From positions 1 through 64,000 of IMG/VR virus record IMGVR_UViG_3300028920_000026: a DNA stretch of 64,000 nucleotides. The stretch is one strand, 5' to 3'. The position numbers were made by a program, and so were the translations under genes. The stretch is from a virus. The notes under the pieces were generated by a model. That model ran no database searches. It had not been told where the DNA came from and worked only from the letters and a program-made list of their open reading frames with translations. Of the stretch, positions 1-64,000 are shown in pieces; the stretch's first letter is position 1; the number at the start of each line of letters is the position of its first letter.

Positions 1-113
1 GAACGTTGCCAAGGTTGGTGTGTCCGCGTGTCTGTTGTTGTCAAGCGCCCTGCGGTGCGATCGAAGATCGAACTAGGATCGAGGTCGCCCGCAGGGCGCT
101 ACTCCTTTAAACG

Positions 114-398
114 ATGAACATTCAGATCCACAAATGGTATCACCTGAAGGCTACCAACGGGGACAACCTTGCAGAGATCGTCCCTGGGATGCTTGTTCGT
201 TTTTCTACAGGCAACGCAACCGGACTCGTCGTCTTTGTGTTGGACGATCATGCGATAGGTGTTGTTTGGAATCGGGTGCCGACTCCAAATGAGAAGGCTG
301 TCGTGGAATTGTCAAATTCTATTCAAGAAGACATTAACAGGGACATCCTAAATACCATCTGCGCTACCTCGGGTGCAACGCTCACCCCGCAAAATTAG
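114..398 (+). CDS. small WGW/PGD-family paralog (hypothetical)
   Basis: 94-aa ORF with core 'AEIVPGMLVRF...LVVFVLDD' matching the h-x-PG(D/M)-h-h motif shared by >30 small ORFs in the window. Confidence 0.4.
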   Translation: MNIQIHKWYHLKATNGDNLAEIVPGMLVRFSTGNATGLVVFVLDDHAIGVVWNRVPTPNEKAVVELSNSIQEDINRDILNTICATSGATLTPQN

Positions 399-410
399 AA
401 TGATTGTATC

Positions 411-1370
411 ATGTTAGGACTCTGTTGTCACTACCTTGTTCCTGGACGGAAGCCAGGCACGTACGTAAACCAGCTGCGTATGCGCCAGCTGCAGCTCGGC
501 AGGTTCAGGTGTGGTGATTACAGCGAAGACTTCATCCGCAATGCGTGGTACGAAAACCTAGCAACGCTCGTCGAACACCTTCCCGCCGTCTTTAAACGCT
601 ACAAGGTCTATAGGTTTCCGTCTGGCATCCTGCCCATGTGGGACCAGGTACCCGAACGCTTGTGGCGTGACGATGCCACAGTGCAATCCCAGTTTGCCGT
701 CATCGGCAGGCTCGTCGTTGTAAACGGTGTTCGTGCCACATTCCACCCAGGTCAGTTCTGCTCGCTGTCGAGCGACAACTGGAGCGTGCGTGAGGCATCG
801 GTCCGTGAACTAAATCACCATGCGTGGCAGTTCGACCAGATGATGTTGCCCGTCAGCCCGTACCACGCCATCAACGTTCACGGCGGCAAGCGCGGCTTCA
901 GCGACGTGCTAATTGCCAGCATCAACGATACTACGAGCACGTCTCCTTACGGTCCACTGTCCAGCTCTGCACGTGAACGTCTTACGTTCGAAAACGACGA
1001 ATGTAGCTACAGCACTGTCGACCTGCTTCGCATCTACAGGCATACAGGCGTACCCGTTGTCTTCGACTCTCACCATCATACGTTTAATACGGGTGGCATC
1101 AGCATGGTACTTGCGTCCAATGCAGCCAAGGAAACGTGGCGTGACGTCAAACCCCTGCAACACCTATCAAACTCTGATCCTGAACTTGCTTCTGACGCAC
1201 GCTTTCAGGCGCGGCGCGCACACAGTGAATTCATTCATCACATCCCAGAGTGCCAATTACATGATGTGCAAAATGACACAATAGATCTGGACGTAGAGGC
1301 AAAATGTAAAAACCTAGCAATAGACAAGATGCGTAAGGATTTTCAAATTCATGACGTATCTTTGCACTGA
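411..1370 (+). CDS. uvdE: UV DNA damage endonuclease, UvdE/UvsE family
   Basis: 319-aa ORF. Colinear UvdE blocks 'YRFPSGILP', 'VRATFHPGQF', 'AINVHGG', 'ERLTFENDECSYS', 'VPVVFDSHHH' match B. subtilis UvsE 'YRFSSSIVP', 'LRTSFHPNQF', 'INIHIGG', 'ERMTLENDDKTYT', 'VPFVFDFHHF'. Confidence 0.85.
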   Translation: MLGLCCHYLVPGRKPGTYVNQLRMRQLQLGRFRCGDYSEDFIRNAWYENLATLVEHLPAVFKRYKVYRFPSGILPMWDQVPERLWRDDATVQSQFAVIGRLVVVNGVRATFHPGQFCSLSSDNWSVREASVRELNHHAWQFDQMMLPVSPYHAINVHGGKRGFSDVLIASINDTTSTSPYGPLSSSARERLTFENDECSYSTVDLLRIYRHTGVPVVFDSHHHTFNTGGISMVLASNAAKETWRDVKPLQHLSNSDPELASDARFQARRAHSEFIHHIPECQLHDVQNDTIDLDVEAKCKNLAIDKMRKDFQIHDVSLH

Positions 1371-1564
1371 AATTGTTGCAGGTAAGCAAGCGAATCGTCC
1401 AAAATGAATTGTTGTGATAAGTGTGATTGCGAATTTACTCGTCGATACGTACGAAAATTTATGTGTGAACAACACTTGTGTTCAAACGAATGTAACTGTT
1501 GATGAGATTGAACCATACCAATCATTGCTTGAGGGATTACATAGCAATGCTTATGTAACTACCT

Positions 1565-1894
1565 GTGTTAAAAGCGCAAGGTAAGGAAACCGAACAGAAA
1601 ATGCGGCAGCTACCTATTATCGAAATGGCTACGAGTGAAGTTTCAGAGTCTGTGCCCTCGACCGTCTTCGAACAGACGGGATACCAGATCTTCTATCGGT
1701 ATCAACCGAGTATCTTCTTTTCAAACGTTCGTGACTTTACGGCAAAGAAGCTCCACGCATACGCTGACTCTACGTCGAATCCAGTCACACGCCTGAACAG
1801 GTACGCCCTCCTGAAGGATTATCTCGACGGCAACGTCGCGGTGTGTTGGTGCAACGGCGAACCAAAGTTCCAGCGACTCGAACGCGCAGCTTGA
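1565..1894 (+). CDS. hypothetical protein
   Basis: 109-aa ORF directly upstream of groEL; no recognisable motif and not GroES-like. Confidence 0.3.
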   Translation: MLKAQGKETEQKMRQLPIIEMATSEVSESVPSTVFEQTGYQIFYRYQPSIFFSNVRDFTAKKLHAYADSTSNPVTRLNRYALLKDYLDGNVAVCWCNGEPKFQRLERAA

Positions 1895-1925
1895 CCAACG
1901 AACGCGGAAGGAGTAAGATCCTTCC

Positions 1926-3524
1926 ATGGACGTTGAGAACGAACACACAAGCACGAACATCCTGTTTCGAGACGACGCAAAGGACGCACTCTTAAAGGGT
2001 GCGTCGACCGTCGCAGAAGCCGTCGGATGTACGATGGGTCCTCGTGGGAGGACGGTGCTGATCCAACAGGAGGGGAAGGCACCGATCCTGACGAAGGACG
2101 GCGTCACAGTCAGCAAGGCCGTCAGGCTCAAGGACCCGATCGCGCGCATGGGTGGTGACCTGCTCCGCGATGCAGCCAGCAGGACGAACGAGGTCGCTGG
2201 CGACGGAACGACCACAGCAACGGTCATCTCATACGCGTTGATGCGTGAAGGACACAAGCTTCTGTCCGCTGGGCACAACCCGCTCGAGCTGGTGAGGGAC
2301 CTCGAGCTCGCGAAGAACGCGGCGACGATGATGCTAAAGACTGCGGCACATCCAGTCAAGGATACCGACACGCTCCGCACCGTCGCCACGATCTCGGCGA
2401 ACGGCGATGAGGCGATCGGAGGCTTCATCGCCGATGCCCTCAACAAGGTCGGCAGGGATGGGATCGTCACCGTCGAGGACGCCAAGGGGACGACGACCTC
2501 GCTTGACGTGGTCGAGGGCACGCAGTTCGAGCGTGGCTACCTCAGCCCCTACTTCGTGACAAACAACGACAAGATGGTCGCCATCTATGATGGATGCGAC
2601 GTCCTCGTGACAGACAGACGGTTGGGTTCAATCACCGAGCTCATCCCTGTCCTCGAGAACTGCAGGTCAGGAAGGCCCCTGCTAATCATTGCTGATGATG
2701 TGGAACCAGAGGCGCTACAGGCGCTCGTCCTAAACAGGGTAAAGAACCGCCTCCGCGTGGTGGCGGTCAAGGCACCTGGCATCGGTCAGGCGAAGGGACA
2801 CATGTTGGACGACATCGCGACGCTCGTCGGCGGAACCGTCGTATCAGCAAAGAGAGGAATCGAGCTCAAAGATGCAGTTGCCCACCTAGGCCACACGAGA
2901 AAAGCCATTGTGAACGCCAAGGCTACCACCTTGGTGGGCACAGAAAAAACGAGTGAGGCCCTCGTGGGCCGGATTAAGGAGCTCAGGTCACAGCTGGAGG
3001 ACCCAACCCTTGATTCGGACGAGGAGGCGATCCTGAAGCTCCGGCTCGCGAGGTTGACGGGTTCTGTTGCTGTTATCAAGGTGGGCGGTGCCACTGAGCT
3101 CGAAATCTCCGAACGAAGGTATAGAATCGAGGACGCACTTAACGCGACGCGCGCGGCGGTGGAGGAGGGCTTCGTCCCGGGAGGCGGGATCGCGCTGTAC
3201 AACGTCGTCCAGGAACTAGGACAGGTCACCGACGGATCGACGCAGCTGATGATCGCAGGATGCCTTGAGCCACTCCGCCGCATCGCAGAAAACGCAGGCA
3301 TGAGCTTTGATGTCGTATCTCACCTCATATCGTCCACCCGGAGCGGTATACTGGATGCAGAGATCGGTATAGACGACTACGGGTGGGACGCTCGGAAGAA
3401 GGAAGTCAGGAAGTTCACTGATATCATCGATCCGGTCAAGGTCACGAGGACGGCGCTTGAGAACGCAGTTTCCGTAGCGATCGCATTTCTGTCGCTTGGG
3501 GCGGCTGTTTACGAGGAAGAATGA
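1926..3524 (+). CDS. groEL: GroEL/Hsp60-type chaperonin (no C-terminal GGM tail)
   Basis: 532-aa ORF with canonical GroEL blocks 'DGTTTATV', 'AVKAPGFG'-like 'AVKAPGIGQAK', 'VAVIKVGGATE', 'EEGFVPGGG'. It ends ...VYEEE with no Gly-Gly-Met repeats. Its stop overlaps the next start (ATGA). Confidence 0.95.
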   Translation: MDVENEHTSTNILFRDDAKDALLKGASTVAEAVGCTMGPRGRTVLIQQEGKAPILTKDGVTVSKAVRLKDPIARMGGDLLRDAASRTNEVAGDGTTTATVISYALMREGHKLLSAGHNPLELVRDLELAKNAATMMLKTAAHPVKDTDTLRTVATISANGDEAIGGFIADALNKVGRDGIVTVEDAKGTTTSLDVVEGTQFERGYLSPYFVTNNDKMVAIYDGCDVLVTDRRLGSITELIPVLENCRSGRPLLIIADDVEPEALQALVLNRVKNRLRVVAVKAPGIGQAKGHMLDDIATLVGGTVVSAKRGIELKDAVAHLGHTRKAIVNAKATTLVGTEKTSEALVGRIKELRSQLEDPTLDSDEEAILKLRLARLTGSVAVIKVGGATELEISERRYRIEDALNATRAAVEEGFVPGGGIALYNVVQELGQVTDGSTQLMIAGCLEPLRRIAENAGMSFDVVSHLISSTRSGILDAEIGIDDYGWDARKKEVRKFTDIIDPVKVTRTALENAVSVAIAFLSLGAAVYEEE

Positions 3525-3991
3525 GCATCGAAAAACATACGTTGAACAACGTTGACGACGTCAGCGTTCCACTAGGTTGGACTGTCACGCATACAGACCC
3601 CGTCATCATCCTGCATCCACGGGTGCTTCTTGCCGTGCTTGAGCACGCAGGAGCATACGATGCGATCTCCTGCCTCGACAATGAACAGAAGTCAGCGTTC
3701 AAGGATGCGCTTGACGACGCGGACGCAGCGTCTGTCATTGCAGACCTCTGGATCTGGATCAACAGAACGAGCATCGTGCTTGTTGCAATCTACATCCTAC
3801 TTGGGATGCTTGTCTACCTCTTTGGTTATGGGTACTTCGGCTTCAGCATCGGAATCGTCTGTACGACTATCATTATAGGCGTGATGTCTGCGCTATCGAT
3901 CGATCCATCTACCCAAATAAGAGACAGGAAGGTCCAACATGCAGCGGCATTGGCATCAGCGGGCAAAGAAAATGGTGTGGAAGGACAGTAG
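3521..3991 (+). CDS. membrane protein (2-3 TM)
   Basis: Start is coupled to the groEL stop. Hydrophobic stretches 'IVLVAIYILLGMLVYLFGYGYFGFSIGIVCTTIIIGV'. Confidence 0.5.
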   Translation: MSIEKHTLNNVDDVSVPLGWTVTHTDPVIILHPRVLLAVLEHAGAYDAISCLDNEQKSAFKDALDDADAASVIADLWIWINRTSIVLVAIYILLGMLVYLFGYGYFGFSIGIVCTTIIIGVMSALSIDPSTQIRDRKVQHAAALASAGKENGVEGQ

Positions 3992-4235
3992 TTATTTTGA
4001 CGTGCAAGACGAGTGCATTCTACCTGGCGACTATGTCGTAGTAAGAGACGCTCTTCGTTGTGGCATTGTAATAGCCTCCGTTCACTCAAACCAAGAAGCG
4101 TTCGCATCAAGCATGCACACCCAAGGGGCCCGCAAATGTGGGCCCCTTGTCTACTACGTCATGGGCAACAACGCTCGCATGTACGGACCGTTGTTTAGCT
4201 CTGACATTCAACTTGGTTACCTACCACGGAGCTGA
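3972..4235 (+). CDS. small PGD-family paralog
   Basis: Internal Met start chosen to avoid overlap with the upstream gene; motif 'ECILPGDYVVVRD'. Confidence 0.35.
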   Translation: MVWKDSSYFDVQDECILPGDYVVVRDALRCGIVIASVHSNQEAFASSMHTQGARKCGPLVYYVMGNNARMYGPLFSSDIQLGYLPRS

Positions 4236-4522
4236 TGCCCATCCGCAAAGTTCATCTCCACGGTCCGTATGCTCGATGAGAACTTGTGTACACGTTCACT
4301 GACGAGTCCAATTATGTGAACGACGTTCATACCCACAAGTTCAGACGAGATGACAAGCATCCTTGTCCCTTCTTTGAAGAACAACCCGCCTCGACGTTCC
4401 TTGAACGAACCCCACGACTTCATCTTTGTCTTGAAGGCGATGTAGTCGCCCGGTTCGAGCATCATCCAGTGGCCTTCTGTCCTGTACATCGGTCCGCCAA
4501 ACAATACGTAGATATCATGCAA
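4217..4522 (-). CDS. small PGD-family paralog
   Basis: 101 aa; motif 'MLEPGDYIAFKTK'. Confidence 0.4.
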   Translation of the reverse strand: MHDIYVLFGGPMYRTEGHWMMLEPGDYIAFKTKMKSWGSFKERRGGLFFKEGTRMLVISSELVGMNVVHIIGLVSERVHKFSSSIRTVEMNFADGHQLRGR

Positions 4523-4712
4523 TTGAAAATCAGTGAGTTGCGAACCATCATCAATGAAGAGTTAGACAGGTGCATCAGGTGGTCAGCTGGGATCACCGGT
4601 GGGGGAGGAAACGTCGGCAAGGGCGTCCAGCCCGCAGGACCGCCTGGAGCGTTGGGATCGCCTGAAGAGGAGGACGCGTTGACCATCGATCCTGAAGAAT
4701 CTGGGGAGGACC

Positions 4713-5480
4713 TCACGCTTCCATTATACCTAGACCGGCCTCGTGGATCATCGCTCTGATCGCTTCTCTGGCCAGCGCCTCGCCCCGAACATCATCACTA
4801 CCCTTAGCAAAGATCCCGACGGCTTCCTTGAGCTTGTTTTCGTTCTGCTGCAGGAATCGCAGGCCTTCAACGACCTTTGAGGTGACTGCTGCAGCCTTGT
4901 CGCCGAGGCGTTTCTTGACTACGTCCTGCTTCTCTTCGATCTTGTCGGCGCCTTTGCTCGCCATCGCAGCACCTTCGTCGATCGCAGCGCGGAGTGCGTC
5001 TCCGTTCTTAGAGACCCATGCCTTGAACTGTTTCAAGGCATCGACTGCCTGTTCGCCTCCCTTGGCGATCGCCTTCCCTGTTTTTGTGCCACCGACGCGT
5101 TTGATGCCCTTGCCGATCGTCTTTGCGACCTTGCCTCCTTGCATCAATAGCTTCAATCCCTTGGCAGGAACGTCACCGAACTCTGGGATGAGGGACACGA
5201 GTGATAGTGCTGCAAACAGCCACTCTCCTTCGATCGCGTACCACGCGGCGTTTGTAAGGTCGGCGATCTCACCGTAACCCGGGATGAAACCAGCGAGGTC
5301 GAGCGTCAGGTGTCCAGCACCCTTCAGGACGTCACCGAACGACAGCTCGTTGAGGATTCCGTACGTCCGCTCTAGGTGTTCGACGAGTCGATCAACATCG
5401 TCATGTGCTTCAAGGTTCGATACGATCTCATCGATGAGCTGAACCATGAGAGTACATATCGAGCCCACGACGAACGGCAC
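4713..5480 (-). CDS. hypothetical Lys/Ala/Gly-rich protein
   Basis: 255-aa ORF with an acidic N-terminal third and a K/A/G-rich C-terminal half ('KGLKLLMQGGKVAKTIGKGIKRVGGTKTGKAIAKGG'). Confidence 0.5.
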   Translation of the reverse strand: MPFVVGSICTLMVQLIDEIVSNLEAHDDVDRLVEHLERTYGILNELSFGDVLKGAGHLTLDLAGFIPGYGEIADLTNAAWYAIEGEWLFAALSLVSLIPEFGDVPAKGLKLLMQGGKVAKTIGKGIKRVGGTKTGKAIAKGGEQAVDALKQFKAWVSKNGDALRAAIDEGAAMASKGADKIEEKQDVVKKRLGDKAAAVTSKVVEGLRFLQQNENKLKEAVGIFAKGSDDVRGEALAREAIRAMIHEAGLGIMEA

Positions 5481-5612
5481 TCATGCCGTGCCCCGTCAGC
5501 GCACTCACCTCGTTTGGTAGCAACATATCATCAACAATGGACGTTCCACAAAGCCATAGGACGCAGCCGCCATAGCATCTCAACACCCACGAGATGAACC
5601 TTCTCAGCATGC

Positions 5613-5936
5613 ATGGATTATACCATGCGTGGCATAGTTAGAATCATGCTGAGGGAATACATTCGCCTCGTGATTGCAGAGGCTGGCTTCGAGCCGAACG
5701 GTCCAAAGGTCAGGAACGCACTGTCACCGGACGTTCAACTCGACCGCGACTCGATGGGTGCGATCAGCAAGACACAGGCAGATTGCGAGGATCCTGGGCT
5801 CGTTGATCACCTTCAGGATGCAGACATCGAGAACGATGATGATGTGTTTGGTCCAGTCCCTCCTGACTCAGACCCCGTCCACATCAGCCTCGATCCCTTC
5901 GTCAGGGGACACGATCCGGACATTAGAATCGGTTGA
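5613..5936 (+). CDS. hypothetical acidic protein
   Basis: 107-aa ORF with acidic C-terminus; no motif recognised. Confidence 0.3.
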   Translation: MDYTMRGIVRIMLREYIRLVIAEAGFEPNGPKVRNALSPDVQLDRDSMGAISKTQADCEDPGLVDHLQDADIENDDDVFGPVPPDSDPVHISLDPFVRGHDPDIRIG

Positions 5937-6204
5937 CATCTCCTCAACGACCGACTTGGTGAATATTCCAAATGTTCACTACTCACTGGACTTTTCTTCA
6001 ATATATGCTCTGATCATCTCATCAAGGCGATGTCGCTCCTGTAACATCTCAGTGAGCCTAAGCAGGCGAATCTTGTGTTGTCTGTTTGGAAATGTTGTTA
6101 TCGAACATCACGAACGCTCTGGCCAGCAGAACTTCAACACTACCGTTGTGTTCGTAAACACCTTAACGCACCAGACGATGGGCACTCCCTTGACGACAGC
6201 AAGA

Positions 6205-6555
6205 TCACCCTTCTTCATGAATCTCACCGTGGACAACCTGTTGTGCGAGCCTGTCGATCGTCGCACGTGCGTTCAGTATGTCTGAGAGCTCGAGCTTCCT
6301 GTAGGTCTTGAGACCGTCCATGATCGACACTGGCTTCCCGTTGGACCCGCCTTTGCCAAAGAATTCGATGGGCACGCCCTTCTGCGTTCCGTTTTCTCGA
6401 GCGTCTGTGACAACAAGCACGATACCGTCGTCTACACACAGGATCACATCTCCAGCACGAAACCTATGTGGATTCGGTGGAGGTGAGTGCGAGCGCTTTG
6501 TTTCCACAACAACTGTATCTTCGATTACGTTGGAACACCAATCTTCTGCCATCAC
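6205..6555 (-). CDS. PGD-family-like small protein
   Basis: 116 aa; 'FRAGDVILCVDDGIVLVV' resembles the family core (h-x-x-GD-h-h-h). Confidence 0.35.
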   Translation of the reverse strand: MMAEDWCSNVIEDTVVVETKRSHSPPPNPHRFRAGDVILCVDDGIVLVVTDARENGTQKGVPIEFFGKGGSNGKPVSIMDGLKTYRKLELSDILNARATIDRLAQQVVHGEIHEEG

Positions 6556-6597
6556 GTTTTACCTCAATCATCGAATAATACTACATGAACTGCATCA

Positions 6598-7107
6598 CTA
6601 CTCATTGTGTACAAAGTGATGACGTATGTATTCACCGAGTTGCTGGTATCTCATCAGTAGGTCGAGAAGGTCGACTTTTACGAATTCTTCATCGAATACT
6701 TCATAAATTGCTCCGAGTGCTTCACCAAGGAATTCAGTGCTAATCGGAGAAAATATGAACTCTAGCTTAGCGAGGTGGACGGCGCACATGATAATGGGTT
6801 CATCGTTCTTGCCGCGACTGCCGCTGATCCTGTAGTACGTTCCTTTTACGCGAAAAAACGTAGTGACGCCCCTTGGGAGGTGCTTGAACGACTTCTGCGC
6901 GTCGGTGTTGCCCATATTGGGAACGACAAGGTCGCCACGCCAGCATTCAAACTTTCGCGCTCGCTCATCCCAGATCGCATTTCCTCTTGGAATCTGGGTG
7001 ATTTCGCCGTAGGTATCCTGGATGTCTATGATGTCGTAGTCATCGCTGAGTGCATCTATGTCAATGTGCGTAAACGACTTATAACCTTTCGAGATAATAT
7101 CCAACAT
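6598..7107 (-). CDS. hypothetical protein
   Basis: ORF 6598..7239 trimmed to the internal Met 'MLDIISKGY' to limit overlap with the HD gene; no motif recognised. Confidence 0.4.
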   Translation of the reverse strand: MLDIISKGYKSFTHIDIDALSDDYDIIDIQDTYGEITQIPRGNAIWDERARKFECWRGDLVVPNMGNTDAQKSFKHLPRGVTTFFRVKGTYYRISGSRGKNDEPIIMCAVHLAKLEFIFSPISTEFLGEALGAIYEVFDEEFVKVDLLDLLMRYQQLGEYIRHHFVHNE

Positions 7108-7858
7108 CACGGTCCCTTTCGAGCTCACCGGACAGGACCCTTGTGCGTACACCATCGATGATATTACCGAGCCATTTTCCAGGGTTTCGATCTGGATGCA
7201 TGCTGAGCACTGCGGTGCCAAGTCCCTTAGGGAGAACATTCCTATCTTCGTCGATCTTCTTCACTTCTTCGACACGTTTGATGAGCTCATCAAGCTTCTG
7301 CAGGTGCCTCTGGTACCGAGCCTCGTTTTTTGTCGTCACGTCAGCTCGCACGAACCTGATGAGAGCAGGCAACCTTGGACCGCAATCTGTGATCAATCGT
7401 CGAACAGCAGAGTCTGTCCACTCACGAACGTTCTTGCAGTCAATGCGACCAGAGTGTCCGATGAGCCAGGCGATCTCTCGAGCCTCGCCCATGTTTTCGT
7501 CCCACAGCTTTGAACGCTCGATGATCTTCCAGAACATGTCCGAACTGACAGCCTCGTGCCCGTGGAACGATACCTCACCCTTGAGGCGCCTGATCGTTCT
7601 TGGCTTTCCGATGTCGTGGAACAATGCTGTCCATCGCTGGCTTGGAACAGGTGCTGCTTGAGCTACGACCTGCTTTGTGTGCAGCCAGAGGTCCTTGTGT
7701 TCCTTGCCGTCGCCGAACCCGATGATGTCAAACAGCTCTGGGAACAACGTAGACATGATGCCTTCGTTCCTCCACGCTTCGAGGACGTCCTTGTACATCG
7801 AGTGCTTGACGATCTCGTTATCGAGCGTCTCTTTGACAACGAGCTGCGTGTTCATCAT
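7079..7858 (-). CDS. HD-domain phosphohydrolase (resembles the C-terminal HD domain of CCA-adding enzymes)
   Basis: 259 aa. 'HTKQVVAQ...RWTALFHDIGKPRT...SFHGHEAVSS' parallels E. coli Cca HD-domain 'HTMMVLDQ...LCHDLGKGLT...FPGHEARG'. No nucleotidyltransferase head domain is present. Confidence 0.65.
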   Translation of the reverse strand: MMNTQLVVKETLDNEIVKHSMYKDVLEAWRNEGIMSTLFPELFDIIGFGDGKEHKDLWLHTKQVVAQAAPVPSQRWTALFHDIGKPRTIRRLKGEVSFHGHEAVSSDMFWKIIERSKLWDENMGEAREIAWLIGHSGRIDCKNVREWTDSAVRRLITDCGPRLPALIRFVRADVTTKNEARYQRHLQKLDELIKRVEEVKKIDEDRNVLPKGLGTAVLSMHPDRNPGKWLGNIIDGVRTRVLSGELERDRDVGYYLERL

Positions 7859-8061
7859 TCTACTCCACGCCCTAGAATCTCGTTGTGTGGGGTCGATGGT
7901 TCGTCGAGCGCCCCTGCTAGTTCTTCTTGAGCGGTAGCAACAAGCTGTTCAAGGTATTCGCGGTTTGCTTCGATGTAGCCGTTGCAGCGAAGGGCACTCT
8001 CAAGCGCCGTTGTCAGCTTAACCGCCAAGACTGTGTTCATCTTCCTCATTCCCAACCCCAA
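7855..8061 (-). CDS. hypothetical small protein
   Basis: 68-aa ORF whose stop abuts the HD gene start. Confidence 0.3.
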   Translation of the reverse strand: MGLGMRKMNTVLAVKLTTALESALRCNGYIEANREYLEQLVATAQEELAGALDEPSTPHNEILGRGVE

Positions 8062-8181
8062 CCCTTTTCAAAACCACCTGCAAGATTAGTTGGTCCAGGT
8101 TGTTACGTAGCTTGAGTAACAACAGAACGTCAACCTTGTGACACATTTCGAGCTCAATCATCTCTGAATCGCCACTCTTCG

Positions 8182-8454
8182 TCAGTTTGATCGCTCTAGA
8201 ATTTGCGTACGATGGGAACCAAGCAACCTCTCCACACGACATCGCTGAAGGTACTTTATGTTTCCATTCCAATCGTTCCAAGGATAGTCCTTGATCAGCT
8301 TGCTGAAGAGAGCAGCTGAGTTTGCTGCTGCGTTGATCGATGTGTACGCCGATGAATTGATGTAAATGATGTCGCCGACCTTAAACCTGTTTAGTTCCTC
8401 AACGAGCGTACTCTTCTGATCGTTGTGCCTCTTGCTATTCTGTCTCCTCACCAT
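8182..8454 (-). CDS. KOW/DUF2158-like small protein (FKVGD motif)
   Basis: 90 aa; 'FKVGDIIYINSSAY' resembles the YodC/DUF2158 signature and the PGD family. Confidence 0.45.
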   Translation of the reverse strand: MVRRQNSKRHNDQKSTLVEELNRFKVGDIIYINSSAYTSINAAANSAALFSKLIKDYPWNDWNGNIKYLQRCRVERLLGSHRTQILERSN

Positions 8455-8839
8455 ATGCGGCCTCCTGTTCGTGAAGTTTTTGGATGACCCTCTCGAGCTT
8501 TAACTGAAACTCAAGTAGTTCGAGGAGCCCGACCTTGCGACAGTGATCAAGATCTAAGATTACAGACATCCCGTTCTTGATTGTATCGCATATGGGTTCT
8601 TGCATCTTCGGAGGATAAAGAGCAGGAAACAGGCGACAACGAGCCCTATACCTTTCGTTTCCATCCTTATTGAACTTTTTGCCCCACTTTACGTCTTCCT
8701 TCCTCAGTTCCGCAATGTAGTAAAGCGCCCCTCGAGTAAACTGATCGTTGTCGGCTGCATATATCTGCACAAGATCACCGACCTTGAAGCCATCGAGCTC
8801 CTTGACCTTTCTCTTTCTTGTGGGTCCACGCGGTTTCAT
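8435..8839 (-). CDS. KOW/DUF2158-like small protein (FKVGD motif)
   Basis: 134 aa; 'FKVGDLVQIYAADNDQ'; adjacent paralog of 8182..8454. Confidence 0.45.
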   Translation of the reverse strand: MKPRGPTRKRKVKELDGFKVGDLVQIYAADNDQFTRGALYYIAELRKEDVKWGKKFNKDGNERYRARCRLFPALYPPKMQEPICDTIKNGMSVILDLDHCRKVGLLELLEFQLKLERVIQKLHEQEAAYGEETE

Positions 8840-9002
8840 ACATCAACGGTACAACACACACATGTTGTCTACAACTTTTGTTTGACGAAGCCTTCGATCA
8901 GGCTGTCGAGGCGCCTTCTTCTTTGTTGTATTTGATCGTCCTGTAGCGCTTCTTCGAACCCGGTGGTCGATGTTCGACAACCCTATAGATCGTTGCCTGC
9001 GT

Positions 9003-9326
9003 TCAGGTGGCCTTGTTCTTATCGCTGGCCGCGACGTAGCAACCGGAAGGTAGCTTCTCGTTTGGATCAAAGTCGATGTCATTCATTGGGTTGTCCTTTT
9101 GAGGATGCGAACCTTTGCATTGAACACATTCTTCTCTTTGAGGGTTTCCGTCCTGTCCAATGACAAGCAACTTGTTCAGAACACCGTTTGGGATAATGCT
9201 GACGATCAAGAAGGGCGTGCGTTTGCGAGTCCTCAAGTGGGTCTCAATCATGCAGTCTCCAGGCAACATATTCAATGCTTTGATTGCCTGTATCGGTGAT
9301 GTATTCCTACTGCGTGTGCCCATCAA
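9003..9326 (-). CDS. small PGD-family paralog
   Basis: 107 aa; 'NMLPGDCMIETHL'. Confidence 0.4.
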   Translation of the reverse strand: MMGTRSRNTSPIQAIKALNMLPGDCMIETHLRTRKRTPFLIVSIIPNGVLNKLLVIGQDGNPQREECVQCKGSHPQKDNPMNDIDFDPNEKLPSGCYVAASDKNKAT

Positions 9327-9477
9327 ACCAACCCGCTATCCACTGTGATTGTACAACCAAAGCTCACGGCGTATCCTTCCATCGTGTGAGAGCCTTGTGA
9401 CTGCGATGCACCTGTGCCTCTTTTTCGAGAAGATATCGTGTTCAACCGCAATGATGAGTTGGATCTTTAGCTATAAC

Positions 9478-9762
9478 CTACTGTTGGTCGTCGCCTGAAC
9501 CATCCCAGGAACAATGTCCTTCACCCGCAGCCTGTACCGTATCGCTGTGACAGATCCAGCGGGCGCAGCGCTGTCTGTTCCTCCAAGTATCACTGACGAA
9601 CTTTCCTTTCATCAGGCGAACGACGTCGACCGACCCTTCAGGGTCCCTCGCACACGGAACGACGGACACGATCATCTGACCACGTCCTTTGCCTGAGTGC
9701 CTGACCATGCCAGGCACAAGCTCCTCTGCATAACAGCTAAGTTGCCGTCGGCGTCGATTCAA
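9478..9762 (-). CDS. PGD-family variant
   Basis: 94 aa; 'ELVPGMVRHSGKGRGQMIVSVV'. Confidence 0.3.
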   Translation of the reverse strand: MNRRRRQLSCYAEELVPGMVRHSGKGRGQMIVSVVPCARDPEGSVDVVRLMKGKFVSDTWRNRQRCARWICHSDTVQAAGEGHCSWDGSGDDQQ

Positions 9763-9765
9763 GCG

Positions 9766-10221
9766 TCAGACCATCGGGGGTTGGTAGCCGCGGACGTCTG
9801 GATTCGTGCTGCCGGACATCCAGACGTTAAAAAGCGACGGGTCGTTCAATGCCTTGATGAGTGCCTCTGCACGCTTCCCGATTTTCATGCGACTGATCGA
9901 CTTCATCCCGCTAGCAGCCTTGTTCGCCATTGCCTTGATGAGGCGTTCGACCTCAGAAACACCCATACCCGAGGTAGCGAGTGCATTTGCTGCCTTGTTG
10001 GGGTCGAGGTGCTGGTTCGCGAAGTAACCCCTCAGTACGTCTGCCACGCCGGAATTCATGATCGCCTCGTCGTCCTCGGAGACGATGAATGCGGTAGTCC
10101 GCGTCAAGGACTCGATGCTTGGTCGATCCTCAAGTAACGCCTTGAGCGTGATTCCAACGTAGCCTTCGAGCAGCCTGAGTTCCTTGGGCGTTGCCATTCT
10201 TTCTTCTGTAATCGATTCCAT
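9766..10221 (-). CDS. hypothetical protein
   Basis: 151-aa ORF; no motif recognised. Confidence 0.45.
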   Translation of the reverse strand: MESITEERMATPKELRLLEGYVGITLKALLEDRPSIESLTRTTAFIVSEDDEAIMNSGVADVLRGYFANQHLDPNKAANALATSGMGVSEVERLIKAMANKAASGMKSISRMKIGKRAEALIKALNDPSLFNVWMSGSTNPDVRGYQPPMV

Positions 10222-10432
10222 GTGTTGCTCCGTGTATCTAGTACTTATCGGTCCGACGGCCCTTCTGTTGTCCTGTATCCTTATTGTATGTCACCTCGGT
10301 GGCTTCTGCATCGGACGATTGTGACACTCTCCTGCCTGTACCCTCGCATCGTGGACACTCGCGGAGCTCTCCTCTTGCAAAATAACGCCCTGTTCCTTGA
10401 CACGAGAGATATTCATTTGGATCGTACACCTG

Positions 10433-10506
10433 TGGGCCTCCTCGGATTCGAACCGAGACGCGCCCGGTTATGAGCCGGGTGCTCTGACCGATTGAGCTAG
10501 AGGCCC
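10433..10506 (-). tRNA. tRNA-Met (anticodon CAT)
   Basis: Reverse complement reads GGGCCTC-TA-GCTC-AATCGGTCA-GAGC-A-CCCGG-CTCATAA-CCGGG-CGCGT-CTCGG-TTCGAAT-CCGAG-GAGGCCC-A. It has a 7-bp acceptor stem, D, anticodon (CAU) and T arms, and a canonical GTTCGAATC T-loop. Confidence 0.85.
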
Positions 10507-10730
10507 GGAGTCTTAGTTTCCTGGACGAACTAGTAATGTGGACGAAAGGAAGCTGCATCCACGTCGTATGTTTACCGATCCAATCCTGTCGCCCTTCGCG
10601 AATGTTCTGATGCAAGGAACACTGATCACGTTCATTTCAATTGAGATCTCAATTGATTCATCGAACACTAGGCCCAATCAGAGCGCGATCCTTTCCAACA
10701 GGGCCTTTAGTTCTGCGTTCTTTGATACTG

Positions 10731-11081
10731 CTACATTCCCATGACAGCTTCGAACTCTTCTTTCGAAAGCTTTTCTCGTACAGACGCGACGAGTTCTGCC
10801 TTCTTACCTACCTCTACGTCGTCAAGGTCAACAGTCATCGGTGAACTATCGAAGGATTTAAGCAAATACGTTTTTCCGTCTGGAAGTGTGACTGCCCACA
10901 TTGAATGAATGACGACGTGGTCGCGGAAGTGCATTATATCTTTGGCGGTTACTGCTGCGCGCAACGTCGAAAACGTACCATAGTCTCTTGACGTATATCC
11001 ATCTGTCATCTGGAGCTGGTACACCCTCACGGGCTTGATTTCTTTATTCATAGCTTTCCTTGTTGTTTTTTGTGGAGACAC
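10731..11081 (-). CDS. hypothetical protein
   Basis: 116-aa ORF whose start overlaps the stop of the upstream gene. Confidence 0.4.
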   Translation of the reverse strand: MSPQKTTRKAMNKEIKPVRVYQLQMTDGYTSRDYGTFSTLRAAVTAKDIMHFRDHVVIHSMWAVTLPDGKTYLLKSFDSSPMTVDLDDVEVGKKAELVASVREKLSKEEFEAVMGM

Positions 11082-11407
11082 TCGTTGCAGAGCGTCTGCC
11101 TGTTGTAGGGTTCTTCGCTGCCACCTTGTGACTTCGGTGTGATGTACGTTGCTGACAACATCGACCCGTCGTCAGTGTAGACGTTCATGTGAGGATCCAT
11201 GTCGTTCTCTTCAACACGAACAATTGTTCCTTCGACTCCACATGCGTTGCAGTTGATGTTTCGCCTCAGGGTGACGAGCCGTGGAGTCGTGATACGCATG
11301 TTGATCTGCGTTCCTTGGACATCAACTGTTGTTTTGAGTGACCTGTCTGGTTCATCAGGAACGAGCGATACGAATTGCTCGACGCTGATCGTTCCAAGCA
11401 GCTTCAT
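11048..11407 (-). CDS. zinc-ribbon protein (CxxC...CxxC)
   Basis: 119 aa with 'CNACG' and 'CNEC' pairs; ATGA-coupled to the neighbouring gene. Confidence 0.45.
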   Translation of the reverse strand: MKLLGTISVEQFVSLVPDEPDRSLKTTVDVQGTQINMRITTPRLVTLRRNINCNACGVEGTIVRVEENDMDPHMNVYTDDGSMLSATYITPKSQGGSEEPYNRQTLCNECLHKKQQGKL

Positions 11408-11670
11408 CTGTACGTACCCGCCAACCGCGAAAGCAGCGTCCTGCGCTGCATCATGAGGCCGATGAACGTCCTATCTTTTTCGACGCTTCCGTTGATGTAC
11501 GGTATCATCTCAACGTCAACGCGATCGAGCTCAGTAAGGATCGCCTTTTGATGCATTTTGCGCAGTCCCTCAAGGTCCATGCTGTGGGCAACAAGGGCCT
11601 TCTTGACGGCTAGCGCTCCTTGCGCATCGACGATCACTTCGTTGCCATCAATGTTCACAATGCTAAACAC
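11404..11670 (-). CDS. hypothetical protein (has a decayed paralog at 12.3-12.5 kb)
   Basis: 88-aa ORF 'MFSIVNIDGNEVIVDAQGALAVKKALVAHSMDLEGLRK...'. Confidence 0.45.
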   Translation of the reverse strand: MFSIVNIDGNEVIVDAQGALAVKKALVAHSMDLEGLRKMHQKAILTELDRVDVEMIPYINGSVEKDRTFIGLMMQRRTLLSRLAGTYR

Positions 11671-11682
11671 GGGTCGTTCCTT

Positions 11683-11961
11683 TCATTGAGACGGAAGCGC
11701 TGTGAGCTCTCCTTCGCGATCAGGACGTTCGTAGAGTGCGGTCTTTGCTGCGATGGCGCACCTAGTGCACTCCCGCGTGAGTTCTTCAATGCGTATCCTG
11801 GCACTGCGAAGTTCGCGAAGCCAGTCTGCGATCTGTGCCTCCTGCTCAGCGAGGGCATGTTGTCCTCCAGCCCTCAGGGTTGAGGCGTGTTCGTCAACGA
11901 GATCGATGACGTGTTCCAAGGTTCTAGGCTCTTTTGGCCCTTCGCACGGGTCTGTATCCAT
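11683..11961 (-). CDS. hypothetical protein
   Basis: 92-aa ORF. Confidence 0.4.
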   Translation of the reverse strand: MDTDPCEGPKEPRTLEHVIDLVDEHASTLRAGGQHALAEQEAQIADWLRELRSARIRIEELTRECTRCAIAAKTALYERPDREGELTALPSQ

Positions 11962-12314
11962 CCTTCTTTCTCAATTATACGGCAGCAAACGAACATCTAC
12001 ACACCTCACGTGCTGAGCTGGTTTGTTGATTACTATGTGAGAATTTTACAACTACACCTTTGTCTATGTAGTCATCAAAGCTTCCAGTCGGTTGCTTGTC
12101 GACATCGGTAATCGATGTCGCTTCGACCACATTTCCCTCAACATCGAACCAAAACACTGATGGACACATTTGACTTTGTTTATATGAATACCAGGCTCTA
12201 AATGTCATCTTATTCCTTCTTCGAGATCTAATCTATCTGTAAGTCCCAGCGAGCCGTGCAAGAAGAATCCTACGTTGTGACGTCAGGTCAGTAAATACGA
12301 CATCCTTTTGGGCG

Positions 12315-12479
12315 TCATCTATACGTCAATCCTGTTAAGTTCATTGATGATTGCAGTACGATGCTTTTTACGCAGGTAATCGAGGTCCATACTGTGAGCA
12401 ACAAGTACCTTTTGATGACCAACGCGCCACGCGCATCAACAACAACAATACTGCCATCAATGATTACTGTGCTGAACAT
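12315..12479 (-). pseudogene. frameshifted, truncated paralog of gene 11404..11670
   Basis: Reverse-strand translation gives 'MFSTVIIDGSIVVVDARGALVIKR' then, in a second frame, 'AHSMDLDYLRKKHRTAIINELNRIDV*'. This is colinear with 'MFSIVNIDGNEVIVDAQGALAVKK/ALVAHSMDLEGLRKMHQKAILTELDRVDV', with one apparent 1-nt indel between the two segments. Confidence 0.4.
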
Positions 12480-12537
12480 TTTTCTTCTTTGACCTGTACC
12501 TATTTTCTAGTTCAATGATACACCAACATGCGAACGT

Positions 12538-12849
12538 CTACACCTCACGCAGCACTTGGAACCATATTGAACGTATGGGATACTCTTCCCTTGGAATGCT
12601 TCGCTGCATCACTGAGAACGTCATCGTGTCTACTCGAGCAATGATTATTATCGGTGACGGAAACGCCTGCAACACATCGTGTTGTGTCTCATGAGCAGCA
12701 TAGACAACGTCACCTGGCTGCAGTTCCGTGATGAAGACACGCTCCAGCGTGTTGTACGGATGACAGACCTCATCCTCGGAGAACAGCGATCCCTGAGAGG
12801 CGTCCAGTTTTTCATTGACCCACTCTACGTTGAACTTCGTTCTGAGCAT
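12538..12849 (-). CDS. small PGD-family paralog
   Basis: 103 aa; 'ELQPGDVVYAAHE'. Confidence 0.4.
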   Translation of the reverse strand: MLRTKFNVEWVNEKLDASQGSLFSEDEVCHPYNTLERVFITELQPGDVVYAAHETQHDVLQAFPSPIIIIARVDTMTFSVMQRSIPREEYPIRSIWFQVLREV

Positions 12850-13115
12850 CTGGCTCCTTGCCGCGTCAAGAGCTTCATGTTCTTGTAACGTGGGACCTCA
12901 TCGATGTTGAAGAGAATGAATTCCTTGTCTATGCATACGACAACGACCGGGCGAGCGTTGCTTTCCATCCTGACGTTCCTGCCCGGTGCGAGACCGATGA
13001 TCCCGTTCCCATCGAGGTAGACGTCAAGCACAACGTCGCCCGGCCTGAGATCGCTGGTCGGCACATGCTTCAAGCCTACGGTTTTCGCCAGCGCGGTGCC
13101 GTTGCGAATCGTCAC
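12825..13115 (-). CDS. small PGD-family paralog (non-ATG or internal start)
   Basis: C-terminal 97 aa of ORF 12825..13412 carry 'LRPGDVVLDVYLDGNGIIGLAPG'. The N-terminal 100 aa of the long ORF are low-complexity and probably not coding. Confidence 0.35.
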   Translation of the reverse strand: MTIRNGTALAKTVGLKHVPTSDLRPGDVVLDVYLDGNGIIGLAPGRNVRMESNARPVVVVCIDKEFILFNIDEVPRYKNMKLLTRQGARCSERSST

Positions 13116-13212
13116 TTCTCTTCTTTGTCTGTCTTCACCTTGGCTTCCTGTACTCGCTTCAGCGCAGCCGCCTTGTCGGGCTTCTCGATGACGACGCTTG
13201 GTGCCTTGCCTG

Positions 13213-13779
13213 TCACACGGTGAACGCGGTTGGTCTCCCAATCGATCTTTCAGGATACGGATACGCTGTAACTTTACCCTCGACGTAGACTGGAACCTCT
13301 TTACCTTCAACGACACAGCGCACCCAGGTCGCGATGCTGTTCTTTGATGCGAAGATCCCGTTTGGCTCGGGTTGCTCGACGACGCCTTCCTGGATTGCCC
13401 GTCCATGGGCATTTTGGCCGAACGGCCAGTAGATGCGCGACTGAAGCTGCAGCGGGTTCGTCAGTGAGGTATCGTATGGAAGCGGGAAACCGATGCTCGG
13501 GCAGTCACCCTCGATCACACTGGTATCACCTCTCCAGACGGTGTGTGTCGCTACGCTCTCGTTCCGTGCCTTGTAAAGCTGGATTGTGATGTCGCGCTCG
13601 AGCGAGAAATCGAGGTGTGGAATCGGCTGAGCCATCTGGTAGTGCATTTGCTGCAATTGGACAGCCTCTTGGTCCTTCTGTTCTGACGATTTCTTCACTT
13701 CGCAGGCAATCAGTGCCAGTGCTAGGACGACGACGCCTAACGCTGCGATCGCTGTATTCGTTGTTCCCGTAGTTTTCAT
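13213..13779 (-). CDS. lipoprotein (candidate o-spanin / outer-membrane lysis partner)
   Basis: 188 aa with a signal peptide and lipobox 'ALALIAC'. Its start overlaps the stop of the upstream TM/coiled-coil gene (ATGA). Confidence 0.5.
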   Translation of the reverse strand: MKTTGTTNTAIAALGVVVLALALIACEVKKSSEQKDQEAVQLQQMHYQMAQPIPHLDFSLERDITIQLYKARNESVATHTVWRGDTSVIEGDCPSIGFPLPYDTSLTNPLQLQSRIYWPFGQNAHGRAIQEGVVEQPEPNGIFASKNSIATWVRCVVEGKEVPVYVEGKVTAYPYPERSIGRPTAFTV

Positions 13780-14156
13780 CGTAGCTTCAACCTTTCTCGC
13801 TCGAGCCTGTTCTCGAGCGCCTTCCTCTGGTTCCTGAGCGCTTCGACGACGTCAGCGTCGTCATTTGCCTTTGCGATCTCAGCATCAAGACGCGCAATGT
13901 CCTGCTCGAGCGTAGCGATCGCCTCCTTGCGAGCTTCCTGGTACTGGTGAGACTCTACGGCGACCTCACGGTCGATGCGTGCCTCGACAGACCTCAGCAG
14001 CCAACCGACGAGCGTGATTGCTGAGATGAGCGCGAACGCGCTTGCTGTTGATCCTCCAATCAGGGCCCACGATGGGCCATCGTCTTTAATCGACATTTCA
14101 TCACTCCTTCTGGATCTACGATCCTTACAAAGCCCGCGACTGGGCGACACGTCCAC
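13776..14156 (-). CDS. candidate i-spanin (N-terminal TM + periplasmic coiled coil)
   Basis: 126 aa; TM 'WALIGGSTASAFALISAITLVGWLL' followed by a heptad-rich 'EARKEAIATLEQDIARLDAEIAKANDDADVVEALRNQRKALENRLERERLKL'. Confidence 0.5.
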   Translation of the reverse strand: MDVSPSRGLCKDRRSRRSDEMSIKDDGPSWALIGGSTASAFALISAITLVGWLLRSVEARIDREVAVESHQYQEARKEAIATLEQDIARLDAEIAKANDDADVVEALRNQRKALENRLERERLKLR

Positions 14157-14695
14157 TTGTCATCAACCTTGTCACAATTTACGTTATCGACGAGGTCCCT
14201 TATGAGTGCTCGCCCAGCGCGAGCTCCTCCTCGTCCTTCTTAATGATCGTTACAATCATGATTCTTTTATGCATTTTCGTTGTTTCTCATCACATTGAAC
14301 GAATGATGTTCCCGTACATGCCAAGTTCCGACGAAACCGTTAGGAAACATGTACGTTATCGTCGCCCAGTTACGTGGTTTTTTGTTTCTACATGAATCAC
14401 AAGGCACCAAACGCTTTGTGTAAGGTTCTTGTAAAAGACAAACATGTCTTCTGGTAGAAGCTCCTGAACATGACAATCATTGATGATAAGCATTTACTCA
14501 CCCCTAATGGCCTGAAACGTATCCATGTTCTGATTTCTGCATTGGGATACAGGGACGTCAGCGCGTGACAGTCCTGAATTGAGGTTCTTGTGTGTATCAA
14601 CAAAAGCGTCCAACCCCTTTTCTTTTGTGTTGGATCTTACGCCCAATACAAGTCACCAGGAAGTAAATCTCTTGCAGCAATGTTCTCGAAGAACA

Positions 14696-15043
14696 TCAAC
14701 ACAGACCAAACCTCTTTGCAAGGTCTCGCCCTGCCTTTGATGTCTTGTCGTCGTGATAGAACCGTTGTCCGGAGAAGCAGTCGGTTGTGTAGACCTGCAT
14801 CACCCTGCCTTGACTAAACCCGTAGTTGAACCTGTAGAACCACATCGGATCCTTATCGACCCTGACAAGGAACCTCTTGAACCAGCCTTCCCGCCCGTAG
14901 TCGTCGAGCGTACCCATGTAGATCATTGTTGCACCCAACCAGTCAACCTTGACGATGCGACCTGACCAACTCTTGACAAAGACGAGCCCACGGACGAGCT
15001 CGATCTTCAACGACTGGGCATGTTTGAGGTACCTGTCTTCCAT
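14696..15043 (-). CDS. hypothetical protein
   Basis: 115-aa ORF; first of four head-to-tail minus-strand ORFs (14696-16025) with abutting coordinates. Confidence 0.4.
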   Translation of the reverse strand: MEDRYLKHAQSLKIELVRGLVFVKSWSGRIVKVDWLGATMIYMGTLDDYGREGWFKRFLVRVDKDPMWFYRFNYGFSQGRVMQVYTTDCFSGQRFYHDDKTSKAGRDLAKRFGLC

Positions 15044-15460
15044 CTATGGAACGTCGTTTGTATTGATTGGGCTGATCTTTCGCGGTGTCGGCGGGTTTTT
15101 GAGGCCCGAAGCCTCAGCATATTCGAGCAGCGCCCTGTATTCGATGTTTGCCGTCTCTGCGTCCGTATAGTGGATGTTTCCCTCGAGATCGGTGTACACC
15201 CACTGCTCGTCTTCGAGTTCAACGCCCGTGTTGTCCATGTAGTCGAAGCTGCATTCGGGTAGCGGAAGCGAGTCGATGTTGTACGCAACGAGAAGGAAGT
15301 GGCTCCCGTTCCTGAAGAACTTATGCAGATAGTAGCCGTCCCTGTCGAGGGTATTCAGTGCATCCTCAAGGCGTTTTGCAATCGCTGCGTTGTCATCCGT
15401 CCCGAGCACGCTTTCGACGCGCCATTCCTTCTTTTCTTTGTTCAACTTGTCTCCCTTCAA
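15044..15460 (-). CDS. hypothetical protein
   Basis: 138-aa ORF; its stop abuts the downstream start. Confidence 0.4.
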   Translation of the reverse strand: MKGDKLNKEKKEWRVESVLGTDDNAAIAKRLEDALNTLDRDGYYLHKFFRNGSHFLLVAYNIDSLPLPECSFDYMDNTGVELEDEQWVYTDLEGNIHYTDAETANIEYRALLEYAEASGLKNPPTPRKISPINTNDVP

Positions 15461-15775
15461 TCACTTTACCCTCATGAACTTCTCGTAGTTGATGTGAGCA
15501 TCCTCGTCGGCGCCGAGCGCGAGAATCCTACCAGATACAGACAGAAAAGTGACGTCAACATGGTCGATCACCCTATTCGGATCTGGCGGTGTCTTCACGC
15601 ACGACAGGACGAGGAACGGTCCGTCCCGGAAGTCCTTCCTGTCCCTTTTTGAGAAGGACGAGAAATCGATCATGTCGCCCGGCACGAACCTGCCAAACGC
15701 GATCGCGTTCAGAGTCGCAAAGACGTACGTGTCATCGCGGAACAGCGGCACGGGTCGGCTCAGGACGCGGTCCAC
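15461..15775 (-). CDS. small PGD-family paralog
   Basis: 104 aa; 'GRFVPGDMIDFSSF'. Confidence 0.4.
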   Translation of the reverse strand: MDRVLSRPVPLFRDDTYVFATLNAIAFGRFVPGDMIDFSSFSKRDRKDFRDGPFLVLSCVKTPPDPNRVIDHVDVTFLSVSGRILALGADEDAHINYEKFMRVK

Positions 15776-16025
15776 CAGGCTTCTGCTTCTTTACCTCGGG
15801 TTCTGGATCAATCTTCTGATCGTTTGGAACGAGTTTCGGAACGTCCGAGACGAGCTCGACCGTCGAAACATCAAACGACATCATGTCAAGCGGCTTGCCG
15901 TCCTTCAGCTCACGTGGAGCGAGGGTGACACGATCGCAGCCGGTCAACCACTGTGTCTTCGCCATCGCCACGCCGCTGAAGCCCGTGATAGTGTCCCTGT
16001 ACGTCATCCCAAGTTCGATCTTCAT
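15732..16025 (-). CDS. hypothetical protein
   Basis: 97-aa ORF with a Pro/Lys-rich C-terminus. Confidence 0.35.
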   Translation of the reverse strand: MKIELGMTYRDTITGFSGVAMAKTQWLTGCDRVTLAPRELKDGKPLDMMSFDVSTVELVSDVPKLVPNDQKIDPEPEVKKQKPGGPRPEPTRAAVPR

Positions 16026-16157
16026 GTTCGTTTCTCCAGTCTTCGAAGTTACATTAGTTGATGAATACTACACCCTATGAGAAATTCGTTGCCAGAAGCC
16101 AGATTGCCGTCTTTATGTATCGATGGTAAACGATTCGTTTGGTTTCTGAGAGCATTG

Positions 16158-16230
16158 TGTCCCCGGCTGGACTCGAACCAGCGGCACCCAATTTAGGAAA
16201 CTGGTGCTCTATCCACTGAGCTACGGAGAC
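16158..16230 (-). tRNA. tRNA-Arg (anticodon CCT)
   Basis: Reverse complement reads GTCTCCG-TA-GCTC-AGTGGATA-GAGC-A-CCAGT-TTCCTAA-ATTGG-GTGCC-GCTGG-TTCGAGT-CCAGC-CGGGGAC-A. Cloverleaf with anticodon CCU. Confidence 0.85.
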
Positions 16231-16325
16231 AGACGCCGCGGCCGGACATATCGACCTCTCGCTGCGGTCTATCAGTTTACACGTCGCTGTGCGTGTCGGC
16301 CGCGCGGCCAGACGAGCAACCCCTT

Positions 16326-16850
16326 TTACCTTACCTTCCTGGCCTCTCGAGCTGCACGGCGGCCCTCTCGCTCCCTTCTCAGGGCCTCGCGCTCGGCTTG
16401 AATGGTCTCCTTTGAGCGGTTCTTCGAACCCTTCGGGCGACCTCTCCTCTTTTTGGGGGCATTCGGATCCACGGGCTCGCGCTCGATGACCCTGCGGCGA
16501 CCGTTCCTGACCGACTGGCGTGTCTCGAGGAACCTCTCTGGGTTCACACCGCGTGGAGGAAACCTGAACTGAAACCCGTTGACGACTCCGACCGCCCAGT
16601 TTGACGATGCTAGGTACTCACGGACCGGATCCCACAGCTTCAGCTCGCCGTTGGGAAAAGGGTCAGCCAGGAGGCGGTAAACGCGGGTGTCGAGCCACGG
16701 GTTGTCTGCGAGGACGAGTGCTCGACGCTCAATGATGATGTAGTCGCCCTTCTTAGCGAGGAAGCCAACGCCGCTAGGCGTATCAGCCTCCCAGTCGATA
16801 GCATCGTCCAGGTACGCAATGTCAGGCTTGCTCGCCTCCCTGCGTGCCAT
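16326..16850 (-). CDS. AT-hook DNA-binding protein
   Basis: ORF 16326..17114 trimmed to the internal Met 'MARREASKP' to avoid a 210-nt overlap. Contains 'PKKRRGRPKGSKNR' (AT-hook) and a basic coiled tail. Confidence 0.45.
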   Translation of the reverse strand: MARREASKPDIAYLDDAIDWEADTPSGVGFLAKKGDYIIIERRALVLADNPWLDTRVYRLLADPFPNGELKLWDPVREYLASSNWAVGVVNGFQFRFPPRGVNPERFLETRQSVRNGRRRVIEREPVDPNAPKKRRGRPKGSKNRSKETIQAEREALRREREGRRAAREARKVR

Positions 16851-16902
16851 TGCAATGTTGGAGTCCTCGGTCGCCTTCGACCAGTCCTCATCTGGATCAG
16901 AC

Positions 16903-17451
16903 TCAATACACTGAGTCGACGAAGTGGTCGTGCTCTGATCGTCCTCCGAGTCCCATGTATCCTTCCTCAGAGCAGTTTGGATTGACGGGTCCATAGTCGT
17001 CGTCGTCTGTGGAGTCTGACTCAACTCCTTGTTTTCCATCTTCGGTTTCATCGGTTCCGCTTTCATCCTCCTTAATGTACACCACCTCAGAGTTGTCTGC
17101 ACCGAGCACCGCAAGCTTGTGAGCCGCTTGGGCGAACGAGACGGCTACTGTACGAACGTCGTTGATCACCAACACGATGGCGTCTCGTGTGTCGATCGAT
17201 TCACGAAAGAACTGGATCGACGTGTTCCTTAGCGAGGTCTTCTCTTTGTTGACAAACGAGCACCACGCCTTGCACATGCCTGAGTTTTTATCGATCTCTG
17301 TGTTGATGTTGAACGCATGGTCATTGATGATGAACGTTGACTTGTACTTGATGGGGTTGAACCGCATGCGCTTGAACACGATGCCTGCGACTTTGAACTC
17401 GTCAGGTGCTCCAGCAATGACCTGACGGTCGATATAATTCGTTATCGACAT
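16903..17451 (-). CDS. hypothetical protein with acidic C-terminal tail
   Basis: 182 aa; C-terminus 'EDESGTDETEDGKQGVESDSTDDDDYG'. Confidence 0.4.
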   Translation of the reverse strand: MSITNYIDRQVIAGAPDEFKVAGIVFKRMRFNPIKYKSTFIINDHAFNINTEIDKNSGMCKAWCSFVNKEKTSLRNTSIQFFRESIDTRDAIVLVINDVRTVAVSFAQAAHKLAVLGADNSEVVYIKEDESGTDETEDGKQGVESDSTDDDDYGPVNPNCSEEGYMGLGGRSEHDHFVDSVY

Positions 17452-17517
17452 CTTTCTTCTCCTACACTTGGGCGGTCACGCACTCACACGTGACCGCCTT
17501 TATGATGCTTGCCGTAT

Positions 17518-26367: not shown

Positions 26368-26886
26368 TCAAGGCCGGACAGCAGTCCAAGCCGAGTAGAG
26401 ACAGAGACCCGAACATCGTCCGAAGAGCTGGCGATCCAGTTCGGTCGCTCGAACCATTGGCCAGAGAGCGTCCCATAGTCCGCACCCCAGCAGTCCACAT
26501 CGACACCGTCCACACACCACGAGCCCGAGCCCAGCACCGCGCGCCAAAACACCACTCCACCTCGCACCATCCAGAGAGACCAGGCACCCAGGGACGAGGT
26601 CGGTAGACTGCACCCACCCCCACCCCGACCGCAGGGCATCGTCCCTCTTGAACTTGAGCAAGTTGCTATCGCTCCTGTTGACGTATTCCACGGCAGAACC
26701 TCCGGTGAGGACGAAGTGATCGGGCCAGGTGGCAAGGGGGCGACAGGCGGGATCATCAACGGGGTGCAACGGACACACCCCTTGGGAGGCCTGTCCGCTG
26801 CTGTCCAACCAGCAGCGGATCCTGGCACGTGTAGGTTCAGAGAGCGTTCCAAACATGTCTAAACAGCGCACCCAAAGGGCTGCCAT
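26368..26886 (-). CDS. WGW/PGD-family paralog (long form, GC-rich divergent copy)
   Basis: 'RSGWGWVQSTDLVPGCLVS'. Confidence 0.45.
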   Translation of the reverse strand: MAALWVRCLDMFGTLSEPTRARIRCWLDSSGQASQGVCPLHPVDDPACRPLATWPDHFVLTGGSAVEYVNRSDSNLLKFKRDDALRSGWGWVQSTDLVPGCLVSLDGARWSGVLARGAGLGLVVCGRCRCGLLGCGLWDALWPMVRATELDRQLFGRCSGLCLYSAWTAVRP

Positions 26887-27443
26887 CGTTCCTGAAGGGT
26901 TGCCATTCCTCCTGACAGGTGGCCAAATGGTATAGCACTTGCAGCCAAGAGATGGATGTATTCAAATGTGGTTATTGCTGCAGTGCGTTGTGAGGATATT
27001 CGGGAGGGGGGTGAGCCATGCGCACACACACTTACACAAAATTACGCAATTGCAATTATTCAGCAGCGAAGTCTTTCGTGCTCTGCGCGTACTGCGGGTC
27101 CAGCGCCACATCCCCGGGGCGTGAGGGTGGTTTTACACCACGCGGTGCTTGGGCTTGCATCATCGACAACGACACTCGCATCGTTCTTCGAGCACTTGCA
27201 CCTGGGTGGAGAGCGCGCGGTTCCTCTGGTCGAGTACACCGTTCAGGACCATGGTTACGACAGTATCAGCGACATCGCCACGAGCAGCACAGAGAGCCGC
27301 CGGATCTCCGCTGCGTCTGCACACCTGCATCCTTCATGAGCATGTTCCTTTCACCTAGCTCTACTGTACCACTCTGGATGTCCTCCTGCACGGTGCTAGA
27401 CGTGCTCCAGAAAGGTAGAATGTACACAACAAAGGAGGCCCAT

Positions 27444-27620
27444 GTGTCAAAAAAGTTCTCGACTGGTAACGTTGTGATGCTCAATAGTGGAGGTCCGAAG
27501 ATGACGATCGTCGAAGTGTTCGACGCCTCAGACACAGCACGCTGTGTCTGGTTTTCGGGCGATTCCACGTTACATAGCGGCGTATTCATGCTGTGTCTGT
27601 TGACGAAACCGCTTGAGTAG
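27444..27620 (+). CDS. DUF2158/YodC-like small protein
   Basis: GTG start 5 nt after the RBS 'aaggagg'. 'VSKKFSTGNVVMLNSGGPKMTIVEV...CVWFSGD...HSGVF' follows the YodC pattern 'FKxGDxVxLKSGGPxMTV...CxWF'. Confidence 0.55.
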   Translation: MSKKFSTGNVVMLNSGGPKMTIVEVFDASDTARCVWFSGDSTLHSGVFMLCLLTKPLE

Positions 27621-28173
27621 CCGGACGACCGCGCACTTCCTGGTCAGAGGTGGATGCTCAGCGCGCGCTGAGCATCCACATGTTCACTTACGAATTGCTT
27701 GTTGATCGTCGAACACGACGTACGCAACACGTCGTCACACCCCGGCGCAACCATCTCCTTCGTGGATTGTATACGGCACGCGACGCTCGTGAGGAACAGC
27801 TCTCGTGACTGCGCCTGTTGCACTTCGGGCGCGTCTGCGCCCGCGCGCGAAGAGAAGCTCACGTGGGAGGAGCGCCCGGGTAGTTCGGCATCGTAGCGGC
27901 GGCGTACAAGACATGGGATCATTTGTACGCAGGAGTTCCAAGGTACGTTGCCAAAGCGAACACGTAGGAGTTTACCTGTAGCATCGCTCTCTCCTCTTCT
28001 TGTTCTTTTTGAAGTTTCTGCCGCGCTTGTGTTCCTGGGGTCGCGGACCCGTCGAGACGCCTGTTCCCTCTTTGACATCGAGGTCGAGAATCACTGTTCT
28101 CAGTACCTGCACGAAGGCGGACGTTGAGATGCGATCATCGAAGATCGCTTGCCAGACACGTTCGAATCGCTCG

Positions 28174-28479
28174 TCACGCACTGGGGATCTTGTGGGGGGT
28201 AAAGTTCCATGATTGCAGGTGCCCATGCTTGTGCATCTTTTTTGCGTATTCCAACAGCGTAAGAGCACATTTAGCACCAGCATGCAGCAGCACCTCTGTG
28301 CCGTCGGTAAGGATGTGCGCTGTGCCGTTTCCTGGTTCAGAATAACAGACAACACCGAGGGGTGCCTGCCCGTAGTACAGCGTCCACGAATCGGTATTCG
28401 AGTTATATTCGAAGTGAAAGCTAGCGTTGTCACCGGCTTCCAGCAGCAGCTGCGCGAAGGACTTGTTGTGATCAATCAT
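28174..28479 (-). CDS. hypothetical protein
   Basis: 101-aa ORF. Confidence 0.35.
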   Translation of the reverse strand: MIDHNKSFAQLLLEAGDNASFHFEYNSNTDSWTLYYGQAPLGVVCYSEPGNGTAHILTDGTEVLLHAGAKCALTLLEYAKKMHKHGHLQSWNFTPHKIPSA

Positions 28480-28534
28480 CAGAGGCTCTGGAGTTTAACG
28501 GTTCATGATGCGAAGATGTTCGTTTAATGTCGCC

Positions 28535-28570
28535 GTAGCCGTGACTGTAGCCGATACCGTAGCCGCGTCC
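28535..28570. repeat. 3 x 12-nt tandem repeat (GTAGCCGNNNCY)
   Basis: 'gtagccgtgact gtagccgatacc gtagccgcgtcc'; encodes 'GYGIGYSHGYG' on the minus strand within the weak ORF 28472..28693. Confidence 0.4.
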
Positions 28571-28682
28571 GCGTTCGCAGCCGTGCCCGATGGCGGCCTG
28601 CCGGAGCCTGTGCGCGAGGCCGCGCAGTGGGGCAGGGAGGGCCTCGGGGCGGAGAGCTAGGATGGTGCCTAGCAAGGTGGGG

Positions 28683-29063
28683 TCAGCAGGCATTGGCGTT
28701 CCTGACTACCATTCTCGTTATCAGTGTTGCCAGATCTTCTCGCTCCCCATCGTGGCTATTTGGTAGCCATCCCTTATGGTAGTCGCGGCGCGCTTTGGCC
28801 CTCTGGATCTCCAGACAACCCACCTCATTGTGACCAAGGCTATCAGGTATTTCCTCTTTGCTGAAAATTACCTTCACTGCTCCTGGAGGCCGTTTATTCG
28901 GCCCCCAATCTTTCCTTGTTTTATACCTCCCCAACCAATAATAGTTGTAAGGAGTGAGCAACCAATGCTCATTTCGCGCGTCTATCCAGTAACCATTGGA
29001 GTCGTGGGTGAGCACTAGGTGCTCGTATGAGCGATCATATATAATCATACAATGTAGGATCAC
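28683..29063 (-). CDS. hypothetical protein
   Basis: 126-aa ORF, Trp/Tyr-rich. Confidence 0.4.
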   Translation of the reverse strand: MILHCMIIYDRSYEHLVLTHDSNGYWIDARNEHWLLTPYNYYWLGRYKTRKDWGPNKRPPGAVKVIFSKEEIPDSLGHNEVGCLEIQRAKARRDYHKGWLPNSHDGEREDLATLITRMVVRNANAC

Positions 29064-29201
29064 TGTCGCCTCCTATGAGTACATGAGGCAACCAGTGCCC
29101 CACGGGTCGCTCGCAATTCGGCGACCAGTTGAGGACACATGACTCGTCGCCATGCGCCCTGCACAACGCCAAGACTGGGGGCGCTGTAGGCGCGCCACAC
29201 G

Positions 29202-29810
29202 TCAACAACCTTTGAGTACATAGCTTTCCTCCTCTTTAACGAGAGCGCGCACAACGCGCTCTCGTTCGGGCGTCCAGGGGATGCCGCGTCGTTCGAGCAA
29301 CCACTGCGCTGCGTTACCTCGTTTGCGAGCGAAACGCCCACGCTCCGTATTGGTGATCCGCGGGTCGGTTAGAAACGCCTCCCAGCGTGCCTCTTCGACC
29401 GCGTCCTGTTGGTGCCGCGCTACTTCTCGCGCCAGCGCTGCGCTGTAGCGCGGATAGAGCTCGACATGTTCGAAACTGGTAAGCGTGCCTACTACGATCG
29501 GCACGCCATCGACATCGACCGTGAAATTATACGTGATTTCGTCGAGCTGCGTGTCATATTCTTCGCGGCGCGCGGCACGGCGAGTTAGCGGCCATTCGCC
29601 GCCGTACGCGTCGGTCACTGCCAGCCTGACGAGCTTATCGTAGGTGGTAGGTGCGGGCAGCGGCCGCACGTCCACCGTTTCGCCGTTGCGGTTCGTGTGC
29701 GCGGTGCACACCACGCCGTCGTCGCGCAACACTAGGAATCTATCACCGGACATCTGTGTATCCCCCAGCGAAACCTCGCGCGGGGTCGCCATAGATTCCG
29801 GTGAGCCCAT
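29202..29810 (-). CDS. hypothetical protein (GC-rich island)
   Basis: 202-aa ORF; overlaps the upstream ORF. Confidence 0.4.
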   Translation of the reverse strand: MGSPESMATPREVSLGDTQMSGDRFLVLRDDGVVCTAHTNRNGETVDVRPLPAPTTYDKLVRLAVTDAYGGEWPLTRRAARREEYDTQLDEITYNFTVDVDGVPIVVGTLTSFEHVELYPRYSAALAREVARHQQDAVEEARWEAFLTDPRITNTERGRFARKRGNAAQWLLERRGIPWTPERERVVRALVKEEESYVLKGC

Positions 29811-30849
29811 TTTCTGGCCCCCAGACTTTTATGAAGTGTTCGACAAGCTCGGGCGACGTCGCACCCCCGAGGATGATCTTAGTCCCCTCGCGATTTTCTA
29901 TTCCAGCGAGATAGGCAATGCCGAGGTAGCACGCAGCGTCCGGCAACTCGGGTGTGTACTGTCCGCGCAAATCGACCACGTTGTGGAATTGGCCACCGCA
30001 CGTTCCGCAATCGCATAGACCGCGGTCGCCCCGCGAACCGTTTGCGCCACATGCGCAACGGAACAATGGGAACGTGTCCGCCTCACGAAGTGCGGCGACC
30101 GCAGCGGAGAAGTCCTCGGCATACTGAGCCTCACTCTTCGGTTCGAACGGCCGCGTCTTGGCCATTCGTGCGCGGTACCTGCGCACATCATCGCAGGTAA
30201 CGCCAGGGCATCGACCCGCCCAAGCGTGGGCGAGACAGTGGTCGCACGCAGCTGTGATTACCAGGTCACGGGGGATGCCGCGGTAACCACTCGGCGTGCG
30301 AACCCACCAACAAGCATCGACGTAGATGAGATCCGAAGGCTCTCGCGGCATCGAGTATAGCTCGGGCCAGTGCGCGGGGAGCACATTGAGTCGTCCTAGC
30401 TCGACGATGACCTGTCCGAGCGAGCTTCCCTCGAGGAAGCGCTCAGGCGAAAAACCGAAGCCCGGGTCGCCCGGTCGATGGTGGTCGAAGCGGCGGATGC
30501 CTGCCTGGGCGTCGATGCCCAACGACTCGAGTGCACCAGTCACGCCAGCGAGTTTGGAGACGATGAGGTCGTGCTCATCGTCGATTGCCGGTCCCCAGCA
30601 TTCGACGGCGGCGTAGTACACGCCATCGGTTACGGGTAGTTTCTCGACCGCGTAAGCCGTCCGCGGTGTCACACGCTCACCATCCGCGTTGAGTGCGTGA
30701 GCCACTAGCTCACCGCAATCGATTAGCAGCACCTCAATCTCCACCATTTCGGGGTCGTTCGCCCCGAGGATCCATACTCGTCTCATTTCTCGTCTCCTTT
30801 CGGTGGCGAGCACGCCACCCAAGTGTCCCCAATCTTTTGCTCCCACCAT
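29743..30849 (-). CDS. hypothetical Cys-rich protein (GC-rich island)
   Basis: 368 aa; 'CACGANGSRGDRGLCDCGTCGG' and 'CDHCLAHAWAGRCPGVTC' cysteine clusters. The start overlaps the next ORF (ATGA). Confidence 0.45.
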   Translation of the reverse strand: MVGAKDWGHLGGVLATERRREMRRVWILGANDPEMVEIEVLLIDCGELVAHALNADGERVTPRTAYAVEKLPVTDGVYYAAVECWGPAIDDEHDLIVSKLAGVTGALESLGIDAQAGIRRFDHHRPGDPGFGFSPERFLEGSSLGQVIVELGRLNVLPAHWPELYSMPREPSDLIYVDACWWVRTPSGYRGIPRDLVITAACDHCLAHAWAGRCPGVTCDDVRRYRARMAKTRPFEPKSEAQYAEDFSAAVAALREADTFPLFRCACGANGSRGDRGLCDCGTCGGQFHNVVDLRGQYTPELPDAACYLGIAYLAGIENREGTKIILGGATSPELVEHFIKVWGPENGLTGIYGDPARGFAGGYTDVR

Positions 30850-31010
30850 CTCACCGGATGGTGGCAGCCCTCGTCAAAAGCGCCGATGCCACCGCGGTAC
30901 TCCGCAGGATCGTCGCCCTCCCACACGGTGTGGGGCTCGTTGCACGAGCACCCGCACGGCGGGTCGAATTCGATTGCGCTTGGCGCAACGCGCCTCACTC
31001 GCCATTTCAT
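30783..31010 (-). CDS. hypothetical small Cys-containing protein
   Basis: 75 aa; 'PPCGCSCNEPH'. Confidence 0.35.
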   Translation of the reverse strand: MKWRVRRVAPSAIEFDPPCGCSCNEPHTVWEGDDPAEYRGGIGAFDEGCHHPVRWWEQKIGDTWVACSPPKGDEK

Positions 31011-31517
31011 TAAAACCCCTCGCTACGATGAAACTCGGCCTCGGCCTCGGCCTCCTGAGTCTTTTGTCGTTCTATTTCTAGAACGCTTACGCGAACTAGG
31101 CCGATCATACGCAGTGCACGGTCGTATATCTCAACTAAGGCTTTCAGCATCTCGTCATCTCCTCTCCTCGGACGTGGCGTCCGCTACTAGGCATGACCAA
31201 CTGGGAGTCCGTGCCTAGTGGCTGGCGTCAGTCTCCAATGTGAGTCGGCTCAGTCAGCCGAGGCATTGGCTCCGTCTTCACTACCCGCGGCTCACTACCC
31301 GGATGGGAGTGGCCCCAATGTCGAGCCAGTTGCCGCCGTGCGCGCTCAGCCGCCGAGGCGGTTTTGTGTTGGGAGTAGACGAGGCGACTGTGGTCGCCCG
31401 TCACGGCGTAGTTGTATGTGGTCATCGTCTCCTCTTCCTCGGACTAAGGTATTTCATGTCTCAGGTACGTGGTCATGCTCTCCTCCTTCGGGGCGTTGTC
31501 CCCGTCTGATGCCTTTA

Positions 31518-31754
31518 TCATGCGCGCTTGCTGTCGTAGCGCAGAACACCGTCATACTGGCTGAGTCTCGTCTGCGGCCAGCAGCAGCGCTGACGGCCGG
31601 CGTGTACCTCGACGAGGCACCGGGCGCCGACTCCGTGACGGACGGCATCGCAAATACCAAGGCGCTCGGCCTCCTCGACCGACTCAGCTGATCCGGTCCA
31701 GTAGTGGCGCGAGTCTTGCCAGTAGTCTACGACTACTACAGTATATTGGTTCAT
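31518..31754 (-). CDS. hypothetical small protein
   Basis: 78-aa ORF whose start is ATGA-coupled to the upstream ORF stop. Confidence 0.35.
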   Translation of the reverse strand: MNQYTVVVVDYWQDSRHYWTGSAESVEEAERLGICDAVRHGVGARCLVEVHAGRQRCCWPQTRLSQYDGVLRYDSKRA

Positions 31755-32224
31755 ACTGTGCGCTCCTTCGCCTGGAGCGCAGCAACCGCCAGGCGGCGGG
31801 CAACGAGCGCGTCTAGGTGTGGGTAGAGTCCTCCGAGCGAGTCCTGCTCACGCTGGCTCACTCCCTCCGAGGAGGAGATGCGGAGCATGCCCTCACGGTC
31901 GGGGGCGAGCGTAGCCGTCTCGCCGTCCCCACGGGTCAGGGTGACGGTTGGTGGGAGCGGCGGCAATCGCCGCCGAAGCCGTTCGACCTCGTCCCTCCGC
32001 TCGTCGCGGCTCGGCCCCCAAGGGCCGCGCTCCACGTGGAGCCAGTTGCGATTCTCCTCGCGGCGAGTGCCGCAATCGCGGCACTCAACGGTGATACACA
32101 CGCAGCCGTGCGCTGCTTTGTTCTCGTCGGAGCTCACGGGCCCCGAGAAGCACCGAGTGCTGGCTTCGAACGTATGTTCGTGGCTACACTCGTTCATGTG
32201 GATGTTTCTGATTCGCACGGTCAC
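31751..32224 (-). CDS. hypothetical zinc-finger-like protein
   Basis: 157 aa; 'CSHEH...CITVECRDCG'. Confidence 0.4.
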   Translation of the reverse strand: MTVRIRNIHMNECSHEHTFEASTRCFSGPVSSDENKAAHGCVCITVECRDCGTRREENRNWLHVERGPWGPSRDERRDEVERLRRRLPPLPPTVTLTRGDGETATLAPDREGMLRISSSEGVSQREQDSLGGLYPHLDALVARRLAVAALQAKERTV

Positions 32225-32692
32225 TCTCTCCTGATGAGGTTGGAGCCACTGGGTAGTGGCTCATGATTGCCTACCGCGATCGCGCGCAAGCACGCGAGGC
32301 GGGATGGAGAATCGCCATCCAGGGCCTTGTTGCAGACCTCTACCCAGTAGAGGTCTGCACGAGCCAGGGCTTGGGCCCGAAGTCTGAGGATGTCCTGCTC
32401 TGTCGCGTCCATCAGACCTCTACCCCCCACAGGGCAGACACCTCGCGGTAGTGGACGATTGCCGCTGCGATGTGAGAGCGCTTCTCTGTTGAGTCGGTGC
32501 GGGTCTGGCCGACATGGCCAACACACAGCCCCGTGCCCGGGTCCCAGATGGGGGTGTTGTCGTAGCCCGAGAGCCCAATGGCCTCGTTCTCAGCTGCCTG
32601 GATGGCAGCGAAAGCTTCACGAAGCACTCGCCGGCAGTCGGGTGCCAGGTCGCGAATGGTGTCTGGGTGTCTCATGTCATTCTCTCCTGGCG

Positions 32693-32893
32693 TCAGTCGC
32701 AGTACCCAGCGCGCCGGATGCGCTCCGTCTGGTCCAGTGACAGACCACGCCGCTTGATCTCCGCCTGCAACTGAGCGCGCTCAGTTGCGACGTCGCGCGT
32801 GGTGGTACACGCGCGGGCACAGCCCTCGCGGTCCACGGGTAGCGCGTCGAGCGCCAAAACTAGATCTGTGTCACTCATTTTCTGCGGTTTCAT
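32693..32893 (-). CDS. hypothetical small protein
   Basis: 66-aa ORF. Confidence 0.3.
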   Translation of the reverse strand: MKPQKMSDTDLVLALDALPVDREGCARACTTTRDVATERAQLQAEIKRRGLSLDQTERIRRAGYCD

Positions 32894-33374
32894 CGTGTTC
32901 TCCTACCCGAAAAACCGGCCCCGACTTGACTCGGGTTTCGGCGGGGCGGGGTATTGAGGGGCCGGTATCGACGTCCGTTCGTCGATCGTCGAGTCCTTGC
33001 GGCGATCCTGCACGTTGACCCATCAGGGCCGGACGAGACGATGCCATTGATGACTTCTTGAGCAGATTCTCCGGAGCGCTTTATGACAGTTATGGACGAT
33101 CCGAGAGGCGGGGTTCCTACAACAAAGACACCCCAGGAACCGTCTGCAAGTTTGACATAGCGTCCGTTGAACCTCCCCTGTTGTTCAAGGAATGAAATTG
33201 CCTCTTTATCAGCTCTTCCTTGCTCGACCACCAGACACACTTATTTTGATCAAAGTGCAATCCGATGCCGTACCTTCCAAGGCTTCCTTTCGGCGCACAA
33301 CGAGTGTCACCATCAATGATGAAACGTCGTCTTGCTTTGTGGTATCCAAACGTTGCCATAATATGACAATACAC
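32890..33374 (-). pseudogene. possible frameshifted staphylococcal-nuclease (SNase)-like gene
   Basis: ORF 33117..33374 carries the SNase hallmark 'RRFIIDGDTRCAP...RYGIGLHFDQ' (cf. 'IDGDT...RLIGIDAPE'). ORF 32890..33240, in a different frame, carries 'GRFNGRYVKLADGSWGVFVVG' (cf. 'DKYGRLLAYV..DG..VNE'). The two together would make one ~150-aa SNase with a single frameshift. Confidence 0.3.
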
Positions 33375-33413
33375 TAACTTGTATTGTGCTGCACGGATGG
33401 TTACATCGCAACC

Positions 33414-34244
33414 CTACGCCTCGAATTCGTACTTGAACTCGGCCTTCTTGTAGAGTCCGGTCCTCTCCATGCCGAGGACGACCTTCATGGCGTTGCAGCC
33501 AAATCGGTTCTTTTGGACCTCAGCGATGCGCTCACCCCAGAACTCTGAATTCTTCACCTCATCGATGAAGAGGTGAGCATGAGCGTCGACGGCATGTTTG
33601 ACGCTGTTTGGTCCTGCAAACTGCCCGCTTTTTGTCACGTGTCCGACGATGACGATGATCGGATGGACTCCGTTGTATCCCGTCTTGGCGAAGCTGGTGA
33701 GCTGTTCGATGACGCGGAGCTGCGTCTTCTGGATGATTCCGCCTGGACCATACATGCCGTCGTTGAATGTCTGCAGCGAGTCCAGGAGCAGGAACAGGTC
33801 CTTGCCTGGGTTGTTGTCGATCAGGTGTCGAGCGTGGTCGAGGATGCTCGAGTGCCCTGTCCAGTGCTTCTTCGACTTTTCAGGGACGAGCTTGGCGTCA
33901 ACCAGCTCGTCCTCGCCGCAGATGAACCCATTTTTCAACCCGAGACGCTCTGAGGTCATTTTGACCTGATAGAGCGATTCTTCCTTGCTGTTGAAAAGCG
34001 CCATGGCACCCTTCTGCCTGTGGATCGCATCCGCGAGCTGTAGGCACAGCGTCGTCTTGCCTGCACCGGGCGTACCGGTGAATAGGATCGTCATCGACGG
34101 TACCACGCCCTGCCCGCCGAACAACGCATCGACCCAGTTCAGTCCGAACGGAACCCGCCGCCGCATGTGTTCGGGGACCACGACGTCATTGATGTTGGTG
34201 CCCTTGTTGACACCGACCTCGCCGACATTGATTGTCATCGCCAC
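33414..34244 (-). CDS. RadA/Sms-like RecA-superfamily ATPase (Sak4-like short form)
   Basis: 276 aa; 'FGGQGVVPSMTILFTGTPGAGKTTLCLQLA' (Walker A in RadA context), 'LLLDSLQT' (Walker B), diagnostic 'VQKNRFG'. No N-terminal Zn finger and no C-terminal Lon domain. Confidence 0.8.
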   Translation of the reverse strand: MAMTINVGEVGVNKGTNINDVVVPEHMRRRVPFGLNWVDALFGGQGVVPSMTILFTGTPGAGKTTLCLQLADAIHRQKGAMALFNSKEESLYQVKMTSERLGLKNGFICGEDELVDAKLVPEKSKKHWTGHSSILDHARHLIDNNPGKDLFLLLDSLQTFNDGMYGPGGIIQKTQLRVIEQLTSFAKTGYNGVHPIIVIVGHVTKSGQFAGPNSVKHAVDAHAHLFIDEVKNSEFWGERIAEVQKNRFGCNAMKVVLGMERTGLYKKAEFKYEFEA

Positions 34245-34357
34245 ATGGTTGCCTCTTCTTGCCTGTCTGGAACCAATCTACCACGGCTAGATTGGTTCTA
34301 CACGTTTATTGTTTTACCACATTCGTAAAATCGTGATTTAAGAATACCTTTTATGCC

Positions 34358-34645
34358 TTGTTCGGTAGCACTATGCGGTTTACGTATGTTTGGGATATAC
34401 TTGAGACCATGTTGGGTATAGACGATCAACAACAGCTTCGTCAACATAGACACGAATTTGAGTACGTGACGGGCCTCGACGAACACGGGTTCGTCAACTT
34501 CTATTTTAACAATGAGGTTGTGGCTACCCTCTCATCAACGATGGGAGAATGGCGCATTCTTTTTCATCAGGTGTGGTTTACCCAGCTTGTTGCCGAAGAA
34601 ACGCTCATTGACATAGCGAACGTGTACTACGAGAAGAAAAAATGA
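34358..34645 (+). CDS. hypothetical protein
   Basis: 95-aa ORF whose stop overlaps the lipoprotein start (ATGA). Confidence 0.4.
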   Translation: MFGSTMRFTYVWDILETMLGIDDQQQLRQHRHEFEYVTGLDEHGFVNFYFNNEVVATLSSTMGEWRILFHQVWFTQLVAEETLIDIANVYYEKKK

Positions 34646-35256
34646 AAAAAACAATAATGATACTACCAATCATGCTCTTGCTCGTTGGCTGTGCCGGCGA
34701 CAAGGAACGTGCGCCGAACATATCAACCTTGTACGAAACGGGTGGAACACCATCGTATGTTGGTTCTACAGGAGGTGCCGCGGGTCTTCCAATATCCCTT
34801 GAGGGTGGTACCGCAGGCACGGGCGAGTTATTTGGAGGAACTTCAGGTGTTGGCGCTGAGCCCTCTAAAGGCGGCGTCGGTGTGGCGGGCGGGGTTTCCA
34901 TGGGCGGTTCAACAGGTGGAAACGAAACTGGTGGCGTTCAGGATACCGGAGGCGCACCCCCGGGTGGTGTGGTGGTAACCCCTGGTGGCGCATCGGGAGG
35001 CCCTCCTGGGGGCTTTGGTGGGCTCGAGGACGGTTCAGGAGGTATAGGTGGTGCTGGTGGAGAACCGGTCGAGTGCCCGGTGGGCGGTGCTGGTGGGGTT
35101 GTAGTTGAAGTTGACGGAAGCTACAACTGCAATTCTAAATCTCCGGACTCTGATCTGGACGAGTGCTGGGACGCTGTGTACCCATGCCTGCACGAGGGAG
35201 AATGGTTCGAAAAGGGTGATGGTTCGGGATTCTGGACGTATTGCGTGTGTGCCTAA
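34642..35256 (+). CDS. glycine-rich lipoprotein with C-terminal Cys-rich domain
   Basis: 204 aa; signal + lipobox 'LLLVGC'; ~120 aa of G/T/S/P-rich repeats; C-terminus 'ECPVGG...CNSKSPDSDLDECWDAVYPCLHEGEW...YCVCA'. Confidence 0.6.
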   Translation: MKKTIMILPIMLLLVGCAGDKERAPNISTLYETGGTPSYVGSTGGAAGLPISLEGGTAGTGELFGGTSGVGAEPSKGGVGVAGGVSMGGSTGGNETGGVQDTGGAPPGGVVVTPGGASGGPPGGFGGLEDGSGGIGGAGGEPVECPVGGAGGVVVEVDGSYNCNSKSPDSDLDECWDAVYPCLHEGEWFEKGDGSGFWTYCVCA

Positions 35257-35457
35257 CAATCCAGGAAGGTATACTAAGACCATGGCACGCTACGACGATG
35301 GAACGAACAAGATCAATTGACAGAGACTATTTGTCGAATTTTCACCGCGGGTTCAGGATTAACACTCGGGTGTTTATGTCTATCGAAAAATTCAATGTTG
35401 AAACGCTACGGACCGCTGCGAAAATGATCGACGCCTTCGCAGAAATAAAGATAATCA

Positions 35458-35742
35458 TTGCGAATTAATGCAAAAAAAGGAAGAAACAGAGTGTCTCGAC
35501 GGGTAGTCCTCCTCGACAAGTCCCGTCACATGATGAAGAAGGCCGACGTCGAGCGAGAGATCTCATGCCTGCTTGACGGTCGGCGTGTGAAGGTCACGTC
35601 CGAGGTGCGAAAGGGACGCTCGTACGCTCACTGTGTCATCGGCGAGTGGGAGTACGAAGGCGAGGCCAAGAACATTGACTGGGCATACCGTGCCCTGCTT
35701 CAGAAGATCAGGGACGAAAAGAAGAACGGCCTCTTGGTGTAG
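35458..35742 (+). CDS. hypothetical basic protein
   Basis: 94-aa ORF. Confidence 0.35.
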   Translation: MRINAKKGRNRVSRRVVLLDKSRHMMKKADVEREISCLLDGRRVKVTSEVRKGRSYAHCVIGEWEYEGEAKNIDWAYRALLQKIRDEKKNGLLV

Positions 35743-35820
35743 ACTACGCGGTACCGTTGTAAGGTCTTCCTATCGAGCGGACGGCAAGCCGCTTTACAAC
35801 CAAACGGGGAACCGACAGGC

Positions 35821-37074
35821 ATGTCAGACACGTCCAAGAATGCAATGAGTATCACGAACTTCGTCGCCCTGGCGAAGATCCTCCCGCCGTGGACATCAAT
35901 CCTGCTACGAGCGGATCACGGGGTCGGGAAGTCTCAGGTCATCGCGCAGGTTGCAGACTACTTCAGGATGGAAGAGTTCGGTGGCGAAGGCTTTCCTCTC
36001 ATCGACATTAGGCTGGGGCAGGTCACCGAGGGCGACATACTCGGTCTTCCCAGTACCGATGGGAACGTCACGAGGTTCAACCCTCCCGACTGGGTACAGC
36101 GTGCATGTGACGCACCAGCGATGCTTTTCTTGGATGAGATCAACCGCGCGACGATTGAGGTCATGCAGGCCGCGTTCGAACTCGTGTTGGACAGACGACT
36201 CCAAGGCAGGACGCTTCATCCACAGACCCGGGTCGCGGCGGCCGTCAATACCGGCGCCTCCTACACGGTCAACGAGATGGACCCTGCGCTGTTGGATCGC
36301 TTCTGGACGATCGACCTTGTTCCGAACGTTGGCGAGTGGTTGGACTGGGCGTTAAAGAGCCCAGAGATGATCGATACCATCATTGACTTCATCCGCCAGA
36401 ACCAGGCGATGCTCGATCCCCCGAAGGACGGAGGCATCTTGGGTTCGGTCCAGGCCTCACGACGCAGCTGGCACCGCCTCTCGGTCGCCTTGAAGCATGC
36501 TGGTATCGAAGAGGACGCTACGAACAACATGTTCTTTAACATGTGCAGGGGATTCGTCGGACAGGAGGCGACGATCGCATTCGTTGACTTTGCCAAGAAC
36601 CACGATACTCGGATCGATCCAGTCGACGTAATGACGAAGCTCGTCACGAAGGTCGTCAGCGGCCAGAAGATCGATGATATCGACCAGATCGGTAAGGACA
36701 ACGATCCGAACGTCTACAACGAGGTCCTTGTCAAGAAGATCGAGCGCTCGGCGCAGGACAAGCTCAATGGCGTCATCGCAAAGGTTGCTGAGTGGATTCA
36801 CAATGAGTGCTCGAAGAAGGGTAAGGGTCTTAGCCACAAGCAGGGCGTCACCCTTGCGAAGTTCATGTCTCTCCTTCCTGATGAGCTACGCATCTCCATG
36901 TGGACGAAGCTCATTGAGACAGGCATAGATGACATGAAGTTCTCTTCCTCGGTTCACAGGTACGGCGCTCCTGCGGTGATGGGATGCTTTGGTGTTCCAA
37001 TGGGCAAGGCGGGCGTCGGAGTCACACCGACGATACCAGGAATCTTTAAGGACGCCGCAAAGAAGGCGTCCTAA
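35821..37074 (+). CDS. AAA+ ATPase, MoxR/AAA_5 family
   Basis: 417 aa; Walker A 'ADHGVGKSQV'; Walker B + sensor 'MLFLDEINRATIEVMQAAFELV'; '...AAAVNTG...DPALLDRF' arrangement typical of MoxR/RavA. Confidence 0.8.
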   Translation: MSDTSKNAMSITNFVALAKILPPWTSILLRADHGVGKSQVIAQVADYFRMEEFGGEGFPLIDIRLGQVTEGDILGLPSTDGNVTRFNPPDWVQRACDAPAMLFLDEINRATIEVMQAAFELVLDRRLQGRTLHPQTRVAAAVNTGASYTVNEMDPALLDRFWTIDLVPNVGEWLDWALKSPEMIDTIIDFIRQNQAMLDPPKDGGILGSVQASRRSWHRLSVALKHAGIEEDATNNMFFNMCRGFVGQEATIAFVDFAKNHDTRIDPVDVMTKLVTKVVSGQKIDDIDQIGKDNDPNVYNEVLVKKIERSAQDKLNGVIAKVAEWIHNECSKKGKGLSHKQGVTLAKFMSLLPDELRISMWTKLIETGIDDMKFSSSVHRYGAPAVMGCFGVPMGKAGVGVTPTIPGIFKDAAKKAS

Positions 37075-37161
37075 GTCTCTCTGGGGCGAGGGCGACGTCG
37101 CCTGTCGCGTGGTTGCTTGCCGCACACCTCGCCCTGGTTTTTTCATCGATCGTCGATCGTC

Positions 37162-37569
37162 ATGTCAGACAAAAAGCAGTCAGGAACGTTCAACCCGAAC
37201 CTCACGCAGGTTGAGAGGTTCCTTCTACACCAGATCATGCACAGGATGGGCGTAATCCCGCTTGAGTATGCGGCCATCGACGTTGCGCGCATACTCAAGA
37301 CGCTGCCCGACGATCAGGCCCGGATGCTTCGCAGGAAGTTTCGGAAGTTTTGGCGCACGGGCATGAAGCGCGAAAAGGCTCAGGCTCAAAAGCACCACCA
37401 GCGCAACAAAACTGCGCTTGCTCGCGAGCTTGAAGCGATCGATCGTCGCTACGGCGTAGGCTCAGCGAATCCGTCGCGTGCTGCACGACGGCACAGGAAA
37501 ACACGGGTCATAGACGCTGTTGCTGGTGAAGTAGTTCGTTGTATCCTTGCGTTGAAGCAGGAGGACTGA
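37162..37569 (+). CDS. hypothetical basic protein
   Basis: Start taken at internal 'MSDKKQSG'; Arg/Lys-rich. Confidence 0.4.
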   Translation: MSDKKQSGTFNPNLTQVERFLLHQIMHRMGVIPLEYAAIDVARILKTLPDDQARMLRRKFRKFWRTGMKREKAQAQKHHQRNKTALARELEAIDRRYGVGSANPSRAARRHRKTRVIDAVAGEVVRCILALKQED

Positions 37570-37570
37570 C

Positions 37571-38110
37571 CTATTCGTCGCCCGTCGCCGGGATGACCAT
37601 GCTAAGCGACCGTGGGACCACGAGTCGCCCGTTGAGCAGGAAGGCGTGTACCTCCGCCTTGAGCATATGTTCGACGTTGTTTACGTCTCTACCCTTGCGA
37701 GTCGCCTCGCGGACGCCAACGTAGACGAGGATCGAACCCTTCTTAGCGTATGTTCCACCTCCCCAGTCGTCCTGTTCGATTGTCTGAATTTCACCTTTCG
37801 GACACTGGAGTGAGGTGTGAGCCAACCTTGCGTCGGTGCGAAGGGAGAACATGATTCCCGGCTGTAGGACAATCCTGTAGGCCTCGATGAGGTCGGCGGG
37901 CATCCTGTGGAACTGGTTGTAGTAGCGTTCTGCGTCTTCTAGGATGATGCCTTGCTGCTTCCTAAACAGGATGAACTTGTCGCTCCTGGGATTGCGCATG
38001 CGTGGTACATCCTTTTCCCACTTCACGGTGCGAGAGATCCGTGATCTGTTTCCTAGGTTGCACTTCGCTCCGATAGCGTACTCTACCCGCCGCCGCCCGT
38101 CCTTTGGCAT
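37571..38110 (-). CDS. hypothetical protein
   Basis: 179-aa minus-strand ORF embedded between plus-strand blocks. Confidence 0.4.
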   Translation of the reverse strand: MPKDGRRRVEYAIGAKCNLGNRSRISRTVKWEKDVPRMRNPRSDKFILFRKQQGIILEDAERYYNQFHRMPADLIEAYRIVLQPGIMFSLRTDARLAHTSLQCPKGEIQTIEQDDWGGGTYAKKGSILVYVGVREATRKGRDVNNVEHMLKAEVHAFLLNGRLVVPRSLSMVIPATGDE

Positions 38111-38150
38111 GCTTCTATCCTAACATACGTGTAGTCGAGATGCATGTGAT

Positions 38151-38163
38151 TGATATGATATCA
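38151..38163. promoter_or_regulatory. palindrome TGATATGATATCA overlapping a TATGAT -10-like box 6 nt before the ATG of 38166
   Basis: Perfect 13-nt palindrome in the divergent region between 37571..38110(-) and 38166..38489(+). 'TGaTATGAT' resembles an extended -10 and has the same spacing to ATG as the TATACT-N6-ATG motif. Confidence 0.4.
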
Positions 38164-38165
38164 TC

Positions 38166-38489
38166 ATGTCAGACCAACACGCCAACCTCCTCGCTGCAGC
38201 TGAGGGGCACTATGCGCTGTACGTTTCGTGTGGCAACGGGTTTGAGTTCTACAGAGGATTCGTTGATGCGTGTCTCGTTGCAGGCGTCGACCCGGGTCGC
38301 ATCCAGGCGATTGAGATGAAGGTGACCGCGCAGGTCAAGGGCATCGCGAAGGAGACGGCAGAAGGTGAGTTCAGCGATGAAGAAGAGCTTACCCCCGAGG
38401 ACGTGAAGGAGCTCGAGGAGATCGTCGGCTGGATCGGAGGGAACGATCCGTTCTTTCAGGACGAGATGTCTGGATCTCCGACGCAGTGA
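38166..38489 (+). CDS. hypothetical acidic protein
   Basis: 107 aa; first gene of the plus-strand cassette array. Confidence 0.45.
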   Translation: MSDQHANLLAAAEGHYALYVSCGNGFEFYRGFVDACLVAGVDPGRIQAIEMKVTAQVKGIAKETAEGEFSDEEELTPEDVKELEEIVGWIGGNDPFFQDEMSGSPTQ

Positions 38490-38505
38490 CTGCATACATA
38501 TCTTC

Positions 38506-38739
38506 ATGATCACCGAACAGCAGTTCCTTACGAAGCGCATCACGATGCTCCCACGCCGCGGAGCAGAGAAGGAACACACCTGGATGGTGATCGAAAGCGA
38601 TCTGCCAGAAGCATGGCTTGTTGGCAAGCCTCGTGCCGTGGTACGAACGTACTCTGATCTCAAGACAGGCTACACCTGGACGTTCAACGTACGCTGGATG
38701 AAGGGACGCGCGTGTCCCGTGTTGAGGGTATATCGGTGA
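38506..38739 (+). CDS. hypothetical small protein
   Basis: 77-aa ORF. Confidence 0.35.
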   Translation: MITEQQFLTKRITMLPRRGAEKEHTWMVIESDLPEAWLVGKPRAVVRTYSDLKTGYTWTFNVRWMKGRACPVLRVYR

Positions 38740-38954
38740 GTGACGTTGTTCCACTGGAATGGTATCGTAGACACACAATGCTAAGACACAGCTACGACTT
38801 TCAGTGTCGGTGTCCCGACTGTTGCCAGCACGAACGCAACGTTGCTTCTAACATTGCGTATGAAAAAGAGAAAAAGAAGTCGGGCGTTCGATCCAAGACG
38901 TCGAAGGAGATCCTGATGTCAGGATTCGGTGACAACAACCCAAACGCATGGTAG
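38712..38954 (+). CDS. hypothetical Cys-containing small protein
   Basis: 80 aa; 'CRCPDCCQHE'. Confidence 0.35.
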   Translation: MSRVEGISVSDVVPLEWYRRHTMLRHSYDFQCRCPDCCQHERNVASNIAYEKEKKKSGVRSKTSKEILMSGFGDNNPNAW

Positions 38955-38963
38955 GGTGGAACC

Positions 38964-39407
38964 ATGACAAGCAACCAACCCGATCAGTACGGTTTCGTCG
39001 TCATCGGAGAGCACACGGCGTGCGTCGACGGTGACCATCGCTACAGCACCAAGGTCCTTGTTCGCCTCGATGGTGACGGAGACGTGAACATCAACATCCT
39101 CGAGAATGGAGCAGCCAATGGCATGGATGGTCCAGGCGACGCCACGGGCTTTCGCTGCACCGGTACGCGTGTCATTCCTCGAGCAACTCCCCAGCAGGTC
39201 GCCAAGGCGGTTCGCGAGGTATGTTCCTCAGACGAGGTCATGAAGCGCTACGGGAAGGCAACGAAGAAGTTCAAGTGGGGTCTTACTTCCGCATCACAGG
39301 TCATGAACCGAGGCATCTCAGTCCGAGTTGTCACCAACGCTTTCAACCAATACCGCGAGATGTACGGCGACGAAGGAAGCAGTAGACGAGCTCGGTTCGC
39401 TTGCTGA
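38964..39407 (+). CDS. hypothetical protein
   Basis: 147 aa; start preceded by the motif variant 'GGTAGGGTGGAACCATGa'. Confidence 0.45.
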   Translation: MTSNQPDQYGFVVIGEHTACVDGDHRYSTKVLVRLDGDGDVNINILENGAANGMDGPGDATGFRCTGTRVIPRATPQQVAKAVREVCSSDEVMKRYGKATKKFKWGLTSASQVMNRGISVRVVTNAFNQYREMYGDEGSSRRARFAC

Positions 39408-39558
39408 TGGAGGTCTTCACACGACAGACGTACAGGGGTCAGACAGACTGACATCAAGCATAGGAATGATTGAACGGGAGCACTTTGGTGCTCCCGTTTC
39501 TTTTTAGATCTCTCTGGTGTACTTGAAGAACTGGATTGTGGTACACTGTGGACACAAG

Positions 39559-39798
39559 ATGGAACATGGACCAACAACTACAGGCCCACAGACAAAGCTC
39601 GAATTCGAAAAGGAGATGTGCGATCTTCTAGCACGTCTGGAGGAAAACATCGAGGGAAACTACCAGAAACAGGTACAGAATATCACGAGGCAGATGACGG
39701 CGTTGGTGCGGAAGACCTACAAAGACAACCCAGAGTTCCTTCGAGGGATGATGCCAATGGACTGGCTCAAGGCGTTTGTGAATGGAGAATTGAAATGA
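39559..39798 (+). CDS. hypothetical small protein
   Basis: Start taken at 'MEHGPTTT', preceded by 'GGTACACTgtggacacaagATGG'. Confidence 0.4.
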   Translation: MEHGPTTTGPQTKLEFEKEMCDLLARLEENIEGNYQKQVQNITRQMTALVRKTYKDNPEFLRGMMPMDWLKAFVNGELK

Positions 39799-39965
39799 AG
39801 CACGCAGAGAAATATAAACTGCTTCGGCACTTCGATGGCGAGTGTATAAACCGCGTGAAGGATCGTTGGCATACGAGCTCGAAGAATGATTCCACCGGAC
39901 TCTTCTCACGGCTCGGTACCCTATACAACGACGGTACCGGTGCAAAGTTCCAGCCCGTGGAGTAA
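39795..39965 (+). CDS. hypothetical small protein
   Basis: 56 aa; ATGA-coupled to the upstream gene. Confidence 0.35.
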   Translation: MKHAEKYKLLRHFDGECINRVKDRWHTSSKNDSTGLFSRLGTLYNDGTGAKFQPVE

Positions 39966-39974
39966 ACTAAGACC

Positions 39975-40163
39975 ATGGAACGCAAGCTGATCATCGAATC
40001 GTCCCCCGCAGCCATCCAGGCTGTGTGGAGCGAGCTCACTGCGCTTCTCGACGACCTCAAAGTCGACTACAAGGACAAGAGCGGTGGTGCTGCGATGGTA
40101 ACCTCCTGCGAGGCGAGCCGCGATGCACTTCGCAACGACCCGGTTACAATAGAGCTGGGATAG
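39975..40163 (+). CDS. hypothetical small protein
   Basis: 62-aa ORF. Confidence 0.35.
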   Translation: MERKLIIESSPAAIQAVWSELTALLDDLKVDYKDKSGGAAMVTSCEASRDALRNDPVTIELG

Positions 40164-40292
40164 ATCGATCGCCCGTCAGCCTGCGCGGGAAGCCAAAACA
40201 ACGGTGTGCAGGATTGGCGGGGTTAGGATAAACTGAGAATCAACGGCAAGCAACAGCCAACAACGCAACAACGACAGATAAGGATACACACC

Positions 40293-41000
40293 ATGAGCGA
40301 CAACAACACCAACACGATTTCCGACATCGACGCCGCACTCGCCGCCGCCAAGGCAGCCAAGGGTACCGAGAGCACTGAGAGCGCTCCGTCGAGCACTCTC
40401 GAAGTTTCGGCCAAACCGAAGATGACGGACGAAGAGAAGGCGGCCGCCAAGGCAGCCAAGGACGCAGAGCGCGAGGCCAAGAAGGCAGAACGCGCAGCGG
40501 CTCGCGAGGCGAAGCTGGCCGAGTACCGCGCTGGCGTTGAGCAGCGCAAGGCAGAGCGTGCAGCCAAGAAAGCTGAGCGCGAGTCGGCTCGAGCTGCCCG
40601 TGTTCCTCACCTGGCCAAGGTCCAGAAGGCCGCGGAGAACCTCCCGGAGTTGTCGGATGCCGCGGAAGAGGTCTTGAGCAGCCTCGAAGGCCTGAGTGCG
40701 GCGAACATTAGCTGCATCCTAGCACACGCAGACCATCACCTCCGCGAGTCGCAGACCAAGGCGTCAATCGGTGTGGTGCTTGAGGTCGGCCAGCTGGTCA
40801 AAATTACCTCTGGCCCGGCGCAGTACCTCGGTCAGACCGGCACGGTGAGCAAGGTGCAGCGCATCCGCTGCCTGGTCGACGTCCCCGGCTTCAACAAGCC
40901 TGCCTACCTCTTCCTCGCGGACGTCGAGGTGGTCGAGGCCGATGGTGAGTCGCTCGAAGAGGACAATGGCGAGGAGACTGCGGAAGCGGTCGCTAGCTGA
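40293..41000 (+). CDS. histone-H1-like (Lys/Ala-rich) DNA-binding protein with C-terminal KOW-like motif
   Basis: 235 aa. ~120 aa of 'AAKAAKDAEREAKKAERAAAREAKLAEYRAG...' are followed by 'VGQLVKITSGPAQYLGQTGTVSKVQ' (KOW pattern GxxVxIxxGpxxGxxGxV) and an acidic tail. Start preceded by 'aaGGATACAcACCATGa'. Confidence 0.55.
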   Translation: MSDNNTNTISDIDAALAAAKAAKGTESTESAPSSTLEVSAKPKMTDEEKAAAKAAKDAEREAKKAERAAAREAKLAEYRAGVEQRKAERAAKKAERESARAARVPHLAKVQKAAENLPELSDAAEEVLSSLEGLSAANISCILAHADHHLRESQTKASIGVVLEVGQLVKITSGPAQYLGQTGTVSKVQRIRCLVDVPGFNKPAYLFLADVEVVEADGESLEEDNGEETAEAVAS

Positions 41001-41133
41001 CAACAACAACACGGTACAGTGAGAAGAGCTCGGTCGAAAGGCTGGGCTCGACTCGTTTCTTTTTGCACGACACGCCGTATACAACGCGCGCCGGACTCCG
41101 TGCCGTGGCGAACGCCAAGTGGTACCTTGAACC

Positions 41134-41334
41134 ATGACCGTAGGACAACTGATCAAAAAGCTCCAAGCATTCGACCCAGACATGATCATTCGTGTTCGTT
41201 CAGGCGAAGGCGATCATTCCGAGACCCTTGAAGGGCACGAGATAGAGCTCGTCGAGGACAACGAGGTGTGGGATGAAGAATTACAGAATGACGTCCTGCT
41301 TCCACCGTACGTCGAAATCGATGTGTCAACCTGA
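41134..41334 (+). CDS. hypothetical small protein
   Basis: 66 aa; start preceded by 'GGTACCTTGAACCATGa'. Confidence 0.4.
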   Translation: MTVGQLIKKLQAFDPDMIIRVRSGEGDHSETLEGHEIELVEDNEVWDEELQNDVLLPPYVEIDVST

Positions 41335-41341
41335 TCCCAGA

Positions 41342-41614
41342 ATGGTACCTCACGCTTGGACGGACGCTGAACGCAACACCCTCGACGCGATCGACACCTG
41401 CATCTGTGAGGTCAAGAACCTCGCTGCCTCCGTCAGCAGCGAGGTGTGCCATCGCTGCGACTTCGACCACGAACATGAGTCGATGCAGGCCCAACTCATC
41501 CATTCGCTGTGTCCGATCTGCAAGGCAGAGCTGATCCTCGACAAGATCGGTGAAGGGCCAGACCACCGCTGTATTGAAGAGATCGGCAAAAAACACACCT
41601 CGAGCCTGATGTAG
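41342..41614 (+). CDS. hypothetical Cys/His-rich small protein
   Basis: Start at 'MVPHAW'; 'CICE...CHRCDFDHEHES...CPICK' Zn-binding-like. Confidence 0.4.
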   Translation: MVPHAWTDAERNTLDAIDTCICEVKNLAASVSSEVCHRCDFDHEHESMQAQLIHSLCPICKAELILDKIGEGPDHRCIEEIGKKHTSSLM

Positions 41615-41643
41615 CACGATCCTGGAAAGAGTAAGGTACAGCT

Positions 41644-41907
41644 ATGATTATCACCGGGGTCGTGATGTGTGGGGAGAGTCGCTTCGTCCGTGTGTCGGAG
41701 GATTCCCAGGTAAAGAGGTATCGAGTCGAGGCAAACGTGTTGCCCTACTTCAGCAGGCAACCAAAACCAGGAGCCGTATGGACCCATCAAGTCGGGACTG
41801 CTCCTGCATTAGAGGACTGGGACTCGATCGAGTCGAGGAACCAGTACGAGTCCAACATCTACGGGTTCCGCGGGCCCGCTGCCGAGTTTCCGTACGTGAC
41901 TAGCTAA
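41644..41907 (+). CDS. hypothetical small protein
   Basis: 87-aa ORF. Confidence 0.4.
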   Translation: MIITGVVMCGESRFVRVSEDSQVKRYRVEANVLPYFSRQPKPGAVWTHQVGTAPALEDWDSIESRNQYESNIYGFRGPAAEFPYVTS

Positions 41908-42223
41908 CACAGGTGTTGTTGGTTTCAGAAACACATGACAACCGTAAACACAACGTTGACAAGAGCTGTGGGAATCACAGGGAAACCCAACGAACAGGTT
42001 CGACACCGCTCGTGAGGCGTGCGATTTCTGTGGAACGAAGTCGCTCCTCACGATCGACACGACAGTCTGGAACGTGAGGCTCATCACAAAGTATCGCCCT
42101 GAACAGGGCGAAGCCCACACGCCAGAGATGGACAACAACGAGTGGTTCTACCTCTACAAGGGACGATGGGCCCGAGCCGAGCCGATGTCGTTTTGGCTGT
42201 TGGGGAAGTAGGATAGACCCACA

Positions 42224-42763
42224 ATGGCGGCAAGAAAGAAGCTTGGAGACGGGAGCGCAATTGCTCCCGCACCAAAACCCAGGAACAAGCGTTCGACACC
42301 TCTTCCACGCGACCTTCGTCGTGAAGCGCTGGAAGAGATGAATCCTAGCGACCTCTCGATCGTTGACCAGGTGTGGCTTGCTACGCGGTGGGACAACCTA
42401 GGAGCCACGATCGGCGGATTCCTACTGGGCGGACTCGTCCCTCTGGCGGCATACGCTGAAGCTCACTACGTCGTGGACAAGGTGCGGTGGTGGTGGGATC
42501 CACACAGCATCCTCGTCGCAGGTTGTCTGGCATTCAGCGTCTACACGGTGTACTTCTGGGGCCTCAAGGCCTTCGAGGACGTCAAGGTAAAGTCTGTCGG
42601 GTTCATGCTGGCGATCGAAGGCATCATGGTCTTCAGCCCGCTGAAGTGGTTGGCGATCACCTGCCTCGTCTACCTGATCGTCATCAACGGCATCGCCACC
42701 GGCGTTGGGATGTCCTTGGACCGCTGGCGCAAGGTCAAGGGCAACCGCAAGAAGGCCTTTTAG
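42224..42763 (+). CDS. membrane protein (4 TM)
   Basis: 179 aa; four hydrophobic helices; start preceded by 'GGTAGGATAGACCCACAATGG'. Confidence 0.5.
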   Translation: MAARKKLGDGSAIAPAPKPRNKRSTPLPRDLRREALEEMNPSDLSIVDQVWLATRWDNLGATIGGFLLGGLVPLAAYAEAHYVVDKVRWWWDPHSILVAGCLAFSVYTVYFWGLKAFEDVKVKSVGFMLAIEGIMVFSPLKWLAITCLVYLIVINGIATGVGMSLDRWRKVKGNRKKAF

Positions 42764-42894
42764 ACCCACACGAGCCCATCTCGAGGGCCCCTTGGGCTCC
42801 ATTAAGGTAATCTAAGGCCCTCGAGAAGCGCCTCGAGCCGTCAAACAGCCATCTGCACAGGTGTCAGACGGAACTCACCAAGGTATACTGCGGT

Positions 42895-43053
42895 CATGGC
42901 TGGACGGATTAAAACAATTCACCTCATCACCTACCTCCCTCTCATCGTACGAGAGTACGGGTGGGCAACCTACATCAGAGCGTGCTGGGTCTCTGCGAAA
43001 GGCGGGACCTTTCTCGAAGCGGTGCGACCCAATTTTTGGAGTGGTAAGGTCTA
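42895..43053 (+). CDS. hypothetical small protein (52 aa)
   Basis: Start chosen because 'aaGGTATACTgcggtcATGG' directly precedes it; ends 4 nt before the next motif/ATG. Confidence 0.3.
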
Positions 43054-43059
43054 ACCATG
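43046..43059 (+). promoter_or_regulatory. GGTCTAACC-ATG start motif variant
   Basis: 'aaggtctaaccATG'; the same variant occurs at 43568..43581 and 44658..44671. Confidence 0.4.
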
Positions 43060-43329
43060 GCAACAACTGATCCCAACGACTTCTACAAGCGAAAGCTGCA
43101 GCTCATTGAAGAGGCGCTCGTGCTGCTAAACAAGCTCACCACGACCATCCAGGCGCTCTCTACGTGTGAGCGTCACGATGCAGCAGTCCCGGACGACGAC
43201 CTGCTGGAATACCTCGACGAGGTTTACGGCGAAGGAGAAGACGAGACACAGCTCTTCGAGCTCTTCGATCGCCTGGCTGGCGAGCGCGGCGCGGTCAAGG
43301 CGATGGTTGATTTATCAGACGCTATTTAG
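43057..43329 (+). CDS. hypothetical small acidic protein
   Basis: 90 aa; 'taaGGTCTAACCATGGCAAC' start context. Confidence 0.45.
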   Translation: MATTDPNDFYKRKLQLIEEALVLLNKLTTTIQALSTCERHDAAVPDDDLLEYLDEVYGEGEDETQLFELFDRLAGERGAVKAMVDLSDAI

Positions 43330-43348
43330 TCCTGAAAGGAAAAGAAAA

Positions 43349-43501
43349 ATGTCAGAGAAAGAACAGCTCGTGTGGGAGTTGCAGGTACTTGTTGTCTTAG
43401 AAAAAGATAAGGCAGCAAACAGCACCAAGTACAGCGGTGTGTACAACAAACGTGCCAATGTACTTGAACAAGCACTTGAAATTGTGCAAAGGTATGCTTG
43501 A
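43349..43501 (+). CDS. hypothetical small protein (50 aa)
   Basis: 'aaaggaaaagaaaaATG' Shine-Dalgarno-type start, unlike its neighbours. Confidence 0.35.
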   Translation: MSEKEQLVWELQVLVVLEKDKAANSTKYSGVYNKRANVLEQALEIVQRYA

Positions 43502-43578
43502 AGAAGCGCTCAAAGACCCACTCCTTTGTACCCATATGACACGGTGAGGCCAACAGCCCACAGTGGTAGAGTCTAACC

Positions 43579-43728
43579 ATGGCAACGGCAATCGAAGAGC
43601 TCGCTGAGGCTGAGTTCCAGATCGTAGACATCACATTCCTCGCTCCATGCTGTGAGATCTGCGGGCAAACGCTCGACCCTGGTGTCCAGGAGTGGTGGGC
43701 CACGCTTTCATCCAGACTGCTACGATGA
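43579..43728 (+). CDS. hypothetical small CxxC protein (49 aa)
   Basis: 'gtaGAGTCTAACCATGGCAAC' context; 'CCEICGQ'. Confidence 0.4.
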   Translation: MATAIEELAEAEFQIVDITFLAPCCEICGQTLDPGVQEWWATLSSRLLR

Positions 43729-43788
43729 CGTCTTCGCAAGAACTATGCGAACCGGCGGAGAATTTCCAGACACCTTCGAGTACACCTG

Positions 43789-43962
43789 ATGTTCGCATTC
43801 CTGACATCAATCCTGATCATCGCAGCGCTGGCGTTCATAGTCGTCGCGTTGTGCAACAACACCGCCCAAGACTTCATCGTCACGTTTGTGGTGATCATTG
43901 TAGGTGGTATCATCATCGTGGGCGGTACGGTCATCACTGTAGTGTTGATTTTTGTTCTCTAA
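43789..43962 (+). CDS. small hydrophobic membrane peptide (57 aa, 2 TM)
   Basis: 'MFAFLTSILIIAALAFIVVALCNN...FVVIIVGGIIIVGGTVITVVLIFVL'; not in the supplied ORF list (<60 aa). Confidence 0.45.
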   Translation: MFAFLTSILIIAALAFIVVALCNNTAQDFIVTFVVIIVGGIIIVGGTVITVVLIFVL

Positions 43963-44012
43963 CCAATGAGATTTTGATGAAAATCACCCCTCCATGAGGT
44001 AGGGTAACAACC

Positions 44013-44282
44013 ATGAGGCAATACAACGCATCAATGGTGTCCTGGAACGGAACGAATGGCGCGGTCGACATCACTGACATCCCTGGACACGGCACCTCGC
44101 TGGCGTTCAGGCCAGGAGCAAACTTCGAACTCAGATCTTCGAAGACGGAGATGGTCGTCACGATGTACTACCAGAGGCAGCTTACGTACGACGGCGAGGT
44201 CGTCGGCTGGATCTACAACGGTGCGACGTACGATTATTACAACAAAGCAACGGACATTACCGTGATAGTCGTTAACGACTAA
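44013..44282 (+). CDS. hypothetical small protein
   Basis: 89 aa; 'GGTAGGGTAACAACCATGa' context. Confidence 0.45.
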   Translation: MRQYNASMVSWNGTNGAVDITDIPGHGTSLAFRPGANFELRSSKTEMVVTMYYQRQLTYDGEVVGWIYNGATYDYYNKATDITVIVVND

Positions 44283-44435
44283 GGTAGATTGCAGCCATGA
44301 TGGAACACCCTCACCTCAAGATCTTCAACGCGTTCCGATCGTTCGTCGCGCAGGTGCTGCAGGAAGGAGCACGCTCGCGGAGATGAACTCAACAAGATCG
44401 TCTCATACCTCAATGACTTCGACCTTGCGGACGGC

Positions 44436-44666
44436 GTGTTGGTCACGCTGTACCAACGCTACGAGTTCATCTGCTCGCTCGAACGTGAGTACGGTGAGGA
44501 CTACGAGGCGCAGGACTGGTACGATCCCATGGAGACCATGTTGATGGAATTCATGAAGGAGGCGACCAACCCGTGGAACTACGGACCAGGAGAGACATCC
44601 AAAGTAAGCGTAAATATCAGCGCCATTGCAGCGGTGTTGGCAGAACGTATAAAGGATAAAGTCTAA
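44436..44666 (+). CDS. hypothetical small acidic protein
   Basis: 76-aa ORF; the overlapping minus-strand ORF 44403..44675 was judged spurious. Confidence 0.35.
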   Translation: MLVTLYQRYEFICSLEREYGEDYEAQDWYDPMETMLMEFMKEATNPWNYGPGETSKVSVNISAIAAVLAERIKDKV

Positions 44667-44668
44667 CC

Positions 44669-44968
44669 ATGGCAAACATGCGATTCAAAAGGATTGAAGC
44701 AACGGACGTCCCCGCGAAGGTCACTGCATTGGGCTACGACTGGGAGAAGGACTACATTGTAGACGGTCCTGCAACCCACTACGGGTGTTTCGACGACCTA
44801 CATGCGCTGGTATTTCCCAGCAGTTCTTGTCCTGGAGGGTGTCTCATCCTCGCCGTGAGTGAGGATGAAATGGAGCGCCTTTCGCCGTGTGAGTACTACA
44901 TTGAGTCGGAAATGACGATCGAAAGGCTGGAGAAAGAGGGGCTCCCGACTCGACGAACGCTGCTTTAA
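44669..44968 (+). CDS. hypothetical small protein
   Basis: 99 aa; 'aaaGTCTAACCATGGCAAAC' context. Confidence 0.45.
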   Translation: MANMRFKRIEATDVPAKVTALGYDWEKDYIVDGPATHYGCFDDLHALVFPSSSCPGGCLILAVSEDEMERLSPCEYYIESEMTIERLEKEGLPTRRTLL

Positions 44969-45032
44969 GGTCGTCGACTACGTAAGCGGCGTAGCATCGC
45001 TGGCCAGTGCGGACGGAGACGCAGACGAGGCG

Positions 45033-45242
45033 ATGCCTGGACGTGGTACCTCTGATTGGGTCGGAGACGAGGGAAACTACACTCACAAGGAGTACAGCGA
45101 CATCGAGCTCGAAACGATCCCACCTCAGCCTCGCACGGGCGCGATCCCAGACGAGGCGAAATGGCACTTCGGTGCTGTTACTCAGAACGTTGATCCGAAG
45201 AACATCGCGGTCCCGCCACCCCGCCGCAACCGTGCAGCGTAA
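45033..45242 (+). CDS. hypothetical small protein
   Basis: 69-aa ORF. Confidence 0.3.
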   Translation: MPGRGTSDWVGDEGNYTHKEYSDIELETIPPQPRTGAIPDEAKWHFGAVTQNVDPKNIAVPPPRRNRAA

Positions 45243-45266
45243 TCGTCTGGGTGGTATTGTACCACC

Positions 45267-45773
45267 ATGGCAGCCAACAAAGTTCCCCCGCAGCAGCTAA
45301 CGACCGAAGACGACCTCACGCTCCTCATGACAGTCACGGAGCCTGACGAGGCGGCCTACGAAGACTGGGTCGATGAAGAGACAGGCGAGGTCCTCTGGTG
45401 TGCCAACGAGCGCGCCGATGAGTGTCGCCTGCACCCTGTTTTCGTCGCCCGTCAAGCGGACGAGCTGCGTGCACGCAGCGAATGGACGACGAAGCTCTTG
45501 GATGATCCGCTGGGTCTCCTTAACGAGCTCATTGATGCATACGTCAAGGAACACGCGGACGCAGACGCATGTCGTGACCTCGGCATAGGTCCAAATGATG
45601 TAGAGATGTTCTATGATCTTGCTGAGTCGTTCTTCTTTAGTGAGACCCGTTGGCGCGAGGTGCTCGACTACGTAGATGATGAATTCTACGACGAGCCTCT
45701 CAACAAGGCGTTCGTCCAACGAATGGTCGCTGAGCAGCTGCACAGTGCCTTGGCGGATCAGTTGAGATACTGA
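45267..45773 (+). CDS. hypothetical acidic protein
   Basis: 168 aa, highly acidic; 'tGGTATTGTACCACCATGG' context. Confidence 0.45.
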   Translation: MAANKVPPQQLTTEDDLTLLMTVTEPDEAAYEDWVDEETGEVLWCANERADECRLHPVFVARQADELRARSEWTTKLLDDPLGLLNELIDAYVKEHADADACRDLGIGPNDVEMFYDLAESFFFSETRWREVLDYVDDEFYDEPLNKAFVQRMVAEQLHSALADQLRY

Positions 45774-45915
45774 AGGATGAAGAAACCCAGCGCGAGTTGT
45801 GGCTGATGGTGTTCACGGTGGCGATGCAAAGCCTGCGTCAATCCCAAATTCCTGCTAGTACGAAGTACTCCGACCCTCGACATAAATCGTCACCATGACG
45901 CCAACGATCACAAGA

Positions 45916-45932
45916 GGTATACTGAGACCATG
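45916..45932 (+). promoter_or_regulatory. GGTATACT-N6-ATG start motif (leaderless-type promoter/initiation element)
   Basis: 'ggtatactgagaccATG'; -10-like TATACT exactly 6 nt before the start codon. Confidence 0.5.
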
Positions 45933-46220
45933 GACAGCAAGGAACTCATCGAACTCATCAAGGCTGCGGAATGTAAACCCTACGCGTACAGCGGGAGAGG
46001 GATGTTCGGAAGGCAGTGTATTGCATTCAATACAGACATGTCGTCGATCGTCGCGCTCGCCACGATCGTACAGGTAGCATGCGACGTCTATGATGATGTT
46101 GGCGACATTCGAGAAGCCGCAGAGGCGATTGAGAACGCGCAATCTGACGGTATGGGTATGAACAGTGTGATCTACTTTCCGGCGTATGAGTGGATCGAAG
46201 ACCACGAGGAAGAGGGCTAA
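45930..46220 (+). CDS. hypothetical small protein
   Basis: 96 aa; canonical 'gaGGTATACTGAGACCATGG'. Confidence 0.5.
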   Translation: MDSKELIELIKAAECKPYAYSGRGMFGRQCIAFNTDMSSIVALATIVQVACDVYDDVGDIREAAEAIENAQSDGMGMNSVIYFPAYEWIEDHEEEG

Positions 46221-46242
46221 GGGCTGGGGCATAGTGCTGACC

Positions 46243-46563
46243 ATGGAAATGATCGAGCTGCTGCAGAGGTTGAAGACGTACGCTGAAGTCTACGGGCTCG
46301 TCTACCGCGACAGCACCAGGTTCAAGGAGATCTGGAGCGACATCGACGCGGAGGATTGGATCGAGTGTGGCATCATCGGCGTAGCATTCTATGAACTGGA
46401 CGGGCTGTCTCCCCAGGGTGTCGTCTTCGTCAAGGCGAACGGCACTGTGGAGGCGCTTACCAAGTGGAGCATTGACATGATGGAGGATCGCATCGAAGAC
46501 GTCACTTTTTGCTTCCTACACTGGGAGGCTATGTTTCGACCGCGCCTCCATGCAGAGAATTGA
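46243..46563 (+). CDS. hypothetical protein
   Basis: Start taken at 'MEMIELLQRL', preceded by 'GCATAGTGCTGACCATGG' (motif variant). Confidence 0.4.
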   Translation: MEMIELLQRLKTYAEVYGLVYRDSTRFKEIWSDIDAEDWIECGIIGVAFYELDGLSPQGVVFVKANGTVEALTKWSIDMMEDRIEDVTFCFLHWEAMFRPRLHAEN

Positions 46564-46583
46564 GAAATGAGGTAGGATCTACC

Positions 46584-46748
46584 ATGCTCGACAAAGACGA
46601 TACGTTTGACCCATTCAAGTGGTTCTTCGGGATGTTCGCATCTTTCGGGTGCGGATTTGTGGTCGTGTGGGTGGTCTCGGCATTGGCTTCATTGGCTCTC
46701 ATCGCCGCCCTCATTTACCTGATTGTCAAGTTTGCCGGAACCCTGTGA
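46584..46748 (+). CDS. small membrane peptide (54 aa)
   Basis: 'MLDKDDTFDPFKWFFGMFASFGCGFVVVWVVSALASLALIAALIYLIVKF'; 'GGTAGGATCTACCATG' context. Confidence 0.45.
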   Translation: MLDKDDTFDPFKWFFGMFASFGCGFVVVWVVSALASLALIAALIYLIVKFAGTL

Positions 46749-46782
46749 GTGCCCTAGCCTTCGGGTTGAGGTATACTGACTC

Positions 46783-46989
46783 ATGATCCGTGACACCCAG
46801 ATCAGACGCGCAGCGGACGAGCTCTTCTACAAGGGCAGGTACGTGGGAAACTCGCTCCTCGCAGCGGCGGGAGAGATCCTGCTCAAGGAGTATAATATCG
46901 CTCAGCATCCAACGTGTAGCAACAGTGCAGCGTCGGCTGCCGTCTACATGCCGCCTCACACTCCAGGTGTCCCTGCTTTGAAGCGGTGA
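46783..46989 (+). CDS. hypothetical small protein
   Basis: 68 aa; 'gaGGTATACTgactcATG'. Confidence 0.45.
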   Translation: MIRDTQIRRAADELFYKGRYVGNSLLAAAGEILLKEYNIAQHPTCSNSAASAAVYMPPHTPGVPALKR

Positions 46990-47006
46990 CGAATCGACCT
47001 CGAAAG

Positions 47007-47023
47007 AGTATACTAAGATCATG
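47007..47023 (+). promoter_or_regulatory. GGTATACT-N6-ATG start motif
   Basis: 'gagtatactaagatcATG'. Confidence 0.5.
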
Positions 47024-47224
47024 GAGAAAACAGTCACTGTCGACCTCGTAACACCAACACTTCACCAGCGCGTCGTTCTTCGTGCGCTTAGCACCGTCTG
47101 CCTGCGCGATCCGGTCGCCGCAGCGTACGACCGACACGCTGCCTTCGTCTACCACGGAGCACCGTTCAGCGAATCCGCCTGGGATTGCGTCCGCTTGCAC
47201 GCTGAGAAGATCGGCGTAGCTTAA
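47021..47224 (+). CDS. hypothetical small protein
   Basis: 67 aa; 'gaGTATACTAAGATCATGG'. Confidence 0.45.
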   Translation: MEKTVTVDLVTPTLHQRVVLRALSTVCLRDPVAAAYDRHAAFVYHGAPFSESAWDCVRLHAEKIGVA

Positions 47225-47291
47225 CAACGATCGTTTAAAAGTTCATAGCAACACTGTGACGCCGTTGGCGTCCAGTGGTTAAGGTAGAACC

Positions 47292-47519
47292 ATGGGTAGG
47301 GAAGAAAAGATCAAGGCGCTGAAGGACATTCTCATGTCCTGCGGAGACACCCAGGACTTTCTCGAGCTCGTTGCTGACATGTACGACGAGTTCAACACTG
47401 AGAACCTTGACCCGAAGTGGGATGACTACGAGCCTCAGAAGCTCGACGCAGACGCTGCGTCGAAGCTCATCAGAGAGTGTGCCGCGGGGGTTGGCGTGTT
47501 GGAACAGACGTGGTTGTGA
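47292..47519 (+). CDS. hypothetical small acidic protein
   Basis: 75 aa; 'ttaaGGTAGAACCATGG'. Confidence 0.45.
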   Translation: MGREEKIKALKDILMSCGDTQDFLELVADMYDEFNTENLDPKWDDYEPQKLDADAASKLIRECAAGVGVLEQTWL

Positions 47520-47530
47520 GACAACAGGAG

Positions 47531-47595
47531 AGGCCCTCTCGGGTCTCTCTCGAGACCTTTCTTGGGTCCTAGGTAGGATTCCATACGTACGCCTC
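47531..47595 (+). repeat. ~65-nt intergenic repeat containing TAGGTAGGATTCCATACGTACG (copy 1)
   Basis: Shares 'ccctctcggg' and an exact 22-mer with 51281..51345. Confidence 0.45.
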
Positions 47596-47645
47596 AGGCC
47601 CTCACGAGGGCAGCCTCGAGGCATGTGCCGCGGACCCCCATAGGG

Positions 47646-47662
47646 GATATACTAAGATCATG
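47646..47662 (+). promoter_or_regulatory. GGTATACT-N6-ATG start motif
   Basis: 'ggatatactaagatcATG'. Confidence 0.5.
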
Positions 47663-47848
47663 GCAACCAACGTACAGAAGGCGCAGAAGCTCAGTGAGCT
47701 CGCAGAGGTCATCGCAAAGAATCGTCCATCCGAAAAACAGATTCGAGAGGCGTGCAGAAGCATCGCTCGCCAGTTTGGCGTTAGGGTGAAGGACGTCCGC
47801 GGGTTGGTGGACGCAGCGGTTGCGCTGTACAACGGAAGGATCCAATGA
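47660..47848 (+). CDS. small protein, founder of a 3-member paralog set (ACR..A..G..V.DV.GLVD motif)
   Basis: 62 aa; '...EKQIREACRSIARQFGVRVKDVRGLVDAAVALY'; canonical 'GGATATACTAAGATCATGGCAAC'. Confidence 0.5.
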   Translation: MATNVQKAQKLSELAEVIAKNRPSEKQIREACRSIARQFGVRVKDVRGLVDAAVALYNGRIQ

Positions 47849-48123
47849 TTGACATAGGAACGATGAGAGACATCTTCTCCCGACTTGGCTACACTGTCGT
47901 TGACAACAACGCGGCAACGAAACCAGATTCTGATGCGTTCATCGTCGTGGTGCCAGATGACAAGGTAGGTGAAGTCATCGCTAAGGTCATCCAAGAGGCG
48001 CTCATTGCAGCAAACGAAAATGGGCACTTCAATCTTGACACAGTTGATGAGGTCGTTTCAGCTGTGTCGTACATGAATGTTTGTCAAGGTTCTTCAGGTC
48101 AGTTTCTGCTCTACTCTACGTGA
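47845..48123 (+). CDS. hypothetical small protein
   Basis: 92 aa; ATGA-coupled to the upstream gene. Confidence 0.45.
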   Translation: MIDIGTMRDIFSRLGYTVVDNNAATKPDSDAFIVVVPDDKVGEVIAKVIQEALIAANENGHFNLDTVDEVVSAVSYMNVCQGSSGQFLLYST

Positions 48124-48179
48124 TCGATCGTCGCACGTCGACACACGACGGCACGCAAGGGTTGGTGTGTTTCCGGTTC

Positions 48180-48204
48180 AATCATGGTAGACTAAAACCA
48201 TCAA
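48180..48204 (+). repeat. conserved 25-mer AATCATGGTAGAYTARAACCATCAA (copy 1 of 2)
   Basis: Identical except for 2 nt to 49029..49053; each lies ~40-60 nt upstream of a gene start in the cassette array. Confidence 0.45.
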
Positions 48205-48231
48205 CTGGGTGTGACGGACACATCCCTTGAG

Positions 48232-48248
48232 AGTATACTGAGACCATG
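48232..48248 (+). promoter_or_regulatory. GGTATACT-N6-ATG start motif
   Basis: 'gagtatactgagaccATG'. Confidence 0.5.
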
Positions 48249-48527
48249 ATGGACAGGAAACTCGCGGAACGACTTCTCACGATCCTGGACGAGTTTGCAA
48301 GCAAGCATGATCTCGTCTACGATCCCGATGAGTTCGATGCAGAAAGTCTCATAGGGGCATTCAACGCTGGTGAGGAACTTCCATGCGTCAACAGCATGCC
48401 GTTCGAAGGTTATGAGGTCCTCTGGATCAATTATGACGGAAAGTTAGAATACTTTTCGGGTCCTTCGCTCCGGCATAAAATAGCAGACGTCGAAAGCTTC
48501 GATCCGAACAAAGTAATAATCCCGTAA
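48246..48527 (+). CDS. hypothetical small protein
   Basis: 93 aa; 'gaGAGTATACTGAGACCATGa'. Confidence 0.45.
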   Translation: MMDRKLAERLLTILDEFASKHDLVYDPDEFDAESLIGAFNAGEELPCVNSMPFEGYEVLWINYDGKLEYFSGPSLRHKIADVESFDPNKVIIP

Positions 48528-48757
48528 GGACTCGATGGACAAGACATTCGCGCTCGTCGAGCTATACGACGTACACACGTGGTAATGCGTGGTTGCCAAG
48601 CCAGAGGAGGATCCGGGAGTGGGGTCCCCTGCCTCACTAAGGTGTGATGGTAGAAACCCGACTAAACCAACCAGATGATACCATCGGGATCCTAGGACAA
48701 CCCTCAGGGGGGTCGGACATCCTGTGCTGCCGAAACGGGTGTGGTACGGTACGACCA

Positions 48758-48948
48758 ATGGAAAAAACAATCACGATCGAACTAATCAAAAGTTTCTGCA
48801 AGACTACGGTGACCTCGCTGAGTTCATTACAAAGCATCTGAGCAACAGGTGCAGGAAGCGTGTAGAGACATTGCCAAGCAGTTCAACGTCAGTGTAAAGG
48901 ATGTTCGTGGGGTGGTGGACACTGCGATTACACTCTATGAGAAGTAAC
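48758..48948 (+). pseudogene. decayed paralog of gene 47660..47848 (two frameshifts)
   Basis: Three successive frames read 'MEKTITIELIKSFC' / 'KDYGDLAEFITKHLS' / 'EQQVQEACRDIAKQFNVSVKDVRGVVDTAITLYEK*'. This is colinear with 'MATNVQKAQKLSELAEVIAKNRPSEKQIREACRSIARQFGVRVKDVRGLVDAAVALYNGRIQ'. Its upstream motif is also degenerate ('GGTACGGTACGACCAATGG'). Confidence 0.45.
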
Positions 48949-49028
48949 GGTCCCTACCGAGATTCATTCAGTCGAACTCAGGATTTGATCGATCAACGAC
49001 ACACTACAGGCCAGTGCCGCGGCAGCCT

Positions 49029-49053
49029 AATCATGGTAGATTAGAACCATCAA
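49029..49053 (+). repeat. conserved 25-mer AATCATGGTAGAYTARAACCATCAA (copy 2 of 2)
   Basis: See 48180..48204. Confidence 0.45.
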
Positions 49054-49055
49054 AG

Positions 49056-49074
49056 GGGAGCGGCGGACGCTCCC
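49056..49074 (+). terminator. hairpin gggagcg-gcgga-cgctccc
   Basis: Precedes the ATG of 49091. Confidence 0.35.
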
Positions 49075-49090
49075 TTGGAAGGCAACCACG

Positions 49091-49354
49091 ATGGATCAAG
49101 ATGTACGAAAGAGACTTCACGAGATTTACCGTAACCTCGACGAGCTCCTCACCGAGCTCAAAGACACCATGCGGTCGGAGCCCGACCTTCAACCCTACTA
49201 CGAACCTGCCAGGGCGTACTGGCTGGCATCGTTGGATGTCGGTCTGAATGCAGCCGAGTATGTCACCTTCAACCCGACTTTCTCCGGTATGCTCGAGGAC
49301 CTCGGCATCATGGACTACGACGGTGAGTTCATCGAGTGCGAAGAGGAATGCTGA
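49091..49354 (+). CDS. hypothetical small acidic protein
   Basis: 87 aa; preceded by the hairpin 49056..49074. Confidence 0.45.
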   Translation: MDQDVRKRLHEIYRNLDELLTELKDTMRSEPDLQPYYEPARAYWLASLDVGLNAAEYVTFNPTFSGMLEDLGIMDYDGEFIECEEEC

Positions 49355-49382
49355 AGCATCAGCTCGGAATCTAGCACGGGTG

Positions 49383-49402
49383 CCCCTGGCTTCGGCCAGG
49401 GG
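49383..49402 (+). terminator. UUCG-tetraloop hairpin (terminator/insulator-like) preceding a start motif
   Basis: 'cccctggc-ttcg-gccagggg'. Confidence 0.45.
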
Positions 49403-49417
49403 TATACTCTAACCATG
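49401..49417 (+). promoter_or_regulatory. GGTATACT-N6-ATG start motif
   Basis: 'ggtatactctaaccATG' immediately 3' of hairpin 49383..49402. Confidence 0.5.
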
Positions 49418-49603
49418 GCATTCAGGAACAACAACGGCGACGTGATTCGCATCAACCTCGTGTCCAACGCGTTCTGCGTCAACAACGGGCCCTACGTCCA
49501 GTGGGAGCGCGCGACGATTGAAGGCCTCTGCAGCCAGCTTACGAGCAGCACTGATTGGGTACGCATCCCGTCTGGAACAGGCATCTTCACTCCCGCTTGG
49601 TGA
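49415..49603 (+). CDS. hypothetical small protein
   Basis: 62 aa; hairpin + 'GGTATACTctaaccATGG'. Confidence 0.45.
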   Translation: MAFRNNNGDVIRINLVSNAFCVNNGPYVQWERATIEGLCSQLTSSTDWVRIPSGTGIFTPAW

Positions 49604-49628
49604 GGATGAACGGTCGTCGATCGATGTC

Positions 49629-49648
49629 TGACACGGGAAACCCCGTGT
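49629..49648 (+). terminator. hairpin preceding a start motif
   Basis: 'gacacggg-aaac-cccgtgtc'. Confidence 0.45.
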
Positions 49649-49665
49649 CGGTCCCCACCTTCGAA

Positions 49666-49682
49666 GGTATACTGAGACCATG
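49666..49682 (+). promoter_or_regulatory. GGTATACT-N6-ATG start motif
   Basis: 'ggtatactgagaccATG'. Confidence 0.5.
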
Positions 49683-49994
49683 GAAAAACGCAAGCCAAGC
49701 GAGTTCGCGCTAGGAGACATCGTCAAGATGACGTCTTACGATGGCAAGGGTTTCTGCGGACGGGATCCTCACCCGAAACCCTACGATGTTGGCAAGGAGT
49801 ATCTAATCCTCAAGGTGAAGTACAACGATGGAAGCGACTTCGTGCCCATGGAAGGCGAAACGCAGGAAGACCTCGCCTTCACAGTCATGGACTGCCAGTG
49901 CCTCGATGGTACAGAGCGCAAGGTACAGCTCGTTGATCACGAGGTGGAGCTGGTCTCAGATCTACTCAGGGGCTTCTTCTTTGAGTGTGAGTGA
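49680..49994 (+). CDS. hypothetical small protein
   Basis: 104 aa; hairpin + 'aaGGTATACTGAGACCATGG'. Confidence 0.5.
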   Translation: MEKRKPSEFALGDIVKMTSYDGKGFCGRDPHPKPYDVGKEYLILKVKYNDGSDFVPMEGETQEDLAFTVMDCQCLDGTERKVQLVDHEVELVSDLLRGFFFECE

Positions 49995-50049
49995 GTCCTG
50001 AAAAAAGCTTCGACCGCGCAGTAGCGTGGTCGTGTGGTTGCCAATGCCT

Positions 50050-50095
50050 GAGAAGGTGGGGGCTTGGGCACTTCGGTTCGGGTCCCCACCTTCTC
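50050..50095 (+). terminator. long hairpin (12-bp stem) with internal cUUCGg
   Basis: 'gagaaggtgggg...cttcgg...ccccaccttctc' after the stop of 49680..49994. Confidence 0.45.
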
Positions 50096-50153
50096 ATTCC
50101 TTCACCGTTTCCCCGAGGGCTGTAGCCGTCTCGTGTTGTATACGGCCTGCGAG

Positions 50154-50170
50154 GGTATACTAAGACCATC
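50154..50170 (+). promoter_or_regulatory. GGTATACT-N6 motif with start codon mutated to ATC, followed by a ~65-nt leader
   Basis: 'gggtatactaagaccATC'; the real ATG is 67 nt downstream, after a second 'ggtataaagaatcATGG'. Confidence 0.45.
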
Positions 50171-50234
50171 GGACAGGAACGGCGCGGGAAGCGTCGGCGG
50201 ATGAAACTCAACCCACACGAAGGTATAAAGAATC
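50171..50234 (+). repeat. duplicated 5' leader (copy 1) between the ATC-mutated motif and the real ATG
   Basis: 'ggacaggaacggcgcgg.aag...ggcg..ATGaa.c.caacccacacgaaggtataaagaa.c' is ~90% identical to 52593..52658. Confidence 0.45.
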
Positions 50235-50567
50235 ATGGCAAACGGCACACACAAGGCAATGTTCCTCTCACTCGCCAGCCTCCTCACCGGCAGCATCTTG
50301 ATGTTCTGCGCGGTCTATTCTGGAACGCATCACTCTCCCGTATCGGTCCCGACGTACGAGGACACGGTCACCCAACCTGTTCCAGTCGAGGTCACCCCCG
50401 ACGTCACCGAGGTCGAGACGGTCACCATCTCGGTTAAGGCACCTCCAAAGCGTGGCAGTGTCATGAAGCTCGGCGAGAGCCGCAAGGTCACGGGTCGGTG
50501 CTGGAAACAGGCCCTCGAGCAAGGCGGCAGTCCAGACGCCCCGAACGTCATCGTCTGCGACCTCTGA
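50235..50567 (+). CDS. secreted/membrane-anchored small protein (paralog of 52659..52985)
   Basis: 110 aa; N-terminal hydrophobic 'AMFLSLASLLTGSILMFCAVYSG'; C-terminus '...GRCWKQALEQGGSPDAPNVIVCDL' parallels the paralog '...KRCFEHVMAQQGRPRARSVIVCE'. Confidence 0.55.
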   Translation: MANGTHKAMFLSLASLLTGSILMFCAVYSGTHHSPVSVPTYEDTVTQPVPVEVTPDVTEVETVTISVKAPPKRGSVMKLGESRKVTGRCWKQALEQGGSPDAPNVIVCDL

Positions 50568-50579
50568 ACACAACCACAC

Positions 50580-50601
50580 GGGACCGGCACGTGCCGGTCC
50601 C
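50580..50601 (+). terminator. perfect 22-nt palindromic hairpin GGGACCGGCACGTGCCGGTCCC
   Basis: Directly after the stop of 50235..50567 and 10 nt before the TATACT motif. Near-identical copies occur at 52030..52057 and 52334..52355. Confidence 0.5.
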
Positions 50602-50611
50602 TCTCCCTCGG

Positions 50612-50628
50612 GATATACTGAGACCATG
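50612..50628 (+). promoter_or_regulatory. GGTATACT-N6-ATG start motif
   Basis: 'ggatatactgagaccATG'. Confidence 0.5.
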
Positions 50629-51183
50629 GAAACGGCAACCATGATGACCCCACAGCCTACCCTTGAGGCCGTCCTTGCGGCTCTCAACACGCAGCGTGGC
50701 CTGGAACGTGGCATCACCCTGATCGCCAAGCGACAGACGCCCGATGAACGGATCGAGTTCACCACGAAGTACGACAACGATCGGGGCTTCGAGGCATGGG
50801 CGGCACGCAAGGGGACCCGCATCGCAAACGCCGTCCTTGATGATGGCGCCCGCCTGACTCCTGGGTCATCATGGTGGGCCTTCGCACAGAAGGTGCTCCG
50901 TCGCAACAAATACCAGCTTCTGGAAGAGGCATGGAAGAAGTGGTGGCAAAAGAACTCTGCGCTCGTCACCCCCGGCACGGGCATCGAGCTGGCACACGGG
51001 TTCACCCTATCGGACGGGTCAAAGGTGCGGCACAACCACATGCTCCTCTTCATGGCCTTCGAGCCCGATCCTGAGGGTCACCACGAGGGACACATCGTCT
51101 TCCTCAACAAGGACGGCGTGCCCAAACGGGAGCATCCCAGCTACCTCTTCCGGCGCGTCAAACAGATCCTGATACCTGCATAG
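50626..51183 (+). CDS. hypothetical protein
   Basis: 185 aa; begins 'METATMM' from the same 'ATGGAAACGGCAACC' start as 51681; palindromic hairpin + 'GGATATACTGAGACCATGG'. Confidence 0.5.
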   Translation: METATMMTPQPTLEAVLAALNTQRGLERGITLIAKRQTPDERIEFTTKYDNDRGFEAWAARKGTRIANAVLDDGARLTPGSSWWAFAQKVLRRNKYQLLEEAWKKWWQKNSALVTPGTGIELAHGFTLSDGSKVRHNHMLLFMAFEPDPEGHHEGHIVFLNKDGVPKREHPSYLFRRVKQILIPA

Positions 51184-51280
51184 GGCTGGCTGGTAACGAT
51201 CGTCGATCGCCCGCTCGTCACGCGAGCAAAATGAAAAAGCTGGTACACGGTGGCTGCCGTTAAAATTTGACCATTCACGA

Positions 51281-51345
51281 GCCCTCTCGGGACCCTCTCA
51301 AGGGCCTTGGAAGGGCTTAGGTAGGATTCCATACGTACGTCAAAG
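51281..51345 (+). repeat. ~65-nt intergenic repeat containing TAGGTAGGATTCCATACGTACG (copy 2)
   Basis: See 47531..47595. Confidence 0.45.
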
Positions 51346-51362
51346 GACCCTTGCGGGGGTCC
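51345..51362 (+). terminator. hairpin ggaccc-ttgcg-ggggtcc
   Basis: Precedes the RBS and ATG of 51374. Confidence 0.35.
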
Positions 51363-51373
51363 GGGGGAGAAAG

Positions 51374-51607
51374 ATGAAAGACAGCGAACGACGGCTATTG
51401 AACGTGATCAACGTCCACGGGCACTCACCTAGGCGCGTGCGCAAGGCGTGTCGAAATGTAGCCCGCCGCCTCGGGATCGACAAGCAGTACGTCCAAGACG
51501 TTGTCGCGAGGGTCTTTGTAGCGTACTCACTCGACGGCACCGTGCTGCACCTCACGTACTGTGGTGCGGTACAAGGAATGCCGAGTTGTTTTTGGAGATC
51601 GTCCTGA
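51374..51607 (+). CDS. small protein, paralog of 47660..47848
   Basis: 77 aa; 'VRKACRNVARRLGIDKQYVQDVVARVF'; uses an SD-type start 'ggagaaagATG' after the hairpin 51345..51362. Confidence 0.45.
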   Translation: MKDSERRLLNVINVHGHSPRRVRKACRNVARRLGIDKQYVQDVVARVFVAYSLDGTVLHLTYCGAVQGMPSCFWRSS

Positions 51608-51666
51608 TGACCCCTTCGCACCAAGTTAAGGAAGCGAACAGCGTGGTGCGCTAACCACCACGAAGG

Positions 51667-51683
51667 GGTATACTAAGACCATG
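51667..51683 (+). promoter_or_regulatory. GGTATACT-N6-ATG start motif
   Basis: 'gggtatactaagaccATG'. Confidence 0.5.
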
Positions 51684-51965
51684 GAAACGGCAACCACCAA
51701 GTCAACCAAGCTCCGGAAAATCTACCTGCGCGGTCCCAAGGGCGACACCAAGAAGGTGCTCGTGCTCCTGGCCGGTGTCCTCTACGAGGCCGAATACACG
51801 GTGTCCTGCTACGAAGACCTCGGTGGTGACAAGTGTGAGGTCCTTGATGTCACTGATACCTACATCCACGTACGCCTTGGCACCGGCGTGGAAAACATCT
51901 TCACCCGGCAAGCGCTGGCCGCCGCACCCGCCCAGCTCGAGCTACCCTTCGCGGTCGCGGCCTAA
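51681..51965 (+). CDS. hypothetical small protein
   Basis: 94 aa; 'GGGGTATACTAAGACCATGGAAACGGCAACC'. Confidence 0.5.
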   Translation: METATTKSTKLRKIYLRGPKGDTKKVLVLLAGVLYEAEYTVSCYEDLGGDKCEVLDVTDTYIHVRLGTGVENIFTRQALAAAPAQLELPFAVAA

Positions 51966-52029
51966 CAACACCCGCAACAGTGTGCCCCGACTGAAGTCGG
52001 GGCACACTACTGGGACCATGGACCTCTGA

Positions 52030-52057
52030 GAATGGACCGGCACGTGCCGGTCCATTC
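52030..52057 (+). terminator. palindromic hairpin gaatGGACCGGCACGTGCCGGTCCattc
   Basis: Copy of the 50580 palindrome with an extended stem; precedes the TATACT motif of 52079. Confidence 0.5.
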
Positions 52058-52064
52058 CCTCAAG

Positions 52065-52081
52065 GGTATACTAAGACCATG
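52065..52081 (+). promoter_or_regulatory. GGTATACT-N6-ATG start motif
   Basis: 'gggtatactaagaccATG'. Confidence 0.5.
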
Positions 52082-52318
52082 GAAGCAACCAAACAAGCGG
52101 TAAAAGGAATCACTCGAGCAATCAAGTCACAGGTCGAAAGAATGGATGATTTCTTTAGAGATTGTTTGGACCTGTATGACGTTGATGATGCCAGCGTTCT
52201 GGAAATCAATCCGGAAGAGTTCTCCAAGATGGTCATTGATGCTGTCACCGAGGAACTCAACGGAGATCTGAGTGAGGTCTTCAAGGATTGGATGGAGCGC
52301 TATCAGGAAGATATCTAA
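52079..52318 (+). CDS. hypothetical small acidic protein
   Basis: 79 aa; palindromic hairpin + 'aGGGTATACTAAGACCATGG'. Confidence 0.5.
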   Translation: MEATKQAVKGITRAIKSQVERMDDFFRDCLDLYDVDDASVLEINPEEFSKMVIDAVTEELNGDLSEVFKDWMERYQEDI

Positions 52319-52333
52319 ACCAGAGGACCACAC

Positions 52334-52355
52334 GGGACCGGCATGTGCCGGTCCC
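52334..52355 (+). terminator. palindromic hairpin GGGACCGGCATGTGCCGGTCCC
   Basis: Third copy (one central substitution), directly after the stop of 52079..52318. Confidence 0.5.
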
Positions 52356-52575
52356 TCTCCTGGCTTTGAGAGAGTGAAAGGAAGAAGGACAGTTCGGGTT
52401 TTTCTTCAACACCAACGGAAACTGTGACGTGATCACTCTTTCAGACCATTGATGACGTTGACGAACTGGAGTCTGTGGGTACACCACTAATATTCCTCCC
52501 TCATTTTCACTCCTCTAATCCTAGTTGGTGGGGGAGAAATCCCCCACCTTCACCGTGTCCCCTACTTTTCAAGGG

Positions 52576-52592
52576 GATATACTAAGACCATC
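52576..52592 (+). promoter_or_regulatory. GGTATACT-N6 motif with ATC, followed by the duplicated leader
   Basis: 'ggatatactaagaccATC'; second copy of the 50154 arrangement. Confidence 0.45.
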
Positions 52593-52658
52593 GGACAGGA
52601 ACGGCGCGGAAGGCTCCGGCGCTGATGAAGACCAACCCACACGAAGGTATAAAGAACC
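52593..52658 (+). repeat. duplicated 5' leader (copy 2)
   Basis: See 50171..50234. Confidence 0.45.
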
Positions 52659-52985
52659 ATGGCAACCAACGGAATCAACAAGGTCCTTTCAATCGTAGTC
52701 CTCTTCGCCGGCGCAGCAGCCCTGGCACTCTCACTCGGGTTCATCAACAACAGCAACGCTCAAGAAGTCGACACAGACGCGCTGTATCCGACACGGGATG
52801 AGGTCACACGCCCTGTCCCCAAGGGTGAGGTCACCATCACATCCATCACTGTCACTGAGCACCCCAAAAAGGTGCCTGCCACACGGAAGGCGTCCTACAC
52901 GAAACCGGTCCAAAAGCGCTGCTTCGAGCACGTCATGGCCCAGCAGGGTCGTCCCAGAGCTCGCAGCGTCATCGTCTGTGAGTGA
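52659..52985 (+). CDS. secreted small protein (paralog of 50235..50567)
   Basis: 108 aa; signal-like 'VLSIVVLFAGAAALALSLGFINNSNAQE'; shares the duplicated ~70-nt leader with its paralog. Confidence 0.55.
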   Translation: MATNGINKVLSIVVLFAGAAALALSLGFINNSNAQEVDTDALYPTRDEVTRPVPKGEVTITSITVTEHPKKVPATRKASYTKPVQKRCFEHVMAQQGRPRARSVIVCE

Positions 52986-52998
52986 TCACCTTCATCCG

Positions 52999-53022
52999 GT
53001 GTCCTCCCCTTCGGGGGAGGAC
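52999..53022 (+). terminator. UUCG-tetraloop hairpin
   Basis: 'gtcctcccc-ttcg-ggggaggac'; after the stop of 52659..52985, overlapping the next CATACT box. Confidence 0.45.
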
Positions 53023-53035
53023 ATACTAAGACCAT
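53019..53035 (+). promoter_or_regulatory. CATACT-N6-ATG start motif overlapping a hairpin stem
   Basis: 'gacatactaagaccATG'. Confidence 0.45.
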
Positions 53036-53212
53036 GGAAACAATCACAGCAAGATCTACACGGTCTTCTGATGCCGAAAGGATCGGCGCACGCTGTATAC
53101 GGCACGCCCAAAGGGGGCCCCACTACTCGTCGAGAGGATCCTCGATGCATGATGGGGCCCCCTTTTTACGTCGAGGAGAGCACACAGAGGGCCCCCTTGA
53201 GAGCCCCCTATG
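53033..53212 (+). CDS. hypothetical small basic protein (59 aa)
   Basis: hairpin + 'CATACTAAGACCATGG'; its 3' end runs into the CCCCCTTGAGAG repeats. Confidence 0.35.
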
Positions 53213-53248
53213 AAGCCCCCTTGAGAGCCCCCTCTTGGGGCCCCCTTG
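53188..53248. repeat. tandem array of ~5 x 12-nt CCCCCTTGAGAG-like units (GGGCCCCC-rich)
   Basis: 'gcccccttgagag ccccctatgaag cccccttgagag ccccctcttggg gcccccttgcat'; two more GGGGCCCC palindromes lie upstream at ~53114 and ~53154; sits at the plus-to-minus strand-switch. Confidence 0.5.
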
Positions 53249-53362
53249 CATAAACCTTTGTGGGGCCTCTGGTGCGGCGGCCAGCGCTTAGGCCGTTCAC
53301 ACACGACACGGGAAATTTCGGCCAGAATTCAATCCTTCTGGCGCATCAAGAGTGGACAGCTC

Positions 53363-53698
53363 TTATGCATAGCGTATCGTGAGGCGACGGTGTTGGAAGG
53401 CAGTGTTTTCAACCGTAGGTTCGTCCTCCTGTTCAGGTTTGATCCTCACGATGTGGTACCTAAAGAAGGGTTCCGCGTTGATGTGACGAAGGGCGCGGCC
53501 GCGCAGGTACGTGATCTCGATCCAGCCTCTCTTGCTGTGTTCGACCCCTATGATGAGGTAGAGGTAGCCTTTGAACTCGTCACCGATGAAGACGTCACCC
53601 GGTCTGATGTCAATCGCTTCGACGACTGCACCAAAGATCGTCCGATGATCACTCACGTTCACCACGCCCCAACACGAGCACGCTCTGGGTGGTGGCAA
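53363..53698 (-). CDS. small PGD-family paralog
   Basis: 'DIRPGDVFIGDEF'. Confidence 0.4.
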   Translation of the reverse strand: MPPPRACSCWGVVNVSDHRTIFGAVVEAIDIRPGDVFIGDEFKGYLYLIIGVEHSKRGWIEITYLRGRALRHINAEPFFRYHIVRIKPEQEDEPTVENTAFQHRRLTIRYA

Positions 53699-53816
53699 AC
53701 GCTTTGACCTTTGTCCTTCTGTATGATGAGAATCATTTCATCGAGTGATTCCACGCACACGTATTCACCGGACAGGCGACCGGCGATGTTCATGTTCCTG
53801 CTCCTCAGCGACGTCT

Positions 53817-54026
53817 TCACGTGCACCTCAATACGTGGTATAGCCCATCCTTCGAGTAGAGGACATCGTAGAACATTCCGTTGTGAAACGCTGTATACCA
53901 GCAGTCGTTTCCGTCGTACATCGAGCTGATCGCAACGATGAACCACTGCATGATCGCTACGTCGTCGGGTCCTGCCCACCCGACGACAAAGTCTCCTGGC
54001 AGGAAGTCACTTTCCTTGGCGATCAT
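53817..54026 (-). CDS. small PGD-family paralog
   Basis: 'DFLPGDFVVGWAG'. Confidence 0.4.
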   Translation of the reverse strand: MIAKESDFLPGDFVVGWAGPDDVAIMQWFIVAISSMYDGNDCWYTAFHNGMFYDVLYSKDGLYHVLRCT

Positions 54027-54331
54027 CGCTCCATCAACGGTTTGATCTTGTAAAAGATCGACTGGAAGCTCTTCTCTGTCCTCTTGGCCGCGGCCTGCGG
54101 GCTCTCACCCGTCCCGTTCGCCAGTGGGTATTCCTCGCTGCGGTCCTTGCTCGTCGGACAGATCGCCGCTGTGTACGTTCCGGGCTGCGTCCCTGGGACG
54201 ACGATCAGCAGCACGTGGTCGAGCCTGTACAGCTGCCTCCCAGCGTTGTCCGTCCTGTAGAACGGGAACGTCCTCTTGCAAAACTTCAGCTCGTCCGGCC
54301 AACCTTCCGGTGCCTTCGGTCTCTTGCTCAT
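54023..54331 (-). CDS. hypothetical protein
   Basis: Start taken at internal 'MSKRPKAPEGW'; its stop overlaps the next start. Confidence 0.4.
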   Translation of the reverse strand: MSKRPKAPEGWPDELKFCKRTFPFYRTDNAGRQLYRLDHVLLIVVPGTQPGTYTAAICPTSKDRSEEYPLANGTGESPQAAAKRTEKSFQSIFYKIKPLMER

Positions 54332-54528
54332 GTGTTTATCCTCTTGACCTTCTTGCCTGCGTCGAACCCGATCAGCTTCACCTTGCCCCTGTGCAGGTAC
54401 AGGATCGGCACAGTGTCGTCGGTGTCTGTGCGTCTTAGCGTCTCCTTCACAGCGAGGACAAGTATGGTCCTCCATGAATTTACCACGATCAGGTCTCCCG
54501 GGAGGCAGTCAGCGGCCAACATCCACAC
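54328..54528 (-). CDS. small PGD-family paralog
   Basis: 'DCLPGDLIVVNSW'. Confidence 0.4.
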   Translation of the reverse strand: MWMLAADCLPGDLIVVNSWRTILVLAVKETLRRTDTDDTVPILYLHRGKVKLIGFDAGKKVKRINT

Positions 54529-55540
54529 GTCCCACCAACCTCGGATGCGGCACGGTGTGCCTGTATGTGTTCACCGCGTCGGCAAGGACGTTGAACGCGG
54601 CCCTTGGATCCTCGCTCGGGTCTGCCCTGTCCCCAAGGGCCACGAGGTACATGTCCGACTCTGCGAGGTTCCACTCTCCCTGCATCAGCCGCAGGCGTCC
54701 CCTCTCGAGGAGCAGGTTCGGCACCCGAGAGTGCCAGATTGCCTCTTCAATGATGCAGAGTGCCTGCTGGACGTTTCTGAGGGCTCCCATCGCCCTCGCC
54801 GCCCTTAGCCGCCCACGCCAGTAGAAGTCTCCGCTCAAAGGTGGGACCTTCAGGAACGCCTTGGCGGCCTCCTCGAACCTGCTCCTGAAGAGGAGCTCGT
54901 CCCCGATGTAGTAGTCCCGGGCTGGGTCGTTCGTCTTCCACGCGTGGAGTATGCGGAGGTTCCTGTCGTCTTCGACCCCGCGGCCTCCGGACGACATGTG
55001 GACCACGCGGAGTGTTCCGGGAGGGACCTTGACGATCGCGGATGTCCGTGGTACGTCGAGGCACTCATGGACGGGCCGGATCCACTTGAACCCGTCGTCC
55101 TTGCGAACGATCCTGTCCCTGTAGAACGCCTGCAGGCACCGGGTTCTATCGCCGTTCCAGCTGTACTCGTAGAGGAGCGCTCCGACGACGGGCCTGGGCT
55201 CGTCTTCCCGCATCTCCTCCAACATGTCGACAACGTAGGGCAGCTTCTTAGGATCAGACAGGTCGTCGTCTGAATCGAACCAAAGCTGCCACGCCTTTGT
55301 TCCTGCGTCGTGTGCCAGAGTTCGCGCTGCACTGAAGTCGGATAGAAACCCATCGCTATCGAGCAGAAATGAGCCATCGATGAACACGTCTGCCCTGTCC
55401 TCCGCCAGCTCGCGCGTTCCGTCAAGTGAACCTGTATCAACAATGACGACTTCGTTTACGTATGGTTGGACCTGGTCGAGCATGTATGCGAGGTTCTCGC
55501 GGTCATCCCTTGCGATGACGCATAGCGACGTTTCGTTCAT
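54509..55540 (-). CDS. family-2 glycosyltransferase (GT-A fold) with helical C-terminal domain
   Basis: Start at 'MNETSLCVIARDD'; 'VVIVDTGSLDGT' (GT2 DxGSxDxT block); DxD 'WFDSDDDLSD'; C-terminal TPR-like helical region. Confidence 0.65.
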   Translation of the reverse strand: MNETSLCVIARDDRENLAYMLDQVQPYVNEVVIVDTGSLDGTRELAEDRADVFIDGSFLLDSDGFLSDFSAARTLAHDAGTKAWQLWFDSDDDLSDPKKLPYVVDMLEEMREDEPRPVVGALLYEYSWNGDRTRCLQAFYRDRIVRKDDGFKWIRPVHECLDVPRTSAIVKVPPGTLRVVHMSSGGRGVEDDRNLRILHAWKTNDPARDYYIGDELLFRSRFEEAAKAFLKVPPLSGDFYWRGRLRAARAMGALRNVQQALCIIEEAIWHSRVPNLLLERGRLRLMQGEWNLAESDMYLVALGDRADPSEDPRAAFNVLADAVNTYRHTVPHPRLVGRVDVGR

Positions 55541-55616
55541 TGTCCACACCCCACAAGGGGCATGAACACGATCCACACGCGTTTGCTTACGTATGCCATT
55601 GTATATGTCTTCTTTG

Positions 55617-55757
55617 TTATGGGCCCGTATCCGTGAGCCAGGTGATAGAAGCGTTACACTTGGTGATGCTGACGTTGGTGCACAACCACATGTGTTCCGC
55701 TAGAACATCACCTGGAACAACATCGCCTGCGTAGATCTTGGATGTTGGAACATTCAT
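55617..55757 (-). CDS. small PGD-family paralog (46 aa form)
   Basis: The C-terminus of ORF 55617..56135 carries 'MNVPTSKIYAGDVVPGDVLAEHMW'; the N-terminal part of that ORF is low-complexity and conflicts with plus-strand ORFs. Confidence 0.3.
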   Translation of the reverse strand: MNVPTSKIYAGDVVPGDVLAEHMWLCTNVSITKCNASITWLTDTGP

Positions 55758-56020
55758 TGCCTGACGACGACCATCATGTCTGTTGGATTGTACGTGATGC
55801 TTGCCGTCGTCCCGTCGCGTTCCAGCCACGTGATCCTGAACCTGATTTTGCTGCGTCTTCCAGCGCTTCCGGCGTTTACGATCGTGCGTTTTACAGAAAT
55901 CGCAAGCCGGTTGATTCCTGCTGCGAGGTCCCCTGGATGTGCGTCCTTTGCCTTGATGTCTACCCTTCCAACAGTAAACCTTTCGCGTGTCGCCTACACC
56001 CGTGTATGGTATCCTGACCC

Positions 56021-56416
56021 ATGCAGACGTTCCTTCCGTTTCCCGACTTCCGGCGTTCTCTCCGGACCCTCGACTACCGTCGCCTCGGAAAGCAGCGCGT
56101 CGAAGGCATGCAGCTGCTCCAGGGTTCGTGGTCAAACCATCCTGCTTCGAAGATGTGGCGTGGGTACGAGTTCCAGCTCGCGGAGTACACGCTGCTTGCG
56201 TGCATCGAGTGGGTGAAGCTAGGCTACAACGATTCCTGCTTCAACAAGGTCATGGCGATTCAGGACACGCTCGAGGATACGAGCCTGCCTCCTTGGTTCG
56301 GGAACGCTGCGTTTCATCGTTCGCACCAGAGCAACCTCGTTCGCAAGATGCCCGAACGCTATGCGTCCCTGTTCTCGGGCGTTCCGGATGATCTGCCTTA
56401 CGTGTGGCCTGTCTGA
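56021..56416 (+). CDS. conserved hypothetical protein ('MQTFLPFPDF...LGKQRVE' family)
   Basis: 131 aa; an N-terminal block 'MQTFLPFPDFRRSLRTLDYRRLGKQRVEGMQLLQ' that I recall from a widespread bacterial/phage family, but I cannot name the family with confidence. Confidence 0.45.
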   Translation: MQTFLPFPDFRRSLRTLDYRRLGKQRVEGMQLLQGSWSNHPASKMWRGYEFQLAEYTLLACIEWVKLGYNDSCFNKVMAIQDTLEDTSLPPWFGNAAFHRSHQSNLVRKMPERYASLFSGVPDDLPYVWPV

Positions 56417-56628
56417 TCGGGCAACGCCTTGATGATTTCAAGCCTCGTCCTCCTCAATGACGAGAACGGGACCAACCGCATACCTACGAGGAGCGTCAGG
56501 TCGACGACCTTGACGTGTGACCTATACACGACGCAGAGCACCAACCCCATGTAGATCTTTGGGCCGTCCTGGATCCTGACGAGCATGTCTCCGGGCTCGA
56601 CGTCGGTTATCGGGATGTTCTTAATCAC
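56398..56628 (-). CDS. small PGD-family paralog
   Basis: 'DVEPGDMLVRIQD'. Confidence 0.4.
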   Translation of the reverse strand: MIKNIPITDVEPGDMLVRIQDGPKIYMGLVLCVVYRSHVKVVDLTLLVGMRLVPFSSLRRTRLEIIKALPDQTGHT

Positions 56629-56863
56629 AAGTCGAAAACACCCTTACGAAGGTGTTTGACGCGAAGAGCGTCCTTTGTACGCTCCCGTCAGTCCGCAGCC
56701 ATAGGACGCTGACGCTGTTGCTTGGACCGTCCACCGTTCCATTGGTGAGCGCCAGCTCCCCCGACGAGAACAACCCGACCCTTAGGTCGCCGGGCAGGAT
56801 CTCCTTCGGTTCCTTGTACGTCGTCCCCTGGAGGAAATCGTCGTCCTCGTCACGTGTGCTCAT
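56621..56863 (-). CDS. small PGD-family paralog
   Basis: 'EILPGDLRVGLFS'. Confidence 0.4.
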   Translation of the reverse strand: MSTRDEDDDFLQGTTYKEPKEILPGDLRVGLFSSGELALTNGTVDGPSNSVSVLWLRTDGSVQRTLFASNTFVRVFSTCD

Positions 56864-57115
56864 CGTTCCATCTGTTGACGGTGTCTCCTCCTAGGAACTG
56901 GCACTCGATCAGGCCAGAACCTATCGTGAGGAGCGATACCCTGATCCTGTTTGGTCTTGGTCGCTTCACGCTGACGACGAGCGAGGGCAACACGAACTAG
57001 AAGACGGTGTTCGTTGCCGTGATCAGGTCACCCGGAACGAGCATGTATGCTCTTGTAGCGTGGAACATAATCAGCTATACTTCAGCGTCTCGTCGTCAGC
57101 GACTTCTGCCTATAC

Positions 57116-57379
57116 TCAGTACCTGAATGGGTACCTGCTCCCTTGGGTCCTGCGCTGTTGGACCTTTGCTCGGACAAACCCGACCGCCTTGCACCCGAGA
57201 TGGATAGCCTCAGCCGGCCAGAGCACGAATGCCAGGATGAAGGTTGCGTAGTACATGAGCGTTTCGCGCAGATCTAGGGCGGGCGTCCTAGGATTTGTGA
57301 ATTGGTACCCTACGATTGCCGCCTTGAGGGTGCCCACGATGAGTGCGCCCGTGATGTAGATCTGTATCAACTGTTCCAT
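57116..57379 (-). CDS. small membrane protein (2 TM)
   Basis: 87 aa; 'IYITGALIVGTLKAAIVGY' and 'YYATFILAFVLWPAEAI'. Confidence 0.4.
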   Translation of the reverse strand: MEQLIQIYITGALIVGTLKAAIVGYQFTNPRTPALDLRETLMYYATFILAFVLWPAEAIHLGCKAVGFVRAKVQQRRTQGSRYPFRY

Positions 57380-57414
57380 CCGAAGATCCTACCCTCGCCA
57401 TGCGTAGAATGCAC

Positions 57415-57678
57415 CTATTGTTCACACCTGATGACTTCGACGTTATCGTAGGCTCCGTGACGCATCGAAACAACCCTACCACGGCAGGTGAGCCACACGA
57501 TCTTAACGGTCGACCTTGCGGGTGCGTCAAACGCCATCGTTTCTAAGACGTACCTTGCGGATGATACGGCGAGAAAGCAACCGATATTTTTGGCCATGTC
57601 ACCGGGCTGTACGTGGGCGAACTTTATCAACACGCAGACCTCAGCACGTAGTACGTCGGCGTAGGGTTGAAGTGACAC
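57415..57678 (-). CDS. small PGD-family paralog
   Basis: 'HVQPGDMAKNIGC'. Confidence 0.35.
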   Translation of the reverse strand: MSLQPYADVLRAEVCVLIKFAHVQPGDMAKNIGCFLAVSSARYVLETMAFDAPARSTVKIVWLTCRGRVVSMRHGAYDNVEVIRCEQ

Positions 57679-57839
57679 TGTGTGACTGTCCCATCGTCCA
57701 TCAGGACGACGTACGTCCCCTGTCGTGGATGGAAACCTCGCGGGAGTTCGATGTACCCTTCTGCTGGGAGGCTGGTGAACGTCATGATGAAATCGGCCTC
57801 GCGCGTGACCTTGTCACGCGCGAACGTACCCGTCGACAA
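57627..57839 (-). CDS. PGD-family-like small protein (degenerate motif)
   Basis: 'FHPRQGTYVVLMDDG'. Confidence 0.3.
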   Translation of the reverse strand: MSTGTFARDKVTREADFIMTFTSLPAEGYIELPRGFHPRQGTYVVLMDDGTVTQCHFNPTPTYYVLRSAC

Positions 57840-57861
57840 TGCGACAACGAGCGCCGTGGTG

Positions 57862-58059
57862 TCACTTCAACCCGGCGATGAACTGTCCGGACACGATGTC
57901 TCTGAGCCTCATTGTCGTCGTATCATACTCTTCCATCTTGTCGATCCTAATCCTACCACATGACTTCTGCACGTACGATGTCACGGGTAGTCCTTCTCCA
58001 ATGTCGTCTTTAAAGATGATTACGTTTCCAGGGACTATGAACCTTCCTCGCTTCTCCAC
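57862..58059 (-). CDS. small PGD-family paralog
   Basis: 'FIVPGNVIIFKDD'. Confidence 0.4.
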   Translation of the reverse strand: MEKRGRFIVPGNVIIFKDDIGEGLPVTSYVQKSCGRIRIDKMEEYDTTTMRLRDIVSGQFIAGLK

Positions 58060-58307
58060 CCGCTTCCCTTTATCATCGACACCTTCGCGTGTGACGCTAT
58101 GCTGCTATGCGCCAACACGCCGTTCGGCCAGATCGCGAAGATGCGCGTTCGCATTGTGTTTATTCGTTCGATCGCAATGACAAGCGCAAGGCTGTTCGAG
58201 TGCGCCGGTATCCAGATGTCTCCTGGTTCGAGCTCAAATGCGTAGTCGAGGAACTTGCCCATGATGTTTAGCTCGGCCGTGTCGGCGTCATGATCCAAAA
58301 AACCCAT
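58035..58307 (-). CDS. small PGD-family paralog
   Basis: 'ELEPGDIWIPAHS'. Confidence 0.4.
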   Translation of the reverse strand: MGFLDHDADTAELNIMGKFLDYAFELEPGDIWIPAHSNSLALVIAIERINTMRTRIFAIWPNGVLAHSSIASHAKVSMIKGSGWRSEEGS

Positions 58308-58492
58308 GCGATCGGTATTGTCGCCGTCTTTACGGCTCCGTTGCCAAGCAACACGACGTCAACGACCTTTTCGTGATTGTTGTCTCCCCAGCGTATTTTG
58401 GATTTCGAGAGCAGGAGCGATGCAACGCCTGATTCTTCGATGATTACGTCACCGGGGCAGGCTATCTCGATCCTCATGCGATCGACGCTCAC
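58268..58492 (-). CDS. small PGD-family paralog
   Basis: 'IACPGDVIIEESG'. Confidence 0.4.
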   Translation of the reverse strand: MSVDRMRIEIACPGDVIIEESGVASLLLSKSKIRWGDNNHEKVVDVVLLGNGAVKTATIPIAWVFWIMTPTRPS

Positions 58493-58628
58493 CTGATCAC
58501 CTCGTACTCTGTTTTCGCACCGAGCTGCATTGCCTTATTCCTCGCCGAGTACTTCGCGTTTTTGATGCGACCGTTTACAAGAAAAGGTCAGATCATCCTG
58601 TACATCAGCGGATTGGCTTTGTTGGACG

Positions 58629-58862
58629 TCACAGCCTGTGTTCCTTTACAACTTTGTACTTCCTGTCTCCGAAGATGAGCGCCCTCATGAGTTGTCCCTT
58701 TTCAAGGTGGACGATGATGCGCGCGTCTGGATTATTGTGGTATATCGCAGGATCGGTGAACACGGCAACGATCAGCTTTGTCGTAGGTACAGCATTACCC
58801 TGGCAGAAGTAGATCGTATCACCAGGAACGAGCTCATCTCCTCTTATCGCCACCGTTTGCAA
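58629..58862 (-). CDS. small PGD-family paralog
   Basis: 'ELVPGDTIYFCQG'. Confidence 0.4.
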   Translation of the reverse strand: MQTVAIRGDELVPGDTIYFCQGNAVPTTKLIVAVFTDPAIYHNNPDARIIVHLEKGQLMRALIFGDRKYKVVKEHRL

Positions 58863-59106
58863 TCACGAGCCTCTTTCTTCCCAACCACCCAGGGACAATG
58901 AACAACACGTCCTGCGTTCTGTTGAATTTCCACACAACGCCGTTTTCGAGCACCAAGAATGTATCGACGATCATCTCATCGTCGACGTTGTATTGGAACT
59001 TTGCAATGAGTAAGAGCGGGCGCAACGACGAATTAAAAGCGAAGAAGATATCACCTGGTACAAGTAATCTTGAACTGATGAATTCCCACTCGTTGGTCGA
59101 AAACAT
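58834..59106 (-). CDS. small PGD-family paralog
   Basis: 'LLVPGDIFFAFNS'. Confidence 0.4.
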   Translation of the reverse strand: MFSTNEWEFISSRLLVPGDIFFAFNSSLRPLLLIAKFQYNVDDEMIVDTFLVLENGVVWKFNRTQDVLFIVPGWLGRKRLVIANGGDKRR

Positions 59107-59274
59107 ATGCTCATCCTACACTGAACCTGCATCGAGTGCATTCGTTCTCACCGTGCATGATAAAGGTGTTGCTGCTCCTCTTTGGCGTCCTATTACTCAC
59201 GTCCAATCATCATCGGGTTGTTCGAGCCCATCGTGTCTGATGATGTAAATGGGCTCGTCATCAGAGAACGAAAA

Positions 59275-59505
59275 TCAAGAGACACATCCGTTTTTTAATA
59301 GAAAGCCAACGATACTGTATTCTTCGGTGTAGTTGCCTGGTCCATACATCACTTTGTGTGTTTCAAAGTACACCGTCAATACGAACTCGAAGATAGAATT
59401 CGTTCTGATGCAATCACCAGGACACAGCTCCCTCGCCTTGACGCGGCTCTCGGTCGGCCAGGTGATCATGGTTTCATAATCGAGGTGCGAACTGATCAGT
59501 TTCAA
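59275..59505 (-). CDS. small PGD-family paralog
   Basis: 'ELCPGDCIRTNSI'. Confidence 0.4.
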   Translation of the reverse strand: MKLISSHLDYETMITWPTESRVKARELCPGDCIRTNSIFEFVLTVYFETHKVMYGPGNYTEEYSIVGFLLKNGCVS

Positions 59506-59695
59506 AGTTGTACTTTTCGATCACGCCGGACGGGAAGAACAGCAGGAACTCGATGCATTCGATTGAGTAGCTGCTGACGATTCCATCGTCGTCTACTTCG
59601 CAGATGAACCCTTCTGCTGCAACGCCAAGCGACAGCCCTCTGAACGTACCTATGACGTCACCAGGTATAATCTCACTTGCGAAGGCGTTGTTCAC
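59474..59695 (-). CDS. small PGD-family paralog
   Basis: 'EIIPGDVIGTFRG'. Confidence 0.4.
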   Translation of the reverse strand: MNNAFASEIIPGDVIGTFRGLSLGVAAEGFICEVDDDGIVSSYSIECIEFLLFFPSGVIEKYNFETDQFAPRL

Positions 59696-60003
59696 TGTAC
59701 GATGATCCTTTCGACGACAAACGTCCCGACATGCGTTTCTCTTGCGATCCTCCCACGCCAGATGTATGTTATGTTGACATAACCGTCATCAAGCAGGATG
59801 ATTTCAATAATGAATTGGATCTCTCCTTCGTTGATGACCGCGTCACCTGGATGCAGGTCACTCGTTTTGACAGTACTCAGCCTGCTTTTCAACTTTGAAT
59901 TCCGCATTGGAAGTGAATGTTGACGTCCTGACGGCACCCGAGCTCGTAAGCCGCGTAAGCGTGATTGACTTCGGCATGCTTCCGAGGTTGTGTCGCATCC
60001 CAA
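59692..60003 (-). CDS. small PGD-family paralog
   Basis: 'DLHPGDAVINEGE'. Confidence 0.4.
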   Translation of the reverse strand: MGCDTTSEACRSQSRLRGLRARVPSGRQHSLPMRNSKLKSRLSTVKTSDLHPGDAVINEGEIQFIIEIILLDDGYVNITYIWRGRIARETHVGTFVVERIIVQ

Positions 60004-60136
60004 GCACGAGCGACCTTCGTGTGTTTGCGGCGCTGAACATCGTCCCGCCCGTCAGGAGGACATCACCCGGTACGATCTCGTGCAGCTCCTTTATGTGGAA
60101 TGATACGTCTATCACGCAGCAATCATACACCAACAC
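59858..60136 (-). CDS. small PGD-family paralog
   Basis: 'EIVPGDVLLTGGT'. Confidence 0.4.
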   Translation of the reverse strand: MLVYDCCVIDVSFHIKELHEIVPGDVLLTGGTMFSAANTRRSLVLGMRHNLGSMPKSITLTRLTSSGAVRTSTFTSNAEFKVEKQAEYCQNE

Positions 60137-60461
60137 GGGGCGTTCTACACACTATGCACATGATGTGTATATGCCGTACAATCGTCGCATGGGTTTCATT
60201 GAGACGGCGTTCGTGCGGGGGTTCGTTTGAATTTCTTATCGCATGGATCATCTGTGCTGTTCTCGGTGTCCTGTTCGACGACGAGGAGCTGGAGGCATCA
60301 ACGTCAGAACGATGATCTCGAACATGTGGCCGATCGTAACCAGCGTCCTCGCTGTTTACACGCATCGAGTGATCACTGTGAAATAAATCAGCACTTCGGT
60401 TGTATACTGTGCATCACGGTGTAACAATCTAGGCACTTATCAGCAACAGGAGGAAATCGAT

Positions 60462-61187
60462 ATGGCAAGGACCGCAAAGGTACCCGCAAAGAAGGCAACG
60501 ACGATGACGAAGCTAGCTGATGAGATCTATGACTTCGGTGCGTGCGTCGAATCGAAGAACTACGTGGCATCGAAAAGGACGCTTCAGCAGGCGTGGGACG
60601 ATTGCACAAACCCGATGTGGATGATCAGTGCGTGGATCATCGCGCTCGTCGCAGATCCTGCTCAGATTGACGAGCTGTGTGATGCTGTGAATCGTGCATT
60701 CGACGATTATGAAGAGAAGATGGTCGATGATGCGTTGACCGCGCCGAAATGGCTGCTTGAGGAGACATTCAAAGATTTGAGATCAGTAATATGGGGGGAT
60801 GGTCCATCGCGTGCTGAAGTGCGTGAAAAAGTCAAGGAGATCTTCGATAGAGACGATTTTGACTGCAGCATGCTTCGTGAAGCATTCAATGACGCCATCA
60901 AGCGTAACTTTCCAGTAAATTTTGATCCAGATTTTGTGGAACCCAAGGATTCGTGGGATTTGTACGGCGTGTACACGTATTATGATCGTCCTTGTTTCCA
61001 CACCGTCATTAATAATGTGTTTGACGTTTTGCCCGCGGGCACCTCGATAAGTGACAAAGATATGTGTGACATCCTACGTGAGTACCTTGAATGTCCAGAG
61101 CGCTGGCTCTTTACCGAGGCACACAGGATCCTCGTAAAGGAGACGAGGCGCCGCAAGCATCAGACGCGTACCGAAACCCGCTACTGA
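60462..61187 (+). CDS. hypothetical protein
   Basis: 241-aa ORF; SD-like 'aggaggaaatcgatATG'. Confidence 0.5.
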   Translation: MARTAKVPAKKATTMTKLADEIYDFGACVESKNYVASKRTLQQAWDDCTNPMWMISAWIIALVADPAQIDELCDAVNRAFDDYEEKMVDDALTAPKWLLEETFKDLRSVIWGDGPSRAEVREKVKEIFDRDDFDCSMLREAFNDAIKRNFPVNFDPDFVEPKDSWDLYGVYTYYDRPCFHTVINNVFDVLPAGTSISDKDMCDILREYLECPERWLFTEAHRILVKETRRRKHQTRTETRY

Positions 61188-61257
61188 TCGTCCAAGCAGT
61201 CAGGAAAGACAGGTGCTCAGGTGTGCACCTCGGCTCCGTGAAGGGTAGGATGGTCGT

Positions 61258-61926
61258 ATGGTTGCACCCGAGTACAGTCTGACGCAGGTGATACCTGGCG
61301 TCTTCCTGCTGAAGTTTGATGATCATATCGAGCTCTGCGCGCACTTCCTGCGCTTCCAGGAGTTCTACGAGAGCGAGAATCCAGAGTTCTTTCGGAGGAA
61401 TTTCCAGCTTATTGACTACATCAAGCGGTATGCTCGTCGCAAGGGAAAGCGTGGAGCGTTTACGTACTTTGGTGACTGGAATGGATTCAACGTTCCGGTT
61501 GATGTGATCACCGAGCTCGTCACACAGATCCCAGATTTCAATGATCACGACCTGTTCATGGCGGGTGTCGCTCGTTGGTGTGCAACGCACACAACAGCTT
61601 CGAACAGGAAGGCATACCTCATCGGTGCCTCAAACGAGTCGAAGGAAGACACGCTTGATCACGAGTACGCTCATGGTTTCTGGTACGTCAATGATGACTA
61701 TCGGGCCGAGCAGCTGGCGAACCTAGCAGCGCTGAAGGACATCGATCCGTTGGTGTTCCTCGAGCTTCAAAGGGCACTTAAACGGATCGGCTACAACGAT
61801 GACGTCATTCCAGACGAGATGCAGGCGTTTGTCTCGACCGGCCTCCGGACGGGAATGAACGTTGACGATCAGCTGCGGATGCCTTTCATCAGGACATACA
61901 TGAGGTTCAAAACAGATGTCGATTAA
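61258..61926 (+). CDS. hypothetical protein with HExxH motif (possible Zn-metallopeptidase-like)
   Basis: 222 aa; 'LDHEYAHGFWY' contains HEYAH, with no further context. Confidence 0.4.
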   Translation: MVAPEYSLTQVIPGVFLLKFDDHIELCAHFLRFQEFYESENPEFFRRNFQLIDYIKRYARRKGKRGAFTYFGDWNGFNVPVDVITELVTQIPDFNDHDLFMAGVARWCATHTTASNRKAYLIGASNESKEDTLDHEYAHGFWYVNDDYRAEQLANLAALKDIDPLVFLELQRALKRIGYNDDVIPDEMQAFVSTGLRTGMNVDDQLRMPFIRTYMRFKTDVD

Positions 61927-62290
61927 ACTAGAGACGCGCTGGGTCGTTCCGATCTGCAGACCACGTGATGCTCGCGAATCGTGTGTCTATGCAGTCGAAA
62001 AGGACTCGTACTTTGAAGTTCACATCGACATGTACGGTGACTTTGAGGCGTCTGTTCGATGGTCTCGCGATAAGTGTGAGTTTGAAGACCTACTTCGACG
62101 TCCGTACGATCTTGTGTGTTGGGTCATAGACGCATCATCCACGGACATCGGCGTACAGATCGAGGCTGCTCTATCGGACAATGAGGTCATGTTGAACAAC
62201 GTCGCTGTCGATGTGCCAGCTTCGGAACCTAACCTGGTGCTGAGGAATTGTGGTTCCGATGATGAGCCTTCGTGTACCACGCTGCGCTAG
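61916..62290 (+). CDS. hypothetical protein
   Basis: 124-aa ORF overlapping the upstream stop. Confidence 0.4.
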   Translation: MSIKLETRWVVPICRPRDARESCVYAVEKDSYFEVHIDMYGDFEASVRWSRDKCEFEDLLRRPYDLVCWVIDASSTDIGVQIEAALSDNEVMLNNVAVDVPASEPNLVLRNCGSDDEPSCTTLR

Positions 62291-62335
62291 GTAGTATGGT
62301 AGGTCTATCACAAGGCGACCAGGGAGGTTTCAGTG

Positions 62336-62491
62336 ATGTTGGAAGGAATCGCAATGTTTTTGTTCGGGTTCACCGCCGGTATGCTTGCTCGTTCCCTATT
62401 CAAGGACGGAAAGCAGGAGCTCAGGCCCCAACCTGAGCCTCCGTGTGAGGACCTACAGCACACTCGAGCAGGAGAGCTTCGGCTCGAGTGA
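62336..62491 (+). CDS. small membrane peptide (51 aa)
   Basis: 'agggaggtttcagtgATG' strong RBS; 'MLEGIAMFLFGFTAGMLARSLF'. Confidence 0.4.
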   Translation: MLEGIAMFLFGFTAGMLARSLFKDGKQELRPQPEPPCEDLQHTRAGELRLE

Positions 62492-62558
62492 TGATGGTTC
62501 TTTTTGCTGTGTCGAAGGAGTGCGCCACGCGCATCCTCGCGTTGAAGAGGAGGGACTC

Positions 62559-62882
62559 GTGAACCTCACGGAGCTACTCACACAATTCTACTCTCGTCAG
62601 GGTTGGTTCTCCGGAATCAATCTAAATGGAGAGGCGTGCTGGAACACGAGAACACTCGCCTGCGAACACATTGAACACCAGCTGGGGAGGTCATTAACCG
62701 ACACTGAGCAGACTGTGCTCAGCCTGAGTATCGGCTACGGTCCAACACCAAGCTTGCCTCAGGACGCTCGGGAGCTGGCGTTCAAGCGACTGTGGCCAGA
62801 TTCGCCGCGCCGGATGATTGGCTACAAGACGCACCCGCCCGACCAGGTAGTCCAAGCGCTTCAAGGGAGGAGTGATGTTTGA
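62559..62882 (+). CDS. hypothetical protein
   Basis: GTG start 7 nt after 'aggaggga'; C-terminal part of ORF 62385..62882. Confidence 0.35.
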   Translation: MNLTELLTQFYSRQGWFSGINLNGEACWNTRTLACEHIEHQLGRSLTDTEQTVLSLSIGYGPTPSLPQDARELAFKRLWPDSPRRMIGYKTHPPDQVVQALQGRSDV

Positions 62883-63059
62883 CCTGTCCACTTTTGTGAT
62901 CCTTGGTGTTGTCCTAGGGATTGTCGGGGTCGCCGCCATTAATGTTGGGCGTTTTTGATGCTCGCTGTGATGCTCGCTGTGTGCGCCCGAGACTATCGTC
63001 ATCGAAATCGCACTGAATGCAACGAAGAATGTCTGCAACGCAAGGGCTAAAGAAGGCTC

Positions 63060-63446
63060 ATGGGTGAAGAATTCATCAAGAAGGTACGTGAAAGCATAAA
63101 CAGCGGGTCTTCAGACCCGAACATGTTTCAACATCCGTGCCAGGACGCTTTCGATGTGCTTTCGACCGTTTCTGACGTCATGCGGGAGTGTGGCGTCCAC
63201 GCTCGCGTGATCGACGATGCGGGACGCATCAAGCTTGTCATCTCAACGCTCAAGCGCTACGTTGAACTGATCTCCATCAACACACATACAGCATCGCCGT
63301 GGTCCGTTACGTTTGCGTCAGCAGGCAGTGTGACGGAGTGCCTCATCAAGAACAGGAGTGACCTTGAAGCGCTCTGCATTGAGTTTGCCGGATCGCTATT
63401 GTCGATCGCAAGGGGAGAGGCACGTTCGAATTCATCGTCTCAGTGA
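63060..63446 (+). CDS. hypothetical protein
   Basis: 128-aa ORF. Confidence 0.4.
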   Translation: MGEEFIKKVRESINSGSSDPNMFQHPCQDAFDVLSTVSDVMRECGVHARVIDDAGRIKLVISTLKRYVELISINTHTASPWSVTFASAGSVTECLIKNRSDLEALCIEFAGSLLSIARGEARSNSSSQ

Positions 63447-63546
63447 TCATCTGCATCATCGCGTTTGTGTGTTGGGTTCCGATCCAGCATACGTTCAACA
63501 GGCAGATGCAACGCGACATTGACGCGGCTCGGTGTGGAGGAGAGGA

Positions 63547-64000
63547 ATGACAGACAAAAAGCGACCGAAGGTTTACCTTGCTGGGCCGGACGTGTTTCGT
63601 ACAGACGCAAAGGAACATGGGCGACGACTCATCCAGGCGTGTGATGGATGGGGGTTCGAGGGCCTATACCCGCTCGACAACGAGGTAAACATCACTGGTG
63701 CCAAGTACGAAGACGGCAGAAGGATCGCAAAGGCGAATCGATTGATGATTGTAGAGTGTGATGCAGTCGTCGCGAACCTGGCACTATTCAGAGGCCCGTC
63801 TGCGGATGTTGGGACCGTCTGGGAATGTGCATATGCCTACGGACTCGGGAAGTTTGTATTCGGTTACGGGTGTGATGGTGTAAAGTACAGAGACAGGGTC
63901 ATCGGCAGCATTCCGCACGACGGCATGATCGTTGAGGATTTCAGCGCGTTCGACAACATCATAATTGAACACGCGCTCGATGAGTGGGTCCAGTTGTTCG
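63547..64000 (+). CDS. nucleoside 2-deoxyribosyltransferase-like protein (partial, runs off window end)
   Basis: 'KVYLAGPDVFRTDAKEHG...' and 'DAVVANLALFRGPSADVGTVWECAYAYGLGKFVFGY' match the NDT/Rcl family signature (YLAGP.F ... D.GT..E.G.A..LGKPV). Confidence 0.65.
   Translation, partial: MTDKKRPKVYLAGPDVFRTDAKEHGRRLIQACDGWGFEGLYPLDNEVNITGAKYEDGRRIAKANRLMIVECDAVVANLALFRGPSADVGTVWECAYAYGLGKFVFGYGCDGVKYRDRVIGSIPHDGMIVEDFSAFDNIIIEHALDEWVQLF

Follow-up and report, generated by a model that had tools for sequence, protein, structure and literature searches.

Dependence on the GroES lid is the defining trait of group I chaperonins. The 64,000-nucleotide stretch of IMG/VR virus record IMGVR_UViG_3300028920_000026 analyzed here (the window, to which all coordinates refer) carries a GroEL gene with no recognizable GroES gene beside it, which raises the question of how the encoded chaperonin would work and whether another protein might stand in for the lid.

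The window encodes a full-length group I chaperonin

The open reading frame (ORF) at positions 1926 to 3524 (plus strand, ATG start) encodes a tail-less group I chaperonin of 532 amino acids (aa). A reading made from the letters of this DNA alone, here called the sequence-only reading, had described it as a full-length GroEL, and the family models bear this description out. The protein matches Pfam Cpn60_TCP1 (PF00118) with an E value of 1.8e-56 and the NCBIfam GroEL subfamily model NF000592 over aa 11 to 530 with 549 bits (cut-off, 397); its score of 535.9 with the strict equivalog model TIGR02348 is under the cut-off of 582.1. The closest solved structure is E. coli GroEL (E = 2.7e-122), and all 60 listed of the 64 solved-structure matches with E <= 1e-30 are cellular GroEL or Hsp60 proteins. 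Identity to E. coli GroEL is 43.1% in the alignment, and the highest identity to any cellular GroEL is 43 to 44%.

When compared with E. coli GroEL, the protein keeps the ATP-site residues T30, G32, P33, D52, G86-T91, D398, G415, G416, and D495, and the set for ATP binding and hydrolysis (GDGTTT at 86 to 91, D52, D398, G415-G416, and D495) is both identical in the window GroEL and invariant across 116 relatives. Apical residues Y199, S201, Y203, F204, L237, L259, and V263 are kept, and the only changes among the listed residues of the apical hydrophobic groove are the conservative swaps L234I and V264L. The R197-E386 pair is also retained. At the inter-ring positions, E461 is replaced by Ser and S463 by Asp, with R452, V464, K105, and A109 unchanged; F44 is replaced by Gly, Y360 by Ser, and F281 by Ile. 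Judged from these residues, the window encodes a full-length group I chaperonin whose ATP site and apical groove are intact. An intact apical groove, as the site for the GroES mobile loop, is also compatible with the use of a host GroES.

The C terminus of the protein reads ...LSLGAAVYEEE. The sequence-only reading had correctly noted that it ends ...AAVYEEE without GGM repeats; in the alignment, the protein stops where E. coli GroEL has P525, 4 residues beyond the equivalent of V521, and the disordered 23-residue Gly-Met tail of E. coli GroEL is missing. A short acidic stub replaces the GGM tail in all 116 genuine matches among the best 120 matches. At position 44, nearly all of these 116 relatives have Gly (87), Asp (18), Asn (6), or Ser (2) in place of Phe. 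By its sequence, the window GroEL belongs to a large virus-associated lineage known only from metagenomes, in which the elements that would form the hydrophobic chamber floor (the Gly-Met tail, Phe44, and Tyr360) are lost and the predicted ATPase site and apical groove are kept.

The statement in the sequence-only reading that phage GroEL homologues are rare did not hold, as 287 phage records contain a match and Marine et al. (2017) described a viral GroEL-only clade, with 60% of GroEL contigs lacking GroES (PMC5649160).

No GroES gene is found near the GroEL gene

It had also been reported from the sequence that no GroES gene is adjacent, and a search of the full genome had been suggested. 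We examined 72 kb of sequence, the window plus 8 kb upstream. There was no Pfam Cpn10 match at E <= 0.003 among the 149 candidate ORFs of the window, phmmer with E. coli GroES gave no match in the 72 kb, and a 36-sequence GroES HMM gave none at E <= 10 in six-frame ORFs of at least 40 aa from the full 72 kb. As positive controls, these searches recovered GroES in E. coli, two bacterial MAGs, and divergent phages. The reported absence of an adjacent GroES was thus confirmed by Pfam, phmmer, and the HMM, and extended to the 72 kb. These three approaches also found no Cpn10 in 15 related loci with flanks of up to 10 kb. As far as can be judged from these loci, no nearby GroES gene accompanies GroEL in this lineage. 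A groES or gp31-like gene may lie at a distance in the replicon, of whose 331 kb we examined 72 kb.

A short tail and the loss of Phe44 associate with the absence of GroES

The sequence-only reading had linked tail loss to function without a co-chaperonin, an idea that gained support when we compared tail and GroES presence across 74 non-redundant viral GroEL loci. GroELs with an adjacent GroES have a median of 19 aa after V521, with 12 aa or fewer in just 1 of 23, and carry Tyr, Phe, Trp, or Met at position 44 in 20 of 23. GroELs linked to the small upstream gene described below have a median of 8 aa after V521; position 44 is Gly, Asn, Asp, or Glu in 11 of 11, and GroES is present in none. 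Across the 74 loci, a short tail associates with the absence of GroES (Fisher P = 2.2e-6, kinship ignored). Because largely one deep short-tailed assemblage, with NJ support of 34 to 56%, underlies this correlation, it may reflect one or a few events. In addition, tail loss alone is no proof of GroES independence, since tail-less E. coli GroEL is still functional with GroES at high expression (PMC11978752).

These data bear on the possibility that the phage GroEL forms a conventional closed cage with the GroES of its host and that the upstream gene is unrelated to chaperonin function. T4 supplies only gp31, the mirror image of a phage that supplies only the large subunit. The residues of helices H and I that bind the GroES mobile loop (Y199, Y203, F204, L237, L259, and V263) are kept, and at 43% identity the window protein is far closer to E. 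coli GroEL than EL gp146 is. Host GroES use is also one option given for GroEL-only viruses by Marine et al. (PMC5649160), and the functional tail-less E. coli GroEL is in keeping with it. However, substrate binding depends on these apical residues too, and their conservation does not discriminate, while the floor elements used after encapsulation (tail, F44, and Y360) are lost together, and long tails with an aromatic residue at position 44 are retained in those viral GroELs that come with a GroES. A closed cage with host GroES would also leave the invariant linkage to the upstream gene unexplained, and we regard it as unlikely.

A small conserved gene occupies the groES position

Upstream of the GroEL gene, at positions 1601 to 1894 on the plus strand, lies a gene for a conserved protein of about 90 aa, here called the companion, which is homologous to ORFs upstream of GroEL in relatives. 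Its candidate start codons are GTG 1565, ATG 1601 (preceded by AAGGAAA), and ATG 1625. The sequence-only reading had set this 109-aa upstream ORF aside as unrelated. This was right insofar as the companion is no homologue of GroES: its hhalign probability with a GroES profile was 0.14%, and the predicted fold is helix-helix-hairpin. However, the gene is always linked to GroEL of the companion clade and proved to be the most informative feature of the locus.

Companion homologues lie upstream of GroEL in loci L003 to L011, L023, L024, L084, L103, L105, and L106, and the family comprises 261 representative clusters (E <= 1e-3). In all 16 independent loci, the companion is 88 to 109 aa long and is encoded on the GroEL strand, usually with a gap of 4 to 36 nt, and it was never found together with GroES. 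When loci were reached via GroEL within the clade, the companion was upstream in 10 of 10 (the window, L003 to L006, L010, L011, L023, L024, and L084). When loci were reached via the companion, distant members included, a short-tailed GroEL was downstream in 6 of 6; in one of them, a GIY-YIG endonuclease separates the pair. Neighborhood clustering found the companion-GroEL pair in 12 of 12 clade loci and any other neighbor in at most 8. The GroELs of this clade are monophyletic (12 tips, bootstrap 100). Conserved adjacency may in part be inherited gene order; sister clades likewise keep upstream genes of their own, and one such conserved ORF (L043, L045, L051, and L079) is related to neither GroES nor the companion.

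The AF2 model of the companion (pLDDT 87) has an extended N terminus, helices at residues 46 to 56 and 61 to 75, and a beta-hairpin at residues 79 to 92. We found no match in Pfam or PHROG, no structural relatives in the PDB or BFVD, and, by tblastn of INPHARED, no cultured phages with a companion. A protein of 1849 aa (P0155) considered as a companion-repeat protein turned out to be a bacterial protein of Ig-like repeats in which the motif 'VAVAW.NG.P' occurs by chance, and it was discarded.

From the conserved pairing, we infer that the companion and GroEL are expressed together and work together. A more far-reaching idea is that, in a large jumbo-phage GroEL lineage, GroES has been replaced by the companion as a co-chaperonin or adaptor of new structure. 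Combined with the remodeled tail-less, Phe44-less floor, this would amount to a third mode of operation for group I chaperonins, in which the ring is neither capped by GroES nor without a partner; we put this forward tentatively, as a possibility about which we have considerable doubt.

Other features around the GroEL gene

An inverted repeat, GGAAGGA-GTAAGA-TCCTTCC (positions 1906 to 1925, plus strand), adjoins the GroEL ATG, and its 5' arm holds the only Shine-Dalgarno-like sequence. The RNA of positions 1885 to 1945 has a minimum free energy of -20.7 kcal/mol (z = -3.65), and Rfam contains no known RNA element matching the GroEL 5' end. Hairpins are found at 23 of 148 ORF starts, so that enrichment at the GroEL start is modest. 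Hairpins at this position, built from other arm sequences, occur in 5 of 9 relatives examined (L003, L004, L007, L008, and L009), a pattern expected of a coevolving regulator and operator.

Such a pattern raises the possibility that the companion is no chaperonin cofactor but a small protein that binds nucleic acid and regulates the GroEL gene, acting for example via the palindrome or hairpin at the start codon. The companion family has a basic character, with a median pI of 9.6 and a net charge near +5, and its two predicted helices and beta-hairpin are loosely winged-helix-like. We consider a role purely in regulation to be quite improbable, though worth keeping in mind.

A UvdE UV-damage endonuclease gene (positions 411 to 1370, plus strand; Pfam UvdE, E = 1e-39) precedes the companion, as it does in 6 of 12 loci and also in L103. 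Downstream, the start of an ORF for a predicted membrane protein of 156 aa (positions 3521 to 3991, plus strand) overlaps the GroEL stop codon (ATGA). It has no match in Pfam or PHROG, and we rejected it as a conserved partner, because the ORF that follows GroEL in L003 bears no resemblance to it. An 80-aa ORF called at positions 4517 to 4759 (plus strand) has no family match; it is kept downstream of GroEL, though not at a fixed distance, in 8 of 12 loci of the companion clade.

The replicon is most probably a jumbo phage

The replicon is circular, as a 141-nt end overlap was confirmed at the sequence level, and about 331 kb long (331,072 bp once the overlap is trimmed), and it carries tRNAs. 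About 90% of the 149 window ORFs have no Pfam match, and PHROG matches and HNH endonucleases are present. In searches for phage hallmark genes, PHROGs at 1e-5 and 1e-3 gave only non-structural matches and one weak 'tape measure' match in the window. The 72 kb showed neither a capsid nor a terminase gene, and the window has no DNA similarity to any GenBank phage; a search of IMG/VR for an exact DNA match did not return the contig. Most probably, this complete circle is a jumbo phage of a bacterium. The description of the GroEL as phage-encoded in the sequence-only reading thus agrees with the virus-like replicon and the IMG/VR relatives, and the indirect nature of this evidence makes a phage origin probable rather than certain.

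An alternative is that the GroEL is cellular, whether by recent host capture, as a bacterial paralogue, or through contamination, with the replicon being a plasmid or a bacterial fragment that was mis-binned. The lack of a visible capsid or terminase gene would fit this, as would the non-GGM tails of bacterial GroEL paralogues (PMC11978752). Actinobacterial paralogues have His-rich or pattern-free tails and are often located away from groES, and bacterial paralogues share with the window GroEL a group I sequence without a Gly-Met tail. However, they coexist in the genome with a canonical GGM-tailed GroEL and GroES, and they keep a tail of other composition (PMC11978752), whereas the viral lineage has an acidic stub of 0 to 14 residues. 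The best cellular matches are no more than 43 to 44% identical, and the fully supported companion clade contains five IMG/VR viral contigs (L010, L011, L023, L024, and L084). Several relatives' GroELs are on contigs of 300 to 331 kb. These points, the closed circle with its largely Pfam-less ORFs, the PHROG and HNH matches, and a major vault protein (MVP)-like gene closest to those of huge phages make a cellular origin very improbable. The phylogenetic check proposed in the sequence-only reading gave the same answer, a GroEL with features of its own and not a recent host-derived copy.

The MVP-like gene is not linked to GroEL in other loci

The sequence-only reading had suggested that the GroEL is a folding machine for a large vault or virion component. 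The MVP shell gene itself is real: positions 17518 to 20163 (minus strand) encode an MVP-like protein of 881 aa with MVP shoulder (MVP_shoulder PF11978, E = 1.7e-26) and vault repeat (Vault_3 PF17795, E = 1.5e-10) domains. It is 39 to 41% identical over 93 to 98% of its length to ORFs of the huge phages LR756500 and LR756501. In favor of a GroEL dedicated to this protein or to another large shell component, the two genes lie in one genome, 14 kb apart, and LR756501, a 735-kb huge phage, encodes a GroEL as well as an MVP homologue. However, LR756501 did not qualify as a close relative, as its MVP is 41% identical but its GroEL belongs to a different, long-tailed lineage without a companion. In roughly 100 other loci, flanks of up to 10 kb around GroEL contained no MVP, the window MVP is on the opposite strand in another gene block, and the viral MVP literature mentions no chaperonin. 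The proposal found no support in the flanks of other GroEL loci, and we think it hardly likely to be correct.

Comparison with known chaperonin systems

The locus resembles E. coli GroEL-GroES in the equatorial, intermediate, and apical architecture of the chaperonin, its 43% identity, the ATP and catalytic residues, the apical groove, the R197-E386 pair, and the presence of a small gene directly upstream on the same strand. It differs in that GroES is absent and the product of the upstream gene is an alpha/beta protein unrelated to it, and in the lack of the 23-residue GGM tail and the changes F44G, Y360S, F281I, E461S, and S463D. With the GroEL-only clade of Marine et al., to which we liken it by description, the window GroEL shares a group I sequence on a viral contig with no neighboring GroES; tail and F44 loss and a conserved partner gene were not described there (PMC5649160). 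The GroELs of the cultured Vibrio phages K469 and 207E48.1 likewise have no adjacent GroES and very short tails (…TYKRD and …VYKREPVVQ), and the tree places them with the short-tailed assemblage, but their loci have no companion homologue and their genomes are about 160 kb, versus 331 kb here.

Jumbo-phage GroEL-like ATPases that act without a co-chaperonin are known from EL (gp146), OBP (gp246), and AR9 (gp228), and for the EL chaperonin neither GroES binding nor an encapsulating state was seen (PMC7185714, PMC9598537). These proteins are about 22 to 25% identical to GroEL and have been proposed as a separate group, and no conserved partner gene was reported for them (PMC7185714, PMC9598537). 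We propose them as a functional model for the window GroEL, which differs in being a bona fide group I protein. As the close analogue that the sequence-only reading had in mind, phage EL fits poorly, since gp146 is about 22% identical to GroEL (PMC7185714), compared with 43% and a kept apical groove here. Bracher et al. left open an 'unrelated co-factor' for phage chaperonins (PMC7185714, PMC9598537). T4 gp31 and RB49 CocO set a precedent for a small phage partner of GroEL without detectable GroES sequence similarity, and at about 100 aa they are similar in size to the companion.

Proposed mechanism and implications

On balance, we lean toward a reading in which this is a working, ATP-hydrolyzing GroEL from a GroES-less, floor-less viral lineage, which operates in an open-ring cycle together with its companion in a jumbo phage. 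The companion gene, preceding GroEL on the same strand in the place of groES, would be coexpressed with it, and we infer a physical interaction between the products. The companion would be an adaptor or cofactor dedicated to GroEL, with a role as regulator of the GroEL gene less likely. By analogy with EL, OBP, and AR9, the GroEL would most likely go through an open, non-encapsulating, ATP-driven cycle of binding and release. Its substrates may be phage proteins, which it would keep soluble and help to fold during infection.

GroES-less viral GroELs were already known, and what is new here is that the companion is always in the groES slot. If the companion is a mere syntenic neighbor or a regulator, the locus would add one more GroES-less viral GroEL of a known type. 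The correlation of tail and F44 with GroES offers a sequence rule that predicts the GroES dependence of viral GroELs. More broadly, these loci represent a large natural group of GroELs that are orthodox in other respects but combine the absence of GroES and of the hydrophobic floor with a small protein in the groES slot. If that protein is a cofactor, it would be a new type of chaperonin partner; otherwise, the lineage would show a near-canonical GroEL working without encapsulation.

A divergent GroEL lineage without tail or hydrophobic chamber floor

The groEL reading frame at 1926 to 3524 (+) opens with ATG and encodes 532 amino acids. Its reading as a full-length GroEL was confirmed by matches to Pfam Cpn60_TCP1 (E = 1.8e-56) and, over nearly its whole length, to NCBIfam models, which place it among the group I chaperonins. 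It scored 549 bits against the NCBIfam GroEL subfamily model NF000592 (cut-off, 397), aligned end to end with amino acids 11 to 530, and narrowly missed the cut-off of the strict equivalog model (535.9 versus 582.1), so this protein is a divergent GroEL. Of 64 solved-structure matches at E ≤ 1e-30, the 60 that were listed were all cellular GroEL or Hsp60, and identity to Escherichia coli GroEL was 43.1% over 515 aligned positions. Judged by its sequence, ATP site, and apical groove, the product is a true group I chaperonin.

Two canonical GroEL features were not found: the Gly-Met tail and, in the 72 of 331 kb searched, a cognate GroES. Beyond the residue that aligns with E. coli V521, the C terminus (...LSLGAAVYEEE) has only 4 more residues, which puts its end at the equivalent of P525, the last ordered residue in GroEL structures. 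The entire 23-residue tail is absent, so that the missing GGM repeats reported by the sequence-only reading were upheld by alignment to E. coli GroEL. In addition, F281 is replaced by Ile. The ATG of a 156-amino-acid reading frame with a hydrophobic C-terminal half (3521 to 3991, +) overlaps the groEL stop codon (ATGA), which suggests translational coupling; such overlaps occur at 9 of 83 same-strand gene junctions in the window, and this frame has no conserved counterpart in the closest long relative.

We assembled a lineage set from the best 120 database matches, setting aside 4 chimeric or garbled sequences. The Gly-Met tail is absent in 116 of 116; in each, a conserved (T)FLSLDAV motif is followed by no more than a short stub, acidic for the most part. 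Position 44 has changed from Phe to Gly, Asp, or Asn in nearly all members, and conservation is also lost at Y360. Every member keeps the ATP site unchanged, and the apical-groove residues Y199, S201, Y203, F204, L237, L259, and V263 are conserved. Among inter-ring residues, E461 has become Ser or Asn and S463 has become Asp or Glu; R452, V464, K105, and A109 are kept. In these alignments, the window GroEL is a member of a lineage, not an oddity, and the hydrophobic chamber floor is lost as a set.

GroES is not found near the gene, and a conserved companion is

The claim that no GroES is adjacent also held in three tests, which took in 72 of 331 kb (the window and 8 kb of sequence upstream of it): there was no Cpn10 match at E ≤ 0.003 (Pfam, 149 candidate window ORFs), no phmmer match with E. 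coli GroES as the query (six-frame ORFs of at least 40 amino acids), and no match at E ≤ 10 with an HMM of 36 cellular and viral GroES sequences. These searches did pick up GroES in E. coli, two bacterial metagenome-assembled genomes, Flavobacterium phage immuto, and Bacteroides phage SJC03, showing that the test is sensitive. A main alternative is a groES in the remaining 259 kb of the replicon. Another is that this GroEL works with GroES of the host, for which the apical groove is intact, but substrate binding needs the same groove. In SJC03 (MT074146.1; locus L020), the GroES (1733 to 1993; E = 2.4e-7 to E. coli GroES) and GroEL (2010 to 3632) are both annotated "hypothetical protein" (SJC03_264 and SJC03_265), and the related DAC phages have the same GroEL match.

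The ORF directly upstream of groEL (1565 or 1601 to 1894, +) had been called unrelated; it is indeed not GroES-like (probability of 0.14% by hhalign against a 29-sequence GroES profile), but its dismissal did not stand, since this companion has homologues and is invariably linked to GroEL. On a 324-kb contig, a relative with 63% identity has a homologue upstream of its GroEL (E = 2e-12), and the upstream ORFs of loci L004 to L006 are homologues too. Word-indexed search found 11 members; when a profile was searched exhaustively, it recovered 261 representative clusters at E ≤ 1e-3, nearly all 80 to 100 amino acids long and including one obvious false positive. Neither Pfam nor PHROG provided a family. 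A confident AF2 model (117 sequences; pLDDT, 87) predicts an extended N terminus, two helices, and a beta-hairpin, and the family is basic (median pI of 9.6) compared to the acidic GroEL (pI 5.3).

Within this GroEL clade, all of the loci reached via GroEL (the window, L003 to L006, L010, L011, L023, L024, and L084) carry the companion upstream in the same orientation; the L084 GroEL is only 39% identical. When loci were reached via the companion, with members at E of ~1e-10 included, a short-tailed GroEL lay downstream in 6 of 6 (L007 to L009, L103, L105, and L106); in L103, a GIY-YIG homing-endonuclease gene on the opposite strand (5289 to 5867, −) is inserted between the otherwise intact pair. 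When the ±5-kb neighborhoods of 12 loci were clustered, nothing but GroEL and the companion was shared by 12 of 12; UvdE and an AAA ATPase were in 6 each and two small downstream ORFs in 7 and 8. GroELs linked to the companion form a single clade (12 tips; bootstrap, 100). The companion never occurred together with GroES among the loci examined, and it was not found among GenBank's sequenced phages. We also observed a recurring module of NUDIX, AAA ATPase (410 to 490 amino acids), sometimes HhH-GPD glycosylase, and UvdE genes with the companion and GroEL at its end, both in the window's own contig locus (L001, 766 to 9445, with window positions 411 to 1370) and in L103, L105, and L007 to L009; DNA-repair genes thus consistently adjoin a chaperonin.

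The inverted repeat GGAAGGA-GTAAGA-TCCTTCC (GGAAGGA-N6-TCCTTCC; 1906 to 1925, +) ends at the groEL ATG, and its 5' arm holds the only Shine-Dalgarno-like sequence. This hairpin (minimum free energy, −20.7 kcal/mol; z = −3.65) might serve as operator or promoter or, in the RNA, mask the start codon. Its position, together with the basic charge of the companion, would suit a main alternative for that protein, a small regulator; a hairpin occupies this site in 5 of 9 relatives examined, where the arms differ and the loop is TAnnAT-like, but it is missing in others and only modestly enriched.

Tail length and GroES across viral loci

From 80 further IMG/VR GroEL loci and those already collected, we classified 74 nonredundant loci in which GroEL was complete and flanked on either side by 1.5 kb or more. 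GroES-adjacent GroELs (23 loci) have a median of 19 residues after V521 (12 or fewer in only 1), and position 44 is aromatic or Met in 20 of them. Companion-linked GroELs (11 loci, none with GroES) have a median tail of 8 and Gly, Asn, Asp, or Glu at position 44 in all 11, and the 38 loci with neither gene divide into 21 short-tailed and 17 long-tailed. A short tail is associated with the lack of an adjacent GroES (Fisher P = 2.2e-6 over the 74 loci, with phylogeny not corrected for). The short-tailed, GroES-less GroELs form one assemblage with weak deep support (34 to 56%) in a neighbor-joining tree, so the association may reflect one or a few ancient events; L083, GroES-linked yet short-tailed, is an exception.

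This assemblage includes GroELs of the cultured Vibrio phages K469 and 207E48.1, which have neither GroES nor tail, so such a phage GroEL is already in sequence databases. The window protein belongs with the GroES-less viral GroELs that are already known, and a viral GroEL-only clade was described by Marine et al. (PMC5649160). Two sister clades of short-tailed, GroES-less GroELs have their own conserved upstream ORFs, of 166 to 191 amino acids ending at ~9965 to 10004 (L043, L045, L051, and L079) and of 61 to 63 amino acids at ~9783 to 10002 (L029 and L036). These are related neither to GroES nor to the companion and may be other partners or mere conserved gene order.

The replicon and its vault protein

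The window GroEL was located on ENA contig k141_1101516 (331,213 bp). A gene at window position 35821 lies at the other end of this contig, and window positions 30100 to 30240 are common to both ends; the length of this overlap, 141 nt, is that of the assembly k-mer (k = 141), indicating a closed circle of ~331,072 bp whose junction the window spans. The window has clear genes for tRNA-Met (CAT; 10432 to 10506, −) and tRNA-Arg (CCT; 16157 to 16230, −) and a marginal Rfam match to a third (21172 to 21272, −; 30.5 bits) not found by ARAGORN. Its ~149 ORFs are mostly short, only about a dozen have a Pfam match, and Shine-Dalgarno enrichment is modest. PHROG matches include phage ATPases, HNH endonucleases, and helicase-like and clamp-loader-like proteins, with no capsid or terminase among them, and the window has no DNA similarity to GenBank phages. 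GroEL relatives are present on IMG/VR viral contigs and on several 300- to 331-kb contigs. The 324-kb relative (L003) has Tad4 and Tad2-like (anti-Thoeris) Pfam matches (1129 to 1473 and 7366 to 7656) a few kilobases upstream of GroEL, consistent with a phage. The replicon is most probably a jumbo phage of a bacterium.

The window also encodes an 881-amino-acid major vault protein (MVP) homologue (17518 to 20163, −; MVP_shoulder and Vault_3), for which GroEL had been proposed as a folding machine. This proposal found no support: no MVP lies in the flanks of any other GroEL locus, and the GroEL of the only huge phage carrying both belongs to another lineage. Among 50,697 phage records, only three have MVP homologues, those of the huge phages LR756500 (462 kb) and LR756501/LR756503 (735 kb), 39 to 41% identical over 93 to 98% of the length; a 2023 preprint reported the "first viral MVPs" from gut phages.

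A probable mode of action

The ATPase site and substrate groove are intact, the chamber floor has been lost in coordination, no cognate GroES is nearby, and an invariant same-strand partner gene lies ~30 nt upstream. We propose as the likeliest reading that GroEL and the companion would be coexpressed, that GroEL would act as an open, non-encapsulating, ATP-dependent holdase or foldase for phage proteins, and that the companion would be its cofactor or adaptor. Such open action has been shown experimentally for the EL, OBP, and AR9 chaperonins (PMC7185714, PMC9598537); at 22 to 25% identity to GroEL these are far more divergent, and the window GroEL (43%) falls outside that group. In the literature searched, we found no description of a lineage-wide loss of tail and F44, of its association with GroES absence, or of an obligate companion gene. 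There is a modest chance that the companion represents a novel kind of chaperonin partner.

What the first reader, a model, noticed from the sequence alone, without database searches (positions are those of the whole stretch)
42880..53040. Conserved GGTATACT-N6-ATGG element at ~25 gene starts: candidate leaderless promoter with built-in start codon
Across the plus-strand small-gene array the start codon is embedded in a near-invariant 18-mer, GG-TATACT-(A/G)AGACC-ATG-G, with variants GGTCTAACCATGG, GGTAGAACCATGG, GGTAGGATCTACCATG and GGATACACACCATG. The -10-like TATACT box ends exactly 6 nt before the A of the ATG, which is the geometry of leaderless mRNAs (TSS = A of ATG). There is no Shine-Dalgarno except at a few genes (43349, 51374). 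Most starts read ATGGCAAC or ATGGAAAC, so the motif extends into the first codons and always creates the palindrome CCATGG. The divergent gene at 38166 shows the same 6-nt spacing with a TGaTATGAT extended -10. One motif therefore appears to programme both transcription and translation of the whole early-gene repertoire.
Basis: partly seen in the sequence, partly recalled or inferred. Interest (0 to 1): 0.8.

Follow-up and report, generated by a model that had tools for sequence, protein, structure and literature searches.

The report
Leaderless promoter cassettes, jumbo phage
A 331-kb uncultured phage puts the same ~37-bp bacterial-type promoter directly against the ATG of about twenty consecutive small genes, so the mRNAs should begin at their start codon with no ribosome-binding site; this mode of expression is already known, and what is new is how stereotyped and clade-wide its use is here.

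Summary
TANNNT-N6-ATG is strongly over-represented, and a PWM trained only on distant relatives gives 28 hits in the window against 0.1 in shuffles, 26 of them on the + strand.

That completes a σ70-type promoter whose predicted +1 is the A of the ATG.

Five orthologs at 51–59% identity keep only -35 GTG, -10 TATNYT, CC at -2/-1 and ATGG; the spacers are unrelated. Four copies read ATC instead of ATG and are followed by leaders with a Shine-Dalgarno sequence, so the element is a promoter and not a translation signal. Downstream genes within units use Shine-Dalgarno sequences.

The leaderless-promoter reading is therefore supported in silico. No TSS data exist, and "early" timing, the host and the RNA polymerase are inferred.

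TANNNT 6–7 nt before ORFs is established in Deinococcus-Thermus and Actinobacteria, and phage φYS40 makes leaderless mRNAs. New here are the stereotyped cassette, its one-per-ORFan use, and its presence in a jumbo-phage clade, unlike φKZ and AR9. Interest is moderate.

The parts
1891..1929 (+). Leaderless-type promoter at the GroEL gene start: TTGACC-17-TAAGAT-CCTTCC-ATG, with a canonical -35
   Evidence: PWM hit of 15.6 bits; regex hit; GroEL identity
34373..34412 (+). Cassette variant with a 7-nt discriminator: GGATATACT-TGAGACC-ATG
35247..35285 (+). Tight cassette GTGTGC-17-TATACT-AAGACC-ATGG. Its ATG opens only a 12-aa ORF, and a 56-aa ORF starts at 35298 in another frame
38929..38967 (+). 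Cassette GTGACA-17-TAGGGT-GGAACC-ATG
39940..39978 (+). Cassette with the long upstream block seen in relatives: GGTGCAAAGTT…TAAACT-AAGACC-ATGG
41609..41647 (+). Cassette ATGTAG-17-TAAGGT-ACAGCT-ATG
42861..42899 (+). Cassette GTGTCA-17-TATACT-GCGGTC-ATGG
43022..43060 (+). Subfamily II cassette GTGCGA-17-TAAGGT-CTAACC-ATGGCAAC
   Evidence: (family D4)
43544..43582 (+). Subfamily II cassette GTGAGG-17-TAGAGT-CTAACC-ATGGCAAC
43977..44016 (+). Variant with a 7-nt discriminator: TAGGGT-AACAACC-ATG
44262..44300 (+). Cassette GTGATA-17-TAGATT-GCAGCC-ATG. The ORF is only 29 aa and may be frameshifted
44634..44672 (+). Subfamily II cassette GTGTTG-17-TAAAGT-CTAACC-ATGGCAAA
45232..45270 (+). Cassette GTGCAG-17-TATTGT-ACCACC-ATGG
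45895..45933 (+). Tight cassette ATGACG-17-TATACT-GAGACC-ATGG
46550..46587 (+). Variant with a 5-nt discriminator: TAGGAT-CTACC-ATG
46749..46786 (+). Variant with a 5-nt discriminator: TATACT-GACTC-ATG
46986..47024 (+). Tight cassette GTGACG-17-TATACT-AAGATC-ATGG
47256..47295 (+). Cassette with an 18-nt spacer: GTGACG-18-TAAGGT-AGAACC-ATGG. A hairpin overlaps the spacer
47625..47663 (+). Tight cassette GTGCCG-17-TATACT-AAGATC-ATGG
48165..48203 (+). Promoter copy without a start codon: GTGTGT-17-TAGACT-AAAACC-ATC. It sits in tandem upstream of the 48246 cassette
   Evidence: (family D6)
48211..48249 (+). Tight cassette GTGACG-17-TATACT-GAGACC-ATG
49014..49052 (+). Promoter copy without a start codon: GTGCCG-17-TAGATT-AGAACC-ATC. 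A 42-nt leader with a hairpin and a GGAAGG Shine-Dalgarno sequence precedes the ATG at 49091
   Evidence: (family D6)
49380..49418 (+). Tight cassette GTGCCC-17-TATACT-CTAACC-ATGG. A -21.5 kcal/mol hairpin fills the spacer
49645..49683 (+). Tight cassette GTGTCG-17-TATACT-GAGACC-ATGG
50133..50171 (+). Perfect promoter with ATC at +1..+3. A 65-nt leader precedes gene 50235
   Evidence: (families D7/D8)
50591..50629 (+). Tight cassette GTGCCG-17-TATACT-GAGACC-ATGG at the 185-aa gene used for footprinting
51646..51684 (+). Tight cassette GTGCGC-17-TATACT-AAGACC-ATGG
52044..52082 (+). Tight cassette GTGCCG-17-TATACT-AAGACC-ATGG
52555..52593 (+). Perfect promoter with ATC at +1..+3. A 65-nt leader precedes gene 52659, which is a paralog of 50235
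52999..53037 (+). Cassette GTGTCC-17-CATACT-AAGACC-ATGG. A -21.6 kcal/mol hairpin fills the spacer
38107..38145 (-). Minus-strand leaderless-type promoter ATGCAT-17-TAGGAT-AGAAGC-ATG (179-aa gene), divergent from 38166
38131..38169 (+). Divergent partner TGA-TATGAT-ATCATC-ATG (107-aa gene)
33356..33394 (-). Minus-strand cassette GTGCAG-17-TATTGT-CATATT-ATGG
50580..50601 (+). Perfect hairpin GGGACCGGCACGTGCCGGTCCC (-19.5 kcal/mol). It is a likely terminator of the upstream gene, and its loop supplies the -35 GTG of the 50626 promoter. Further copies lie at about 52031–52056 and 52335–52354
   Evidence: (family D2)

Best explanation
Each element is a compact σ70-family promoter of about 37 bp. 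It has a -35-like (G/T)TGnnn, a 17-nt non-conserved spacer, GG at -14/-13, a -10 box TANNNT (best form TATACT), and a 6-nt purine-rich discriminator ending in ACC. The A of the gene's ATG then sits at the predicted +1.

A σ70-type RNA polymerase holoenzyme, most simply the host's housekeeping one, would start transcription at that A. That would give an mRNA with no 5' UTR and no Shine-Dalgarno sequence, translated through the leaderless pathway, in which ribosomes bind a 5'-terminal AUG. The fixed 6-nt discriminator and the C(-2)C(-1)/A(+1) context would pin the start site to the A, which leaderless translation needs.

Nearly every small ORFan in the + strand block (about 34.4–53.2 kb) has its own cassette. 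Second genes within a unit use ordinary Shine-Dalgarno sequences. About a third of the cassettes are preceded or overlapped by a strong GC hairpin that probably terminates the upstream unit.

Shown by sequence analysis: the geometry, the statistics, the conservation across genomes, and the promoter-only (ATC) copies.

Inferred: the actual TSS, which polymerase and sigma factor are used, early timing, and a host from a leaderless-rich lineage such as Deinococcus-Thermus or Actinobacteria.
For: 1. The spacing peak is at exactly 6 nt on both strands.
2. GTG at -35..-33 was not selected for, yet it is present in 27, 31 and 30 of 40 sites at the three positions. TG at -34/-33 accompanies 61% of k=6 sites against 12% of all TANNNT.
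3. A generic σ70 scan calls four sites as GTGACG/GTGTCA/ATGACG-17-TATACT. The GroEL gene has TTGACC-17-TAAGAT-6-ATG.
4. A PWM trained only on 98 sites from relatives gives 28 window hits of at least 10 bits, against 0.1 in shuffles.
5. Five orthologs at 51–59% amino-acid identity keep only GTG(-35), TATNYT(-10), CC(-2/-1) and ATGG. Independent gene callers chose the same ATG in three of them.
6. In relatives with GC from 0.435 to 0.60, 50 of 85 independently called starts have TANNNT at 5–7 nt, and nearly all of those have (G/A)TG at -35.
7. Four copies carry ATC instead of ATG and are followed by leaders, with a clear Shine-Dalgarno sequence at 49091.
8. Motif starts are 33/36 ATG against 74/108 elsewhere (p=0.007), and their upstream gaps are longer, with a median of 54 nt against 16–17 nt.
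9. The first 40 nt of the predicted mRNAs fold at -4.3 kcal/mol, against -8.6 for internal windows (p=2e-6), and are 36% A.
10. The array proteins are mostly not paralogs. Similarity between copies is limited to a 37-nt block running from GTG to CCAT.
11. Published experiments show that TANNNT 6–7 bp before ORFs is a σA -10 region that gives leaderless mRNA in Deinococcus (PMC12340547, PMC4007540). The same signal marks leaderless genes across bacteria (PMC3160421).
Against: No transcript 5' ends were measured. The phage is uncultured and its host is unknown.

Conservation from -14 to +4, the G rather than T at -35, and the 10-mer GGTGCAAAGT in one relative all exceed what σ70 recognition alone needs. 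A phage-encoded sigma factor, activator or repressor could therefore be involved.

Only about 84 kb of the 331 kb was inspected for polymerase or sigma genes.

At two tight cassettes (35282, 44297) the ATG opens only a 12- or 29-aa ORF.

Enrichment of hairpins is modest: 30% against 10% for strong hairpins, and mean energies are similar.
Confidence: 0.8

Rival explanations
1. The cassettes are read by a phage-specific transcription component rather than the unmodified host holoenzyme. Candidates are a phage-encoded sigma factor, a sigma appropriator or activator that binds the upstream block (as the T4 MotA box does at -30), or a phage RNA polymerase. The mRNAs would still be leaderless.
For: Conservation runs from -14 to +4 and is stronger than in host-type leaderless promoters; D. 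deserti shows no conserved -35. The -35 position has G where the consensus has T. One relative has a 10-mer, GGTGCAAAGT, centred near -32, and one window copy (39975) shares it. Jumbo phages often carry their own polymerases (PMC5312081, PMC8244752).
Against: The layout is the canonical bipartite σ70 one with 17–18-nt spacing and a TANNNT -10 box. The GroEL gene uses TTGACC with the same -10/+1 geometry. No sigma, RNAP or MotA-like domain was found in 140 window proteins or in the 10-kb flanks. Known phage RNAP promoters (T7-type, φKZ, AR9) are not bipartite -35/-10 elements; this last point is from general knowledge and was not tested here.
Confidence: 0.15
2. The extra sequence conservation is maintained because the cassettes also act as recombination modules, like the T4-type PeSL promoter/stem-loop cassettes, or as operators for a phage repressor that shuts the whole class off. 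This role would be in addition to promoter function, not instead of it.
For: The arrays follow a pattern of one cassette per unrelated ORFan. Cassette subfamilies look homogenised within a genome: window families D1 and D4, and the repeated TGATAGGATTGGACC and GGTGCAAAGT blocks in L004. Strong stem-loops adjoin 30% of cassettes. PeSL cassettes are a published precedent (PMC4122927).
Against: No pair of close genomes was available to show indels bounded by cassettes. No DNA-binding regulator was identified. Orthologous cassettes drift in sequence between genomes, as expected under simple promoter constraint.
Confidence: 0.3
3. The motif is a non-Shine-Dalgarno translation initiation signal on long polycistronic transcripts, similar to the start-associated sequences of Cluster K mycobacteriophages. 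On this view it is not a promoter.
For: It sits where a ribosome-binding site would sit, immediately upstream of start codons, and in one orientation only. Start-associated sequences show that conserved start-adjacent motifs exist in phages (PMC3203893).
Against: A translation signal does not explain a conserved GTG exactly 17 nt upstream of the TANNNT box. It also does not explain perfect copies that carry ATC instead of ATG. The motif has no complementarity-type GGAG core, whereas internal genes use ordinary Shine-Dalgarno sequences. In Deinococcus the equivalent motif could not be replaced by a ribosome-binding site and binds RpoD (PMC12340547).
Confidence: 0.03
4. The repeats are a local duplication artefact: remnants of tandem gene duplication with no regulatory meaning.
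For: A few paralog pairs were duplicated together with their upstream regions: 50235/52659 and 47660/51374.
Against: Most array proteins are unrelated to each other. Similarity between copies is confined to the 37-nt promoter block. The same architecture occurs in at least six other genomes and at orthologous positions.
Confidence: 0.01

Closest known systems
Leaderless ("TA-led") genes of Deinococcus-Thermus and Actinobacteria: a σA -10 box TANNNT 6–7 bp upstream of the ORF (PMC3160421, PMC4007540, PMC12340547)
   Same: The geometry is identical: TANNNT, then about 6 nt, then the start codon. There is no Shine-Dalgarno sequence and the start is ATG. The favoured hexamers are similar, TACACT in D. 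radiodurans and TATACT here. Leaderless genes coexist with Shine-Dalgarno-led genes.
   Different: The element here is in a phage and is much more stereotyped. GG at -14/-13, the RAGACC discriminator and G at +4 are all conserved. There is also a conserved -35-like GTG, whereas no conserved -35 was found in D. deserti. It is used at nearly every gene of an array rather than at about a third of the genes.
Thermus phage φYS40 middle and late leaderless transcripts (described in PMC3594737; the primary paper was not available to me)
   Same: It is a large phage in which most transcripts of a temporal class lack a leader and depend on leaderless translation.
   Different: φYS40 is about 152 kb and AT-rich (from memory). 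Its leaderless class is middle/late, not a putative early ORFan array. No sequence relationship was found. Changes in IF2 and IF3 are reported for φYS40, and nothing comparable could be tested here.
PeSL (promoter-early stem-loop) cassettes of T4-like phages (PMC4122927, PMC2839356)
   Same: Short conserved composite terminator/promoter units lie between small, unrelated ORFan genes in plastic regions of large phage genomes.
   Different: PeSL promoters give leadered mRNAs with ribosome-binding sites. Here the start codon is part of the cassette. Strong stem-loops accompany only about 30% of the copies. Recombination at the cassettes was not tested.
Start-associated sequences (SAS, GGGATAGGAGCCC) of Cluster K mycobacteriophages (PMC3203893)
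   Same: It is an asymmetric conserved motif found in one orientation immediately upstream of many unrelated phage gene starts, and it is conserved across subclusters.
   Different: SAS contains a GGAG-like core and has no TANNNT or -35 partner, and its function is unresolved. The present element has promoter geometry and no Shine-Dalgarno sequence.
Jumbo-phage promoters of φKZ and AR9 (PMC8244752, PMC5312081)
   Same: They are stereotyped promoter motifs repeated before many genes of a jumbo phage.
   Different: Those promoters are read by phage multisubunit RNA polymerases, are not -35/-10 bipartite, and give 5' UTRs of 26–491 nt. No leaderless transcript was detected in φKZ.

Membership tests
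σ70-family (housekeeping-type) bacterial promoter | A -10 hexamer with T(-12), A(-11) and T(-7) | tested here: met
   TANNNT is present at all sites by definition of the search, and TATACT is the commonest form. The spacing peak at 6 nt shows the sites are not random hexamers.
σ70-family (housekeeping-type) bacterial promoter | A -35 element 16–18 nt upstream of the -10 hexamer | tested here: met
   An unselected (G/T)TG lies at -35..-33 with a 17-nt spacer in 61% of k=6 sites, against a 12% background. Examples are GTGACG, GTGTCA and TTGACC. One relative uses an 18-nt spacer. The signal is not explained by upstream stop codons.
σ70-family (housekeeping-type) bacterial promoter | Transcription by a σ70-type holoenzyme, starting about 7 nt after the -10 box at a purine | not testable with these tools
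   The sequence context fits, with C at -1 in 29 of 40 sites and A at +1. There are no transcript or biochemical data.
Leaderless (TA-led) genes | TANNNT about 12 bp upstream of the translation start, with no Shine-Dalgarno sequence | tested here: met
   Shown, and by independent gene calls in relatives.
Leaderless (TA-led) genes | A start codon at the mRNA 5' end, with AUG strongly preferred | tested here: inconclusive
   ATG is enriched, 33/36 against 74/108, p=0.007, and the predicted 5' ends are unstructured. The mRNA 5' end itself was not observed.
PeSL cassettes (T4-like phages) | A composite of a terminator stem-loop and an early promoter between ORFans | tested here: inconclusive
   Strong hairpins (≤ -16 kcal/mol) precede 30% of cassettes against 10% of controls, p=0.005, but mean energies are similar.
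PeSL cassettes (T4-like phages) | Indels and gene swaps bounded by the cassettes in closely related genomes | not tested
   No closely related genome pair was available. The nearest relatives are only 68–72% identical at the nucleotide level, in patches.
T4 MotA-type middle promoters | A MotA/AsiA-like activator and appropriator encoded by the phage | tested here: not met
   No such domain was found among 140 window proteins or in the 10-kb flanks. Only about a quarter of the genome was seen.
Cluster K start-associated sequences | A 13-mer GGGATAGGAGCCC-like motif with a GGAG core 3–8 bp before starts | tested here: not met
   The motif sequence is unrelated. It has no GGAG core and has TANNNT plus -35 geometry instead.

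The most novel reading that the evidence does not exclude
The 37-bp cassette could be a clade-specific expression module rather than just a strong host-type promoter. Its extra conserved positions (-14 to +4, and the GTG or GGTGCAAAGT block) would be read by a phage-encoded factor such as a sigma factor, an appropriator or a class-wide shut-off repressor. The phage would then couple this to a shift of the host ribosome pool towards leaderless initiation, as reported for φYS40. That would give a jumbo phage a private transcription-translation channel for dozens of monocistronic takeover genes.
Probability: 0.15. Interest if true: 0.7.

Novelty: new member of a known kind. Interest (0 to 1): 0.42.

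Why it matters
The result gives a rule for annotating this uncultured jumbo-phage clade: true starts are the ATGs 6 nt after TANNNT. Automatic gene callers missed at least one of these starts, at 50626, where they chose a downstream ATG.

The signal also points to a host lineage that handles leaderless mRNAs well.

It shows that a jumbo phage can run a large ORFan array as monocistronic leaderless units, unlike φKZ and AR9.

The cassette is a minimal element of about 37 bp that combines a promoter and a start codon. It could be tested as an expression part that needs no ribosome-binding site in Deinococcus-Thermus or Actinobacteria.

Its stereotypy also makes it a convenient handle for finding related phages in metagenomes.

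Tried and rejected
1. **Archaeal virus.** The Cpn60/TCP-1, MVP, KaiC-like and UvdE hits and the acidic proteins suggested this. I rejected it because the chaperonin is GroEL-type at about 44% identity to bacterial GroL, internal genes use Shine-Dalgarno sequences, and the promoter geometry is bacterial.

2. **Host identification.** None of these routes gave a host:
   - megablast and tblastn against isolate phages;
   - UvdE homologs, cluster look-up and a GTDB genome scan, where the nearest cellular hits are 30–43% identical and spread over many phyla;
   - sample accessions in the literature, which showed only that one relative comes from a rice-root plaque metagenome.

3. **Phage sigma or RNAP.** None was found in the window or in the 10-kb flanks.

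4. **GTG as a stop-codon artefact.** Rejected. The upstream stop sits at -34..-32 in only 7 of 28 L012 sites and 2 of 19 window sites.

5. **Duplication artefact.** Rejected.

6. **A universal stem-loop partner.** Not supported by mean hairpin energies; only the strong tail is enriched.

7. **Sharing with the 462–735-kb huge phages.** These carry the MVP-like and GroEL genes but show no 6-nt peak and no -35 GTG.

8. **The primary φYS40 paper.** It could not be read.

9. **Rfam.** Only tRNAs were found.

Full report
**What the window is.** The window is part of a 331,213-bp metagenomic contig (ENA ERZ27252253, also assembled from SRR8554435). It has about 54% GC, two or three tRNAs and about 140 mostly ORFan genes.

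Recognisable genes include a GroEL-type chaperonin, UvdE, a pyrimidine-dimer glycosylase, an MVP-shoulder protein, ATPases and a glycosyltransferase. There is no close relative among 50,697 isolate phage records.

The MVP-like protein matches only the 462–735-kb uncultured huge phages LR756500/1/3. This is an uncultured jumbo phage with an unknown host. An early suspicion of an archaeal virus was dropped, because the chaperonin is about 44% identical to bacterial GroL and internal genes use AGGAGG-type Shine-Dalgarno sequences.

**The observation.** The motif is real. GGTATACTN6ATG with up to 2 mismatches gives 32 hits against 7.3 expected. The core TATACT-N4-YC-AT[G/C] occurs 13 times, all on the + strand and all intergenic.

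The general pattern TANNNT-Nk-ATG peaks sharply at k=6 on both strands. On + there are 27 sites, 22 of them opening ORFs of at least 45 aa. On - there are 17 sites, 12 with ORFs. At the other spacings there are about 5–16 sites per strand.

One of them, at 40293, is instead Shine-Dalgarno-led. Only five copies match the full 18-mer exactly. In 42880–53040 about 20 of about 30 gene starts carry the element at 5–7 nt, and four further copies read ATC instead of ATG.

I aligned all 40 TANNNT-N6-AT[G/C] sites on the A of the ATG. This exposes a GTG at -35..-33 that was not part of the search, present in 27, 31 and 30 of 40 sites at the three positions. It also shows G at -14/-13, A(-3) C(-2) C(-1), and G at +4.

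A hexamer at -35..-30 is exactly 17 nt from the -10 box at -12..-7. A generic σ70 scan independently calls four sites as GTGACG/GTGTCA/ATGACG-17-TATACT. The GroEL gene start has a canonical TTGACC-17-TAAGAT-6-ATG.

The TG at -34/-33 accompanies 61% of k=6 sites, 39% of k=7 sites and 12% of all TANNNT hexamers. The three parts, -35, -10 and ATG, are therefore coupled. The signal is not a by-product of upstream stop codons.

**Evidence from other genomes.** The exact 18-mer occurs in a few IMG/VR contigs of 278 and 324 kb and in some shorter ones. These share only patches of 68–72% nucleotide identity with the window. They carry the same element at one small-gene start after another, with a conserved upstream block.

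Using independent gene calls from three further metagenomic contigs, 50 of 85 starts have TANNNT at 5–7 nt, and nearly all of those have (G/A)TG at -35. The GC content of these contigs ranges from 0.435 to 0.60. Per-genome consensus sequences all read (G)GTG … GG-TAtacT-purines-ACC-ATGG.

A PWM trained only on 98 sites from relatives gives 28 window hits of at least 10 bits, against 0.1 in shuffles.

For the 185-aa gene at 50626, five orthologs at 51–59% protein identity keep GTG(-35), TATNYT(-10), CC(-2/-1) and ATGG. The 17-nt spacers and everything upstream are unrelated.

The 462–735-kb huge phages, which share two genes with the window, show no 6-nt peak and no -35 GTG. They serve as a negative control.

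**Promoter, not a translation signal or a duplication relic.** Four perfect or near-perfect copies have ATC at +1..+3 (positions 48200, 49049, 50168 and 52590; two independent duplicated pairs). Each is followed by a 40–65-nt leader. At 49091 that leader contains a hairpin and a GGAAGG Shine-Dalgarno sequence.

Array proteins are mostly unrelated to one another. The only paralog groups are 47660/48759/51374 and 50235/52659. The repeat finder's main family is a 37-nt unit that runs exactly from the -35 GTG to …CCAT.

Motif starts are 33/36 ATG against 74/108 for other starts (p=0.007). They follow longer gaps, with a median of 54 nt against 16–17 nt. The first 40 nt of the predicted mRNAs fold weakly, at -4.3 kcal/mol against -8.6 for internal windows (p=2e-6), and are A-rich.

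Strong GC hairpins precede or overlap 30% of cassettes against 10% of control windows (p=0.005). Mean energies barely differ, so a stem-loop is a frequent partner but not an obligatory one. In two copies the loop of the hairpin GGGACCGGCACGTGCCGGTCCC supplies the -35 GTG. In relative L012 the upstream stop codon is often embedded in the promoter, with gaps of exactly 31, 21 or 14 nt.

**Mechanism.** The best-supported reading is a σ70-family promoter whose +1 is the A of the ATG. This would give mRNAs without a 5' UTR that are translated by the leaderless route.

The fixed 6-nt discriminator and the CC/A context would restrict initiation to that A. Position 7 after the -10 box with pyrimidine at -1 and purine at +1 is the preferred start in well-studied systems; that point is established knowledge and was not tested here.

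Which holoenzyme acts is inferred. The host housekeeping enzyme is the simplest candidate, because the geometry is canonical and no sigma or RNAP gene was seen in about 84 kb. However, conservation runs from -14 to +4, and one relative has the 10-mer GGTGCAAAGT. That leaves room for a phage-specific factor, or for an extra role as a recombination module or operator. "Early" timing is an analogy with other large phages, not a result.

**Comparison with what is known.** TANNNT about 12 bp before the start codon is the recognised signature of leaderless genes. It is most frequent in Deinococcus-Thermus (about 39% of genes) and Actinobacteria (about 19%) (PMC3160421).

In D. deserti 47% of TSSs lie on the first base of the start codon, and no conserved -35 was found (PMC4007540). 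In D. radiodurans the box, most often TACACT, lies 6–7 bp before about a third of ORFs. It binds RpoD and cannot be replaced by a ribosome-binding site (PMC12340547).

Thermus phage φYS40 makes most of its middle and late mRNAs without leaders (PMC3594737). In contrast, φKZ showed no leaderless transcripts and AR9 has 5' UTRs of 26–491 nt (PMC8244752, PMC5312081).

The array layout recalls the PeSL promoter/stem-loop cassettes of T4-like phages (PMC4122927). The Cluster K start-associated sequences are a looser parallel (PMC3203893).

**Verdict.** The mechanism is a known one.

The new elements are the stereotyped 37-bp cassette with its -35 GTG, its one-per-ORFan deployment, its conservation across a clade of uncultured jumbo phages, and its compact punctuation (stop codon inside the promoter, start codon at +1). 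I rate it a new member of a known kind, of moderate interest.

Noticed in passing
window 50580-50601, 52031-52056, 52335-52354: There are three copies of the perfect hairpin GGGACCGGCA(C/T)GTGCCGGTCCC. In two of them the loop supplies the -35 GTG of the next promoter. The third (52335) is not followed by a cassette, and it lies before a roughly 200-nt stretch (52355-52560) with no called gene.
   Followed up: partly
window 48180-48230 and 49029-49079: This is a duplicated unit. It has a promoter with ATC at +1..+3, followed by a leader hairpin whose stem sequence differs between the copies but stays paired (GGGTGTG…CACATCCC versus GGGAGCG…CGCTCCC). It may be a structured 5' leader or an attenuator.
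   Followed up: no
window 50153-50241 and 52575-52665: This is a duplicated unit of 89% identity. It has a perfect promoter with ATC, a 65-nt GC-rich leader, and then a 17-mer, GGTATAAAGAAYCATGG, one base shorter than the cassette, at the start of paralogous small genes (50235, 52659). These genes also have overlapping alternative ORFs starting at 50201 and 52625.
   Followed up: no
window 47533-47601 and 51281-51349: A 69-nt repeat (77% identity) contains TAGGTAGGATTCCATACGTACG, a TAGGAT promoter without an adjacent ATG. It lies upstream of paralogous genes 47660 and 51374. A third paralog near 48759-48947 appears frameshifted.
   Followed up: partly
window 35268-35320 and 44283-44670: At two good cassettes the ATG opens only a short ORF: 12 aa at 35282 and 29 aa at 44297. 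Longer ORFs follow in other frames. These could be micro-ORFs, pseudogenes or assembly frameshifts.
   Followed up: no
window 17518-20127 (-): An 869-aa protein has major-vault-protein shoulder and repeat domains. Its only phage homologs (39–41% identity over nearly full length) are in the 462-kb and 735-kb uncultured huge phages LR756500/1/3, which do not share the promoter cassette.
   Followed up: partly
window 411-1370 (+), plus another gene in the window: The window carries two UV-damage repair genes: UvdE and a Pyr_excise (T4 endonuclease V-like) domain protein. UvdE homologs are present on other jumbo contigs of 298–324 kb.
   Followed up: partly
L094 10488-18776 (just beyond the window's 3' end): This flank holds a sugar-nucleotide modification cluster: nucleoside 2-deoxyribosyltransferase, sulfotransferase, UDP-glucose dehydrogenase, DegT aminotransferase, GFO/IDH/MocA oxidoreductase and formyltransferase. 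It could serve DNA hypermodification or remodelling of surface glycans.
   Followed up: no
window 21172-21272 (-): There is a weak third tRNA-like match (Rfam 30.5 bits, 101 nt) that ARAGORN did not call.
   Followed up: no
L012 (JGI 3300071648 contig), whole locus: This 20-kb array has about 55 small + strand genes and about 37 cassettes. Upstream stop codons are embedded in the promoter at fixed offsets: intergenic gaps of exactly 31 nt in seven cases (TGA at -34..-32), 14 nt in four and 21 nt in three.
   Followed up: yes
window versus ENA contig coordinates (L008, L095): The contig coordinates imply that the window runs past the end of the 331,213-bp contig. That is consistent with a circular or terminally redundant, complete genome.
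   Followed up: no
window 53191-53238: A tandem 24-nt repeat, GCCCCCTTGAGAGCCCCCT…, lies at the junction where the + strand array meets the convergent minus-strand block.
   Followed up: no

What the first reader, a model, noticed from the sequence alone, without database searches (positions are those of the whole stretch)
49383..53022. Hairpin-promoter-ATG 'insulated cassette' architecture with UUCG tetraloops and a thrice-repeated perfect palindrome
Each small gene in 49-53 kb is bounded by a stable stem-loop placed 5-20 nt upstream of the TATACT box. Three cassettes carry the near-identical 22-28-nt palindrome GGGACCGGCA(C/T)GTGCCGGTCCC (50580, 52030, 52334). Others carry cUUCGg tetraloop hairpins (49383, 50050, 52999). 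None is followed by a U-tract, so they are not classical intrinsic terminators; they may be RNase III processing sites, terminators for a non-host RNAP, or mRNA 3'-stabilisers. Placing a hairpin before every promoter creates autonomous single-gene modules, an arrangement that would facilitate cassette shuffling.
Basis: seen in the sequence. Interest (0 to 1): 0.65.

Follow-up and report, generated by a model that had tools for sequence, protein, structure and literature searches.

The report
Hairpin plus leaderless-promoter gene cassettes
In a 4-kb stretch of a roughly 331-kb phage-like genome, small orphan genes each sit between an RNA hairpin and a highly conserved promoter that starts the message at the ATG itself; the layout is real, but it closely resembles the known promoter/stem-loop cassettes of T4-type phages, so it is a new variant and not a new kind of system.

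Summary
The observation largely holds. Window 49-53 kb carries 11 stem-loops, three copies of the palindrome GGACCGGCAYGTGCCGGTCC and two clean cUUCGg hairpins, and none is followed by a U-tract.

1. "TATACT" is half of a strictly spaced promoter, GTG-N20-TATACT-N6-ATG. That is a -35 hexamer GTGnnn, a 17-nt spacer, a -10 hexamer and a 6-nt discriminator, which puts +1 on the A of ATG and makes the mRNAs leaderless. There are 21 copies, all on the + strand, between 35.3 and 53.0 kb. The same promoter recurs in a family of uncultivated phage contigs, most named like JGI freshwater-lake assemblies.
2. The hairpins overlap this promoter at variable positions: in the spacer, over the -35, or upstream of it. 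One palindrome has no promoter after it. All follow stop codons.
3. The hairpin-promoter pairing is local. The 13 other promoters in the window and 156 promoters in relatives show no hairpin enrichment.

Best reading: the hairpins are 3'-end elements (attenuators or stabilisers) of monocistronic ORFan cassettes, jammed against the next leaderless promoter. This is functionally analogous to T4-type PeSL cassettes. A phage-encoded sigma-70-like factor lacking region 4.2, found in relatives, may read the promoter, but this is unproven for this genome.

The parts
49014..49090 (+). Leadered variant of the promoter (GTG 49014-16, TAGATT 49037-42, ATC at +1). It carries a 42-nt leader with a 5' hairpin and the SD GGAAGG, ahead of gene 49091-49354.
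   Evidence: PWM scan, leader fold -17.8 kcal/mol, sequence.
49383..49402 (+). Hairpin CCCCTGGC-UUCG-GCCAGGGG, 28 nt after the stop codon at 49354. It fills exactly the 20 nt between the -35 GTG and TATACT of the next promoter.
   Evidence: -19.2 kcal/mol on + against -17.3 on -.
49380..49417 (+). Promoter P49403: GTG-N20-TATACT-CTAACC-ATG. Leaderless start of gene 49415-49603 (62 aa ORFan).
49630..49649 (+). Hairpin GACACGGG-AAAC-CCCGUGUC, 26 nt after the stop codon at 49603. Its 3' arm contains the -35 GTG (49645-47) of the next promoter.
   Evidence: -18.0 against -15.3 kcal/mol.
49645..49682 (+). Promoter P49668 (43.7 bits). Leaderless start of gene 49680-49994 (104 aa ORFan).
50011..50096 (+). 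Two tandem hairpins after the stop codon at 49994: 50011-50032 (9 bp, AGUA loop) and 50049-50096 (21 bp with 5 G.U pairs). The second folds at -37.5 kcal/mol as + strand RNA against -23.2 as - strand.
50133..50234 (+). Promoter P50156 with ATC at +1 and a 67-nt leader (50168-50234). A second, degenerate motif copy GAAGGTATAAAGAATCATGG lies at the start of gene 50235-50567 (110 aa, N-terminal hydrophobic segment).
50580..50601 (+). Palindrome copy 1, GGGACCGGCACGTGCCGGTCCC, 12 nt after the stop codon at 50567. Its centre CACGTG supplies the -35 GTG (50591-93) of P50614.
50591..50628 (+). Promoter P50614 (42.5 bits). Leaderless start of gene 50626-51183 (185 aa). This is the only cassette gene conserved in the 324-kb relative.
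51374..51607 (+). Gene for a 77-aa ORFan with a low-confidence three-helix (HTH-like) model. It is the only gene in the segment without the leaderless promoter and has the SD GGGGGAG. Paralogues lie at 47660-47848 and 48849-48947.
51642..51662 (+). Weak hairpin CGUGGUG...CACCACG (-10.6 kcal/mol) overlapping the -35 and spacer of P51669.
51646..51683 (+). Promoter P51669 (41.2 bits). Leaderless start of gene 51681-51965 (94 aa ORFan).
51979..52008 (+). Hairpin with a 13-bp perfect stem and UGAA loop (-26.7 kcal/mol), 13 nt after the stop codon at 51965. It is the first of two tandem hairpins.
52030..52057 (+). Palindrome copy 2, GAATGGACCGGCACGTGCCGGTCCATTC. The outer stem GAAT/ATTC replaces the G/C of copies 1 and 3. 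Its centre supplies the -35 GTG (52044-46) of P52067.
52044..52081 (+). Promoter P52067 (43.7 bits). Leaderless start of gene 52079-52318 (79 aa ORFan).
52334..52355 (+). Palindrome copy 3, GGGACCGGCATGTGCCGGTCCC, 15 nt after the stop codon at 52318. No promoter follows; the next TATACT is 222 nt away. It shares a 34-nt stretch, flanks included, with copy 1.
52527..52548 (+). Hairpin GGUGGGGGA-GAAA-UCCCCCACC (GNRA loop, -20.0 kcal/mol), ending 6 nt upstream of the -35 GTG of P52578.
52555..52658 (+). Promoter P52578 with ATC at +1 and a 69-nt leader, about 90% identical to that of P50156. It lies ahead of the paralogous gene 52659-52985 (108 aa).
53000..53023 (+). Hairpin UGUCCUCCCC-UUCG-GGGGAGGACA, 14 nt after the stop codon at 52985. 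It spans the spacer and runs 2 nt into the -10 (CATACT) of P53022.
   Evidence: -21.8 against -19.9 kcal/mol.
52999..53175 (+). Promoter P53022 plus a ~140-nt highly structured transcript (53034-53175) without coding signature. It ends in the only U-tract terminator of the segment (stem 53110-53165, then UUUUU) and closes the + strand block.
   Evidence: GC1/2/3 0.57/0.63/0.53; z = -4.6.

Best explanation
The 49-53 kb segment is the distal end of an 18-kb + strand block (35.3-53.2 kb) of small, mostly orphan genes in a ~331-kb phage-like genome.

Promoter and start. Genes are transcribed one by one from a conserved promoter with sigma-70 geometry: -35 GTGnnn, 17-nt spacer, G-G-TATACT, discriminator AAGACC. 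Its +1 is the A of the ATG, so the mRNAs are leaderless. A leaderless AUG is efficiently used only at a 5' end, so every gene needs its own promoter.

Hairpins. The GC-rich hairpins belong to the 3' end of the preceding gene's transcript. They act as RNA on the + strand, as U-tract-less attenuators/terminators and/or as barriers to 3' exonucleases. In this tightly packed segment they are squeezed onto or into the next promoter: in the spacer, over the -35, or just upstream.

Result. The outcome is a composite hairpin/promoter junction, functionally analogous to the PeSL (promoter-early stem-loop) cassettes of T4-type phages. Such junctions insulate neighbouring units. Because they are repeated, they can also serve as recombination points for gain, loss and duplication of ORFan cassettes.

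Shown: the motif anatomy, its spacing, its strand bias and its conservation; the positions of the hairpins; and the fact that the pairing is local.
Inferred: the transcription start at the ATG, an RNA-level function for the hairpins, and a role in shuffling.
For: PROMOTER
- TATACTNAGACCATG occurs 14 times against 0.16 expected, all on the + strand.
- GTG lies exactly 20 nt upstream of TATACT in 13 of 14 window sites and 16 of 16 sites of a relative.
- A PWM finds 21 sites, all on the + strand.
- A generic sigma-70 scan reads four of them as GTGACG, GTGTCA or ATGACG, a 17-nt spacer, then TATACT.
- In relatives, 137 of 147 non-redundant GTG-N20/21-TAnAnT-nnGAYC sites are followed at once by ATG.
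- The g50626 orthologues both start at the motif's ATG.
- Four sites keep the motif with ATC at +1 and carry a leader with a Shine-Dalgarno sequence. The motif therefore does not need the ATG, which argues for a promoter over a translation signal.

HAIRPINS AS 3' ELEMENTS
- All lie 12-56 nt after stop codons. In 49-53 kb, 7 of 9 gene ends have a top-5% structure (for 49994 this is the -33 kcal/mol hairpin at 50049-96, beyond the scored +40-nt window), against about 2 of 29 in 35-49 kb.
- Their position relative to the promoter varies, and copy 52334 has no promoter.
- G.U pairs make the + strand RNA more stable: 50049-96 folds at -37.5 against -23.2 kcal/mol, and four others differ by about 2-3 kcal/mol.
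- RNA-type tetraloops are present: UUCG twice, GAAA once, UGAA once. The window holds 3 C(UUCG)G hairpins on +, 0 on -, 0.27 expected.
- The outer stem of palindrome copy 2 changed on both sides, G/C to GAAU/AUUC.
- The orthologous junction upstream of g50626 in the relative also carries hairpins, of different sequence, one over the -35 GTG (-36.9 kcal/mol, z=-2.7).
- A relative has the arrangement stop codon, cUUCGg hairpin, UUU, promoter.

CONTEXT
- 33 of 39 + strand genes have no homologue in the collinear region of the closest relative.
- The cassette proteins match no family.

PRECEDENT
- PeSL stem-loops sit between the -35 and -10, over either box, or upstream. They contain G-T pairs, flank ORFans, and act as terminators in vivo.
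Against: - No transcript data exist. The transcription start and any 3' ends are inferred.
- U-tract-less hairpins terminate poorly with at least mycobacterial RNAP in vitro (title and abstract of PMC3993855). Classical U-tract terminators do exist in this block, at 39472 and 53140 and at 41021. True termination at the tail-less hairpins is therefore doubtful, and stabilisation or attenuation may be the real role.
- The pairing is not a property of the promoter class. The 13 other window promoters show no enrichment (mean -13.0 against -13.6). Enrichment in the 324-kb relative is weak. There is none over 156 family promoters (p=0.42).
- Perfect tail-less hairpins are common throughout the window, about 24 in all, and roughly half lie inside ORFs. 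Some may have no function.
- The 20-bp palindrome core is identical in all three copies. This fits recent duplication or a protein-binding site as well as it fits an RNA structure.
- A shuffling role could not be tested. The only near relative found is a 99.96%-identical 2.4-kb contig.
Confidence: 0.55

Rival explanations
1. The three palindromes are DNA operators for a dimeric phage regulator, for example one of the small HTH-like proteins encoded nearby. Bound over the -35 GTG, it would repress or activate P50614 and P52067. On this view the RNA hairpin is incidental.
For: - The palindromes are perfect, with no spacer, and 22-28 bp long.
- The 20-bp core is identical in all copies apart from one central base.
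- The centre falls exactly on the -35 GTG of two of the strongest promoters.
- The palindromes fold equally well on both strands.
- g51374 lies between copies 1 and 2. It lacks the leaderless promoter and gives a low-confidence three-helix model whose weak matches are all HTH DNA-binding domains.
Against: - Copy 3 has no promoter within 220 nt.
- The equivalent place in the other cassettes is taken by unrelated hairpins, so one regulator cannot explain the pattern.
- The palindrome is absent from IMG/VR and from all fetched relatives, so it is not a conserved regulatory site.
- All HTH evidence is below significance: pLDDT 60, Foldseek E>0.6, Pfam E>0.04.
Confidence: 0.2
2. The hairpins are endonuclease processing sites (RNase III or similar) in read-through polycistronic transcripts, as in the T7 early region. 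Cleavage would leave stable 3' hairpins.
For: - They are intergenic and specific to the + strand.
- They lack U-tracts.
- The 50049-96 hairpin has 21 pairs, long enough for RNase III.
Against: - Most stems are 8-13 perfect pairs with tetraloops, shorter than typical RNase III substrates (established knowledge of RNase III, about two helical turns).
- Genes downstream of the hairpins have no Shine-Dalgarno sequence at normal spacing. Processed read-through RNA would therefore not be translated well, so processing would serve only the upstream gene. That reduces this rival to the stabiliser version of the best explanation.
Confidence: 0.1
3. The hairpins have no function of their own. They would be by-products of local duplication of GC-rich junction sequences, or tiny selfish palindromic repeats that settled in intergenic DNA.
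For: - The pairing is local and absent family-wide.
- The three palindromes are plainly paralogous: a 34-nt identity including flanks, unique to this genome.
- Many perfect tail-less hairpins occur elsewhere in the window, some inside ORFs.
Against: - Eight unrelated hairpin sequences occupy the same kind of position.
- 6 of 24 perfect hairpins fall in 2.5 kb, all intergenic and all 3' of + strand genes.
- G.U asymmetry and UUCG/GNRA loops point to selection at the RNA level.
- Hairpins are kept at the one orthologous junction available.
Confidence: 0.1
4. The conserved GRGG-TATACT-AAGACC-ATG block is a translation-initiation signal and not a promoter, comparable to the start-associated sequences of cluster K mycobacteriophages. 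The GAGG would act as a distant Shine-Dalgarno sequence, and the genes would be read from long polycistronic RNAs.
For: - A G-rich GAGG/GAAGG sits 12-13 nt before the ATG in most sites.
- The block is conserved right up to ATGG.
Against: - A fixed GTG 35 nt upstream of the ATG, with exact sigma-70 spacing, has no role in translation.
- TATACT matches TANNNT.
- Four sites keep the block with ATC and place a normal SD and ATG 40-70 nt downstream.
- A 12-13 nt spacing from SD to ATG is outside the usual optimum (established knowledge).
Confidence: 0.05

Closest known systems
PeSL (promoter-early stem-loop) composite terminator/promoter cassettes of T4-type phages (Arbiol et al. 2010, PMC2839356; Comeau et al. 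2014, PMC4122927)
   Same: - A repeated sigma-70-type promoter is fused to a stable GC-rich stem-loop in intergenic DNA.
- The stem-loop position varies: between the -35 and -10, over either box, or upstream.
- G-T pairs occur in the stems.
- The cassettes flank small ORFans in a variable region.
- The proposed roles are the same: insulation of single-gene units and recombination points for shuffling.
   Different: - The promoter here is GTGnnn-N17-TATACT-AAGACC, not the host consensus with an AT-rich upstream region.
- There is no Shine-Dalgarno sequence; the start is leaderless.
- Only 8 of 21 promoters of the class in the window carry a hairpin, and relatives mostly lack them.
- The genome is GC-rich (~54%) and shows no detectable kinship to T4.
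- Termination, promoter activity and mini-circles are untested.
Leaderless genes with the -10 box directly upstream of the ORF, as in Deinococcus-Thermus (PMC12340547, PMC4007540) and Actinobacteria (PMC4633059); middle and late genes of Thermus phage phiYS40 (Sevostyanova et al. 2007, recalled from memory and cited within PMC12340547)
   Same: A TANNNT box lies 6-7 nt upstream of the ATG, there is no Shine-Dalgarno sequence, and one promoter serves each gene.
   Different: - Here the whole -14 to +4 block and a -35 GTG are nearly invariant.
- They are shared across many phages, which suggests a dedicated, possibly phage-encoded, specificity factor.
- The host is unknown.
Morons of lambdoid phages (own knowledge; discussed in PMC2839356)
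   Same: Autonomous gene units with their own promoter and terminator, inserted between other genes.
   Different: Morons are single insertions with unrelated signals. Here there is an array that shares one promoter.
C(UUCG)G hairpins in T4 intercistronic regions (Tuerk et al. 1988 PNAS, own knowledge)
   Same: Very stable cUUCGg tetraloop hairpins between phage genes, linked to mRNA 3' stability.
   Different: Only 2-3 of the 11 hairpins here have this loop.
U-tract-less ('I-shaped') hairpins proposed as terminators in mycobacteria (tested and largely rejected in vitro: PMC3993855)
   Same: GC-rich intergenic hairpins without a U-tract in a genome that also uses leaderless mRNAs.
   Different: The host phylum here is unknown. 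The same block also contains canonical U-tract terminators (39472, 41021, 53140).

Membership tests
PeSL cassettes (T4-type phages) | Repeated sigma-70-like promoter (-35 and -10 boxes) in intergenic DNA | tested here: met
   The motif is GTG-N20-TATACT, that is a -35 hexamer plus a 17-nt spacer. There are 21 copies, all on +. The sequence differs from the E. coli-type consensus that PeSLs carry.
PeSL cassettes (T4-type phages) | Adjacent stable stem-loop whose position relative to the boxes varies | tested here: met
   Hairpins lie in the spacer (49383, 53000), over the -35 (49630, 50580, 51642, 52030) and upstream (50049, 52527). This holds only for the 8 promoters in 49-53 kb.
PeSL cassettes (T4-type phages) | [quoted passage not shown] | tested here: not met
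   The upstream DNA is GC-rich. Only 6 nt separate the -10 from the ATG and there is no SD.
PeSL cassettes (T4-type phages) | Preferential association with ORFans in hyperplastic regions between conserved genes | tested here: met
   6 of 39 + strand genes are conserved and collinear with the 324-kb relative; the rest have no homologue there. The cassette proteins match no family.
PeSL cassettes (T4-type phages) | Indels or replacements between close relatives bounded by the elements; mini-circles | not testable with these tools
   No relative between 72% and 99.9% DNA identity was found. The only indirect hints are the chimeric flanks of the palindrome copies and the duplicated cassette pair g50235/g52659.
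PeSL cassettes (T4-type phages) | Stem-loop terminates transcription and the promoter is active (reporter assays) | not testable with these tools
   This needs an experiment.
Canonical intrinsic terminator | GC-rich hairpin followed at once by a 7-9 nt U-tract | tested here: not met
   None of the 49-53 kb hairpins has 5 or more T in the 8-10 nt after the stem. Canonical terminators lie at 39472-39505, 41021-41068 and 53110-53172.
Leaderless transcription unit (-10 adjacent to the ORF) | TANNNT 6-7 nt upstream of the start codon and no SD at normal spacing | tested here: met
   TATACT, then 6 nt, then ATG in 10 of the 14 strong sites; 2 of the other 4 keep the spacing with a one-base variant -10 box (TAAACT, CATACT) and 2 have ATC at +1. 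In the family, 137 of 147 sites are followed by ATG.
Leaderless transcription unit (-10 adjacent to the ORF) | Mapped transcript 5' end at the start codon | not testable with these tools
   No transcriptome data are available.
RNase III processing site | About 20 bp or more of dsRNA stem, often with an internal loop | tested here: not met
   Only 50049-96 (21 pairs) qualifies. The others have 8-13 pairs.
N4-type hairpin promoter | Short DNA hairpin (5-7 bp stem, 3-nt loop) at a fixed position upstream of +1 | tested here: not met
   Stems are 8-21 bp, loops are 4-6 nt, and the position ranges from overlap with the -10 to 59 nt upstream.
Rfam families | Match to a curated RNA family | tested here: not met
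   No match reaches a gathering score in 34.0-54.5 kb.

The most novel reading that the evidence does not exclude
A widespread family of uncultivated phages, most seen on contigs named like JGI freshwater-lake assemblies (contigs of 20 to over 300 kb), may run large arrays of ORFan genes as leaderless, single-gene transcripts. These would start from a dedicated promoter, GTG(CAAAGTT)-N-GGTATACTAAGACC-ATG. The promoter would be read by a phage-encoded RpoD-like sigma factor that ends after region 4.1 and so lacks the -35-binding helix-turn-helix. The -35 GTG element would then be read by something else, possibly a separate small HTH protein. In this genome the hairpin/promoter junctions would act as PeSL-like linkers for cassette exchange.
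Probability: 0.25. Interest if true: 0.7.

Novelty: new variant of a known kind. Interest (0 to 1): 0.45.

Why it matters
- The work gives a precise, testable promoter definition for a large, uncultivated phage family: GTG-N20/21-TATACT-N6-ATG. It can be used to annotate gene starts, since many 50-100 aa ORFans are fixed by it, and to group contigs.
- It shows that the PeSL logic (terminator-like hairpin plus promoter as an insulated, portable junction) is not confined to AT-rich T4-type phages. It also occurs in a GC-rich huge phage that uses leaderless mRNAs, where a promoter per gene is a mechanistic necessity.
- Heavy reliance on leaderless starts narrows the host range to lineages with efficient leaderless translation.
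- The co-occurring truncated sigma factor offers an experimental handle: core RNAP plus this sigma on these promoters.

Tried and rejected
- Near matches in GenBank phages: none for the DNA of 48.8-53.6 kb or for the g50626 protein.
- Protein-based search of metagenome contigs for g50626 relatives: none.
- Exact-protein look-up: only a 99.96%-identical 2.4-kb contig and the 331-kb source contig. Cassette order among close relatives therefore could not be compared.
- Motif scan of GTDB genomes for a host or prophage: 4 single chance sites without the GTG element.
- Host inference from GroEL, the AAA ATPase or the RadA/KaiC-like protein: no close cultured relative.
- Rfam: nothing.
- Palindrome in IMG/VR and in all loci: absent.
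- Hairpin as an integral promoter element: rejected, because 13 window promoters and 156 family promoters lack enrichment.
- Sigma factor in the window: none. The weak hits to ORF 29743-30849 are not supported (hhalign probability 4.8%, no Pfam hit).
- Resemblance of the small paralogues g47660/g51374 to sigma region 4.2, seen by eye: not supported by BLAST or Pfam. The structure model has low confidence (pLDDT 60) and gives only generic HTH-like matches.
- Conserved leader of g50235/g52659 as a structured RNA: no significant fold (z about 0) and no compensatory pairs.
- Promoter sites within 3-6 kb of sigma genes in relatives: rare. The sigma-promoter link therefore rests on co-occurrence at contig level only.

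Full report
WHAT THE WINDOW IS
The window comes from a 331,213-bp metagenomic contig. It has about 54% G+C and two tRNA genes. It encodes a GroEL, a UvdE endonuclease and an 881-aa protein with major-vault-protein domains, whose only matches among GenBank phage records are three 'huge phage' genomes. Genes at 4-34 kb run on the - strand. A block of about 40 small genes at 35.3-53.2 kb runs on the + strand. The finding lies at the distal end of that block.

CHECK OF THE OBSERVATION
- The sequence features are there.
  - The palindrome core GGACCGGCAYGTGCCGGTCC occurs three times (50581, 52034, 52335) and nowhere else in the window; none is expected by chance.
  - Perfect stems with C(UUCG)G loops lie at 49383-49402 and 53000-53023. 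The window has three such hairpins, all on the + strand, against 0.27 expected.
  - Further strong stem-loops lie at 49630, 50011, 50049 (21 pairs), 51979 (13 pairs) and 52527 (GAAA loop).
  - None is followed by a T-run.
  - Six of the eight promoters in 49-53 kb have a structure in the top 5% of local folding energies within 75 nt upstream (mean -20.95 against -13.57 kcal/mol, p=1.3e-4).
- The details differ from the finding.
  - The hairpin-to-TATACT distance is 0-59 nt, not 5-20 nt.
  - The 50050 hairpin folds with a 6-nt loop.
  - One gene boundary (51183/51374) has neither a strong hairpin nor the promoter.
  - The palindrome at 52334 has no promoter after it.

THE PROMOTER
The 'TATACT box' is part of a much larger and stricter signal.
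- TATACTNAGACCATG occurs 14 times, all on the + strand, against 0.16 expected.
- Aligning the sites shows a GTG exactly 20 nt upstream of TATACT in 13 of 14 window sites (the fourteenth has ATG) and in 16 of 16 sites of a related contig.
- Read as a hexamer GTGnnn, this leaves the canonical 17-nt spacer of sigma-70 promoters. A generic sigma-70 scan indeed reports four sites as GTGACG, GTGTCA or ATGACG, then 17 nt, then TATACT.
- Exactly six bases (consensus AAGACC) separate the -10 hexamer from the ATG. By the standard geometry (-10 hexamer at -12 to -7), the A of the ATG is +1. This step is an inference from established promoter geometry; no transcript ends are available.
- A position-weight matrix finds 21 sites, all on the + strand, between 35270 and 53022.
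- Four sites (48188, 49037, 50156, 52578) have ATC at +1 and are followed by a 40-70 nt leader with an ordinary Shine-Dalgarno sequence. The motif therefore works independently of the ATG. This argues for a promoter and against a translation signal.

THE SAME PROMOTER IN A PHAGE FAMILY
- Pattern scans of IMG/VR and of JGI metagenomes bring in dozens of contigs of 20 to 324 kb. Most of the metagenome records carry JGI-style 'Ga…' names; I recognise many as freshwater-lake samples, but the tools do not state the source. They carry clusters of the motif, often with a longer upstream element GTGCAAAGTT at N21.
- Of 147 non-redundant GTG-N20/21-TAnAnT-nnGAYC sites, 137 are followed directly by ATG. 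One site per locus was ascertained with the ATG included, so the unbiased fraction is about 90%.
- These contigs share core genes with the window: the AAA ATPase, a RadA/KaiC-like ATPase and g40293.
- I found no description of the motif in the searchable literature.

WHERE THE HAIRPINS SIT
- Relative to the promoter the hairpins have no fixed place.
  - 49383-49402 fills the 20-nt spacer exactly.
  - 53000-53023 spans the spacer and enters the -10.
  - 49630, 50580, 51642 and 52030 cover the -35 GTG. In the two palindromes the central CACGTG supplies that GTG.
  - 50049 and 52527 lie upstream.
  - 52334 has no promoter at all.
- Relative to the preceding gene they are regular, starting 12-56 nt after the stop codon.
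- Several contain G.U pairs that make the + strand RNA more stable than its complement. The figures are -37.5 against -23.2 kcal/mol for 50049-96, and differences of 2-3 kcal/mol for 49383, 49630, 50011 and 53000.
- The loops include the RNA-specific stable tetraloops UUCG and GAAA.
- Palindrome copy 2 has an outer stem GAAT/ATTC where copies 1 and 3 have G/C, a change on both sides that keeps pairing.
- These points favour a role as RNA at the 3' end of the upstream transcript.

THE PAIRING IS LOCAL
- The 13 promoters of the same class upstream of 49 kb show no enrichment (mean -13.0 against a background of -13.6).
- In 35-49 kb only about 2 of 29 gene ends carry a comparable hairpin, against 7 of 9 in 49-53 kb (for 49994 the qualifying hairpin is the -33 kcal/mol one at 50049-96, which starts beyond the +40-nt window scored).
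- In the 324-kb relative, 26 promoters show only a weak shift.
- Over 156 non-redundant promoters of the family there is none (-13.76 against -13.59, p=0.42).
- Individual relatives do show the same layout, for example stop codon, GGGGGAGGACC-UUCG-GGUCCUCCCCC, UUU, promoter in L007.
- The one orthologous junction available (upstream of g50626, 59% protein identity) keeps hairpins of different sequence, one of them over the -35 GTG.
- Perfect tail-less hairpins are common throughout the window: about 24, against about 1 in shuffles. Six of them fall in the 2.5 kb at 50.5-53.1 kb, and all six are intergenic and 3' of + strand genes.
- Canonical terminators with U-tracts also exist in the block, at 39472 and 53140 and at 41021. 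The last of these closes the block.

THE PALINDROMES
- They are paralogous copies unique to this genome. They are absent from IMG/VR and from every fetched locus except a 99.96%-identical contig of the same phage.
- Copies 1 and 3 share 34 nt including flanks (ACCACACGGGACCGGCAYGTGCCGGTCCCTCTCC).
- Copies 1 and 2 share the downstream promoter.
- Copy 1 thus looks like a chimera of the other two contexts. This is what recombination within the repeat would produce, though it is only a hint.

CONTEXT
- Only 6 of 39 + strand genes have homologues in the collinear 28 kb of the closest relative.
- The cassette proteins match no Pfam or PHROG family of known function.
- The region therefore behaves like a hyperplastic ORFan island between conserved anchors.
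- Two cassettes (g50235 and g52659, proteins about 30% identical, with N-terminal hydrophobic segments) are old duplicates. Their promoter plus 5' leader remain about 90% identical over 85 nt.

MECHANISM PROPOSED
- Leaderless translation needs the AUG at the 5' end, so each gene needs its own promoter. Read-through RNA from upstream would be wasted for the downstream gene and could interfere with the closely spaced strong promoters.
- A stable hairpin at each gene end would then define or protect the 3' end of the upstream message and damp read-through. In a packed array it ends up on top of the next promoter.
- Whether it terminates (perhaps with NusA/NusG or a phage factor) or mainly blocks 3' exonucleases cannot be decided here.
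  - Against efficient termination, the title and abstract of the mycobacterial RNAP study report that this enzyme requires a U-tract at intrinsic terminators (PMC3993855).
  - For it, PeSL stem-loops of similar build reduced read-through in vivo as strongly as rrnB T1 (PMC2839356).

WHO READS THE PROMOTER
- The near-invariance of positions -14 to +4 and of the -35 element across phages of different G+C suggests a dedicated factor.
- Relatives that carry the promoter encode a ~275-aa RpoD-like protein with Sigma70_r2 and r3. It ends just after region 4.1 and so lacks the 4.2 helix-turn-helix.
- At contig level, 7 of 13 promoter-bearing IMG/VR contigs have it, although the lists were capped at 80 loci and most contigs are partial.
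- It usually lies next to homologues of the window's UvdE or AAA ATPase.
- It is not in the window, and I could not show it for the rest of the 331-kb genome. This is a lead, not a result.

COMPARISON WITH WHAT IS KNOWN
- The closest system is the PeSL of T4-type phages. It has a repeated sigma-70-like promoter and a GC-rich stem-loop in five positional subclasses (between the boxes, over either box, upstream, or downstream of the -10). G-T pairs occur in the stems, the elements flank ORFans in hyperplastic regions, and both terminator and promoter activity are shown. Recombination between copies causes indels and mini-circles (PMC4122927).
- The present case works like a PeSL but fails several membership criteria. 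It has no AT-rich upstream region and no SD, the promoter sequence is different, the hairpins are not a constant part of the repeat, and the phage lineage is unrelated.
- The leaderless design matches the '-10 box adjacent to the ORF' pattern of Deinococcus-Thermus and Actinobacteria. From memory, it also matches Thermus phage phiYS40.
- I therefore rate it a new variant of a known kind.

LIMITS
There are no transcript data, no host and no close relative for testing cassette mobility. The structure model of the small HTH-like protein has low confidence.

Noticed in passing
L007 3769-4602; also L061, L103, L175-L327: A large family of ~275-aa RpoD-like sigma factors on viral contigs up to 369 kb. 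They have Sigma70_r2 and r3 and end after region 4.1 (LSPKEAAILRLRFGL...GKGLT), with no region 4.2 HTH. The family co-occurs at contig level with the GTG...TATACT...ATG promoter, and the gene often lies next to UvdE or the AAA ATPase.
   Followed up: partly
window 17518-20163 (-): An 881-aa ORF with major-vault-protein shoulder and repeat domains (Pfam E=1.7e-26). Its only matches among GenBank phage records are three huge-phage genomes of 462-735 kb, at 39-41% identity.
   Followed up: no
window 50168-50234 and 52590-52658: The 5' leaders of the paralogous cassettes g50235 and g52659 are about 90% identical, while the proteins are only about 30% identical. The leaders are not significantly structured. 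Each holds a short out-of-frame ORF (MK.NPHEGIKNHG...) and a degenerate second copy of the promoter motif (ATG-N20-TATAAA-N5-ATG). The cause could be gene conversion, a regulatory leader, or a relic leaderless promoter.
   Followed up: partly
window 53034-53175: The last promoter of the block drives a ~140-nt sequence with no coding signature. It is exceptionally structured (-59.5 kcal/mol, z=-4.6) and ends in a canonical U-tract terminator. It is a candidate small RNA. GGGCCCCCTTGAGAGCCCCCT-type repeats follow at 53180-53250.
   Followed up: partly
window 47660-47848, 48849-48947, 51374-51607: Three paralogues of a small protein with the motif ..EACR.IA+QFGV.VKDVRG.V. The model is a low-confidence three-helix bundle whose weak matches are all HTH domains. 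The middle copy is only 32 codons long and follows a 65-codon ORF (48644-48841) in another frame, so it is a possible frameshift or pseudogene.
   Followed up: partly
window 47527-47600 and 51279-51350: A second conserved intergenic element of about 70 nt, GCCCTCTCGGG.C.CTCTC.AG...TAGGTAGGATTCCATACGTACG, followed by a small hairpin. It precedes both HTH-like paralogues g47660 and g51374 and may be another promoter class or an operator.
   Followed up: no
window 6252, 26098-26192, 32980, 37144-37162, 46042; shorter versions at 48124, 49614 and 51197, just after stop codons: The repeat CGTCGATCGTCG (built on CGATCG/GATC) occurs 9 times with at most 1 mismatch against 1.08 expected, all in the same orientation on the + strand regardless of gene direction.
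   Followed up: partly
window 35270-35320: The first and one of the strongest promoter copies (43.1 bits) opens the + strand block but is followed by only a 12-codon leaderless ORF and an AT-rich stretch. The next genes have Shine-Dalgarno sequences.
   Followed up: no
window 45160-45179: A third C(UUCG)G hairpin (8 pairs) on the + strand, about 75 nt upstream of the weak promoter at 45255.
   Followed up: no
window 4-34 kb and 53.3-60 kb (- strand blocks): No copy of the GTG-N20-TATACT-N6-ATG promoter occurs on the - strand anywhere in the window. Those genes must use a different promoter class, perhaps a different temporal class.
   Followed up: no
window 411-3524: A UvdE UV-endonuclease and a full-length GroEL-type chaperonin lie side by side. 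In 27 related loci the gene downstream of UvdE is the truncated sigma factor instead.
   Followed up: partly
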